A stretch of DNA of 63,317 nucleotides, filler included, from Lenisia limosa (GCA_001655205.1; 11 parts of 11 records of this genome joined end to end with filler, not necessarily neighbours in it), one strand, 5' to 3'. Shown: positions 1-63,317, counted from the whole stretch's first letter. Notes: generated by a model not told the origin, from the sequence alone. Translations and numbers: made by a program.

Positions 1-65
1 GTGAAACGGTGGAAACGAAATTGATATTGAAGAAAATCGAAAAGGAAAAATAAAAGAAGCACCAG

Positions 66-156
66 CAGAGCTTCACTTCGGTTCGAAAACAAAAACTGAA
101 TTTCTCAATAATTCCTCGAAACCTATCGATATTATCCCAAACCGAAGTGAAGCCTG
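66..156. mobile_element. Family-1a hAT-like MITE
   Basis: TIRs CAGAGCTTCACTTCGGTT...AACCGAAGTGAAGCCTG; degenerate TSD AGCACCAG/AGCACAAT. Confidence 0.8.
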
Positions 157-227
157 AGCACAATGCATCGCTGGTTGTCAAGCGCATCCTATTACCACCC
201 CCAATTACTCCCCCTCCAACAAAAAAG

Positions 228-3058
228 TGGAATTGCAGGAGCTTTGATCTGCTTCAGAAGGGTCCTGTATTTGTGGTAGTTCCGCTCAAAAGACAGGAGG
301 GCCTTAACTGACTCCAATTGCGCTTCTTCTTTCTTTGAGACATACTGGGGGGGGGGGGGNNNNNNNNNNNNNNNNNNNNNNNNNNNNNNNNNNNNNNNNN
401 NNNNNNNNNNNNNNNNNNNNNNNNNNNNNNNNNNNNNNNNNNNNNNNNNNNNNNNNNNNNNNNNNNNNNNNNNNNNNNTAGGCCATAGCAAAAGCCATGT
501 CATAGTTCTGCTGCTCCACGAGAATCTGGACTGTGAAAGGTGGAAAGAGGGGAAGTGACTAATATGTATATTACTTAATAACCTGAATATGGAATTAGAC
601 CCCCTCAACCCTGGCAAATTTGATAAACTGGCAGAGGATTTCACCCCTTTTTTTGCTCTCTTTTTCAGCCAAAACTGTGGCTTGGCAAAACATCGAGATC
701 TGAAGGAATTAAATAATAGTGTTTTATTAACAAAAAAACAGTACAGGATTCTATGAGTACCCGAAGCTAAATGGCAAAATGACAAGCAAAGAAATTGGAA
801 ATAAAAATTGTGACCCCCCTCCCCTCTTTCTCACTCACTTTATTGTGGAATGAAGCACAGGCAAGTAAGTTGGGTGACAGATGTGGCTTCTTCTCCCAAT
901 TAGCGAACAGAAGCTCACACGGCCGTATCCTGGGTGGGGTATTAGGCTTCCTTACGGTCCGAAAAAAGACCGGTAAAATATCGATATTTATCGAGGATCT
1001 ATGGGAAATTCAGTCATTTTTCTCATAATTGATTGACATTTATTCAGATAAAAGAAGCAGTCAGCTTTGTATCGACTCACCTCTTAAAACAGCACCATTG
1101 ATATTTGATGAGCAGAAACGCTGTTTCGTGAAGAGGAAGATAGCTCAACTTCCACCTGTACTTCTCGTCCCTGAGAGAGTAAGTTGCTGAGAATTTGAAA
1201 ATTCTACACGAGTTTCAATACTAGAGTTGAAAAATGAATACCATGTATAAAGAAAGAAGATTCCCTTCGTCCATTCAACGGAACCCCCATATCTTCCCAC
1301 AAACTTATCCGAAATAGTTGGAGTTTCCATGTCAGTGACAAAGCTCTTAAAAGGGTCGTGGACGGGATGAATGAGCTTGAGTGTGAAGAACATGTGAATT
1401 ATGAAAGAATGTGATGAGCAATCTGACATGCGAGACTACTGCCTTTCCAGTAACAAAAAAACAATTCTTCTGGACTGGCTCAACTGTCTTTACTTCCAAT
1501 TGACAACTCCAGCAACCTCAATACCCATCATCACCCAATACCCAGCATCCCCCCACCTTCCGGACAAGTGCTCTGAGATCGGCAAGAAGTGTCGTATCTG
1601 TTATCCTGTGCAGCGCCTTGTTGCAAAACGACAATACTTTTGCTGCAGAGTAAAATAGGCAGCAAAACAACAGCTGAACACATGTATCTGGCAAACAAGC
1701 TGCAACAGTTACATTTCCAATTTATTGACTTATAGTGGTGACATGAAATTCCACTCACATCTGAAAGGCCCATCATCCATGTCAGGAAATCGGTACTCGA
1801 TCCACAGAGATAAAAGCAGAATAATTCTAGGGTATCAGAAAGAAAAAGAAAAAGCAGAAAGATTTGCAACTGGTGAAGAAAAGAAAACTAGCTAGAACAC
1901 CATAATCCCGAAAAGTACATAATAGATAAATATAATCTTCTCAGAATGTTGAAAAGTAAGATTTCCGGAGATATCATGATGGGATTCCGCGGCTTCGGCT
2001 ACTACCTTGCCTCTATGCCCATTTGGGTCACGAAGCAACAAATGCCCCAAAAACCGTGAATTGATCCATGACGCCTTATGTCGATGGAATGTGATTTCTT
2101 TAGGTGTCCACTCTTGTCGTACACGAGTGGAAAATGCAAATCTGTGGGAAGGGTAAAAAAAAAAAAAAGCAAATTGGGGGAGGAGTATCATGTTAACATT
2201 TCCAAAGAACACACAAGAAAAAGCAGCACCATACTTTGATGTTAAATGCTCAAGCAGCTCCTCTCCGGAAATAATGTAGGGATGCGTCAGCATGAAGTGT
2301 TTCGGGTAACTTTTACCTGGAAGGGGGTCGGAAGACTGTATGAATATTGAAAACAGGTTTGTAGCTTATTAACAGGAGGGTTCCCTGTGCAAGATACAGT
2401 GACTGTGTAAGTCTTGACTGACAGAACCGGATTTTTTCAGAAAAAATCCATCAAAATTTAACCAGTGTGACTTCAAATTTTTCTGTGGGCCACTTGGGTA
2501 GTAACACCCGCAGATTTGAAAAAACAAGTCCAAATAGATATATACATAATTTATATAGAATGGATCTGCATCCAAATCCCCTTTCCCACTTCTGAAAGTA
2601 GGGTCCAAAAGTTTCTTCAGGATCTTCTCTCGAGAGGCTTGTAAGATCGTCACCTCTCCTACACATAGTCAAAAGAGCTCGCGACAATTCTCTGTGTATA
2701 TGGATTATTGTGGAACGGAAGATAAAGAAAGCAGAGCGAAGAAGACAAAACAGGACCATTAAAGAAAATAAGGAACCCAAAATAGACACCTCTGAATAAC
2801 CATCACCAAGGAGGCATAACTCTTTAAAACACAGTGCTAAGTGCACGTATAAACCAGTAAGCGGTGAAAATACCGTCTTTTCAATAACGGGAAACAGAAA
2901 CCTACCGTCGTTATCATAGCCGAAGATCACGCCTTCTTCCTGTGGCAGGCCCTGCTGCAAGTCGTAAATTGAATTAGTTACGTAAATAGAGGAAAGATGA
3001 CTTGGCGAACAACAAGAGTCTAAAAATGCTCGCCCCTCACCCTTTCAGTGCCTCCCAT
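228..3058 (-). CDS. Ras guanine-nucleotide exchange factor (RasGEF_N/REM + CDC25 domain), multi-exon, 3' end runs off the window
   Basis: Exon translations include ILQASREKILKKLLDP and LTHPYIISGEELLEHL (REM), IRPCELLFANWEKKPHLSPNLL and ISMFCQATVLAEKESKKRGEILCQFIKFA (CDC25), and LLSFERNYHKYRTLLKQIKAPAIPL. GT-AG introns. The start MGGTER at 3058 is tentative. Confidence 0.85.
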
Positions 3059-4102
3059 GTTTCAAATAATCTGGCTTTAATTCACATAATATATAACTTC
3101 GTGTCTAGATTTTCCTCTACCTTGTGAACTTGCTTTAAAATCGATGAAAATGCAAAACAACTTTTACAGGGCCTGATTTTCAATATTTCACCGCTCCCTT
3201 TGAAATCTCAAACGCTTCAAGTTTCTATTTAACTGGTTCAATTCGTTTGTTTCTTTTGAAGAAAACAATATCTTTTAGACTCGATAATTTTCCGATATAT
3301 TTCGATAAATTTTACGATTTTTGCAGACGTTGCTGCGCCTTCGGCCTTTCGTTACCTTTCATGTTTAGATATGTTCCACTCCTACTTTAATAAGAATAAA
3401 ATCAGTGCATTTATATTTGTGTGCCTTTTCTGGATCTGTCAATCTCAGATCCTGTAAGCGGTCCCGAAAACAGAACGAACAATACCCTTACTTTGCTAAT
3501 GATCACAGGTTAAAGCCAGACAACTCTCTGGGAGTCCCTGATGCCACCACCCCCTCGTCACCTGTTCCTCTTTCGGTTGTCACTGCTTTAGAAGCCAGGA
3601 TTGCCGAGTAGGATGGCCTAAACCCTGCAACCTCAACGGCCTTATAGACGAGGGGATCTCGAGACCTAGTCTTATTGCCCCTCTTAAAATATGTTCTCCT
3701 TTGAGGACGTTATCAATATTTAAGATTATATAATTCTATCCTGCAGAGGGTGTGGACAGCTTCGGCCAGATACAAACTTGTTTTTTTATTTCTCATTGAT
3801 ATATATAACCCCATTTGGAACACTCTTTGACAGTCCAATGCTCTCAAGACATTTTCTTTACATCTTTACAATTCAACTTTGCCTTGAGTTAATTTTCTTT
3901 CCACCAAATCGAAGGCACGATTGGAATCTTGCAACGCCCTGGAATTGTTTTTTTTTTTTNNNNNNNNNNNNNNNNNNNNNNNNNNNNNNNNNNNNNNNNN
4001 NNNNNNNNNNNNNNNNNNNNNNNNNNNNNNNNNNNNNNNNNNNNNNNNNNNNNNNNNNNNNNNNNNNNNNNNNNNNNNNNNNNNNNNNNNNNNNNNNNNN
4101 NN

Positions 4103-6330
4103 NCAGCACGGTGACCGAAGGCCTAGGAAGAGAGGGGTATTCGTGCAAGGAATTATATGACAGAGGTGGGGAGGGTGCTCTGTGTAGTTCTTCCCAATGG
4201 TGTTTGTGGGTAGTCCTCTGTGCGAACATAGATCATATGATACTCACGTTTCATGGTGGTAGTCTATAGGCAGGTACAACTTTCGTTCCCTATTTCCATA
4301 CCCAGGCTCCAAGCATAAGTCTTTATCTCCATACCCAGGCTTCAACACGGGTGTCTTCAGTATCAAGTCTTTGGATGGAACGGAATCTTTCCCAGCGTAC
4401 TGTGACATGGATCGTGAAGATGGCCCCTGGATGCTTGTGCTCAACTACTTCTATGTTGGAGGGGGTATCCATAATAAGAATTCGATCACTATTTTTGGAG
4501 ACATTTTGCCAACCCACAGTTGACCTCTGACATTCCTCAGGATGGCAGTGTTCAACTTTCAGCTGAGATGGAGCCCTTGACTACCACGTTTCCCATGTAC
4601 AAGCCGAGAGTTTTGGGTGGGTGATGAAGAGATCTGTCTTCTTTGCGGGTAAGTCCAATGAGTGCCGAAGTAAAACCCAGCTAACATCTTCTTCTTAGGA
4701 CTAGGGTTTCACTTCGGTTCGAAAAAGACCAATACAATATCGATAGTTTTCGAGGATTTATCGATATATTCAGTCTTTTTTGAACCGAAGTGAAACCCTC
4801 CTTAGGACCAATAAAGATACAATATTTTACGTCAGAAAGAACGTTAAACTGTTTTATAATACATTATTTTGACTACGCTTTAGGAGAATCATCGCTTGGA
4901 CAAAGCGATTGGGGGTCAGCTTCCAAAGCCCTCATGTCAAAGGTGAGAGGTTGTTTGTGTTCTACTTTCTTTTAATTTCGTTTTTATGATTTTGAAATGA
5001 TATTATGATACCATGATGGGTTTTCTTTCATGGGTTTAGATCAGTTTCTCTACCATGCGGTTTTATTGCTATGCAGACAGTGTTGGACGTACCATGCACT
5101 TCAAGTAAGCAATGCAGATTATAGGTGCTACTGTTTATTTTTTGTTTTTTTTTTGCAGTCACTACTTTTATAACGAAATCTTTTCCTTTTAGTATGGACA
5201 AATAATATGCTATTTTGGAGGATTTTCTTTTATGCAAAGGAATAACCACTTCCAGAGTTACAAGTGATGCGATTGCTGAGTATTTCAAAACGGGTGGGTA
5301 AACCGGTCTTTAGCTTGGATGGTGCTCTTTTCATCTCTTTTTTCTGTATACTACATGTACACCTTTTATTCACTCATTTGTCTATTTTTCGTGTTACCTC
5401 TGGGGCATTATTTAAAAGGTTCTTAGAGAAGACAATATTCTTGACCATAACATACCAGTACAGTGTCATTAGGTAAAAGTTACTTCCAAGGAACTTAGCA
5501 TTGCTTTTCTTTCATATCTGAATGAAAGTGGCCTCCTGCCATAAAAATGTATTACTCCCCACATTCGAAATGTACAAGGCCTTTGTTTCTGGACAGTTAT
5601 AGATACTCTTTCAGAACTTCATTTCTTGAAAAAGGCAAAGCAGCCTTCATTTTTTTTTTTTTTTATCAACCTCACATTGGATAACCATTTAGGAAGCAAC
5701 GACGTGGGCCTCAGAACCCAACAGATTACTGACTATAAGGTTTACTGGGGACTGCTTCTGTTTTTGTTTTGCCAACCCTGCTGTGTATGTGAAGCTATTT
5801 CATGGTGAGAGGTAAATGATCATTCTGACGTATCCAAGGCAGCTACACTGTTAGAAGGCCATGATGCTATTATACCCCATGGGGATGTGGTATGTTGGTG
5901 TCTCTACCCATTTTGTTTGTGGCAAATAATCAAGAGGGGGGGAGGGTTAATCATATATCAAAAGAATACAATTCTCATGTGTAAATCAATTCATAGTGCT
6001 CCAATTCTGCTTCAGTCTTTCGAAAGCTGATTCTAGCACCTTACTCATTTCTTAGATCATCAATACAAATCCCTCCAACTACCCCATGCTATACCACACT
6101 GTATTTGTCGCCTCAGCCAACCATTGGGTCTTGCCCACCCCAGATTATGAGGTGGGAACTGCTGTGTTTAATGTTCAAAACTAGCTGAATACATAAAACC
6201 TCTTTAAAAGCGGCTGTTGGTTTTGAGGGGAGTTTTTGAAATCATGCCTTGACTCATTCTTGTTTTCGTGACATCTCACTTTAGCCTCACCGTGTAGAGC
6301 CGGTTTTATTGTGACGATACCGGGGCCGTA
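4103..6330 (+). CDS. Fibrinogen-like (YCDxxxxGGGW-type) domain protein, multi-exon, 5' end in a gap
   Basis: Joined exons read GREGYSCKELYDR-G-FNTGVFSIKSLDGTESFPAYCDMDREDGPWMLVLNYFYVGG...TTTFPMYKPRVLG-ESSLGQSDWGSASKALMSK...GRTMHFK-VTSDAIAEYFKTG...MLYHTVFVASANHWVLP. The SC..G.F.I..YCDM..G.W motif is typical of fibrinogen-related domains. Splice phases are consistent at the junctions checked. Confidence 0.65.
4702..4800. mobile_element. Family-1a hAT-like MITE (99 bp)
   Basis: TIRs TAGGGTTTCACTTCGGTTC/GAACCGAAGTGAAACCCT; perfect 8-bp TSD CTTAGGAC (4694-4701, 4801-4808). Confidence 0.92.
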
Positions 6331-6653
6331 AGTAGACCCAACACCATCCATCACATTTGGGTCCAATAGGCCCCTAGCCTTTATTATTGTATTATGTGTT
6401 ATGTGTTATGTTGATTATATAAATGTATTATGTATCTTACATTGATTAGTATTTGACATACCATATAATAAATATCATATGTAACCTAGCCTGTATTTTT
6501 CATTATTCCCACTTTCCATTTATACCAAGGCCACCCAGCACAAGGCTCAACCCCTCTTTATCCATAGGAACCGCAAAACATCCATCATGTGATCAGGAGA
6601 CGAAATACTAACTTTGTCACGTACCAACGCGGCTACCAAGATTGCTTAAGTGC

Positions 6654-9566
6654 CTATCCCTGCTGTTGGAGGTTGATCATGGCGGTGGTAATGATTTTTT
6701 CGTTCGCTTCACCAGGGAGGGCAATTTCTCGGGGCGCTGCGTGGTGTAAATTTGAAACAAAAAAAAAGCCCAAAATGGCTGATAACACACGAGGGTTGAT
6801 AACAACAAAACAAAGACCAGGCCAGTCGCTTTCGCAGCACCGCATCCCATCACTCCAGCGGGCGGGGTGGGGNNNNNNNNNNNNNNNNNNNNNNNNNNNN
6901 NNNNNNNNNNNATAGGAATAGAAGTTCTTGGGAACAATTGACCCTTCACATTCTGAATTCGACAGTCCGCCTCACCGATTTGGTTCTGAACGGAGAAGGT
7001 ATAGACTGCAAGAAGAACATCAGGACCTAGGCCGTTACATTCAACACATTTTAGTTACTCTTACAATAACTGCAATAAAATGGTTTCCAAAGTCAGACAC
7101 ACACCCCGTCCAGAGACAAATATATGATATGTCAAAAGTGTTTAAAAAAAGAGGTAACAACAAGCCCGAACCTACATAATATGTACTATTTAATGAAGAG
7201 AGATGAGAAAAACAAGCCATGTCATACCATACCTATAGCAAGGCCGGCCTGGGAAAGTGCCACAATACACTGCCGCAAACGAATCATGCGCCGCCTTACA
7301 TCAACTGAAGCTTCCTGGGGGGGGGGGGGCNNNNNNNNNNNNNNNNNNNNNNNNNNNNNNNNNNNNNNNNNNNNNNNNNNNNNNNNNNNNNNNNNNNNNN
7401 NNNNNNNNNNNNNNNNNNNNNNNNNNNNNNNNNNNNNNNNTTCGGTTAGAAAAAAGACTGGATTTATCGATAAATCCTCGAAAACTATCGATACTTTACC
7501 AGTCGTTTTCGAACCGAAGTGAATCCTTGGCTGGAAGGTTGTAAAACAAAGGGGAAAAGGGGGTGTGTATATCTTATGGGGGTATTAAGTTCAATAGGTC
7601 AATGACCCTTGCAAACCTCTGCAGTTCTACTCGCGCCTTCAACAGATTCCAAGTCAGCGTCCTGGGAGACTCGAATGAAAATGTACCTAAAATGTTACGA
7701 CATTCGGTGTTGATTTGCAACAGGGTAAAAGACTGTTATATTTGCATGAAGACCAAATCGTATAACCATACACCACAATGTCAAAAGAAAAAACGAAGGA
7801 GCACTGCATACCGCAGTTTTAACACCGCCATATTTATAGTAGCTGTATATCATTGCATATTAGCGCACCCATTGTTGCCGAGGATGATTTCGAGTCCGAA
7901 CGGGAAGGTATGGAAGTGCTGCTTGGACCGACGGATGTATGCCGACGGCACAACCACCATGATGCCCTCCTCAAGCTGTTTCGTGAGTTGGTCGGATTTT
8001 GTGATATTTATCACTCAATCAGAATTACGAAATGCAGTGACGATTTTCGTACCTTTCCATATTTGTCTCCTCGTGTCTGTAAAAACATAGCGTTATCCTA
8101 AGAAAAGTAAAAAAAAAATACGGGATATACATCTCAAAAATCAACCTGTAAATACCCCCATGTCAGAAAATAAATTTACTATTGAATGAATTACCCTTAT
8201 ACTGTGTTTTGAAATATGACTTACCCAAGCTGTATGAACCGTAAGAATAGGACTAGCTTCCTCAAAAACACCCTCACATCATTAATCTTTTGGATTTCTG
8301 CGGAAATAAGATCTCCTTCTTGGAAGAGATTTCGCATTTGAAGCGCATCATCCTGCGTTTTTCTCCGCTATAGCAGTAAGGATTGAACCAAGGTGGTACT
8401 CAATAATGAAATCAAACAAACTGCCGTCCATGTATGCCCTAGGTTTATATTTCATTAACTACCCACCAAAAGTCCACCGGGGAGATTCGTGCCTGAAAGC
8501 GGCAGGATTCCGTCTTGGCGACCCTGGATGTCGATGTTCCAGCGGTTTGCTCCGACCTTTGGGGTGAAAGAGGATTATTGCCCCTATGATCCCAATAATA
8601 TACGTAAGTACCTTCATATCATCATAATCTGTCCTGGTATTAGACAAGGTATATCAGACAATATGTGTGGTATTAGACAAGGTATATCAGACAATATGTG
8701 TGGTATTTTTTTTCATATGATACAACCGCATTTATACCTCAAAAGTTAATATCATGGGTATTAAGAATATGCAGAAATGAGAAATAAGGTAGTATCTGGC
8801 TGAATCCATTCATACTAATTTTAAGAATGTTTAACCCATCACCCATATATTGTTAAAATAAAAGAAAGAAGGGTTAATAATGCGAACCTACCTTCAACAC
8901 TTTGCCAACAACCACATCTCCAACGTCTCCCTGGTATCTGAAAAATCAGACATGGAGAAGGGGAGAGGGGGGTTAGTCCTTTACAATGAACAGATACTTT
9001 AGAATTACTGTTGTGTTGTTTAAAAGAGAGAGATAAAAAGCCTTTGCAGCCCTATTGAAAGAACTGCCCTTAATTCCCCCAACAATTCTTACACCTTCAG
9101 TGTCAACCCTCTTTTATCAAAACTCTCAATGTGAAAAATTCTTATTCTGTGTACTTGTCATCCAACAACCACCAGTATCCCTACCTTCCACTAATTGGCC
9201 TGACAGTAATTAGCTTGTTAATGCGATCAACAACACCAGCTGTTGTGGCAATGATCTTGCCATTGACTGTACGAACGCCATGTCCCCTAGTGCGTTAGGC
9301 AAAGAAACAATAAAATAAGATCAAATAAAAGGCAGAATAGTTCAAGGGTGCAGTAGAGAGTAAATGGTGAAAGACCAGAGCAACCACATACTTGAGATAG
9401 CCATCATCCCTGCAGATTACTTGGCCAGGGATCACTTCATCTTCAGAAAACTCGAAATCTTCACAAAGTCCTTCGACCCTGTTCCTAGAGATCATCAGAA
9501 AATAATCCTTGTGTCGCAATTCCACCCAAACCCTGAAAAGGCATCGTAGAACGAGACTGTCGACAT
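6654..9566 (-). CDS. RRP4: Exosome complex component RRP4 (EXOSC2), multi-exon
   Basis: Exons read VIPGQVICRDDGYLK-GHGVRTVNGKIIATTAGVVDRINKLITVRP, NRWNIDIQGRQDGILPLSGTNLPGG, RRKTQDDALQMRNLFQEGDLISAEIQ, GIMVVVPSAYIRRSKQHFHTFPFGLEIILGNNG and DVRRRMIRLRQCIVALSQ. These are colinear with RRP4. Stop TAG at 6654. Confidence 0.92.
6737..6860 (-). repeat. Family-3 element forming the 3' end of the last RRP4 intron
   Basis: The reverse complement ends ...TTTCAAATTTACACCACGCAG|CG CCC CGA GAA, in frame with the terminal exon. Confidence 0.85.
8632..8705. repeat. 33-bp tandem duplication in an RRP4 intron
   Basis: TGGTATTAGACAAGGTATATCAGACAATATGTG x2. Confidence 0.9.
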
Positions 9567-9886
9567 GGTAATATGATACAGGTCCACAAGTAGTCAATCA
9601 CCAAAAACCCAACACTTCCTTTCTCCCCTTAAAACAAAGTTTCTTGCTCAAATCACCAAAACAACACAAATTAACCGTAAAAATCGCTCAAAATTCAAAA
9701 CAAAACCATATGATCTATTGATCGAAGGTTTCTGTCATTTTGCTCTTTTAGGCGATTCCCAGTGTTTTAGGGTATTAATCACCAATAAACTGGTTAATAA
9801 ATTATTAAGCAACTGTGATAAAAGTAATTAGGGTAGTTAAGGTACTAATAGCCTTCAAGAAGAAGTGATCACTGCAGTTTCCAACG

Positions 9887-12800
9887 ATGGAGGGCGCCTC
9901 TCTTGGATCCCGAGTCGTTGTTAAACGCAAAATGCTACATGGCAATCTCAAACCAGGAGGCAACCCAGGAAAGAAGCAAGCCTCGACCAATTTCTATCTT
10001 CAAAAGCTAGCCAATCGAACACAATCTCTGTCCCAAGGACATGACGAATCTCAACCAGGCAGCCACCCCCTTTCAGTGGCAAGAACCGGCTCGCAACGAA
10101 GAGTGTCAACAGGCCAGTTCAACTCCGTCCTGCCCGAGGCTATTGAGGAGATTGAAGACGACTATCCTGAACCAATTGAAAACGCATTTGAGGTTCTCAG
10201 CGCCCGTTCAAACGCTCAGCAGGTTTGTACATTGATTTTGAACTGCCTATACCATAAGTACATTCTTTTCTTAGCTTATAGGTTGGTAAGATGCTGACAT
10301 CAGGCAACTTGGCTGGTACAGGACCAAGGAGAGCCACACCTCAAACTCACCTTCAACCCCCACCAGGACATAAACCAATTTCAGAAAGTGAGATACGGTC
10401 ATGTTGACTCTCCGTTTGCATATTATTACATAATAAGGGTGATCATCCAATATATGTATATTATATAAGTTTTTTGGCCTGACTCCATGACCCCATGAAA
10501 AAAAAGTGTGATTAAAAGCGTGATTTCAGCCTCACCCCATGACCCCATGAAGATACAGTGTGATATATATATGATATATATTGATTTTTAGAATATGGGG
10601 TAAACAAATACCCTTAAAAATCTTTGTTTTTCCATGCAATTACATATATTCAAACTTGTTTCTTAGTATTTTTGATATTATTGTCCATAACCGATGGGGA
10701 ATCAGTAATTTCACGAAATTCTGACAGTTTAAAAAAAAATCTCATTCACATCTGAATTAAAATCTTAAATATATCATATTACCCGCTGACCCCATGACCC
10801 CATGGTGTACTTTATATATATTAGATGACCACCCTATCCTATTTATATATTTTTAAAATTCCACATTGTAAATTTACCATTTTCAGTTCCTGCACGCTTC
10901 CAATTCCTCTTCAAATACCCCTACTTCAACCCAGTCCAGTCCCAATGTATGGACACCGTCCTTCGTACCGACTGCAACATGGTTATTGGTGCTCCCACTG
11001 GCTCTGGAAAAACAGGTGGGTTTACGTTTTGTTTTATAGTGTATACTTTTATTGTGTATATTTTTATCATAACATGTAATAATCCTCCAGTTGTTGCTGA
11101 GTTGGCAATGGTGAGGGTCTTGAACAAAGAAACTGATTTTGAAAACAGAAAGCCAGGAGCAAGGAAGGTAATCATCTCACTTTTATTTATCTTTAGATTG
11201 TATATTTGGCCCCAATTAAGGCACTTTGTCAAGAGCTTGTTGAAGGCTTCTCATCAAAGTTCAAAGACATCAACGTCAAATGCATTGATTATACTGGAGA
11301 TAATGATGATGATGATTTCTTTGCCTCAAAAGACAGAGTTAAAGTAGGATTGTTACTGGAACATTAATGTCTGCAAAAGGATCAATAATTAATATCAAGA
11401 AGATAAGCATATCTCAATTTACCTTCTCAGACGGCAGATATTATCTTCACGACGCCTGAAAAATGGGACAGCTTGACCCGAAAATGGAAGGACAACAGTG
11501 GAATTATGAGCCAGGTTGCCCTGCTTGTAATTGATGAGGTCCACTTGCTGCATGAGGTTTGTGAGGATGCCTCTCACTTTCAAAATAAGAATTTCTCTTG
11601 CATCACAAACTAGGAACGAGGTACAGCCCTTGAAGCCATTGTGAGCCGAATGAAAACTGCTCTAAAAACAGGCATCAGTGGCACAAACCGCATCCACTGC
11701 CGCTTCTTGGCTCTTTCCGTCGGAGGCTGGCTTCGGTCACTATTTCACCATGCAATTTACTGTTGATGAGAGTTATTCTTTCTGACACCCATAGGCAACT
11801 ATCAAAAATATTGGCGACATAGGTGAATGGCTCATGTGCTCACAGGAGGGTGTCAAGTTCTTCGGTGAGCTGGGTTATGTTTTCTGCTGAATTATCTTAA
11901 AAAAAATGTAAAGTTCAAATTGAGCAACATTCAAAAGCAGTATGAAACACTAACATCCACAGGTGACGAATACCGTCCAGTCAAACTCGACTTGGTGGTT
12001 CAGGGAGTCATACCGTCCAAAGCTGCCCAGGACAGCCCTTTCATTTTTGACAGAAATCTCAACTACAAGTTTGCTGTCTCCCAGTTTTCGTTTTTCGATC
12101 CAACCCTCTTTTGCTCACTTCCAGGATCTATCGAACAATTCAGAACTACTCACAAGACCGCCCGACTCTGGTTTTCTGCACTTCAAGAAAAGTAGGTAGT
12201 TATATTCATCAGTTGCGACGTTTTGTGTATCCTCTTATAATTAGGGTACCAGCCAGGCAGCCCAACAAATCATTAAGGATATGATGGGGTCAACAATGCA
12301 CATCAAAGATCGGTCACGTCTCAATGGCTACGCTGCGAGTGCTACAGATAAGACATTGGTGAACTGCATTCGAAACGGTATGTATGTGGTTCTCTCAACA
12401 ACAGAACTTCATCATATCGAAGTTAGAAATGGATGGTAACAACATACAATGAACACTAGCCAGGTTCCTTTCTGATTCTTTACTCTTCCAGGGATTGGGT
12501 TCCACCACAGTGGGATGGCCTTTGCAGATCGTCGTTTGGTTGAAGGCCTTTTCGAACGCTCAGAAATCATGATCCTCTGTGCCACCACCACTCTTGCTCA
12601 GGTATTTATGGAGAAGACAACAGTATTAGAATTGCATTTATTAAATTTGAACTTTCAAGCTGCCTTATTGGGATTTTAATAACACATTTCAGGGTGTAAA
12701 TCTTCCTGCAGGCCTCGTTATTATCAAGGGCACAAAGCAGTTCTCAAACAGCAAATATGAAGAAATTCCAAGAATGAACATTATCCAGGTTGGAACTGAT

Positions 12801-15800
12801 CAATTCTTACGTTATGACCACCACAACTGTATCCCTGTAAAATGTATTTTCACCTTGTGCACGCCTAATATCTGTTAACAAAATATATTGTTCTTGACAA
12901 ACACCAAAAAATCTTGAATCACAGTGCAGATGATTGGTAGAGCAGGACGGCCTCAGTATGGAGATACCGGCACTGCTATTGTCTTAACCACTCCCGATAT
13001 GGTCAAGAAATATGAAGAAATGCTGAGAGGTGGGCTCTCAAAAAAAACTTCACAGCAGTATTGAAACTCTTCGTCTTAACCTAATTCAGGAACTGAGGAA
13101 ATTGAGAGCTGCCTCAAGACAAAAATGGTGGAACATCTGAACGCAGAGATAGTGTTAGGCACAATCTCAAATGTTGATGAAGCCCTTATTTGGTAAGAGG
13201 ATGAATGTTTCTGGATTTCAATCATAAATTAGATGATAATGCCATTTTGAGATATTCCTTACTATTAGGTTGAAGTCTACCTACCTCTACATTCGAATCA
13301 TGAAAAACCCTCAGCACTATGGAATCAAAAACGTCTCAAACATGGTAAGCTTGATTTTACCAAGGCTCTATTGAATTGAAATTTATATGATGCGAAATAT
13401 GACACAATACAACTCCCAACTTGTACATAATTGACAGAGTAGAATGAAATTGACATGGTGCTCAACCAAGTGCTGATGGAACAACTCAAGAGTCTGGCTG
13501 AAGTTGGCCTTATTGAGTTTGACAGCAATCGGTTTCATTTCATCACAACTGAAATCGGTGGGCTGGTTTCCCTTAAATGGTACAATAAATGTTCTGATAT
13601 TGAAATGCTGTTTTTCATGACGTCATCAACCACCTTCTGATTAAATCCAAACTCTATACCAAAAAGAGATTCCAAACGTAAATTGGTTAACAAATCAGGA
13701 AAGTCACTCAGCCGATACTATGTCATGTTCGAGACAATGAAGCAGTTTGCTACTCTGAATGCTGAGGCGTCACTTCAGGATATCCTATTCAATGTGGCTG
13801 GTATGTGTCATAAATATTCAATATGGCGAAGATGATGTTTGTCTATGCAGGTAATTGTATTCAAAAATAGCTTAATACCCAATATTCACCCAACAAGGAG
13901 CAACTGAATTCGCACACTTGACACTGCGCCAAAACGAAAAGTCGCTCATTAACCAAGTCAATACACAACCAAATATCAGGTACGAAGGGTTGAAAACATT
14001 GTAACTTTCTATTGAGGATTTCTTTTGGGTTCAAATAACCTTATCGCCTTGTGATATGAAGTGCAATTAAACCAATCTTAACTGCATTCAGATTTCCGAT
14101 ATTAGACCCCAAAAAGAAAACTCCCAAGCCTGGCAAGGTCAAAGACAAGAACTCCAAGATTGCTCTATTAATCCAGGCGTCTCTCGCGGGCCTTCAACTT
14201 GACTGGTTGGTACTTATATTTGATGAAAATATGTATTATATTATAGACAGGATATGATTTATTATCAGAACTGAAGGTTAACATTTCCCAATTTGCCATT
14301 TATCTCATGTAGGACATTGGCACAAGAGGCCAGCTACGTCTTGCAGAATGCTCCAAGACTGACACGGTTTGTGGAGAACATGTTCTTTTGCCGGTCATCT
14401 GTGTTGAAGATGGTGTCTGACAAGCATAACATACGTCATTTTCAAATACACAGCTGTCTGATGGACTACAAAATGCATATGAAGCAGTTCAAAGCCAGTC
14501 ATGGCTCATTGGTACTTGGAAGATGTATCCAATCAAGGTCGTGGGAGGTATGAGGGCTGGGTGCTTACCAAGGACACTACTGTTTTCTTAATGTAATATG
14601 ACAGTCAATTGAGTGACGGACATGACAAAAACACGATTTTTTCTAAATAGGAATGACAATAATTGTCCTCATTTCATTAGTATGCTGAAAATGAGGTGCG
14701 TCAACTTGAAAAAATCGGACCCACATATTGTCAAAAGTAAGTGCAATATTTTCAAGCTGTCTTCACGCTTTTTCTTTCAAATACTCCTTATCATGACAAT
14801 CAGAATGACAGATGCAAATATTCGAAGTATGCTGACGCTGTCCATTCAGCACCCTGGCGCACTGGAGGCTATATTGGGCAGAAATCCCGGTGGGTAAATA
14901 GAACTGACAATTTGATGAGTATTGGAAAGCTACGGGGTATTATATTGAGATGAAGCACTTGTGTGGGATCTACCATTTGGAGTAACATATCGAAATTTAG
15001 ACTCATTAACAATACAATGCAGCTGACTCAGGAAAAACACGTACTTTACATTAGTTATTTTGCACATAACTAAGCATTTAGGATACCCTGAGCCCTTTGG
15101 TGTTAATATCGTTGAAGCAGCCAAGTCTGTTATGTCGCTCAAGGCCAATGTCAAAGTTGAACAGGTTTGTCTACCACACAGTTGGAAGCGTTTGGAGTTA
15201 ATCACAATCTTATTGTGAAACAAATGTAACGTCATCTCTCAGACCGACCGAAGTCCTCAGCAATTTGAGGCTGCCCTTCAAATCACGATTGAGAGAACTG
15301 AGGAGGATTACTACAGCAGCTCTGCACCAAAGAACATCACTGGGCGAGTTGGAGGAGGAAATGTTTTAACAATTTTATTTCATAGTATTTAAAATTGATG
15401 AAGCAGATTTCCGATACTACTTCTCACCGCTCAGTTTGTACTCCTAGTAGGCGACGCCTCAAATGTAATCGTTCTTCAAAAACGGTACGTTGTCTTCTGT
15501 TGGATTACATGAAGATTTTAACCCAAATAAAAGGCCTCAACCTCCCCTTCACCATCAGACTCAACAATCCGCTGCCACCACAGCAAGTGTACCAAGTGTC
15601 CGTCAACCGCAGTACTATTCAGCCTCCTCCACCAGCTCAGACCAAGGGCAAAGAGCAAGTCCAATCCCCCCAGCCAATCGTTCAGACTATCAAGGTGGGA
15701 TAAGCGACCCCGTAATTTGAACAGCTCAGTGATGTTGTGATTCAATTTACAACTCCTGTATATCTTTGTTAAAAAATGGTAAATGCTGTAAAATGACAAT

Positions 15801-18800
15801 TAACACTATAATAAACGCCAATTTTGTGTACTCGTCTGTATTATGCAATTGGACAACCTTTCATCTTCCAGGTTTCCCTCCTTCACGATAACCACACTTG
15901 TCTGGATACAGTGGTATCCTTCACCCCCAGGTATGTTCATTTTAATAATCGCAGTGATATCTTTTTTTTATTTAAAAACACCTGAGTATAAAATGCGTTG
16001 TTTGAGTTACCATTCAACTAAACCTTAATGCTTCAGTAAAAATCGAGACTTTTTGTTCTTTTGGAACTGAAGTGACCACAAGCCTACCTCCCATCCCTTT
16101 GACCCCCCAGATTCCATACCCCCCGTCCCGACCAGCTCAAAGACATGTTCCGCGCTCATCAGCCCGTGCTGGACACTTCTAGCCAATATTTCAACCAGCA
16201 GCAAGCAGGCCCGCCCCAACAGTCTTTCAGGCTTTATCGCAATACGCCAACGCAAAACGCTGCGCCAATTCCGCCACATCTCCGAGCCGGGGCCAGAACT
16301 GGACTAACCTCTTCCGACATGCAGAACCCTGAGATTGCCGGGATTCCTCCGATGACCAACTCCCCAATGACGATTGACCCCTCTTCCGGACAAAGTTCGG
16401 TCAATTCAATTCCGACTGGACCAGCCAAAGTGGACTCCACCAGTTTCAACAATTTCGACTGGAGTGATGATGATAATGACAGCATTGCCGCTCAATTGGA
16501 GGCCTTGTCCCCAAAGTCCAGTTTACAAACCCGGGCTGAAAACATTGCAATCCGCATGAAAAACCTTGAAAAGACTCTCAAGGAAGGGTTAGATAGTAAT
16601 GATTCTGATCCTGGTTGCTTCTCCGCATCATCACTCGAGAAACCCCATGATCAATCCAACAATACAATGTCAGCGGCCCAGCCCCCGAACCAAGTCCAAC
16701 CCCCTAACTATTCCAACAATGCCTCACTTGCTTCGAACCTTCCTGCATTCCAAAACAGCTTCCAATTCAGTCAAATGCCCCCAGCGAACCAGCAGAAAAG
16801 ACCTCATATTCCCTCGGCAAACTGCATGACGTCACAATCCCAACACAGCAATGGCCAAGCCCCGCCAGGCCAGAATCAACCCTGCACCAACCTCCAGCAT
16901 CCTCCCGGACCCACAGGACAACGAATTGGCAACAACCTCTCACAGATCCAGTCCTCACAGCTTCAAAACCTCAGCCAAAGCATGAAGCAGAATCACAATC
17001 CCCTTGCTAATCCAGGGTCTCAACCGAGCCCTTCCTTCACCCCAGGCAAGAAGCTGATAGTAGCTGTCAAGCCGCGCGGTGCTCCTGATCGGCCCTCTCG
17101 ACCGAGCCACACTCCAACAACACCGGTCAAACAAAGCCGCCAAGAAGAGCATTCACAGCTCTATGCCAAATCATGGAGCCATGTAGCCTCTAGCTATGAC
17201 CAAAGGCAGTTGAAGCAAAGTGACCCGACAATCACGCCGCCACAAGCTGCATCTTCCGCTCTAAATGGACCAAATCCTACCAGACCAAGTCACAAGCAGA
17301 ACAGTCATGAACACTCGTACTTCAGCCCGCACACCCCACCCTATCCATCCCAGTCTAATTACCAGGGACAAAGCAGCCAGCAGAATCAAGTAAGCTGTTT
17401 ATGATATCTTACCATTTAATGTGCCATTCTTGGACAACTCTGATAGCCCAATATTTGAAATCGAGTCTTTTCTGTATTTCATAAGAACTTGACAAAAGTA
17501 ACCCATACTAGATTCCACAGCCGAAGCTTCCTGTCATCCAGTCTGCACCCCTTCAAAGCATGCCGCTGCAGACCAACTTCGAAATGGCCAAGGTGAATGC
17601 TCCAATAATTCCATCACTTCGTTGTGAATTCATCTCTCAATGTTATTACAATATACTAGTATATCACTCAGTCCTTTCTACTTGCCATATTATAAATTGT
17701 CACATCACTTAAAAACTAACATTGGGTCACCATTCAGCCATTTGAGATTCCCAATGAATCGCCACTACCCGAGAAGACCACGCAAATTACCATGTCTCCT
17801 GACTTTAAGATGCCGACCACTAAACCCATTTTCAGTGGGTAGGGGGACAACGTGTATTTTGAAATTGATGGGTGACACTATTTAACAAACGTTCAATTTC
17901 AAAATGGTGAGTCATTTTTAATATTTTGTCCAATTATTCTACTGTCCCAACAACTTTGGTCACTTCCTCTGGAAACATCTTGGGAAAAATTTTCCATGAC
18001 CTCTTTTTATACCTTCAGATCCAGGTCACCAAAACAACGACAAAATAGCGACGGTGAGTGGAATGAAATTGACAATTGATCGAATACCCATCTCTCAATT
18101 CCAAAAAGCTCAATAATCACATGAATAGATATGAGATTGAAATGCCATTGTTAATGATGTTCCTTTCACTCTGCAGACGATCTCTCCACCCAAGTTCCAG
18201 CACTACAGACCACAAAGACCGCAGCCTTCTGGTATGCAAAGAGTTTAATACTGTTGTTAAACACGGTCAGAGACTGGCCCTTAACATATCCCAAAAAAAA
18301 CCGATTTAATTGAGTTTCCCTTCAGAGTAACCAAGTCAGAGTAACCAAGTCCAAAAACGTTGTGATCTAATATATAGTGCCCTTAAATCCTGACAAAACA
18401 GCCCCCTCAAACAATGTGAAGTCCCCGCCAAAGCCGAATTCTAAACCGCTTCAGCCCAAGGTAAGGAATTCCTGCTTCTTCAGGGCATGAAAATGAATTC
18501 CAATCAACTAACAACCAGACTACTTTGGTGGTACCCTATTTTTTTAATGGATAATATTAATATAGCAATGAGAAATAAAAAATTAGGTTGTATCTGGCCG
18601 CCGTCCACACCATCACGCTTTTAAAAGATATTGAATCATAGTCTAATATTAATTCACGTTTTACAACTCTGTGCACACAGCTTTCTGCGTGCCTCCCCAG
18701 CATACATAATAGTTTTATGACACATGTCGTCTTCTGGACTATCTGTAGTTTCTCTCAATTAATACACATCATTTGCACAAAAAAACACTTCAATTGAAAA

Positions 18801-19569
18801 TGTTTGATTTGAATTGTCACTTCAGTTTCACCAACTGACCTTCCCTCATTTGATTTGAATTGCCATTCACCCCCCACCACCACAGTTTATTCCGCCCAAC
18901 CAGTGTCGGAAGAACAAAGCAGATGATGCCGATATTGAGGTCACTCTTGACGACATCTTCTCGGAAGTGTCGGAAGTTTCGGAAGTGGAAGAGCCCAGCC
19001 CGGCTCCCAAGTCAAGCTGCCTCAAACAGACCCAGGTAATTTGGCCGATGTCATTGTGACACACTACGATCAAAAACCTGAAAAGGCTAGGAATGCACAT
19101 CATCTTTCCCAATACTAAAGCAGGTTATCTCCAAAATCAAATCCCCTAACCTCGCCACCAGCCCCTCGCCTCAAAAGCCTCCAACGCGATCTCAACCCGG
19201 GCCGTGTGGTTCAACAGCCCATCAGCGACCAAGAAAACCGAGCCCCAGCAATCTCAGCACTACAGCATGCCAGAAACAAACATCATCCTACCAGCGACCC
19301 CCAAGATAATCCCAGTCAAGTTTCCTCCTTCCAGGCCCACCCTTGGAGCCAGGCGGAAAACAACCCCGGTCAAAATACCGGAAAATAAAGTGCCAGTAAA
19401 CCTGCCCAATAAGGAAAGTCCCAAAAGAGAACGTCAACCTCCACCAGCGTCTGATTCCCCCCAATCTGTTACTGAATTCAAGCCCAAGGCCCAGGCACCA
19501 CTCAGTATTCCCATCTCCTCCACCTGGGGAACTTCAATGGGAAATTCCGATTTTGATGACTTGTTCTAA
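9887..19569 (+). CDS. HFM1: Meiotic Ski2-like DNA helicase MER3/HFM1 with Sec63 domain and a long low-complexity C-terminal tail, many exons
   Basis: NMVIGAPTGSGKT (motif I), TTPEKWDSLTRKWKD...VIDEVHLL-ERGTALEAIVSRMK, FGDEYRPVKL, FIFDRNLNYK, GFHHSGMAFADRRLVEGLF, CATTTLAQGVNLPA, MIGRAGRPQ and IESCLKTKMVEHLNAEIVLGTI...WLKSTYLYIRIMKNPQHYG. The phase-2 junction at 15930/16110 links it in frame to the Q/P-rich ORF 16145-17404. Confidence 0.9.
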
Positions 19570-19751
19570 ATATGGTATGTTGTGCACAATATGGCTGTAT
19601 ATTTATTTAATTCATGCTATTTGGGGGTTATCAAAATACTGCTAAGGAAACTGGGTTTAAGTTGTTTCAGCTAAATTATGATAGAGAAAGATCCGTGAAA
19701 TAAGTTAAACCACTACATTAAATAAATATCAAAAAAAGGAGACAGGATACT

Positions 19752-20123
19752 TCAGTCCTGTGTACCAAGCCTTTCATACTCCTCCAACCCTGAAAGATGA
19801 GCTGAGAAAAGGCTTCTTTAAACAAGTGAAAGGGAAAGGTGGCTACGGGAAGGAAAAGAACAATATCGTCATTTTAACCTTTCAAAGAAATTCGATAATG
19901 AGCCTGTCCGTCATCATTATTAATAATCAGAATCCCTGAGTGAAAATACACAATCAAATGGGGAAACGTGGAAATCACGCTGTGGATATGCTAAAGAACA
20001 AAACCCCTACTATAGAACTGACTTGACAGAACCCCCACTTACCCTCTAAGTTGACTCTGTCTCTGCCCTGTGGCTTCTTAACCTCCTCTAAGATGCGGCG
20101 CACATCATCATCATCAGCCTCAA
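19752..20123 (-). CDS. Last two exons of an unidentified gene truncated by the scaffold end
   Basis: VEADDDDVRRILEEVKKPQGRDRVNLE-GLEEYERLGTQD* with plausible AG/GT sites. Confidence 0.4.
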
Positions 20124-20149
20124 CCTGTGGGGTGATGGTAGGAGATGTA

Positions 20150-20407
20150 TGATGATGAGATGATGGTGATGGTGATGGTGATGATGATGATGATAAGATG
20201 ATGATGATGATGATGAGATGATGGTGACGGTGATGGTGATGATGATGATGATGATGATGAGATGATGATGATGATGATGATGAGATGATATGATGAGATG
20301 ATGATGATGATGAGATGATGGTGATGGTGATCAGATGATGATGATGATGATCAGATGATGGTGATGGTGATCAGATGATGGTGATGGTGATCAGATGATG
20401 GTGATGG
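20150..20407. repeat. (GAT)n/(GATGGT)n imperfect microsatellite at a scaffold end
   Basis: Directly visible GATGATGAT/GATGGTGATGGT/GAGAT array running into the spacer. Confidence 0.95.
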
Positions 20408-20507
20408 NNNNNNNNNNNNNNNNNNNNNNNNNNNNNNNNNNNNNNNNNNNNTTAATTAATTAANNNNNNNNNNNNNNNNNNNNNNNNNNNNNNNNNNNNN
20501 NNNNNNN
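20408..20507. other. Artificial scaffold spacer (N44-TTAATTAATTAA-N44; stops in all six frames)
   Basis: An identical 12-mer flanked by N runs occurs at 20452, 26107, 31267, 38648, 40130, 48583, 55463, 58923, 60419 and 62104. Confidence 0.97.
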
Positions 20508-20539
20508 AAAAACAAAAATCCTTGCAACAAACCCCTTCC

Positions 20540-23500
20540 CCCCTCCATCGTAACACGGATATAAGGCGACACAGCAGCAACGTTGGGGATGACAAACTGA
20601 GTCAGAGCAGGCATGGCATTACCAGAGTACTTCTTGGAGGCAAGGACAAGAGGGGTGATATGTCCTATAAGTATTAGCATTAATATCAACTATTTGTTAT
20701 TCCATATACTATCATAGAAGTCTTCCAGGGCTTTTGGAGTGGGGGGGGGGGCTTTCCATTTTCTCAAGATGATGGTTGGAATGGCCCCACCGAAAATGAA
20801 AAGGGCCGCATCCATGACCTTGACCTGCCCGAAGTCGGTGGTGGNNNNNNNNNNNNNNNNNNNNNNNNNNNNNNNNNNNNNNNNNNNNNNNNNNNNNNNN
20901 NNNNNNNNNNNNNNNNNNNNNNNNNNATGTGCAGTTGGAGCTGACAACATTTTTGAATGCGCTCATACATACACGAAAGAGAGTTACACAAACCCATAAG
21001 ATATCCCATATAATGGAGATTTTATGTGACAATCACAACCAATGGCGGCCTAGCATACTTTTGGAAGGTGGTTGAGATGAAGGGCATGATGAGGGGGAAG
21101 AAGTCCTTTCCGCGGTTCTCAATGAGAGTGTAGAGGCAAGACATGGCAAGGGTGCGCAGACTGCCCATCAGGGCAAGTTGGGCTGAGTGGTGACAGGGTA
21201 TGAGAACAACAGAGGATATTGTTGATTTTCTATAATGAAACTAGAAAATGGTACGGATATAGGATACAACATGAAAATACTATTATATATATAGTAATAG
21301 TATATCATATGATATAGTACATGAATATATTAGTATCATATACTTTCACAGTCCAAAAAGCCTCAATCAATAGCGTGTTATTAGCTCCCATACATACTGA
21401 GATTTGATCTGACGTATTCCTGAGGCTCATCTCTCCACATCTCAACATCGGCGGCCGTCATGGTCAGGTGCGGGAGAAGAACACCCTAAAACATCATACC
21501 CAACAAACAATATCGATTTTTGATGTCAAATTGATCACGATCGAGAATGTTAGATAAAAGGGGATTGATAGTTTAGTTAGTTATTAGGCCAACCACACTG
21601 CCGACGACAAACCTCAACAAAGATCTCCTTGTTCTGCTTGAGAATGGTGTAGGGCTGGGCTAGAAGAACACTAGGATGTGAAATAATCATGTCAACATAT
21701 AAAACACTTTTCCCCTTTGTTACATACTTTGTATCCACAATATCGTACAGCCTACCCACCTGTCTTGGAAGTACTGGAGGTGTGCGAACCACTCCTTGGT
21801 GCTAATGAACATGGCGTTCTTGTCTGCAGAGATTATATGAGTAAGCCTCGGAAACTGACAAAAATAGTCAATCTTTCAATTATTAGAAGATTCGTAGTCT
21901 ATGATACACTATTTCAAGAATTATTTGAGAATGTCCAAAATCAGTCAAGGCCCTATCTTACCTTGGATATTGGCTGAAACTGCCTTCATGATTGAAGAGA
22001 GCATTCCCATCACCCACTTCTACAAACCAGTTAGCAATAAATTCATACGTCTGCCTTTGTATTTTTCAAAAACTGGGAACCAGACAGAAACAGCACATTG
22101 AGACGAAGGATATATGATATATGTATGCTTACATTGTTGGCATGTTGGAAGAAGAGCTCATTGGCAGGCTTCTTTTTCTTGTTCTTCTTCCTGCTTTGTG
22201 AGACATGATAAAATTTGCCATGAAGACTAGTGTTTTGATCTTATGTTTTACTTTTGATCAAAGCACTTTTTCACCCATTAACCAAATTATAAGAGCCCTC
22301 ATTTCTCAAATGGAGGTAGTCTGAAGCGATAATAACTTATCAGGCTTTGTTTTAACACAGAGTATATATCATATGTATGTCTTGGGCTTCCCAACGGTCC
22401 CAAAAAAAGACTGAATCTCTCGATAAATCCTCGATAAATATCGATATTGTAACGGTCTTTATCGGACCGTAGGGAAGCCCTACATATGTCCCATGCAAAC
22501 TTTGAGGGTTTGAAATTAATGACGTTGTCCAGGATACGGGAGCAGACGCGGACAGCCCACTTGCGAAGCTTCACCCTAAATAGTGACAAGGCTGTAGAGA
22601 GCTATTCCTCAACAACAGTAATAATCTATAAAATAGTGTTACGTTAGTCTAACTTCGTAGCCAGAAAGACTGATTACTATTGATTACTATTGAGGATATT
22701 TCGCCCAAATGGTCCCTTTTCTTTACCCTGTATGATAGCCAAAGGAGCATACTGGGGCTGATCATTGCGCTCATCAATGTCCTCCAAAAGACCGGTGGCG
22801 GGGGTCTCAATAATGTGGCAAATCTCGGTCATCCATCTGCAGTGGTCATAGCAAAAACGTTTGGGAGGCGGTAACATCATAAACAAAGGTGCCGAATCGT
22901 CTGTACAATGGTTCATACATATTTCAAAAAATTAATTAATTCGATTCTAAATACTCATGCCCCTACCCATCAAGAAGAGCAGTATCAAGTAGGTAACCGG
23001 GGGTGTGCTTCTACAAGGGTTAATGTGAAGTAAGCGACCTTTTCAGACAACAATCGAAAGGTAAACTGTAAGAAATTGTATCCCCCCCCCCCNNNNNNNN
23101 NNNNNNNNNNNNNNNNNNNNNNNNNNNNNNNNNNNNNNNNNNNNNNNNNNNNNNNNNNNNNNNNNNNNNNNNNNNNNNGCGCAGCCTCAGTGGACTCATT
23201 GCGAAGGGCCTGGAGCATATGCAGGAGAACGGGAAAGGCTGGCGCAACTATATCGTGAGTGCTGCCCTGTTGTGCTCTTGTATTCGCGTTTTACTTGCTT
23301 AAACTATGCTCCCTAATAGTAAACGAAATCCCCCACGATGTTGGTCCATGATGGGGCGGCGTTCGGAGTTGAAGGCCCACTCATCCCTCTTCGCAAGACA
23401 GTGGATGACCGAAAGTGCACCGTACATGAGGTGAACGTCGGGCTTCTCTGTGAGTGGTGATTGGTTGGGGAAGTGTAAAGGGAATTATGACGGGTTAGTT

Positions 23501-24668
23501 TGGAATGTGGTCTTAGATACATGTATATCAAGGTTAATCTGAATGAATAAGTTGATGGTATCATTTCGAATATAATGTGATGAAGCTCAAAATATGATTG
23601 TGTATACAGATCCAATACTACATTAACATAGACTTTCAAATAATTGTTGTGAGAAGTTAGTAGGGTGGTGTGAAAACCCCTCGCACCAGCAGTGACAAGC
23701 CCCAGAGTCTTGGCTACAGCATCCGGCATTCTATCGGGGAAAGCAGTGCGGGAAATGAAGATGAAGGCTGCTTGCATTTGGGTACTAAAGTGGGATAAGA
23801 TTGAAATCTGAAGAACTGGTATATGCAAGATTTTGATATCAAATGGAGAAACGAAACAATATATCGACCACTTGTTATAGCCACAATCAGGCCTACCGGA
23901 CAAGCTCGGGGGGCACAATGCATGCCATAACAATGTTGTCAAGGATGATCTGAAAAGTTATAATAGGGGGGGGGGGGGNNNNNNNNNNNNNNNNNNNNNN
24001 NNNNNNNNNNNNNNNNNNNNNNNNNNNNNNNNNNNNNNNNNNNNNNNNNNNNNNNNNNNNNNNNNNNNNNNNNNNNNTACTAGAATATTGCCTCAAACCG
24101 CACCTGTTTATCAGCATCGGAGGTGGAGTACTCAGTAGAGGGTCTGAACACCCTGATGACAAGACGTTGGAAGGTCACAGCTCCGGAGAGACGGAGTTGA
24201 ATCTGAGTGGTCATTCATAAAATATTAATAAAACAGAGTAATTTGTCCAAGAAATACAAATTGAAATTGATAACTAGATATGGCTGTACTCTACAAACAA
24301 ATAAACTGAGTATGTATGAAGGTAGAAGTCAGCTATTGATGAAAGTTCGAGGAGATAAACTATCTTGTTCACATACATAAAAATAGCAAAACATATATCT
24401 TGTTTGCCTTATTGCTACTAAACCAGAGCTCTCCGGATAGTACAAGAAACCCTTCAAGCCAGGCCTACATCAGCATCTTCAGAACAGATCATCTGAAGGA
24501 GGGCCGGCAAGGCTCCAGGAATGTTGGGAATATTGGTAAGAAACCTAGTGGCTTCTTCACGCTCTGTAGCAGACGCGCTGATGCTTGCGAGAAGCGCCTA
24601 TGGAAAGATAGCATGAGTAAACATTAAACTAGGCGAATACCCACCTTCTGAAGGGTAATTTGGTCCAT
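20540..24668 (-). CDS. IPO7: Importin-7/8 (Nmd5/Sxm1)-like karyopherin, N-terminal part, truncated by the scaffold end
   Basis: MDQITLQK-ALLASISASATEREEATRFL...ALLQMIC, QLRLSGAVTFQRLV (IBN_N), RWMTEICHIIETP...DERNDQP-VKLRKWAVRVCSRIL, TILKQNKEIFVE-GVLLPHLTMTAADVEMWRDEPQEY, VMDAALFIFG and FVIPNVAAVSPYIR. Order matches importin-7. The assignment is family-level only. Confidence 0.75.
22382..22482. mobile_element. Family-1b MITE (TIR TAGGGCTTCCCTACGGTCC) in an importin intron
   Basis: Inverted ends and the same core as 1a. Other 1b copies are at ~942-1022, 26788-26889, 37143-37221 and ~61936-62030. Confidence 0.85.
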
Positions 24669-25118
24669 CTTGAGTTCAAAACGTTAACTTAGATGATACT
24701 TAAACACTTCAACAACGGAAAAATACTTCCAACAAAACCAAAATCAGACTTCGACAATCCGTCTTTATAAACAGACACTACACAGTGCAAGTAAGCAGAG
24801 TGTCTTCCACAAAAAAAGGTCAAAAAGAAAATTTTGGATTGTATTTTTATGATTACTTTTGATTACTACATAATTTTGATGAGAGGGTGGGAGCTTGTGA
24901 GTGAGTTGCTGATTTGCATTTGATATAAAAAACGAGACTAAAACGCTGGATGGCTAATGGACTGATAGACTGGTGTGCTCTGTATGTGCTGACTGAACCA
25001 CCTAACAAATTGAAAAACATTGCGCAACCAACTGATATGAAATAAGTTGATACATTGAGATCCCTATACTGTACACAAAAATAACAAAATAAAACCGAGG
25101 AGAAGTTCTCCTATGAAA

Positions 25119-26047
25119 TTAGAGAGCGTTTTCACTGTCAAGTCCGAAGTTAGGGTTCATAAGGTCGGCCTCGGACATGCCCATGTTGAACATCATTGGC
25201 GGCTCTTGGGAGCAATAAGTATAGGCAAATACGAATGGACCATCAAACTATCCCTTTGCTCAGATTCTGAACCCTCTCCCCCCACCCTGCTGCAAACTGC
25301 CGCCGTCCATAGCCGCCATGCCCATGTCAAGACCAGGNNNNNNNNNNNNNNNNNNNNNNNNNNNNNNNNNNNNNNNNNNNNNNNNNNNNNNNNNNGTTGC
25401 CGGGTCCATCGGCAGTGGAGCTGGCGATCCGAGGAGAGGCGCATCCTCCCTACGGTTTCAGATCCAAAGATCGAGAATGAAGCCAACCCAAACACCCCTC
25501 ACTGATCATCATCGTCACTTGACGAAGCGTTTGGGTTCCACTGTCTCTCCATATACGACACAAACGTTGAGATCGCCTCGTGAGGAGCCATGGCTTTCTG
25601 AACAGTTTTAGTGTCCGGTCGGCTTGAAGGATACTGAAAGGAGAAAAGTATTCCACGCACCCGGCGCCTCCGCGCACTCCCCTCTCCCCGCCCACCTGAG
25701 CGCTCCTCCGCGCCACCTCCTTGACAGCGGACTTTGCTCCGTCCATCCATTTGAAGAGGGCCCCTTCAACTGCCTCAGAGGTGGTGTCTCGTCTGGGGGT
25801 GAGAATGGCCTTGGTTTTTCGACTTTGAATATAAATTATTCTGTCCCTCCCAAGTTGAGTCAACTCATGCATTTCATATTTTTCAAACATCGTTTTCAGT
25901 TTTCATGTACAATAGTCAGATATGATATCACGAGTTTGATACTGGGACTTGATGCTATATCAGTCATATTCCTGCCAACTTTGAAGGAGTGGTGCGACGA
26001 GCATTGTCTCGGGTACGTGACGATGCCGAAGGGGGTGGCGCAATACT
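25119..26047 (-). CDS. 3' part of a hypothetical gene
   Basis: Phase-consistent exons: ...EGALFKWMDGAKSAVKE..., AISTFVSYMERQWNPNASSSDDDDQ-EDAPLLGSPAP...GLDMGMAAMDGGSLQQ-EPPMMFNMGMSEADLMNPNFGLDSENAL*. No family recognised. Confidence 0.55.
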
Positions 26048-28131
26048 GGGGGGGGGGGGGGGNNNNNNNNNNNNNNNNNNNNNNNNNNNNNNNNNNNNNN
26101 NNNNNNTTAATTAATTAANNNNNNNNNNNNNNNNNNNNNNNNNNNNNNNNNNNNNNNNNNNNACTTCGTTTCGAAATACAACTGAATTTCTCAATGACTC
26201 CTCGAAATCTATCGATATTTTACTGGTATTTTTCGAAGTGAAGTAGATAATGTACACACTGCATTATAATAAGTAGAAGTCTAAGGTCATGGAGGGTATA
26301 ATGAAGCTATTTTGCTTGTTTGTGGAGGTTTGTGCGTACTTTTAATAGCCTATTAAGCCCCGTTTACCCCCAAAGGCGACTGGCCTGGGCTTTGTTTCTT
26401 TTCTTTGTTTCAAATATTTCATTTAATAATCCTCAGGGGGGTGGAGAGCCTTACACATACACAAAACGGGCAGAGTATGGCCGGCGGCTCACAAAACTCC
26501 TGGGAGTTGTGCGTGGAATTGTTATCATCAAATAGCGGGCCCGGCCCGACCTGACTCTCTAGGGTTCGTGTTCTGATTTTATTTTCTGCATAATGTATAT
26601 TGAGTGAATGGTAAAGATGTGGTAAGAGCACAAATTGTCTAAACATTTCAGTAAAAATCGAATATGGTCATGAAAATACGATTGATTTTTTTGTTATTTT
26701 TTTTTTGTCTTCATAAGAATACGATTGTTTAATTCTGGTATAATACACATCACTCAATATAATATCATATCCCCATCACTCAATAATTAGGGCTTTCCTG
26801 TGGCCACGAAAAAGACCAATAAAATATCGATATTATATATCGAGGATTAATCGAAAAATTCAGACTCATGGGGCCGTAGGGAAGCCCTACCAAAATAATT
26901 CGTTTGATCCTTTTATGAATATTATTATAATCTATTATTATTCCCAAAAAAAAACCAATCCATCTTTATATAGAGTTTCACGATAAAGAGAACTCAATAT
27001 ACGGGAATCCTATGAAATTAAGTGAATATCCAGATAACCTAAGGGAGGTTNNNNNNNNNNNNNNNNNNNNNNNNNNNNNNNNNNNNNNNNNNNNNNNNNN
27101 NNNNNNNNNNNNNNNNNNNNNNNNNNNNNNNNNNNNNNNNNNNNNNNNNNNNNNNNNNNNNNNNNNNNNNNNNNNNNNNNNNNNNNNNNNNNNNNTCTTT
27201 CGACCTGTGTGTGACGGGAACAAAACAACACAAAATCAAAGTAATACCCCTGACGTCATGACGTCCGCCCCCAACAACCGAAATTTGCCGTACTTGATTT
27301 CCCAATTCATTTTATTTAAAATATATATAGCTACTATATATACTGACAAGTAAAATTATTTTATCATAATAACAAATCGCCTCATCACCAGCCAAAGGCA
27401 TACAAGAGTATTGTCACAAGATTTGATACTGTTAATACTACAGATAGTATCATATCATATCAGCATCAACATTGCCCCGCTGCCCCCACCCCCGGGAGTT
27501 GTACAAGTTCAACAAAGCAGGTATGTGTATGTGTAGTTAACATTAGTAGGCTTATTATAACAAAATCAGAATTCTGAATTTCAGAAGTTTTACCCTCAAT
27601 CTGAGTGGGATATTGACTCACCAGATGAGCATAAGCGGGGGGTTTTTAATCTATAATCGCTCAACATTAGCAACCAAAATGGTATTTTAAATCAGATAAA
27701 TTATAATCTGGTGAGCCTATAGGTTGGGACTTGGAAGCATATAAATCTTACAGAATACTGTATGTATGTATACCACCGAGTTTGGGATCCTGCAGTTTAG
27801 GTAAATTAATAGAGACTCCATAACATTACATGACTTCAGGAAACGAAAATAAATGTAGTACTCCTCGGAATCTGTAACTTTCATGCCTTACTTGGAGGAA
27901 TACATTTAGCTATGTATATAATAAATTCCTCCTAGGGCCATATAGAGGAAATTGGACTCGTTGAAGAGTAAAAAGAGAAAAACAAGAAGCAGCACAATAC
28001 AATTGTTTGTTTTTAGAAGTCAAGAAATAATATTTTTAAGACTTCGTATTAAATGAGAAACCCACTTAAATATTGTACTTTTATGATATCACAAGTCAAA
28101 TGTGTCTTTCTTATTTCATCCTACAAGTTAG

Positions 28132-31100
28132 GCCCAGCTGCCCAAAGACGTCCCTCTGAACTAAAGAGCGTCGTCGTCAAAGAAATGCCTGAAAACATGG
28201 TAAGTATCAGAGCTTCACTTTCGGTTCCAAAACACCTGTAAAATATCAATATTTATCGAGAATTTATCGAGAATTCAGTCTATTTTGGAACCAAAGTGAA
28301 GCTCTAGTAAGTATCTTCAGTGATGACAAAATACGCACTCGTCATTTTATCTCATAGTATCCTGAATATATTTTTTTTAAAATCCATAATTTTGGTTGCT
28401 AATGTTTAGTGATTAGCGGTTAAAAACCCCTTTGTTCCCTCATGCTAATCTGGTGACCACTCCCCCCGTTCCTTCCAAACCCTCTCAAAATTCAAAATTC
28501 ATTTCTTAATAAATTACAAATATCCCATATCTACTAGTGGATTATCGAATATATCAGAGTATCATTGGGACTTATTGGTCAAATGTCGATATTTTATCAG
28601 TGTTTTGGAACCGAAAGTGAAGCTCTGTTATTCTATAGGACATTGCCCACCTCCTCTGCCATGCAGCTGAAAAGGGACACTTGGAGTCCGTAAAGAGCCT
28701 TATTGAGAAAGGTGCTGACGTCAATCAAGCTGATGAAACGGTGAGTATTGAGAATAAAAGAGATATCTGCTCACCAGAATTAGGGACTTCGGTTACAAAA
28801 TACCGGGAAAATATCGATAATTTTCGAGGAGTTATCAAGAAATTCGGTCTTTCTTTCGAACCGAAATGAAGCTCTAACCAGAATACAAGCTGAATTTCTT
28901 GATAAATCTGAGATAAATATCAATATTTCGCCGGTTTTCCAAAACTGGAGATAAGCCCTATCATGGTATAGTGGAATAGTTTTATCTGTTTTATAAAATG
29001 CTCTCTTTTAAAACAAGTGTAACTTCATTATCCAGGAAGTAACACCCCTCTGTTGTGCTGCAGAACATGGTCATTTGGAGGTGGTGTGGTATCTTATTGA
29101 GAACGGTGCTGACATCAACAAAGCTGATGAAGATGTGGGTCAACAGCTGGTTTCACTTCTATTCGAAGAAAGAATTTCTAGATCAATCCTCAAAAACTAC
29201 CAATATTTGACCGGTCTTTTCAAACCGAAGTGAAGCTCTACGGTTAACGCATCCTTTTTGTGTGTTATACTCTGTTTTTTTGAGGATCAGAATTATATCC
29301 ATTAAATCAAATTTTTGGGGGAAAAAAAACAAAAATCTGTTTTCTTCTCTGAAAAGAAAAAACTTGCATAATATATGATATGTAAATCTTGAAAGACCCC
29401 GTGTTTTTTTTTTAAAAAAAATGACATAATTTCAAATTAAAATGTCTGAAATGTCGTTCCCTCATGTTTCACTTCAATTTTTGAAATTAATTCAATCAAT
29501 TGCACGGAGCGCTAAACTCTTGATAGTCGTTATTGGACAGTAGTGAAGCTTAACACATAAATAATTGGAAAATAAACGTAATGGAATCATTTTTCAATAA
29601 TATTAATATCTACAATATTTTAGCCTGAACAAATTCAAATGGATATTCAAGTTTCAATAAAGACTTTATTCCAAAATCATAATATAGGGTGTCACCGCGC
29701 TGAACTATGCTTCGTGGAAAGGCTATTTAGCTACAGCGGCCTTCCTCGTTGACAAGGGTGCTAAACTTGAAAAACCGGAAGACGATACGGTGAGGGTCAT
29801 TTTGTCACCCTAATTAGTTTCTTACATTTTTAATCTAATATCTCTTATATGATGGTGTGGAAGAAAACCACCCTGTTGTATTTCTCATTCCGGGAAAATA
29901 ATTTGCAAACACTGATCACCAAATCCATGCTTTAATGAATATTTTCAAAACATTTATGGAAGAAAAATATCCTTCCTTCAAATTATAAAACACCATCGGC
30001 GCATTGACTTGGAATTCTCACGTAGCATTTTGCACTTGGCCGCAGGGGGTTCGAAATGTTGGAACTAAAAAAGTTCGACGACTTTGCCCCCAAAAAAAGG
30101 TGTTAAAGGAAGCTAAATGAACTGATTTTGGGGATTTATGGATTTATGAACAAAAGACCTGCTTATACGAGATATTGATAATATCGGGCCTAACCACACC
30201 ATCACGCTGATTACCCTCAATAATATTGTTTTCGGGGCACAACTTGGGCTTCACTTCGGATAAAAAAGGTTGATAAAATATCGATAGTTTTCGAGGATTT
30301 ATCGAGAAAATGCAGTCTTTTTTCGAACAAAGTAAAGCCCTAGGCACATCCCCCCTCATTTATACTGTACCTCTCTACTACTCCATCACCCCAGCATCCT
30401 CTTTCCAACATAACAAAAAAATTGACATAATATGCCCTCTAAAACCATAGGGTAGAACCGCCCTCATTAATGCTGCTCTACACGGCCATTTGGAGGTTGT
30501 GAAGTACCTCGTGGGGAAGGGAGCTGACTTCAACAAAATGGACAAAGACGTGGGTCTAGTGTGATTTGGAAGTTGGTGGTTAGGGCTTCACTTCGGTTCA
30601 AAAAAGACTGCATTTTTCGAAAAATTCTCGAAAACTATAGATTTTGAACCGAAGTGGAAATTTTCACGACTGCTTGATTATTATCCAGGCTTCGAAGTAA
30701 TTTGGCCCAGTTCTGACAATAGTTAGGATTTTTATTGGGAATAACAAGGAGAATTGAACAACACCTTGCATTGACTTTAACAGGGAAGTACCTCCGCAAT
30801 TCATGCAGCTTGGTATGGCAAATTGGCCGTTTTAAAGTTTCTTGTTGATCAAGGTGGATCCCACTTTTCCCCTGTTAATGTGGGGGGGGGGGGTAAGAAT
30901 GTTGACCCAAACCCACTTGTGACGAATTTTATTACTAGTCTCTACAATTGATACCCCCTCCCCCACTCTCCATTTTGCTTAATCTTGATCTGTTGCTAAC
31001 CAAAAAAAGTTGATTTTGGTCTTTTTAGTTTGATAAATTTTCCAATTTTTCCCACCACATTCTGATTTTTCTCATCCTCGTAGAGAAATACAGCACTCAA

Positions 31101-31182
31101 AATGAGCGTTTTTCAAGGCCATTTGGAAGTTGTGAAGTACCTCATTGAGAATGGTGCTGAGATTGATGCGTCGTATGAATTT
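28132..31182 (+). CDS. Ankyrin-repeat protein, one repeat per exon, truncated by the scaffold end
   Basis: Six phase-0 exons at 28639-28740, 29036-29134, 29688-29789, 30451-30549, 30784-30879 and 31084-31182. Each encodes one ANK unit, e.g. EVTPLCCAAEHGHLEVVWYLIENGADINKADED and GRTALINAALHGHLEVVKYLVGKGADFNKMDKD. Further upstream exons are likely (e.g. one ending at 27520). Confidence 0.93.
28208..28306. mobile_element. Family-1a MITE whose TSD is the intron donor
   Basis: Perfect TSD GTAAGTAT at 28200-28207 and 28307-28314; the first copy is the 5' splice site. Confidence 0.92.
28781..28876. mobile_element. Family-1a MITE in an ankyrin intron
   Basis: Perfect TSD ACCAGAAT (28773-28780, 28877-28884). 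Confidence 0.9.
30244..30342. mobile_element. Family-1a MITE in an ankyrin intron
   Basis: TSD GGCACAAC/GGCACATC. Other ankyrin-intron copies are at ~28545-28627, 29144-29240 and 30581-30657. Confidence 0.88.
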
Positions 31183-31862
31183 GTGGGAGTAGCGGAGTGA
31201 TATTATGGCGCATTGACTTTTANNNNNNNNNNNNNNNNNNNNNNNNNNNNNNNNNNNNNNNNNNNNTTAATTAATTAANNNNNNNNNNNNNNNNNNNNNN
31301 NNNNNNNNNNNNNNNNNNNNNNCAAATCAACTCTGTTGGCTTACAACACACGAGGGTTGAAAACAACAAAAACAAACAAAAAAAAAGCTAGAAGCACCAC
31401 AATTATTAACTTCGGTGGAGGTAGAAGACTATTCTTGGTTTAGAAACACAATGCGGAAATAAAGCCCTGAGATAGCACAGAATATCACAGCTACAAACCA
31501 GAACGGTTTCAACCATATTATTCATTTAGGAGAATTGCTGTTGCTTTCATACCCCCCCCCCCCCNNNNNNNNNNNNNNNNNNNNNNNNNNNNNNNNNNNN
31601 NNNNNNNNNNNNNNNNNNNNNNNNNNNNNNNNNNNNNNNNNNNNNNNNNNNNNNNNNNNNNNNNNNNNNNNNNNNNNNNNNNNNNNNNNNNNNNNNNNNN
31701 NNNNNNCCACAGTCTGCGAGGTGACTTATGAACCGAAAAAAAAAACAACTCAGTTAAGATTTTGAATTCGGTGTGGCGGAGTATGGGAGAGGCAAGGGTG
31801 AATAAGAGAAGTCAATTTGAATGATGGCTTCAACAATAACAGAATTCAAGATGAAAAATAAT

Positions 31863-31959
31863 TAGGGCTTCACTTAGGTTCAAAAAAAGACTGAATTTAT
31901 CGATAAATCCACGAATTATCGATATTTTGCAGGTATTTTTCGAACCGAAGTGAAGCTTA
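31863..31959. mobile_element. Family-1a MITE in a NOP2 intron
   Basis: Perfect TSD AAAATAAT (31855-31862, 31960-31967). Confidence 0.88.
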
Positions 31960-31989
31960 AAAATAATACAGATTACCCCCAACCCCGAC

Positions 31990-33834
31990 CTCAGCAAGGG
32001 GGAAGATCTGGAACAGTTTCTCCATGAGCCACTCGGAGTAGCTGTAGTACTCGCAGCAGTCCAAATGGAGGCGTGCGACATACTCTNNNNNNNNNNNNNN
32101 NNNNNNNNNNNNNNNNNNNNNNNNNNNNNNNNNNNNNNNNNNNNNNNNNNNNNNNNNNNNNNNNNNNNNNNNNNNNNNNNNNNNNNNNNNNNNNNNNNNN
32201 NNNNNNNNNNNNNNNNNNNNNNNNNNNNNNNNNNNNNNNNNNNNNNNNNNNNNNNNNNNNNNNNNNNNNNNNNNNNNNNNNNNNNNNNNNNNNNNNNNNN
32301 NNNNNNNNNAACTAGCCAACACGCGAAGAATCTCATCAATTCTGTTCTTGAGAAGCTCACGTGAAAGAGGGTTCATTTCTAAACGAGAAGTTAGCCTACT
32401 GCCTTGAATGAATAATGTCGACAAACATAAAACAACAAGCGCCATCTCGACAAAGTCTGACCTTGATCTCATGATCAGTTCACAACAGGCCTCAGGAACT
32501 TAGCCCCCCCCCCCCCNNNNNNNNNNNNNNNNNNNNNNNNNNNNNNNNNNNNNNNNNNNNNNNNNNNNNNNNNNNNNNNNNNNNNNNNNNNNNNNNNNNN
32601 NNNNNNNNNNNNNNNNNNNNNNNNNNNNNNNNNNNNNNNNNNNNNNNNNNNNNNNNNNNNNNNNNNNNNGGGGGGTAAAACGAAGGAAATTTCGATCAAG
32701 AGTATTGGCGTTATGGTACTAATCACGAATAATCTGAAGGGGAGCAAAATTGGAAAATCTATGAAACAAAAAAAAGCCCAAAATCAACTTTGTTGGCTGA
32801 CAACACACGAGAGTTGACAACAACAAAACAAACACACAAATTTTAATAATGTAAAACTTCAAAACCCTTTTGTAACTTCCTTTGACCTTTGACACTTTGG
32901 CAAAGGATATTGCTATCCATATGTACATAACAAAGTTTATCAATCTGAGTGTATATCTTTATTAGTTTAACTCCATTACGTGATATGCACATTACTGTCA
33001 CCAAGTTTGGAACATTATGAAAATTAGAAGATGAGGAGAAAAAGTTAGTAGTACTCAATCCTGAAAAACAGTACCCCCATCATACAAGAACACAATAGCA
33101 CCACCACCAACATCAGCCTCCAAAGCACGTCTTTCCTCTTCCTCACGCGCCTCACGCTCCATTGGAAGTTCCTCACGATCGCTCTCATCACTGTCTGCAA
33201 GGGAGTGAGCAGCAGTGGAAACATATGAAGGGCCAGGCTAAGAAATACGTATAAAAGGAACACAAATGGAGAGAAAAGACGAGAGGACAAAGCAGGCGCA
33301 CCTGAGCCAGAGGCAGCACCCTTAGGCTTAAGCCATGCCTTATTGTCATCTGTAAAACCCTCCTGGGTCTTCATGGTGAGAAGTTCTCCCATTATAACGC
33401 TTCAAAAAGGTCTACAAAGGATTCGACTTGAGGTACAAAGAAAAATTCGAGGGTCCTAACTTGAATACCCTTATTTATGTGGCAAGCACCGTTGTCTCAG
33501 AAACACTAGTTCAAATAAAAGGAGAAATATCAAAAAAGAAAAGCTTTTAAATAGTATATAAACTGTAGGGTTTATATCCTTTTTAAAAGGAATTTTCTTA
33601 TTAAAAGGTTCCTTTCATTTCCACTCGCGTTTAGAATTGGTGTAAGGTAGTATAAACTAAATCCGAGTCGAAACCGACGAAGTCCCCCCAACCGGGCCCA
33701 ACCCCTTGAAGTACTGATCACCGTCCTTGTTACCCAGCTCTCCCCTCCTGTGACAGCTCCTGAGAAACATAAAAAACTGTTGGTAGCCAACCAAAGCTTT
33801 TCTGTCCTGGTCTCCGCTCCCCTTTGCCACTCAT
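31990..33834 (-). CDS. NOP2: Nucleolar rRNA m5C methyltransferase NOP2, N-terminal part
   Basis: GFTDDNKAWLKPK, ELLKNRIDEILRVLAS and EYVARLHLDCCEYYSYSEWLMEKLFQIFPLAE match the NOP2 region preceding the RsmB/NOL1 domain. The start codon is tentative. Confidence 0.75.
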
Positions 33835-34342
33835 TATTCTGGCCCTCCGTGTTCGCCTCTCTGTCTTCGTGGCTGTTGAGCGCTCAAACGGAGCAAAATG
33901 GCCCGAACGGCCAAGGTTGGAGGGGGAGGGGGGCATTAGAACTTTCTGATTGTTTTACGTTTTGATAGCGGCCTCTTCTACAGAGAGAGTAGATTGGAAA
34001 TTTTAACCATGTTGATGTGGATGGCTTTGACTCGTTGACTTTATATGCGTGAATTAGTTTTCATTCTTCGTTTACTTCTCTGATTTCTTCATCTTCAAAC
34101 TTACCATCAAGGGGGGTCCGCACACCTCATCAAAGAATGCGAAGGTGGGCTGTTTGGAAGGCTTAATTTAAACCATATATTGTATTTTATCATTGAGGAA
34201 TACTACACGGGGGACAACAAAAACAAAACGACTGCATATCACTTCTCTTGGTACCAAGGCAACCTTTGGTCTGGATTAAACATCCAGTATTTATTGGGAG
34301 CTTACCAACCGGAATGTTTCTTTGTATTAGTCACACTTCAGG

Positions 34343-37300
34343 CTGGTAACGCAGTGACCAGAATTGTCCCGGCATCTGAGGTGGCTCTCCAGCAGTTCAG
34401 GTTTGTAGAGGGAAATAGAGAAATACGTGCGTTTGTTATATCAGCTCTATTTGGGTGAACTTGGCACAACCCTTAGTATTCCTCATTTGATAGCAACTGC
34501 CGAGGTTTCAATAGAAATATGAATTTACTGGCATTGTTTGCCCATATTTCTGATGATGCTGCAGTTTGGATGCGCGAGGGAAGGCCCTTGAGGGATTTCG
34601 GCATCAAGTTGCAGATTTGTAGGCTTATTTTTCCTTGTTTTCCACCATTTTTTTTTCTGCTTCGCCCCTTCCTGTAAATTGATTTTTTTTTGCTTCTTTG
34701 GCTTTTCACCCTCCCTTCTTGTTTACCTGTGTATTGCAAGATGTAACAAAATGTAACACTCCACTTCTCATATCAATAGAGTTTATTTGTTTCAGAGCAT
34801 TTCAACACCCCCCCCCCCTCTTCCCATAGAATGCTGCATAAGCTACCGGACAGGGCTTTTTTGTTGTTTGTTTCTTTGCTGTTTTCATCCCTCGTGTGTG
34901 TCACAGTTTTGCCAACAGAGTTTTGACTTTCTCATTTTACCTTCACCATGCTGACTATTACAGGAGACGAGAGAACAACTTGCTTCTTTCCGAGTTACAG
35001 GAGGGAGAAAGGGATTCGGTAAGGCTGAGTTCTGGGAATATTCTATGTATATTGGCAAAGTCATTTATGACGAGATAATTATTCAACAACATAGAACAAA
35101 GATCCAAGAACAAAGTACGAACTATTTTAGAATCAGATAATAATTTTTCGTTAAAATCACAGAGTAACAGAATTTTGTTCAAGTAATATCCTTCTCAGTG
35201 TTATTTGATAACCTGGTTCACCTTTGAACAGATCGATGTGATCACTTTCCTTCGAAGAGAGGTGGAAGAGAAGGATGCCATGATTGCCGAGCTGAAAGCC
35301 ACATCATTGCAGTGGGGGTTGTATGAATCGTTGATACACCATTTGTTTGGACCTTTCCTCACCCCGCCCTCTTTTATATGATATATACAAGGTATCTTTT
35401 CAACAAAAACTACGGCTATAGACTGGGGGAGGGTCTTGTGATACAAACAGTGACTAGGATAAGTCTTGACCAATTTGCTTTGTGATTTCACAAGGAAAAT
35501 AGGGCAACACTTATCCCAGTCACTGTGTATAATTTAGGAATGCGATACATTGCTGGCGTAGTATAATATAGCATGTATGATATATTCTCCAGATGCTATA
35601 CATATAGTATACTATCTCTGGTAACACTAATTCTGTTATTAACTCACGCCTTAGACAAACCCAAGATCATCAGAAGGAGCAAGAGGGACTTAGGGCCCAT
35701 TATGACCGGGTAATTCAGGTGGGAGGGTGGAGAGAATAAATGAAACAACGGTGAGAAGGGGAAGTTATGAACCAAACCTTTTTTAGTCTCTATTGAAACA
35801 AGGATCATAGAGATCCAGCCAAACAAACGGAACGATCGACTAATGGTCATGTATTAAACAGTATTACTGTTTTCCCCTTTTTCTATTCTCATTTTGTCAC
35901 TTTTTTAACGATTAAAGGGATAGTCAGGTGTGTGATTCTACTGTAACAAATAATGACCTAACGCAAGTTATTGTCGCAACTCTCTCCCCCCCTTCCAGCT
36001 TTCTCACCATTTACAGGAAGCCGAAGAAGGAGCAGTGGTGAGCCAAAGGGAGATACAAAGCCTGCAGAAAGAGCTTGCTGTTGTCAAGGAGTTCAGGGTT
36101 AGGCGGGATGTCAATGATTTAGGGAGAGGGGGTGTCTTGTGTTTGCAAAAGTAAATAGAGTCGATTGTGGATAGTTTTCTATTTCAAATTTTTTTTCCTT
36201 TTTTTTATTTATATAGATATAGTAAGTGTATATTATATAGTATGTCAATTTTCAATTTTACCCTCCAGAAAAGACGGACGCTGATGCAGGAGGAACTCTC
36301 AAAAGTCAGGGACCAAATGGACACGATGGCGCGCAAGCACAGCGACACAACAGCAAGAATGGAACATAAGGTGGGGGGGGCACAAGTATTTCACTTTGGT
36401 TCGGGAAAATATCGATAGTTTTCGAGGAATTATCGGGAAATGCAGTCTTTTATTGAACCGAAGTGAAGCCACGTTTTGCCAATATAGTAGTGGTATTTCC
36501 CCCATACATTTTCCCTTTTTGTATGCTGAAGGGATGGGATGCGGTACTGCAGAAGCGACNNNNNNNNNNNNNNNNNNNNNNNNNNNNNNNNNNNNNNNNN
36601 NNNNNNNNNNNNNNNNNNNNNNNNNNNNNNNNNNNNNNNNNNNNNNNNNNNNNNNNNNNNNNNNNNNNNNNNNNNNNNNNNNNNNNNNNNNNNNNNNNNN
36701 NNNNNNNNNNNNNNNNNNNNNNNNNNNNNNNNNNNNNNNNNNNNNNNNGTTGCCGAGATCCATCACAAGATTCAAGAGGTTTCAGGGGTAACGTCATGCT
36801 CATAATCGAGCGTATTTAATAGGGAGATATTGTAGGCTTTGGAAACTGTTTCTCACTTTCCTATTTTTAAAATTTTAAACGTCCTTTTTTTAATTTTTTT
36901 TTTACTATTTTGGTATAGCAAGACTTACCATATTAGGAAACCTGGCAGCGATTGGACGAAAGCATCCGACAGGTTTTGAGGGAAAACAAGCGTATGGCTG
37001 ACGAGCTGAGACTCCAGGTTTTTGAAACTGAGGGTGGGGGGGGGGTGATCTGTGACAGGAGAGGTGTGAGAGTTCTACTCTCCAGCNNNNNNNNNNNNNN
37101 NNNNNNNNNNNNNNNNNNNNNNNNNNNNNNNNNNNNNACCATTAGGGCTTCCCTACGGTCTGAAAAGGACCGTTAAAATATAGATATTTATCAAAGATTT
37201 ATCGAGTCTTTTTTGGGACCGGGCTTTGTTTGTTTTGTTGCTGTCAACTCTCGTGTATTGTCAACAGAGTTGGGCTTTTTTTTGTTTTATAAATTTTCCA

Positions 37301-38418
37301 ATTTTACTCCCCCCCTCCAGAGCTCCAAAAGACCAAGAAGGAGCTAGAAGATGACTGCAAGCGATTATTGCGAGATGCTGAGTTGAATGAGCAAAGTCTG
37401 AAGGAGTACGCCAAACAGAATCGTCGTCAGGAGAGAGAGGTTTGTGGGTTTCATTTAACATATCTCCCCTCATTACTCCTTCCAGGTTTTGGAATTAGAC
37501 ATTGCCCTCCATAACCTAACAGAACCTATATACCCCCATCCCCCGTAACTTTATAAACCGACTAATGAGATGCGGTGCTGNNNNNNNNNNNNNNNNNNNN
37601 NNNNNNNNNNNNNNNNNNNNNNNNNNNNNNNNNNNNNNNNNNNNNNNNNNNNNNNNGTGTGTTATCAGCCAACAGAGTTGATTTTGGGCTTCTTTGCTTC
37701 ATGAATGTCCAATTGTACTATCTTTACGCCAATATTCTTCATCAAAATTCCCTTCATTTTACTCCCCCCCCCCTCCTAGAACCGAGACCTGCAGGATCGG
37801 GTTAGCCATTTGAGGGATGTGGTAGAGGCAACCGTGGCCCAGGCCAACAGCGACCACAATCTGCTGGAGGAGGTGGGAATAGGGCTTCACTTCGGTTCGA
37901 AAAAAGATTGAATTTATAAATCCTCGAAAACTATCGATATGTACCGGTCTTTTTCGAACCGAAGTGAATTTCGGTGGGAAATGATCGGGGAGGGCCACAC
38001 TAACGCAATTGATCGGGTGACTTAATATTATTTTTCAGCTAATGAGAAATAAAAAAAAACAAGGTTGTATCTGTATCTGGCCGAAGCCGTCCATACCATC
38101 ACGCTTATAAGAGATATTGGATTATAGTATAATACTAATTCACCCAACCATTTGCCTTAATGATAATCTAAATATCTCTTAAAAGCGTGATGGTGCGAAC
38201 AGCTTCGGCCAGATACTTACGTCCTTGTTTTATTTCCCATTCCATATGTCACACAATCCCTCATGGAGTTCCACAAAAAGCTTTCAAAGGATAACATACC
38301 ACCCTTATTCACCTTTCGCCTCTAGGCTCGCCATGATGAACAAAAGGATTTGAAAGTTGAGGTCACAGCGCTCCGACGTCTGCTCCAGCTCAAGAACGAG
38401 GAAATACTACATCTCAGG
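34343..38418 (+). CDS. BBOF1: Basal body-orientation factor 1 (BBOF1/CCDC176)-like coiled-coil protein, partial
   Basis: IDVITFLRREVEEKDAMIAELK, EIQSLQKELAVVKEFR-KRRTLMQEELSKVRDQMDTMARKHSDTTARMEHK, RQVLRENKRMADEL and VEVTALRRLLQLKNEEILHLR are colinear with BBOF1 as recalled from memory. Needs HMM confirmation; CFAP157 is a related alternative. Confidence 0.72.
37221..37320 (+). repeat. Family-3 element forming a BBOF1 acceptor, fused to a truncated 1b MITE
   Basis: ...TTTTCCAATTTTACTCCCCCCCTCCAG|AG CTC CAA AAG. Confidence 0.85.
37880..37972. mobile_element. Family-1a MITE whose TSD spans a BBOF1 exon/intron junction
   Basis: TSD GGTGGGAA at 37872-37879 and 37973-37980; donor GT at 37873-37874; right TIR degenerate. 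Confidence 0.85.
38038..38243. mobile_element. Family-2 foldback element with long (~80-90 bp) inverted arms
   Basis: AATGAGAAATAAAA...GTATCTGGCCGAAGCCGTCCATACCATCACGCTTATAAGAGATATT and its reverse complement flank a short spacer. Single arms occur at ~3715-3800, 18563-18715, 40498-40540, 42645-42757, 50720-50875 and 60140-60170. Confidence 0.8.
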
Positions 38419-39375
38419 GTAGGCGTTATGAAATAATATATTGAGGTATGTAATTATACTATCATATCGGACTGGCAATGTAGGTTGTATATAATGGGTT
38501 ATACAGAATACTAATTTTGTTCACATTCTTATTCTCATAACGCCCCCCCTCCCTTAATTGTTTTGTGATTTTTAACCCTCGTGTGTTTCTAGGCGACAGA
38601 GTTNNNNNNNNNNNNNNNNNNNNNNNNNNNNNNNNNNNNNNNNNNNNTTAATTAATTAANNNNNNNNNNNNNNNNNNNNNNNNNNNNNNNNNNNNNNNNN
38701 NNNCTCATGGGTTCGTAACTGTTTGATATTTTATTGTAACCAGGATTATCACTAGATTTAATTATTCAAAAGCACAAATAGTATATTATTCCCCATTCTC
38801 TCTCTGCTGTGATGTGTTTGTCTTCGTGTCGATTCTTATGTTGCTCATGTGCTTTTTGATTGTTAGGAGTTTCAGATTACTCGATTTCTGATGAGTACCT
38901 TTCACGCCAATATTCTTCATCGANNNNNNNNNNNNNNNNNNNNNNNNNNNNNNNNNNNNNNNNNNNNNNNNNNNNNNNNNNNNNNNNNNNNNNNNNNNNN
39001 NNNNNNNNNNNNNNNNNNNNNNNNNNNNNNNNNNNNNNNNNNNNNNNNNNNNNNNNAGCCTTCATCATCTGCGACGACAAGGGTAATGACATGTACGCCA
39101 AGTAGCTGTGTGTGCTATGTCTCTTCGAATTATATATTTTGTTCTGTTTCTCGTTCTCAAAATCTCAAAATATGACAATAATTTTTATGAGAGAAGTCTC
39201 AGAATAAGAGAAGAGAAAGACCGAAAGAAAGAAAGAAAGAGAGAGAGAATCAAGAGAGTGATAGACGTTCTGATTAAAAATGCCAATAATTGGGTCGGTT
39301 TCCTTTTCCCCCAGGTTTTTGTATAAATAATTTCCCCCAATCACTGAATTATCACAGCCAGAATCAACTAAAGGG

Positions 39376-39547
39376 GTGAAGATGTTGTTTTTCATCACCT
39401 CGTTGACATCAGCATTTGTGTTGGGCTACTTTTGGGAAAATGTCCCATTATGGCTATTTGGCTCCGCGTTGTTTGTTCTCTTCTCCGCCCAGATGGCTTA
39501 TGACGCGTACAGGAAGAGAAAAGAGAATGCCCTCCGCTTCAGACACG
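39376..39547 (+). CDS. Exon of a hypothetical membrane protein
   Basis: Two hydrophobic stretches, LFFITSLTSAFVLGYFW and LWLFGSALFVLFSAQMAYDAYRKRKE, followed by a GTAAG donor near 39548. Confidence 0.35.
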
Positions 39548-40185
39548 TAAGAGTGTGTTTCCTTGGCGGCTTGGAGGCTGACGCGATCAGGTTCGTTCGA
39601 AGAGTGAGACGTGCAACTGGCTCAACCACATCATTGTGCAGTTCAGAGACAACGTTTTTGGTGGGATGGATGGTGTTGTTGTACCTTCCCCTCTTCTTTT
39701 TGAGGTCAGCATTGGCACGGCACTCCTTCTCTTTTGTACAAAGTTTTAAGTCATCAGAACAAATGCTTGATTGAAACATTGTTATCCTATGAACAATATT
39801 ATATCTTTGAATGTAATGGTGGTGATGGCTTGGACAGACACTCCCTTTATTGTTTTTTATTTTTGAAGTATGGGTTTAAAGTGCCTACTATGTACCTTTT
39901 GTGTGAGGAGAGGGAGTAGAAATGGACATTTCTGAAACAAAGAGGGGAGAAGGTGAGTGGTTAGATTTAAAAGAAAACCACAGTCACTGATAGAGGTGCA
40001 TAACTTTATGATTAAAAGATAAAAAAGATGACTTCGAATGATGTGATGGGAGATGATGTTTAGCAGTTAACTTACTATATGAAAANNNNNNNNNNNNNNN
40101 NNNNNNNNNNNNNNNNNNNNNNNNNNNNNTTAATTAATTAANNNNNNNNNNNNNNNNNNNNNNNNNNNNNNNNNNNNNNNNNNNN

Positions 40186-43100
40186 CAAACAAAGCCCAGG
40201 TCAGTCGCTTCTGCATCATGGGGGTAATACAGTGCTATGCATGAAATATGAAAAGGGTGAGTGGTGAGGGTCGGGAAAAAGCAATAAGATTCAGCAACAA
40301 TAAAGAACAGATGGCATACCTTGCGATAGGACATGAGAGAGATGCCTGGAAGTTTGGAGGCGGTAACAGACCATGGATAATGGCGTTATTAGCATCATCA
40401 TCAGGGGGACAATGGAATCTGTCTTGCGTTAATGCCCACAACTGAAACCGATTCCACCATTCAACATTACACCCCACCCCCCATAAAAATTATACATTGA
40501 GACGAGAAATAAAACAATATTGGGTCTGGCCAAAGCCCCAGGCTTACAAGCGTCCTTCGTAGTCCATGCCCGGCACAGAGTAGGCGCCCTTCACCCGAGC
40601 AACTGCCTGCACCTGCGGGAAAGGGGGGGGGAGTGNNNNNNNNNNNNNNNNNNNNNNNNNNNNNNNNNNNNNNNNNNNNNNNNNNNNNNNNNNNNNNNNN
40701 NNNNNNNNNNNNNNNNNNNNNNNNNNNNNNNNNNNNNNNNNNNNNNNNNNNNNNNNNNNNNNNNNNNNNNNNNNNNNNNNNNNNNNNNNGAATATTATAC
40801 AACAAAGATAACAACCTCAACCACACCATCAATAAAAGCCACACCCCCTCATACATGAGCCCGGTATCCGTAAGGCTCCCATGCGTCAACAATGAACTTG
40901 CCAATGGCTGAAATCATAAGTTCAGGCACGGCAAAGCCCATCATAACAAAGTTCAATAAACCATCACAAGAGAGATCAATAAACCCGCAGGGCCCACAAG
41001 TTGCCAAATCAGACACTGGGGGGAGGAACACCACATCTGCTCGCGGCAGAGCGGTGGGCGGAAGAACTGCCCGGCCTGGAGTATCAGAGTAGGGTTGAAA
41101 GGGAGTATCAGTGAGTGCAATGAAGAGTCACCCCCACCGGCTGGGTTGTGCAGGGTGGCGTAAGTGGACTTCAGGGATGAGGGTGCCCAATCCTCGTTTC
41201 CATTGTAGCGAATGTTCCAAAACCTGGGGATTGATAAGGGCAAAAACTAAATACTAGAATCTGAGATAACCACAGTACGTCCAATATTAAACAGTGAGTC
41301 AGTCCATATTTATAAATCTATGATTAGTTTGACTAACCTGCTGTATTCAAATGAAAGCTCATCTTCATCTTCACCTTCTGGCTTCTCTGAATCTGAATAG
41401 TCATAAAAGTGATGGAAATCGATTGAAACACGTATTCAAACCGAGCAGCCATACGTTCTTCATCAATTTGAATATCAGCAATGCACCCCCCCACCGTTCT
41501 GACTAGCCTCCAGTTTCGAGGTCTCAATACCGCGGAGCATGAGGGGCTTATCAAGCCGCACGGACTGCAGCATTGACGACGAAAGTGTCACTCCGGCCCG
41601 GGTAGTGGCTCCCTGCTGAGGTAAATACTTTGGTATTACAGGTTTAGTGTTGCTGTTGTTTTGTATATTTCTACATTTCTACCAACAAACGTATCAAGCC
41701 AAACAAAACAACTCTCAACATTGGATGTATGACACATTATGGCCAGTATTTGATTTTGTAACTATTCAAAGTGAACTGAACTGAACTAAACTGAACGTAC
41801 CAGTTGTCTGTCAGTTGCCACATCATCCTCAGGGAATGTAGGGTGCGGCTTGCGCGGCTTTACTGTGGTCATATTTGGTCCACCAGTGGAGTGGAACCTA
41901 GAGGGAGGGGGGTGAAAAAATAGTATAAATCAATACAAAGTGGTGGAGGGACAGTAATACCACCTCCACCCATTTTCATTTTAATTGGATAGGGAAAAAT
42001 ATGGTTGAAGCCATCACCATTTCTTCTAGTGATGATCAGAATGCTTCAGCCTGACAACCGGACTTCAGCCTGACAACCCACCTATACGGGGGACTTCAGC
42101 CTGACAACCCACCTATATGGGGACGCGGCTCTGGAAGTATCCAAAGACGTGAGTGCGGTTCGGGTGAGTAGGGGCGAGGGGCGAGACTCGGGAATAGTCA
42201 GCATTGAAGTGGACAGCGCGCCCTTTTCTTCCTCTTCTTCCTCCTCAAGTGCTGGTCTNNNNNNNNNNNNNNNNNNNNNNNNNNNNNNNNNNNNNNNNNN
42301 NNNNNNNNNNNNNNNNNNNNNNNNNNNNNNNNNNNNNNNNNNNNNNNNNNNNNNNNNNNNNAACTAGACAATTGGTCATGTAATTCACTATTTTGATAAA
42401 AACTCAGATCACTCTCAAGTTCCATCATTTAATATCATTAGATCCGCCCGACTCGTCCCCCGGAGCAGGGTAGGCTATGGCAGTGGGTGTAGCAAAGTCG
42501 TTAACATCCAGGGAGGCTGAGGGACACGCCAGTAGGCCTGAGGTATCACCAACGAATAAAACGAAGATACCGACAGAAGGATTCATTCAGAAATGTATTC
42601 TTTGTGAACTGAAGGGAAGACCATTGAGAATTATAAATTATATAGATGTGAAATAAAACAAAGTTGTTTTGGTCAAAGCCGTCCACTCCAGCACACTTAC
42701 AAGAGATATTGGATTATAGTATATTGGATTATAGTTAATTCACCCAATCATTTGCCTTTTTTTTTTTTTTTTTTNNNNNNNNNNNNNNNNNNNNNNNNNN
42801 NNNNNNNNNNNNNNNNNNNNNNNNNNNNNNNNNNNNNNNNNNNNNNNNNNNNNNNNNNNNNNNAGTTGAGGGATGAGGGAGGGGACAGCACTGAAAGTCC
42901 CAGACTTCTTCTGATGGTATAAGAAAATGCCAACAGTTAAGGTGTGTCAGAACAATTCAATTCCGTATTCACTCTCACATCAGAGCGGACAGCAACGTCG
43001 AGCTCCAACATTAAGTCCGAAATAAGCTGGCCAGTTTCTACAGAGTCAGGCATGAGGTGTGGTAAACATGCAGATTGGTGACACTTTGAAGTAACTTTGC

Positions 43101-46100
43101 ATGTTCAAAAATAGTAAAGTACTGACATAAGAACCGGAAATGATGATGTTGATCCCCCGTCAACAACCCCTTAAGCCTCAAACCGGCCAAAACGTCTGAT
43201 GAGAAAAGGTTATGGACGTCGTAGAGGTAGCGCAGTGTTGTGTTGGCGTCGATACCATTCCAAATGCGACCTGTGAGGGCGGGTGAACACCAACAAAACG
43301 GTGTGCATGTTATCCAGAGCACTGCTTAGGAGATTACAACTCAAAGTTTCTTCGCCATTGCATTACCAAAAGGTCCCGGACGCACCTGCTACATAAAGAA
43401 TGCAGTCGTTGAGTCGAACGGATCGTAGAACGCATAGACTCCGGGGAGACACATCGGGGTACTTCCGATTCACAATGCGAACAACGTCTCGCCAGGAACA
43501 AATAGGGTCCTGGGTCTTGTCAAGCATCATCGTATGAATCCACATTAGTTAGCCAGCTCCCACCCCCCACAACCAAAAGAATATTGATTATATTATCTAC
43601 ATCATATGTTGCAACATAATCACTACATAAAATACTCAGTTACCTCCAACCCCCTCAAACATTGGTCTCAGCAATAATGTTGTTCTCGAAATCGCAAATA
43701 AACTGATAAATCTGAAGCGTAAATAAGTCAACTGGAAAAGTGTATAAATATCATAGGTATATTATCTGCAGATGCTGATGGTAGAATCTGAAGATATCCC
43801 TCAAAAAACACAGTCCTAGTTACTTCCATAATGTCATGGATTGACGTAAAATTTAAAAAAAAAACACACCTCGTTATCGTGATCATCTTGGCCTAAAATG
43901 TCCTTATCTAAGGGAACGGAGAGAAAACGACTTTCCTGAAAAAGTGAAGATGTAGCTCCAAAAATCAAGGGGAACTGGATGAGTGATATGTAGCTCCAAA
44001 CTAAACATAAAATGGCACAAAGTAAGGTGTGAAGACCCCCCCCCCTACTCCTTCCATGAACAGATCATGGTTTTTTGTAATAGCCACGAGGGCACCATAG
44101 CAGAGACCAGGGGATATACCTTGCTCAAGAATCCTAAGCGGTTGAGAAATTCATTCTGCGGTTATAAAGAGGTCCCAATTATTTGGTGAACTGATAATTC
44201 CATCAACACACCCGCGTCAGTCCCATCTAGCCACCAACTTTCTTATTTGCCTATCAGTTTGTGCGACATTTCGGCAACGAGAGAGTTTCTGTATGGTTAA
44301 CAGAAGAGTACCTAATCAGGCACTCGCCACCCCCAAAAAAAGCCCACGAGCCTTCCAATTGTCCACCTACTGCAGTGATCTGAGTGGTGGCCTTATGTGC
44401 CGATTCGAACGCCTCATCTAACACGTCTGTTGAGAAGTGCAGTTCGCCGTAAGTCAGACTCAACCGGAGGGCCTCGAAAGACCCGTGTTCAATGACTGAG
44501 GAGGCAATGTACTCCTGAGGGGTAACGTTTAGATCTCTACTATTTAAAAGAACAAAAAATCCAGGAAATCAACCCAATGAAGGACTAAAAAAAGAGGATA
44601 AAACACACAACGTTCGGGCCAACAGAGTATGATCAATCTTTCTGCACAATCAATCCAAACCAAAGCCTGCCAAAGCAGCCCACCCTAGCATCCTGCACGC
44701 GTATTTCCTTGGCCCAGGCCGCGGCACCGGGGAGCGAACATGCTGAGTCCATGCCGCNNNNNNNNNNNNNNNNNNNNNNNNNNNNNNNNNNNNNNNNNNN
44801 NNNNNNNNNNNNNNNNNNNNNNNNNNNNNNNNNNNNNNNNNNNNNNNNNNNNNNNNNNNNNNNNNNNNNAGACCAACTATAAAAGCAAGAAGCATTATAT
44901 AACTAACGTAAACTCCAATGGAAAAAAAAAAAGAAGCAAAAACAAACACACATTAAAAGTAGGAACTGCTATCAACCATTCCGAAACAAACTAAGCAAAC
45001 TTTCAAAAGGGCCTTCTCAATTGAGCAATACAGATCGTAGATCTCGTGCTCTGTCCAATCAAGGCCCTGGGTCAGAAACTCTAAGGAGTAAGGTATTGAG
45101 TGCGAATAGCGTGTATGATGGTCTAAATTGCCATCAGATATCAGCATATGATGATGAGAATCGACTTAATCATAAACAAGGTGAAAGTCTAATTAAGAGT
45201 CCCACCATCTGGCACATCATCATCAGAAGACCCTTCAATTGGGGGCATTTGGGGAGTTGCTACTTCAGGCTCAGACTACAACGTCAGAAATCAAAACGAG
45301 AGAAAATAGAGAAAAACAAAAAATAACATTAAAAATAATTCAAAACAATTGAGTTTTAAGAAACTGAGCTTTGCCATAAAATAAACAAAGCAAGGTCTGG
45401 TCTTCTTTAATGATATTTTAACTTGAAAAAAGGATAGACCCTCAATCAGTGTGCATAAGCATAAGTGAATATCGGTAGTGTTCAATTCATAGAAAATTAT
45501 ATATGCTCTGATAAAAAGGGGAATCAAAAACTATCAAATTGAATAATCACAACAAACAAAAAAAAAACGAGAAAAGCTGTGAAACGAAGAAATACACCCG
45601 TGATGCAACATTGCAGGATCTATACCAAGGCCTAAGCAAACCATCGAGGCCTCTTCTGCTGTATCTGATGGTGATTTGGGGGCTTCTTCCTTCTCGGGCG
45701 AGGGAGGTGTTGGAGGGCTCTCAGGTAAGACAGGATCGTTAAGGGAATCGTAGAGATCTTCGGTTGGGGGTCTCGGTTGCGGGACTTCGAGCAATGATGG
45801 TTGCAATCTGCTCACATCCTCGTCAAGCATGCGGGAGAGAACGTCTTCCTGTTCCACAGCGACGGCTAAGGCCTCAACAGGACCTTCTGCCCGCAGTCCC
45901 TTGACACGCAGTGCACTAAGGAGCGTATAGCCCTCTTCAAATGATATTGACATAAGCTGGCTCTGCTGGCTTGTTGGATCTTGCAGCGCGCTTTTATAAG
46001 AATAGCCAGGCTCCCCAGGTAGAGTCTTATACAGTTAGGGCAAAAATGAGTGGAGCTTCCTGTATTATTGTGTCTGACAATATGACAGAGCTAGACGAAG

Positions 46101-46600
46101 AAATAAAGAACCTCAATATTGGGGAGGCCGAGGACACGTTGGATGGCCTCGAACAGCGCCGCCTTGTGGGTGACCTAAGGGTTCTCGTTGGCCTTCTGGG
46201 CATTCTTTAGACTTGTATTTAAATATTACTTCATGTCGTACTGATTAATTATCATAGAATGTGTTACAATGGCTTCAAGAGCATTCAAGTGCAATTCCTG
46301 ATGACCTTGAGCTGAACACAGCCTTAAACACACTCTTCAGATCGATCGTATCATGCGGTTTGAGGTCAACATCCGTTAGAAATTCCTATATCGCCATTCA
46401 CGAAGAGGTTATGGTATACCAATATCATATGTCTTTTACAAGCAACCTTCATTCCCCTTTCCAGCTTATTTCTCCGTAGCCTACTATCGATATTCTTTGG
46501 TGTTATCCTTTCAAATGCTGCAGATTCATGAGCTTTTATTATAATATTTACCGATGTGGTCATAAGGGGCATCGTGATACTTCACTGTTGTTTTCATAAT
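40186..46600 (-). CDS. Large hypothetical multi-exon gene, 5' boundary uncertain
   Basis: Many AG/GT-bounded exons, e.g. EEGYTLLSALRVKGL...PESPPTPPSP, EFLTQGLDWTEHEIYDLYCSIEKALLK, EYIASSVIEHGSFEALRLSLTYGELHF, FWNIRYNGNEDWAPSSLKSTY and VQAVARVKGAYSVPGMDYEGR. No family recognised. Confidence 0.55.
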
Positions 46601-46843
46601 TGTACTACCATATATCGCAGACTACTGCTGTTTTCATAATTGTTCTACCATATATCTCAGACTTGGAGAGTTTCCAATCCCAGTATTAAAGAGTTAATGA
46701 GAGGGTTTACAGTGATTTGTTTGTGATTATTTGTCTTCCACATTTTTGTCTATAAAATGAGATTGGCTGATATCGTAATTTACTCTCAACCCTCACAGAG
46801 TTGACTTTGGGCGTTTTTTTTGTTTTACACCCCCCCCCCCCAG

Positions 46844-48394
46844 TTGAAATCCTCCGGTCGGCCCTTGCTTCAGCCCTTGGCATCCCGGATATTCCTTCAA
46901 ATTCCCCAGAGGAAAGCGCCTCCGCTGTTTGCGACATTGCCCGGGGTCTGCATTTGTACGGAGGGGGGTCTGAATGCGGATAAAGATTCATATAAAGACT
47001 GGGTTACAAGAAACACGTCATAAATGTTGAAATATTTCTTTCTTACAACATATGATCCGAAATTTTGAGCCATGACAAAGCAGGCAAGTTACGATCGAGG
47101 CGAACGATCTGATCCTTCGGCCGCTGTCAAGCACTGTCCTCGGCTTCTTGGAGTGCGTACAAGAGGCTGGCATTCAGAGACTCAGTAAGCCTGGGAGTCT
47201 TGGTACTCCCTGCTGAAATGGAAGACTACCCCCCTCACGGTTCAGAATCCAAAGTAGCACCGTCCCGACCTTTGCCTGCATTCCCGAAGCACCTCAAAAA
47301 AAGTAGGAACCCAGGCATAGGGAGAGATTAGCTGGGATAGAGATAGAAAGAACACTTTTTTACCGAGGAGATTTCATATGACAAGGTCTACCAAACTAGC
47401 AGGCTTTTCATGACCTAATCTCCTGTAGTTGCTCGCACGTCCATAGCCCTTCCCTCCGCTGCCCTAAAAGATCGACACTCACATGCTAGTAAGGGGATAT
47501 CGCAGTGTGCATGATCGAATAAGTGTTTTGAATTGTGATATTAGAATGACCCATCTCAAAGGAGGCTTTTTAATTGCTCAGTTATCAATTTTGACGGGGG
47601 GCAAGAAGCTGCAGAAGTTCAAGAAATAGCGTATCCTTTCCCTGACCTCCCTCCTGCTCCAAATGTAGTCGGGGTAGCTGCTAGGTTTTATGAGTATCCA
47701 TTGCTGATCACATATGCATATATAATATAGTAAATCAAAACAAAATTTTATGACAGTGTGGTGCTAGCAATACATAATATTTCTCATTCTCTAGGTGGTG
47801 AAGTTGGTAAACAGCACACGAACGCGGGAGGAGCAGAGCCCTTTTGTTCCCGACCCGGTGCTGCTGCCTGGTGGGCGGGTTCCCCCAAGTTCTTATTTAC
47901 GCTTGTGATGCATACAGCCCTCAGAGTATCATCACCAAAGCACAAGAGAAATCAGCTTTAACGAGCCCTTGTTTATGATTTCTGATCTCTTTAGGTGAAG
48001 TTGTGCATGAGCATTTCGACATCATTTCAGCAGAAGGTATGAAAAGGGGTGACAGTAACAATACCTTGTTTTTTTAACTTGTTTGACTTCTTTAGATGTA
48101 CCTGAAACGTATGTGAGGGCTTCAAGAGTGTCCAAGAGTGTTCAATGTGACAATCAACTCATAACAATAGTGCAAAGTCATATTGGACTGGAGGGGGGGG
48201 GGGTCATATCGGGATGTTAGTTTTGGGTTGCAGCTCAGTCCTAAAAGATGACATTTAACAATTCTTTGTGAAATTTCTGACAGTTTTCCTTTAGATCTGA
48301 TCCGACCACTCCCCAAGTCCCTCCCCAGAACTCATATACTGCCACCATTTTTATCACCTCTTTTCGCATCATCTACCTTGCTCTCAACTCCAAA
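46844..48394 (+). CDS. Hypothetical multi-exon gene, possibly with a GRAM/PH-like segment, truncated
   Basis: Phase-consistent VEILRSALASALGIPDIP...RGLHL-QVTIEANDLILRPLSSTVLGFLECVQEAGIQRL-IARTSIALP; a later exon reads NSYTATIFITSFRIIYLALNSK (GRAM-like, weak). Confidence 0.5.
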
Positions 48395-48639
48395 GTATGT
48401 GTTTCTACTACTCATCGTTCCTGTGTAGTGTTATCGATATAAGACTCCCTAGCAATGAGCCCCTAATGATGTAGCCCCGAATCCTTCCGCTTTTGTCCGT
48501 TTTCTCCATACAAAGCTTCAACAAAAACCGCTTCCTCCNNNNNNNNNNNNNNNNNNNNNNNNNNNNNNNNNNNNNNNNNNNNTTAATTAATTAANNNNNN
48601 NNNNNNNNNNNNNNNNNNNNNNNNNNNNNNNNNNNNNNT

Positions 48640-51150
48640 CCGGACCGAAAAGACGTACAAAGCCCTCGGTGGCATGGCATCGGAATGCAAAGTCAGCGAC
48701 AAGAACGTCCGTGCCGTCCTCGTCTCTAAGGGGTTGGAGGGTTGTTTATTGCACCGTCTATAAGGGGTGAGGGTTATACCATCCACAAGTGGCCTAAGGG
48801 ATGGGATGACTTTATGTTGTTCCATTCCGCTTACTCACATGATCATATCATAATACTATTTCAACGCAGCATTAATATTTTGCATTCAATCGAGGAACAT
48901 CTAACATTGCAGTAACACGTCCCACTTGGTGTCTCCTGATGACCTGCAGCAGTTCAGTCACGTGGGTATTGGTGCTATTTCGTCAAAACGGAGTTATTTT
49001 TGTGTCAGTCGTGCTCATAACTTTTACACTCCTACCTCAATATTTATTCCTCCACCCAGATTTTGGGTTCTTTTTTTTGTTGTTTACCCCCCCCCCCCCC
49101 NNNNNNNNNNNNNNNNNNNNNNNNNNNNNNNNNNNNNNNNNNNNNNNNNNNNNNNNNNNNNNNNNNNNNNNNNNNNNNNNNNNNNNNNNNNNNNCCGTGC
49201 GCATTTGAGAAGGCTCTTTGTCGGGTCAAAGTGGGGTGGGGGCTTCTGTTGACTTATTCATTTAGGCGTGATTTGGGGGGGAGGAGGGGGGCTTCATCAT
49301 TTACTCTTTCATTGCTTCTCATTTCTGTACATATCGATAAGGATAATGATACATCCTGGTTTTATTTCTCATCTATATGCCTGCTATTCTGCATTTTGTC
49401 TCACCATTCCAGACTCACAGGACCGACTTCTGAGATTCTTGAGGTAGGGTTATTGATGTCCTCGGTTCGATCCGGTTAAACGCCGGTTAAATTTCCATCC
49501 AGATATTCATCTTTTTAGGACGATAATGACTTTTGGCTTAATCTGATTGTAATGCATTTACCATTGCTTTTCTTTTCAACTAAACCATAATTTCTCAGCT
49601 CCCCCACGGTGTGAACTTGGTACCGAAGGATGGTGGACTTCTACTCCTCTGGAAAGGTATGCTTGTACCATCTTATTCTGTCGGATCATCACAGTGTTTT
49701 CTCTCTGGCATGTCACCAAGTAGCTGCAGTTCCGAAATCCATTGCCTTATATTTATATTCCAATAGCTTCCATGTTTACGTTTTTTTTTGTTTCATAAAT
49801 TTTCCAATTTTACTCCCCCCCCCCCCCCNNNNNNNNNNNNNNNNNNNNNNNNNNNNNNNNNNNNNNNNNNNNNNNNNNNNNNNNNNNNNNNNNNNNNNNN
49901 NNNNNNNNNNNNNNNNNGCCCTCATGGCACTCCAGTCGTCTCCTGAGGCCGCCCGGGGTGGGTGTTAAGGGGGTTCCCATGGTGCAATCTGGATAAGATG
50001 TTTGATATGGAAGAGTCATCTCACTGAATGACACTTCATGAAAAATTTGTGTGAATCGATATAACAGACTCTTTTGGCATTTTTCTATCAAAGTATCATA
50101 ACGAATTATTTTAGCATAAAGCAAATCGACCATTCATCTGCGTTTCTCTTCTCATATGTCTAGCCATCCCCTACGAAAACGACGTGCTTATCAAGGACTC
50201 TCCGGCTGATATGGTAGTAACCAAGAAGGTAATGAGGGTAACTTTCTTTACCCCTTTTCTACGCATTCCTTCTGTATCTGCTTTACCTTTTTTTTTATCT
50301 TTTTCCATAACCCAGTTCCACATGTAATTGACATTGCAGGAGAACAGCGTGGTCGATTTCGATGATGAGGAGGGAGAAGGTGGCATTGAGCGCCAGTTGG
50401 AGATGGAAGCAGAAAACGCGAAACCAGTGCCGGTGGGTGTCAAACAAGGGACAGTAAAAAGAATGCCGTTTTGTTGTGCTGACTTTTTTTTTTGACTGCT
50501 ATTATTTTGCACAATAATCTATCCACACCATGTTGACCTAAAAATGATCACCTAGATCCTGTCGGACTGGGTGGGAATGCGACAGAACAGGCCGCTCGAC
50601 CCGTCAACCGCGACCGCCGCAATGGCGTCTGTGTTGAGAGAGTTCTTTGATGAGGTCATTGCCGATACCAAGGCGGTCCGGTATGGGGGTCTTTTCTGTA
50701 TAATACTATATGAAATAATATAGCAACGAGAAATAAACAATAAGGTTGTATTGGCCGAAGCCGTCCACATCATCACGCATATATACAAAGAGATATTGGA
50801 TTATTATAATATTAATTCACTCAATTATTTTGGCTTACAACTCTGTGCACATAGCTTCTGTGTGCGTCCCCAGCTTACTTTTGTCTGTAGTATCTGGCCG
50901 TTACTTTTCAGATTCGATGTCAACGGTCGGCCGGTGGCGTGGGACTTGGAAACGCGACAAGTCAGAGCAGGGCAAAACATGGACATTTCAAGCATCCAAG
51001 TGGGGTGGTGGCTTTGGTTGTTTAAGGAGAAAGAGATTGTTTTTTACTCGACGATCATAAAAAAAAAACCCTTTCATAGAGTCGTTCTGGACAATTAACA
51101 CTCCAGGCCATTTGCAACCAGGCCGCCGCAAGTGTTCTTCCCGTCAATGT
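48640..51150 (+). CDS. Hypothetical multi-exon gene fragment
   Basis: Exons RTEKTYKALGGMASECKV, DSQDRLLRFLE-LPHGVNLVPKDGGLLLLWK, YENDVLIKDSPADMVVTKK-ENSVVDFDDEEGEGG and ILSDWVGMRQ...FFDEVIADTKAVR-FDVNGRPVAWDLETRQ. Confidence 0.5.
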
Positions 51151-51517
51151 GCAGTAGTTTATGGTTCGTTGTTGTGTACTATTCAAGTCTTTTGACAGGT
51201 AATATATGGGGGGGGGGGNNNNNNNNNNNNNNNNNNNNNNNNNNNNNNNNNNNNNNNNNNNNNNNNNNNNNNNNNNNNNNNNNNNNNNNNNNNNNNNNNN
51301 NNNNNNNNNNNNNNNNNNGCTCTTCTTGACTAATTGTCAGACGGTGTTGGTCTTGTTTATGGGGGTTTTGCGACATGATCGTCTTTTCACAAAGGTTGCA
51401 CAATCAATCGAACTCTGTTAAGATTGAGAGAAACGAAGCGGGGATGTCTGTCATAGCCAACACGAAGGGGGTGTTAAAATAAATAATTGACTAAACGAAC
51501 ATATGATATGATACAAG

Positions 51518-53051
51518 CTACTTAGCGGTGAGATATGAGAGAACAACCATTGAAATGGCCGCAGACTCCAGCGGGAGGAACGGGTATTCTCCGGTCATCT
51601 TGATGGAGTCTTTGCCGATCTTAAAGACGCGATACATGTTAAAGACCTAGGTGTTAGTTAGAGGTAAATTGCGGAGACAAGGAAGTGAGAAAGTGAACCA
51701 TATAGGCTTTTTAACATGATTGTACTGTGTGTCCCAATCCTGGAAATCACCGTTATCATTGCTGGGTTCTCAAGAAGATTGTAGTGGAGCCAAATATAAC
51801 CCTCTGAAACGTCCCTCCTCCCGCCAATGCCCTAATAATGGCGAACCTGGCGGCCATCAGCCATGTTAATTCCTCTCAACTGATTTCGGTTGCATGCGCC
51901 TTCCAAGTGGATCTCATAGTTGCCCTGAGGGGGTAAGAGGGCTCCCAAATGTTATATCTATGTCTACATCCTATATTCGCAAATTGTCATATGCATATGT
52001 AATTACATATAGTAAAACAAGGTAGTTTCTTCTTACATGTGTAGATTCAACAATGAATTGAAGAGTATCGCAACATCCAAAGTGTTTCCTGATTGTTGTT
52101 GATCCTCCAGGGTATGTAAACACTGCAGAATGTGAGTTTGGTCAAAAAGGGGGCATTTGGCACATAAATATTATAAACTCAGGCCAAAACAAAAGCATAT
52201 CGAATTGTAGACATATTTTGTAAAGTACTATCCTATCACCCGCAATAATCCCCCCCTCCCCACCGCTAGCGCCGCCACACTGGTTTCTGGTGTGTTGCAG
52301 GTTGGCCACTTGCTGGCCACTCGGGTCATAAAGGTGAACCTGGGGGTGTCAAATGAAAGAAATTTCGGTTAAGAATAATGTGGAATCACGAATCGAAATT
52401 TGAAGCTTTCAAGAAAAGAGACAATTGAAAATTGAAGAAGGAAAAAAAAAATTCATACAGCAAAGCAAATACCAATTAATAACTGGATGTGGAGGGGTTA
52501 ACTGGAAGAGTAAACCTGCTCCANNNNNNNNNNNNNNNNNNNNNNNNNNNNNNNNNNNNNNNNNNNNNNNNNNNNNNNNNNNNNNNNNNNNNNNNNNNNN
52601 NNNNNNNNNNNNNNNNNNNNNNNNNNNNNNATAGTATAATGCAGGTTACGTCTACAATAACAACACAGGGCGAAACTACTCTTAAGAGAGCAACCCATAT
52701 TATCAAAAGTACAATTCGGCCAAACAGAAACTCAAAATGAGCCAATTACCCCGTACCTATCTTTTCCCTATCCGCCCCAACCTGAGAGCTCATCATTTTG
52801 CCCTCGCCTCGGAAAAGAATCTGCTCAGTAGCTGCATCAACAATATCGCAGTTTCCAAACGAGAAGTTCTTAGGCTTGACGTGGATGTTACAGGAAGGTG
52901 CCTGGTTCATTGCCATGGGAGGGGGTCCCATTTGGCGATTGTCGTACATCTGCGGAGCCTGAGGTGGTTGGTTGTAGGCATTGTTGTTGTAGCCTGCTGG
53001 GGGGCCTTGAGGGGGAGGTTGGTAGTAGTTTGGTGGAGGAGGTTGCGCCAT
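51518..53051 (-). CDS. LURP-one/Tubby-C-like (scramblase-fold) protein with a Pro/Gln/Tyr-rich N-terminus
   Basis: MAQPPPPNYYQPPPQGPP... followed by IHVKPKNFSFGNCDIVDAATEQILFRGEGKMMSSQ-VHLYDPSGQQVANLQ, TIRKHFGCCD and IHLEGAC; stop TAG at 51518. The family call rests on the motif pattern only. Confidence 0.6.
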
Positions 53052-53253
53052 TGTTTTAGACTGAGTGTTCGCTTTTGGATATTTACGTCACGTACTTAAA
53101 GGAGTGTTCAATACGTTTAATACAGTCTTCTAGAAGTGTTATTTTTCGCCTTTTGGGCATTATTTTGCAGTACGTCTCGATCTTCACGATCTTTCTTTAA
53201 AAAGTTCGTTGCTCGAAATGAAACTGGTATTTGACGATTAGACATATTACAAT

Positions 53254-55208
53254 ATGTTGTCGTTAGCATCTAGACTTGCTAAAAGTGGACTACAGAATGT
53301 TACACGCCCAGTAATGGGCAGTTTTCTCAGAAACTTCCACAAGGTTGAGCAAAGTACCATTGGAGGCTTAAATGTTACTGATCACTACTATGATGCCGTT
53401 GTTGTTGGAGCTGGAGGAGCAGGGCTCAGAGCAACAATGGGCTTGGCACAGGAAGGCCTCGATGTTGCATGTGTCTCAAAGCTTTTCCCCACACGTTCAC
53501 ACACAGTTGCTGCCCAGGTATTTTTTAGGAGATGAGTTTGTCGAATTTATTTAGTGAAAACATCATCTGGTCAATTAATGTGCTCTAGGGTGGTATTAAC
53601 GCTGCTCTTGGGAACTTGACTACTGATGATTGGAAATGGCACGCCTACGACACCATTAAGGGCTCTGACTGGCTTGGTATGTTCCGTACATTGTTCTTCT
53701 GATCACTTCTGTCCTTGCTTATATTGGGAAATTGCTCAAATAATTTATATATGGCGTTTCGGACAATGGTTTATTCGCTCTTTTGAGGAATTCAGTATTA
53801 CTCCGAATGATTCGCAAGCTTTATGAATAACTCCTATTCTTGATACATCAGGGTATTTGATTTCTGGTGGACTAGTAGAATTTAAGACTATCGTGTCTAT
53901 TTATTTTGGAGGTTTTCAGCTTTGTTTCACGCAAATCATATTGTTGTGAACATTCTCTGTGGTTTTTTTTTTTTTAAGAGAAATGGCATTCGATTACGTG
54001 ATACAAATCCATGGAGATGTAGAGTGCCGGTGACAGGAAGAATTAGGGACTTTGAATACTCTTAGTTCTAGAAATGAACGAGTGAGAGAGCAATCCGAAA
54101 CAATTTCTCTTACTGAGTAGGTGACCAGGACGCCATCCACTACATGTGCAAGGAAGCTCCCAAGGTTAGTGTCATTCTCGTTGGTCGTTAAGGACAGTCG
54201 TATTGAGAACTTGCTCTTTTTGATCAGATATGGTATGTTATACTAGCCTATTCCAATGCGATGAAAAAGTCGTTTTGTTTGAATGAACTAAGCAAACAGC
54301 TTCATTCATATTGGGGTTTTGTTTGAATGAACTAAGCAAACAGCTTCATTCATATCGAGGGTTTTGTTTCATAAGTTTCCAACTCCCACCCCCAGGCAGT
54401 GATTGAGCTTGAGCACTTCGGTGTTCCCTTCTCACGTACTGACGAGGGTCGCATCTATCAGAGGGCTTTTGGTGGCCAAAGCCTGGAGTATGGCAAGGGT
54501 GGGGGTGGGGGGTAAGAGTATAGCGAGCTGAATCACAGACATGGTCTCACCCATATAATATATTCTTACGTTTTCAGGTGGCCAAGCTCGTCGTTGTTGC
54601 GCAGCTGAGGATCGAACGGGACACGCCATTCTGCACACCCTTTATGGACAGGTGGGGGCACAACTACAGATCATATTATGAAGTTGACAATTCAATTGGG
54701 CAGACAAGAAGGATGAATTCTTGGGTATGTATGTACTTACTGTTCCACTGGCAAGTGTTATTGCCTGGACACTTTCCTCAATCATGAATGTGTATGAATG
54801 CCCTTGAGTCCTTTGTCTTTCCCATATTTCGGCTTGATATAGCTTTCTGCGAATATCATCATCCTGTCCCAAGAGTTGGGTTTTTTGTTGTTTCACCGTT
54901 TTTACCCCCCTCCCCCCCCAAGGCACTTCGCCATGATGCCCAGTTCTTTGTGGAGTACTTTGTTCTCGACCTCATTATGCGTGATGATGAGTGTATTGGG
55001 TAGGCTGTGTNNNNNNNNNNNNNNNNNNNNNNNNNNNNNNNNNNNNNNNGTAGGCTGTGTAAAGGGGGTAGTAATCAAACAGAATGCGACCAGATCAAAA
55101 TGATATTCACACTTATTGGCTCGTTGACTTTTTAGTTGCATTGCTGTGGACATCCAGACTGGAACGCTCCATCGATTCCGCTCAGACCACACCATTCTGG
55201 CCACTGGG
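53254..55208 (+). CDS. SDHA: Succinate dehydrogenase flavoprotein subunit, N-terminal part, truncated
   Basis: [81 protein letters not shown] and HTILATG; mitochondrial-presequence-like start. Confidence 0.97.
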
Positions 55209-58200
55209 GTGCGTCAAAGGGGGCTGATAGTAAATTTAAGCACATATATATTTATTTACTAACTATGTAAGTTTTTGGACTTCCCACTATATAATAACAG
55301 ACAAGATCATTCGCTTAATAATCCATCATCAAAGTACAGATATAATGAAAAGGACGGGTTCGCATTGATTATCGTGTTTTGGTTCATGATTAGATCCTTT
55401 GCATTGTTTTCTTTTGAANNNNNNNNNNNNNNNNNNNNNNNNNNNNNNNNNNNNNNNNNNNNTTAATTAATTAANNNNNNNNNNNNNNNNNNNNNNNNNN
55501 NNNNNNNNNNNNNNNNNNATAAATTTAATAATGTAATTAAAGGCCTTAAATTTCAGAAAAATATAAGCTCAATTTTGAATAACCAAAATTTCAATAACTT
55601 AATCGCACCTGGATGATTTAACTCTTTTAATGCGATATTCCTCACGTTTAATCAAATTTACTTTGGACTAAATGATTAAATTAGTTATAATGTTCGTGTA
55701 GCATGAAACGGTTACTATGCTGTCCCTTTCTTTCTTCCTCTCAAGTCTACTGAATGTTTTTTTATTTTACAACGAGCCTATTTCCCTGACGCAGGAACAT
55801 GCTATAACGCTACCTCCACACACTGACAATTCCAAATATGTAGTAGTAGTATACATATAAATAATACTACTGCTGCATTTTTGGAATTGTCGGGAATTTG
55901 GTAATTTGCGCCAAAAAGTCGAGCTTTATATCACGAGCCTGCCAAAGTCATTTAAAAACTGATTCGACCATTTTAAGGGTTTTATGGGTCTGGCTTTCGG
56001 TTTCTAACGTCATTATCAGTTTTAAAGGGCTGTGGGATGAGAAAAGGCTGATTTTTCGACTTTTAAAACCCTGTTTTCCTAATTAGGCAAGTAAGGAACT
56101 TTCTAGAACTTTTGGGGTCAAATCCCCAAAAATATCACAAAAGTTATGTTACTTCCGCAAACTTTTCCGGGAATCTAAGAAAAACTTGAAACACCAAGAA
56201 CAGCAAGATTTTTGGACCTGTCTTTCAAAAAAGGGACCCCAGGCCCAGGATACAAATTTTCCTAGAATTTTAAGGAAATTTCCAATTTGGTCATTGTTTA
56301 GAAAATATTTCAGTTTTTTGTTTTCACGTTTTTAGAGGCTAATTTCTAAAAAGAACACCCAAAAAGCGGGTAAAAGCGGGTTTAGTGTCGCTAGTAATAA
56401 TGATACGATGTCCCAAAATTTGGTTAATATTACGTTTAAAAAAACAATAACTAATTGTTTTGAAGAAGGAATAATTGTCACAGACAGTAAATCTTACCGG
56501 TTTTAGCCCAATCACATCTGGGTGTCTATACCAAAACGGGTACACATCGATTTCCTTCTGATGAAATTAGACGAAAAGCTTGATATTTGAAAGAAACAAG
56601 GATTATGATGTCTCGAATATCTTCTCAGGGTACTACTAATATGTTGAACGACACCATTTCAATCTACAGCAGGCTATCATCATACCTGTGCTCTTTTATA
56701 TTTTTTTAGGATTCCATGGTAGTCATCAGCAGTTTCTATTTTGTTCGACGTCACTAGTCAAATTAAGATAAATAATAGAAAAAAGGTAACCAAAGAGGAC
56801 TTCAGAATCAGCTTTGTTAGTAAAGTTAATACAATTAATAATCATGGAGGTTACAGCCGGCTGTTCTACTTAATAATAGACATATCATCCGTATCTAACC
56901 TGTTTGTCCTTTGTGCCACGCTCCAAATTCAATGTCTTGAGTATCTGAAAAAAACATTAAGGTCTATGATAAGGCTAGAAACAGGTTTTCAATTGCAGAA
57001 TAGAACATACCAGAACAACTTTCTTCTTCAATCGGTGGCTTTGTAAATTTGACAGTTTTACCTGTTGTGATTAAGTATTCAATATTTCAAGACTTCACTC
57101 AAGGCGTTATTCATTTTCGATTCCAAAAAGACTAATTCTCTAAATATAACGGATAATAACTGGGTAATTACATGAACAATTAATCAACAGTTAAGTAGGA
57201 AATATTGCAATAAGAAACCAATAATATGCACTGATATTTCAAATTTTGTAAATCTTTCCTCAAAAATTTAATTACACATAGCCCAAAATAATAACTCCAG
57301 TACTTTGAAACCGAAAGTAGAGCTCAAAAAGTCCCCTTTATTGGAACGTTCTATTACATTTTGTGTAAATAACAGAAACCTGAATCCACTAACATCCTTT
57401 GAAGTTTCTTAAAAACGGCAATATTAGGATTATGATTTATTATATTATGAATTCTCATCTGTTCTCAACCACAATCTAACTATGCGATTGCTTTCTCCCA
57501 CCTTTATTGATGATTTCTTCAAATGTCAATCCCTGAGAGAGTTAGATTTTAATCATAAAAATGATAAGACTTGATGCCCAATTTATCCGTTTCACAAATT
57601 TCTGTAACATTTAGCGAAAACTGTTTTATGTTTTGCTAAAATCCGTGCTGCAAAATCATAGTATACATATAGAGTATGTATACAATGTATATATGAATTA
57701 TTACATAGTATATTATATATTCAAAAACTTGTGGCGCTCCACATTTCAATACCAACAAAAAAAGGGTAATAAAAAATTAGAGCTGTACAATGCGCAGCAG
57801 AAATCCTCCAAAATAGTGTTTTCCTGCAAAAACAAAATGCTGGTTTCTTCCGCGAAAAAGCAGTTTTACTGCGCGAGAAAATAGGCAAATATATATTATG
57901 TACATATATTATGTATAGGTGACCATACATGAACGCGAACACTCACATGAACGCGAAAGCTTTTTAAAAACATACAAAAATCCGCAATTAGATGTGATTT
58001 AAATCATCATTTTTACACAATAGGTCAGTGCATAAACAGGGGCCCAGTGCATAAAAAGGGGCCCAGTGTTCAAAAAATGGTGATAAATGAGCCTTTACAG
58101 GACAGGATTTTAATATTTTGAAAAATGAAGCTTGAGAAAGTTGGAATCATAAAAAAAAAAATTTCGAGTGTCGAAAATTTTCGATAAGTCCAGTTCGTCC

Positions 58201-58209
58201 AGTTCATTT

Positions 58210-58670
58210 CCCTTTTTGCGAGTTTTTTTTCTTCTTCTCAGCCTTTTTCAAGCTGTCTTATTTCTATGCAATTCTCGCAATTTATGTGAAGGTTCCCTTT
58301 TTGCGAGTTTTTTTTTTCTTCAGCCTTTTTCAAGCTGTCTTATTTCTATGCAATTCTCGCAATTTATGTGAAGGTATGCGAAGGTACAAAATTAAATTCT
58401 GAATCGTTTCCCATTAACATAGTGTCTCATCCTTCCTTAACTGGAAAGCAAGAACCCCCTTTAGCAGTTTAAAGAACCATCAGAGTAGGCATGGGTGCGT
58501 TTTCCCTATTTTTCTATATTTCTGTTTTTTTAAAACTAAATTAAATACAAAATTCAATTCTGAATCGTTTGAATCCCATGAACATAGTTGTCTCATCCCA
58601 CTAGCCCTCCTTAACCTGGAAAGCAAGAACCCCTTTAGCAGTTTAAAGAACCATCAGAGTAGGTATGGGA
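58210..58670. repeat. Two successive tandem duplications (~80 bp x2 and a diverged ~110-120 bp x2)
   Basis: CCCTTTTTGCGAG...GCAATTTATGTGAAGG occurs twice; TTCTGAATCGTTT...GAACCATCAGAGTAGG occurs twice. Confidence 0.85.
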
Positions 58671-58989
58671 GTGATTTACACTACTTTCTATTTGTTTCCT
58701 CATGTAATCCGCTATTTCTGCTGTTATACCAATAACTTATCACGATTAATTGTTTATGATTATCTAGTTGCAATAACGACTCTATTGCTCCACCATGGCT
58801 GACACCACTGGAATCCATAGATTTGATCTCCTTCCCCCAAGGGTAAGCCTGGTTCAACTTTTCACCCCGTAATCTATTNNNNNNNNNNNNNNNNNNNNNN
58901 NNNNNNNNNNNNNNNNNNNNNNTTAATTAATTAANNNNNNNNNNNNNNNNNNNNNNNNNNNNNNNNNNNNNNNNNNNNGAGGGAGTGAG

Positions 58990-59270
58990 TGAGGGAGTGA
59001 GCGAGTATATAGATAGCAAACCAGCGGTTTGAAAAAAGGGATAATATTGCCGGGCAGTTCATGGGATACAGTGACCAAGAAACTTTGGAAACCTTCTTTC
59101 GTATTTTATCTTTAAACATGTGGACATTTTCAAAAAAACCGACCGCACATTCATGTAGAAGAATCAAACCCATCTCACGAGCAGTTACAGGTTCAGCTGG
59201 TTTCTCCATGGTAAGCTTCTCTTCCGTGGTATCACCAGCTGTATTGATGCAAATGGAGTGCTGAGAGAGG
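58990..59270 (-). CDS. Hypothetical gene fragment divergent from VPS13
   Basis: Candidate exons HSICINTAGDTTEEKLTMEKPAEPVTAREM and DKIRKKVSKVSWSLYPMNCP. Confidence 0.3.
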
Positions 59271-59597
59271 AAGGGGATCAAAGGAAGCCAGAGAAAAATT
59301 CTTGAAAGCAAGGATTTATATGATTAACTGGCGCCTAATTTTAGGAGCAAAATAAATTCTGGCAAGAAGCTGTTGTAGTAAACGTGGTGAAAGGGAATTT
59401 CCTCGCAAAAATTCCAATAAAAAAGGCGATTACTTCTAAGAAGTAATCATTTAAATGTGAAATTTTCATTTTTTTTTCAAACACCCTATTAGTGAGCTTA
59501 TAGTGATATATAGTTTTTATAAGTCGTTCAACACGCACTCTTAAGGAAGAAGAATATGCTATAGTTGATAATGTGACCCGGTTGAATTTAATGAACA

Positions 59598-59931
59598 ATG
59601 TTTGAGAGCCAGGTCTCTGCTTTGGCGCTGTACTATGCCGAAAAGTACATCGCTAATTTGAGACCGTCGGATTTGAAGCTTTCCCTCTGGGGTGAGCTTT
59701 CCCATAATCATGAGCCTTTTGTTTACATTACTTATATCATTTTAGGAGGTGATGTTGTGCTCAAAAACTTGGAACTTCGCTTGGATGGTTGGTTGAGGCC
59801 TAAGCGAAGCTGTTGTCACCTCTTTAGTGCTGGAGAATGAACTACAACTCCCCGTTTCCTTCACAAAAGGCTTGATTCATGAATTGCGTGTCAATATCCC
59901 GTGGACATCCCTCGGATCGAGCCCAATTAAG
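59598..59931 (+). CDS. VPS13: VPS13-family chorein N-terminus (VPS13B-like), first three exons
   Basis: MFESQVSALALYYAEKYIANLRPSDLKLSLWG-GDVVLKNLELRLD-VLENELQLPVSFTKGLIHELRVNIPWTSLGSSPIK is the Chorein_N motif. Confidence 0.9.
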
Positions 59932-60230
59932 GTTTGCTGGATTTACAGGAATTGATCTGCATCATCATATCAAGACAGATTTCTGTTGATGGTTATTAAC
60001 GCAAATGGTCATACAATTACCCGGAGACGGATTGGTTGTTTTCTGGATGTTGTATGTTTGTGTTCTCATTTGTGAGACATTCAACATTGTTCTGTGGACG
60101 GTTTCCTTCTGATACGCAATATCCCTATATGTGTGATGTGAGGTGTAAACGGCTTCGGCCAGGTAGTAGTATTTTGGGACTTTCAGGAATAATTAATAGT
60201 GGTTATTGCTCCCCTCGACCATACCCACGT

Positions 60231-60370
60231 TGGAGTGTGGGATGCGTTGCTGCAGAAGCGACTGGCCGGGGCTTTGTTTGTTTTGTTGCTATTAACTCTC
60301 GTATGTCGTCAGCCAACAGAGTTGATTTTGGCTTTTTGTTTCATTAATTTTCCAATTTTACTACCCACAG
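60231..60370 (+). repeat. Family-3 intron 3'-terminal element, most complete copy
   Basis: TGGAGTGTGGGATGCGTTGCTGCAGAAGCGACTGGCC-GGGCTTTGTTTGTTTTG-[AACTCTCGTATGTCGTCAGCCAACAGAGTT]-GATTTTGGCTTTTTGTTTCATTAATTTTCCAATTTTACTACCCACAG; at least 16 related copies in the window. Confidence 0.85.
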
Positions 60371-60599
60371 CCTANNNNNNNNNNNNNNNNNNNNNNNNNN
60401 NNNNNNNNNNNNNNNNNNTTAATTAATTAANNNNNNNNNNNNNNNNNNNNNNNNNNNNNNNNNNNNNNNNNNNNAAGGGGGTGGGGGGCTTGAAGCCATC
60501 GCTAATTTCATTCTTCTTCATCAGAAGCATATCACTAGGATTTCACGGTAAAATATCGACGAGGTTTTAGAGACATTCAGTCTTTTTTTTAACAAGCAA

Positions 60600-61810
60600 A
60601 GCTCTACTTATCACGCAGGTTTCGCTGCATTGTGAAGTAACCGTCGAGAACGCCTCTCTTGTCGGTGTTGCCTTTGTTGGAGNNNNNNNNNNNNNNNNNN
60701 NNNNNNNNNNNNNNNNNNNNNNNNNNNNNNNNNNNNNNNNNNNNNNNNNNNNNNNNNNNNNNNNNNNNNNNNNNNNNNNNNNNNNNNNNNNNNNNNNNNN
60801 NNNNNNNNNNNNNNNNNNNNNNNNNNNNNNNNNNNNNNNNNNNNNNNNNNNNNNNNNNNNNNNNNNNNNNNNNNNNNNNNNNNNNNNNNNNNNNNNNNNN
60901 NNNNNNNNNNNNNNNNNNNNNNNNNNNNNNNNNNNNNNNNNNNNNNNAGGGTGTACGCAACAATATAAGATATCCCGTCACTTTTGAATAAATGCCGTCA
61001 TCATCTCAGTATATACGATGGGTTTGATCCACATGATGCACATCATTAATACATAAAAGACTAAAAGACTAAACACTAAGAAAGCTCCGGAAACAAAAAC
61101 CTCAAAAAGGAACTAGATCTCTAGATCATGCGCATGTACTTGGTGGGCTGGGCCGGCCTGGGATCTAAGCAGAGTGCCAGCGCCACCAGAGTGGCTGCCT
61201 CCGGGGAGAGGGTGCCTGGGGAAGGGGAGGAGTAAAACCGTAACTCCCCAAAAAAAGAGGGAGTTGGGGGAAATAGAAATAATAATTAAAAACAAAAAAA
61301 CAAAAATGGATGTGGGGTAAAAGAAGGACATATTTGAAGAAATGACGGAGGAGCTCAACGTTTGAGAAAAACGAAAAAAACAAGAACCCACTATTTGAAG
61401 CGAAGTCATAATCCGGCTGTTTGGCTTGTTTATTCTCTGCTTCAATTTTGACCTGATGAAGTGAATGTCATTACCATGGATCATTCATTATCAGGGTTTC
61501 ACTTCGCTTCGAAAAATACCGGTAAAATATCGACAGTTTTCGAGGATTTATCGAGAAATTCAGTCTTTTTTTTTGAACCGAAGTGAAACCCTAAGTTGTA
61601 GATTGGGAGTTGAATAGACAACTAATTACGTGATAGAGGTATTATGGGATAAGAGACTACCCCCCTTCCAGCTTCCCCCATTCCAGTATTTCCCCCATTC
61701 TTAAATTTATCCCACACTCCCACATCCAGCATTTATTCGCTACATTCCACGCACCTCATTCCAGGCTTCCACAAGGCTCGGCCCTTGGTCACGGCTCTCA
61801 TCTGAGGAGG
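60600..61810 (-). CDS. Hypothetical gene fragment
   Basis: Candidate exons ESRDQGPSLVEAWNE, GTLSPEAATLVALALCLDPRPAQPT and SNKGNTDKRGVLDGYFTMQRNLRDK. Confidence 0.35.
61492..61593. mobile_element. Family-1a MITE
   Basis: Full TIRs, no TSD visible. Further copies are at 7441-7526, 26163-26245, ~36385-36470, ~60540-60606 and 61831-61925. Confidence 0.85.
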
Positions 61811-62194
61811 TAAGAGAAGTGATATCCTACCAGAGCTTCACTTCGGTTCAAAAAAAAAGACTGAATTTCTCGATCAATCCTCAAAAGCTATCGATATTTT
61901 ACCGGTTTTTTTCGAACCGAAGTAAGTGCTGTTCCCGTTCCCAACGGTCCAAAAAACCGGAAAAATATCGATATTTATCGAGGATTTATCGGGAAATGAT
62001 TTTGTCTTTTTTGGGACCATCGGGAAGCCAGTTAGGGGAAATGAGAAAAGACCCCCACANNNNNNNNNNNNNNNNNNNNNNNNNNNNNNNNNNNNNNNNN
62101 NNNTTAATTAATTAANNNNNNNNNNNNNNNNNNNNNNNNNNNNNNNNNNNNNNNNNNNNCGGAGGCAGGAGTGCCGATCCTAAGGTTATCATTA

Positions 62195-63280
62195 TACCCG
62201 TTGTCTGAGTTGAGGGTCATTTGGGACATTTGGGCTATGGGGACCTGGGCTTGGGCTACGTTCTCGCGATACCACAGGCAGAGCTGTGGGGTTATTAAGG
62301 AGCTGGGGAGAGAGAGAGAGAAAGAAATTGGAAAATTTTTGTAAAAATATGGAAATAACTAAAGAAAAAAACCCAGACACCCCCATACAGAAGCGGTCTC
62401 GGCAGCAAGGTAGTCTAAGGAAAACGTAACGGTCAGCTCCGCACTAGCGAACGGCTGAATGATTTGAAGGCCTTCAGGGAAGATGGAAAATGAAGACTTC
62501 TCAGATACGCCAGAGGGGGCGAGAACGTCTTCTTGAATAGCCGTGGATTGCTCCAGTGAAGCCTGATAATTGTCAGCTCTGTGATACGTATGGAATATTC
62601 AGTGATGTCGAGGTAGGGGACATATGACTAAAATAAATTGATAACAACAATTCAAACTTGACGTAGTGCTCAATTTCTATTTCAATAGAGACTATACTGC
62701 AAAAAAGAAATTTCGGTTCACGTCTTCCCCTATGTGTCCTCCTCACCCAAGCGGCAAAGACGCTTTGCTTTACTCTGACCCCCCACCTGCCACAATACGG
62801 GATTTTCAGTGCGGTTATACACCATAAACCGTCGAGAGGCAGGGTGCGACAGTTTATGGTAACAAAATGATATTGTCTCGTCTTCCTGAATTGTACTGCG
62901 GAGGGGGTGGCCGTACCTGGTTTAGTGAGTAGGTTCGAAAAATTCTCGAAAACTGTTCACATTTTATTGATCGTTTTCAGACCAGAGTGAATCCCTGTTA
63001 GTGGACTTGCCAAAAATGGAAGGTTGGGTTCCACCTTCCTTATTAGGCAATATCCTTCCTTTATTTTATCTCCAGCTTGATATCAAACTAATTCAGCCAA
63101 AATATTCGCGGTTTCTCTGTCCTTCCAAAAATTGTAAATGCTATTCCCCATTTGGCAATAACATCAACCTTCCTTATATGGTAACCAACCTTCCGTATAT
63201 GGGAACAGACGCTGCGAATCCGGTGTCTACGTCTACGGCTGTGAACATTCCTGCCTCGAGGCCGTTCAAACACACTACAT
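62195..63280 (-). CDS. Hypothetical gene fragment with a possible ASH/Ig-like (ciliary-protein-type) segment
   Basis: Exon 62390-62580 reads SSFSIFPEGLQIIQPFASAELTVTFS, resembling the F.I.P....I.P.....V.F pattern of ASH domains. Other exons are VVCLNGLEAGMFTAVDVDTG and LLNNPTALPVVSRERSPSP. Confidence 0.4.
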
Positions 63281-63317
63281 CTAGGTCCAGTTTGGGGGGG
63301 TTCTGGGGGGGGGGGGG

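Follow-up and report, generated by a model that had tools for sequence, protein, structure and literature searches.

Family 3, a repeat of 135 bases in the genome of Lenisia limosa (GCA_001655205.1), is a real, high-copy repeat that lies in the sense orientation towards the 3′ ends of introns, and its conserved end is better described as a branch-like site close to the acceptor AG than as the AG itself. We propose, at a probability of roughly 0.45, that it is an RNA-templated element whose copies enter acceptor tracts rich in C, with selection contributing to the pattern. A preliminary description had spoken of a mobile or gene-converted 3′-splice-site cassette; a mobile cassette tied to acceptors is still the best reading, but the cassette is more aptly taken to end at TTTAC than at AG.

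The window, by which we mean the whole stretch of DNA analysed, is 63,317 nt long and joins 11 contigs through 10 artificial linkers; it is eukaryotic, intron-rich DNA, with frequent N gaps that adjoin runs of C or G. It was compared with contigs from a run of one study (the run contigs), whose kind is not on record and which contain 0.99 of the window's words; they are possibly the source of the window and so are not independent of it. Poly(A) RNA contigs of the same study were compared over positions 31323-38603 and 60170-60374, a range that excludes the acceptors at 6737, 26436, 31083, 46843, 54395 and 54922. Among the host genes, RRP4, VPS13 and the ankyrin gene are backed by Pfam and SDHA by homology. 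The names BBOF1 and NOP2 we take over, as an assumption, from the preliminary description; the strands of both were set by RNA contigs and open frames, and the BBOF1 model from its start codon to 36370 measures 546 nt, the same as the span in the RNA contig. For 12 copies in six genes the host strand is given by Pfam, homology or RNA, and for five copies in four genes by hand-built models only. A self-trained gene finder was set aside, as it over-split exons. Our comparison set of 65 ordinary introns was curated by hand and leaves out introns with ends in gaps, such as RRP4 7616-7315 with its C13 acceptor; a C5 run occurs in 0 of these 65, a figure that underestimates C-runs since the gap-ended introns were left out.

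That a repeat family of about 140 bp exists, as had been claimed, is borne out by a profile built from eight copies, with the C-run and AG omitted to avoid circularity. It finds 13 loci of at least 16 bits in the window (the eight seeds and five non-seeds), while the reversed window gives at best 0.4 bits and 20 local shuffles gave a single match above 10 bits (19.8). Tail-only pieces at 49060, 49781, 54359 and 54872 reach scores of 32-59, whereas none of 63 ordinary intron ends scores above 26; three of the four exceed these only narrowly (32-35). Pieces at 34778 and 36250, which are indistinguishable from ordinary intron ends, were excluded from the count. The total in the window is thus 17 loci (Table 1), comprising the 16 listed earlier, all of which we could locate, and one at 26375-26427 that had been overlooked. 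The copies are 76-96% alike in pairwise comparison. Outside the window, 4,978 run contigs align to the fullest copy at 80% identity or more; summed depth on that copy reaches 808,954 against 41 in the flank, and although depth is not copy number, dividing by word overlap would put a rough floor at about 600 copies. The head, sought as an exact pattern, had 0 matches among metagenome, genome and viral contigs. An Rfam search found nothing at gathering score (one chance match, E 4.8), and there was no tRNA match. Among publications, judged mostly by titles and the openings of abstracts, we found no description of a sense, acceptor-adjacent repeat; the genome paper or its supplement may mention one.

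Table 1. Family 3 copies and pieces of the related family 3b in the window
Feature	Position	Strand	Context
Family 3, most complete copy	60229..60361	+	VPS13 intron; head, T-tract, stem, second T-tract, TTTTAC; predicted AG 60370; contig end 60374
Family 3, full head, shortened tail	6746..6859	-	Last RRP4 intron (6975-6737); AG 9 nt on; RRP4 model
Family 3, overlooked copy, deletion between two T-tract repeats	26375..26427	+	AG 26436; hand-built host model only
Family 3, head-less copy	30991..31051	+	Ankyrin-gene intron 30880-31083; AG 32 nt on
Family 3, mid-part of copy	31323..31388	-	Truncated by contig end; NOP2-like host
Family 3, head-less copy	32744..32835	-	AG 32735 apparently unused; then family 3b, C-run into gap
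Family 3, copy without about 20 nt of head	34831..34940	+	Intron 34619-34963; AG 23 nt on, after own CTGAC
Family 3, full head	36525..36559	+	Remainder in N gap; profile match
Family 3, family-1 element in place of head	37216..37307	+	C-run, then acceptor 37320, RNA-confirmed
Family 3, copy across N gap	37566..37718	+	Family 3b next; acceptor 37779, RNA-confirmed
Family 3, mid-part of copy	38557..38603	+	Right behind C-run; truncated by contig end; profile match
Family 3, partial head	40186..40219	-	Behind TTAC and C-run; truncated by contig end; hand-built host model only
Family 3, short copy	46786..46828	+	C12 run, AG 46843; host and frame from hand-built model only
Family 3, tail-only piece, weak	49060..49087	+	C-run into gap; acceptor-like AG directly upstream
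Family 3, tail-only piece	49781..49813	+	96% like long copies; C-run into gap
Family 3, tail-only piece, weak	54359..54384	+	SDHA intron 54165-54395; AG 11 nt on
Family 3, tail-only piece, weak	54872..54904	+	SDHA intron 54652-54922, position common to other eukaryotes; AG 18 nt on
Family 3b, second sense repeat with related tail	32675..32737	-	Stacked behind family 3 copy
Family 3b, piece	37719..37761	+	Leads into acceptor 37779
Family 3b, piece	38872..38923	+	Runs into gap; host strand inferred only

Every one of the 17 copies is sense to its host gene (P 1.5e-5; by gene 10/10, P 0.002), as are 14/14 profile matches of at least 5 bits, strand and position being measured in one window of repeat-broken contigs. 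The control families 1 and 2 do occur in both orientations, as reported before: relative to the host, family 1 has 12 copies in the same and 10 in the opposite orientation (and one outside genes), and family 2 has three and four (and two outside genes), so that the sense bias of family 3 against the pooled controls is significant (Fisher P 5e-4). In 178 run contigs the consensus before the head's conserved letters holds 19 pyrimidines in 20 positions, which is only a hint of the orientation genome-wide. None of the 17 copies lies outside genes, where about 10 of 59 kb of the window is found; scaled by the control families, and with intron number assumed to be 150-200, this absence has a rough P of 1e-4 to 8e-4. 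Because random insertion predicts many intergenic copies, targeting of insertion is likely, and the earlier suggestion that copies are merely retained by selection is disfavoured.

In the nine copies with both intron ends assembled, the last conserved base lies 9, 9, 11, 13, 15, 18, 23, 32 and 61 nt from the AG, and in a tenth (32744..32835) the acceptor falls in a gap and the distance exceeds 70 nt. Of these ten bounded introns, six have TTTAC 9-18 nt before the AG, and the remaining four span 23 to more than 70 nt. Eight family-1 copies, chosen for having introns whose ends are known, stand 75-447 nt before the AG, and relative intron position differs between the two families (Mann-Whitney P 3e-4). 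The element had been thought to end at the intron's 3′ splice site. We find instead that its conservation ends at TTTAC and that the stretch from there to the AG differs from copy to copy, being either a C-run, variable in length, or a short spacer of unrelated sequence; nor does the element simply end at the acceptor at 37779, because there family 3b closes the intron behind family 3. The six acceptors said to be in frame at the element's end fare differently: 37320 is directly confirmed by RNA; 37779 is also RNA-confirmed but lies 61 nt past the element, where it closes family 3b; 54395 and 54922 agree with SDHA homology, yet the pieces before them are weak and 26-33 nt long; 6737 is a predicted acceptor of our RRP4 model; and 46843 is a candidate whose frame comes from a hand-built model. 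RNA bin depth and record length indicate that the AG at 32735, and that at 34829 which with a C-run precedes the copy at 34831..34940, are unused.

The conserved end resembles the organism's own branch site because, in ordinary introns, TNAC is enriched at -20..-7 (44 of 57, against 17 of 57 farther upstream), and in the six close cases the TTTAC of family 3 falls within that same range. TTTAC is therefore a putative branch site.

The 5′ edge is sharp (at about 60229 in the fullest copy), with unrelated but pyrimidine-rich flanks (178 run contigs, agreement 0.46), and loose ends at the head are found in 178 and 54 run contigs. A full head is present in 3 of 17 copies, and none of the other 14 is cut by a gap on its 5′ side, while the tail is retained at all 13 assembled 3′ ends; four copies are truncated by contig ends or gaps. 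This combination of a fixed 3′ end with nested 5′ truncations is the one by which SINEs and short retroposons are recognised, although selection could produce the same pattern, since heads may have been deleted afterwards while selection preserved the tails. The 25 nt upstream contain CCCC in 8 of 13 copies; the corresponding share is 3.6% for interior 25-mers and 4.6% for ordinary acceptor tracts, and several upstream flanks resemble relic branch-plus-tract ends. A C-run follows the tail in 75 and 76 run contigs and is absent after TTTAC in the two fullest copies; no A tail was seen on family 3. Terminal inverted repeats were considered and rejected, as the run contigs carry the C-run and not the head's complement behind the tail, and a 6-nt inverted match is found in one copy only (that at 37320). 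A target duplication was suggested by a clean 7-bp direct repeat at 60229, but failed permutation, mismatched pairs equalling it; matched against permuted flanks of eight copies, only two of them full length, gave no duplication beyond composition (P 0.09-0.53).

Copies are also stacked. Head-to-tail joints between family 3 copies are present in the run contigs, and the two similar T-tracts recombine to give the form seen at 26375, which recurs in run-contig joints. Family 3b, whose tail matches that of family 3 in 18 of 25 columns, stands behind family 3 at 32737, at 37719 and in one RNA contig. The internal stem-loop described earlier can be made out, yet nothing indicates that its structure is under selection: none of 12 pairs is changed on both sides in ten copies, there is no consensus fold (copies 76-96% alike give covariation low power), and whole copies have no folding advantage over shuffles (whole copies, z 0.1 to 1.7 with one at -1.3; excised stem, z -1.9). 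The tRNA and Rfam searches give no sign of a head derived from tRNA, 5S or 7SL RNA, and internal T-runs are expected to stop Pol III. Eighteen poly(A) RNA contigs align to the fullest copy, those shown having a depth of 2-12, and no partner reverse transcriptase was noticed in the window or its ORF list.

Our data agree with the preliminary description that the 5′ halves of the host introns are unrelated, the donors having no common sequence beyond the usual GT signal, and that family 3 is not a whole-intron introner, its head lying 47-297 nt inside unrelated introns. For one host, carrying a weak 33-nt piece, the age of the intron can be judged: the SDHA intron 54652-54922 sits after TLYGQ in phase 0, and scanning for the corresponding pattern returned 95 matches, spread over 94 metagenome loci, of which 40 matches have an intron at the same site, one is contiguous and 54 are ambiguous (the pattern required GT, so the scan shows that the site exists elsewhere and not its frequency). 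The position of this SDHA intron therefore predates the repeat, because it is common to other eukaryotes, and the intron is old and not new; the position of the human SDHA intron was not found in the literature looked at.

From the observed copy number, orientation, position, sharp 5′ edge, TTTAC end, C-rich flanks and stacking, we infer a sequence of steps in which family 3 would be a non-autonomous mobile element templated by the 3′ part of an excised intron RNA and reverse-transcribed into acceptor tracts, rich in C, of introns already present. Such a template fits because the copies have fixed 5′ and 3′ ends, nested 5′ truncation, C-rich targets and stacking. Where another acceptor tract is nicked or broken, an RNA with a fixed 5′ end, extending to the branch region and a C-rich tail, may pair through that tail with the G-rich template strand of the tract and prime copying there, so that priming would set both the strand and the place of insertion. 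Early stops in copying would leave head-less copies. The new TTTAC would then take over the branch role and splicing would survive, with the AG usually kept or supplied by the host intron, while antisense copies would be purged as strong false acceptors. Several observations weigh against this reading: no A tail and no supported target duplication was seen, the two fullest copies carry no C-run behind TTTAC, the poly(A) RNA contigs on the repeat are few and shallow, and the AG is 23 nt or farther off in four of ten bounded introns.

Several other explanations have to be weighed against this RNA-templated reading. In one, a break at a C or G tract would be mended with sequence from another acceptor, by templated insertion or gene conversion that relies on two-sided C-tract microhomology, and selection would then purge antisense copies at donor G-runs. 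We consider such DNA-level copying rather unlikely; it would require neither enzyme nor RNA, and is consistent with the C-rich tracts that flank both sides, with the lack of a target duplication, and with the finding that intron ends carry long C-runs in the sense direction and donors carry long G-runs. However, tracts of random length would not be expected to give a sharp 5′ edge with unrelated flanks, and although 6 of 82 introns have G5 donors, no copy out of 17 lies antisense at a donor. Alternatively, family 3 could be an ordinary short transposon that inserts at random and of which only sense copies at the intron end survive, the element offering a cryptic acceptor either way. Read in antisense, the head does end in a tract that ranks at the 99th percentile among 328 decoy AGs, high scores are likewise seen for unused AGs close to copies, and orientation bias by selection is already known for L1 and Alu (PMC3828378, as excerpted). 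We nonetheless find this unlikely, given the empty intergenic DNA described above and the C-rich upstream flanks, which random insertion leaves unaccounted for.

Two further explanations look to the ancestry of the repeat. The family may derive from, or be active as, an intron-encoded box C/D guide RNA, with orientation and acceptor distance reflecting its processing. The C-box consensus is RTGATGR, and a C-box-like GTGATGG (6 of 7 match) lies 5-6 nt inside the 5′ edge, with GTGATGA in one run contig; RTGATGR has 125 matches in the window, many of them in one microsatellite. In addition, two sense segments, compared by eye, are complementary to human U6 (in the excerpt of PMC4457786) over 11 of 11 and 13 of 15 nt, with CTGG or CTGA coming after one of the two; chance estimates of about 0.02 (11-mer) and 0.03 (15-mer with two mismatches) are post hoc. 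Against this, the two segments are in swapped order, were spotted post hoc and were matched to the human sequence and not the organism's own; there is no Rfam match, no 3′ D box (no CTGA comes right after the tail in aligned copies), no fold above shuffles and no covariation, and 14 of 17 copies are without a full head. A guide-RNA identity is thus distinctly doubtful, and we take the U6 complementarity and C-box-like motif as a lead, a clue to ancestry only. Finally, it is highly improbable that the copies are remnants of introners that have acquired a different or a longer 5′ half: one copy does have near-inverted ends (GTGTGGG ... CCCACAG) and G5 donors are enriched in the hosts (4/17 against 2/65 ordinary introns, P 0.015, post hoc), but the heads lie well inside unrelated introns, the consensus head lacks the +5 G of 60 of 65 donors, and the position of one host intron is shared with other eukaryotes.

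Family 3 can be set beside several known systems. Like the MITEs of the window (family 1), it is short, high-copy and intronic in the same genes; family 1 differs in having long inverted ends, both orientations and a distance of at least 75 nt from the AG. Exonisation of antisense Alu and SINE elements likewise depends on an element that in one orientation provides a pyrimidine tract and acceptor signals, and family 3 supplies the same in one orientation. The Alu/SINE bias, however, is about 1.2-fold with few copies at splice sites, according to the excerpted text of PMC3828378, whereas family 3 is 17/17 sense and makes no new exon. Introners, too, are high-copy, non-coding, splicing-compatible repeats, and some bring in a single splice signal and co-opt the second, but in the accessible parts of the sources (PMC9860276, PMC12130899, PMC11282704, PMC7789003) they make whole new introns in exons, while family 3 lies inside existing introns, lacks a donor and alters the 3′ end only. 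Known splicing-linked elements make new introns, as introners do, or occasionally donate a splice site, as Alu does; if our reading is true, the rewriting of the 3′ ends of old introns genome-wide would be a third route. It would show how a wholesale turnover of branch sites and acceptor tracts can come about. It would also leave a DNA record that could be counted to learn whether copies of excised intron RNA re-enter genomes. It is possible, though at odds that we put well below even, that family 3 represents a class of acceptor-homing elements which use an intron RNA template, occupy the branch-point/AG interval of existing introns and may be descended from guide RNAs. Such a class would overwrite branch sites in hundreds to thousands of old introns and build C-rich acceptors that serve as targets for later copies.

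In its anatomy, family 3 appears to work most like a type-2 snoRNA retroposon, a resemblance that does not establish it as one. In the excerpt of PMC1687206, these are retroposed intron RNAs with a matured 5′ end and a stop near the branch point, and family 3 shares with them a set 5′ start, downstream intron sequence and truncated copies, as well as a frequent sense orientation in introns and clustering with other mobile elements. As described there, type-2 snoRNA retroposons contain a known snoRNA, end in an A-rich tail, show a duplication of about 14 bp and are not placed at acceptors. Family 3 has either a C-run or no tail, lacks a supported duplication and any Rfam match, and keeps a tight position at the acceptor.

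The second sense repeat of the window, family 3b, whose tail is related to that of family 3, lies in the sense direction in 3/3 window copies, the host strand being inferred for one of them. It supplies the acceptor at 37779 and, in two window cases, stands directly behind a family-3 copy, so that the two repeats are stacked; the same pairing is seen elsewhere, in one contig of X2, a run of poly(A) RNA contigs. Where gaps or contig ends have removed the sequence upstream of sense C-runs, more copies of family 3 or family 3b are likely to be hidden.

Coordinates of repeats, C-runs and G-runs in the window
Feature	Position	Strand	Description
Family 3b copy	32675-32737	-	repeat with tail related to family 3
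Family 3b copy	37719-37761	+	repeat with tail related to family 3
Family 3b copy	38872-38923	+	repeat with tail related to family 3
Sense C-runs	347, 7317, 23966, 26048, 40623, 51208, 63305		upstream sequence lost (gaps / contig ends)
Donors then G-runs	30880, 36371, 37034, 54652, 35312, 54499
Family 2 examples	18559-18704, 38040-38241, 42639-42758, 50716-50877		120-160 bp repeat

Runs of at least five G at the donor are commoner in family-3 host introns (4/17) than in the ordinary introns, a hand-curated set of 65 lacking a family-3 copy (2/65), of which 16 begin with GTGGG. Such G-runs at the donor may be able to pair with C-runs at the acceptor. The C-run acceptor at 35998 scored highest among all sites tested; it appears to be skipped, with 36016 used instead.

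The two control repeats occur in both orientations. Family 1 (23 window loci, e.g. 4701-4800 and 61491-61592) is about 100 bp long and MITE-like, with long inverted ends; it is frequently found no more than 40 nt from a donor, and all 8 copies measured lie at least 75 nt from the AG. Family 2 includes an inverted pair inside one intron of the gene named BBOF1 in the preliminary description. The top-ranked ‘inverted repeats’ of the window arise from the artificial linkers that join the 11 contigs at 20408-20507 and nine other places, each linker being a 12-base all-frame stop flanked on either side by 44 N. A TGA microsatellite occupies a contig end (20130-20407).

No family-3 copy was found in the long helicase gene at 9887-19570 (+), presumably MER3/HFM1-like from its motifs, whose more than 25 introns are mostly short (one, 11168-11196, is modelled at 29 nt). 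The SDHA database protein P0001 (53254 onward) looks like a gene-calling artefact: its first introns are read through, with TGA as Trp. Short tandem duplications are present at about 54280-54357 and 58190-58400, one of them immediately upstream of the weak tail-only family-3 copy at 54359. Weak Pfam hints were obtained for a fibrinogen C-terminal domain at 4308-4448 (+) (E 0.013) and a RasGEF N-terminal motif at 2234-2314 (-) (E 0.1).

Although this may be chance, two sense segments of the fullest family-3 copy, 60247-60261 and 60350-60360, are complementary to U6 snRNA, the human sequence being that compared, matching nt 5-19 at 13/15 positions and nt 25-35 at 11/11, with the segment order swapped.
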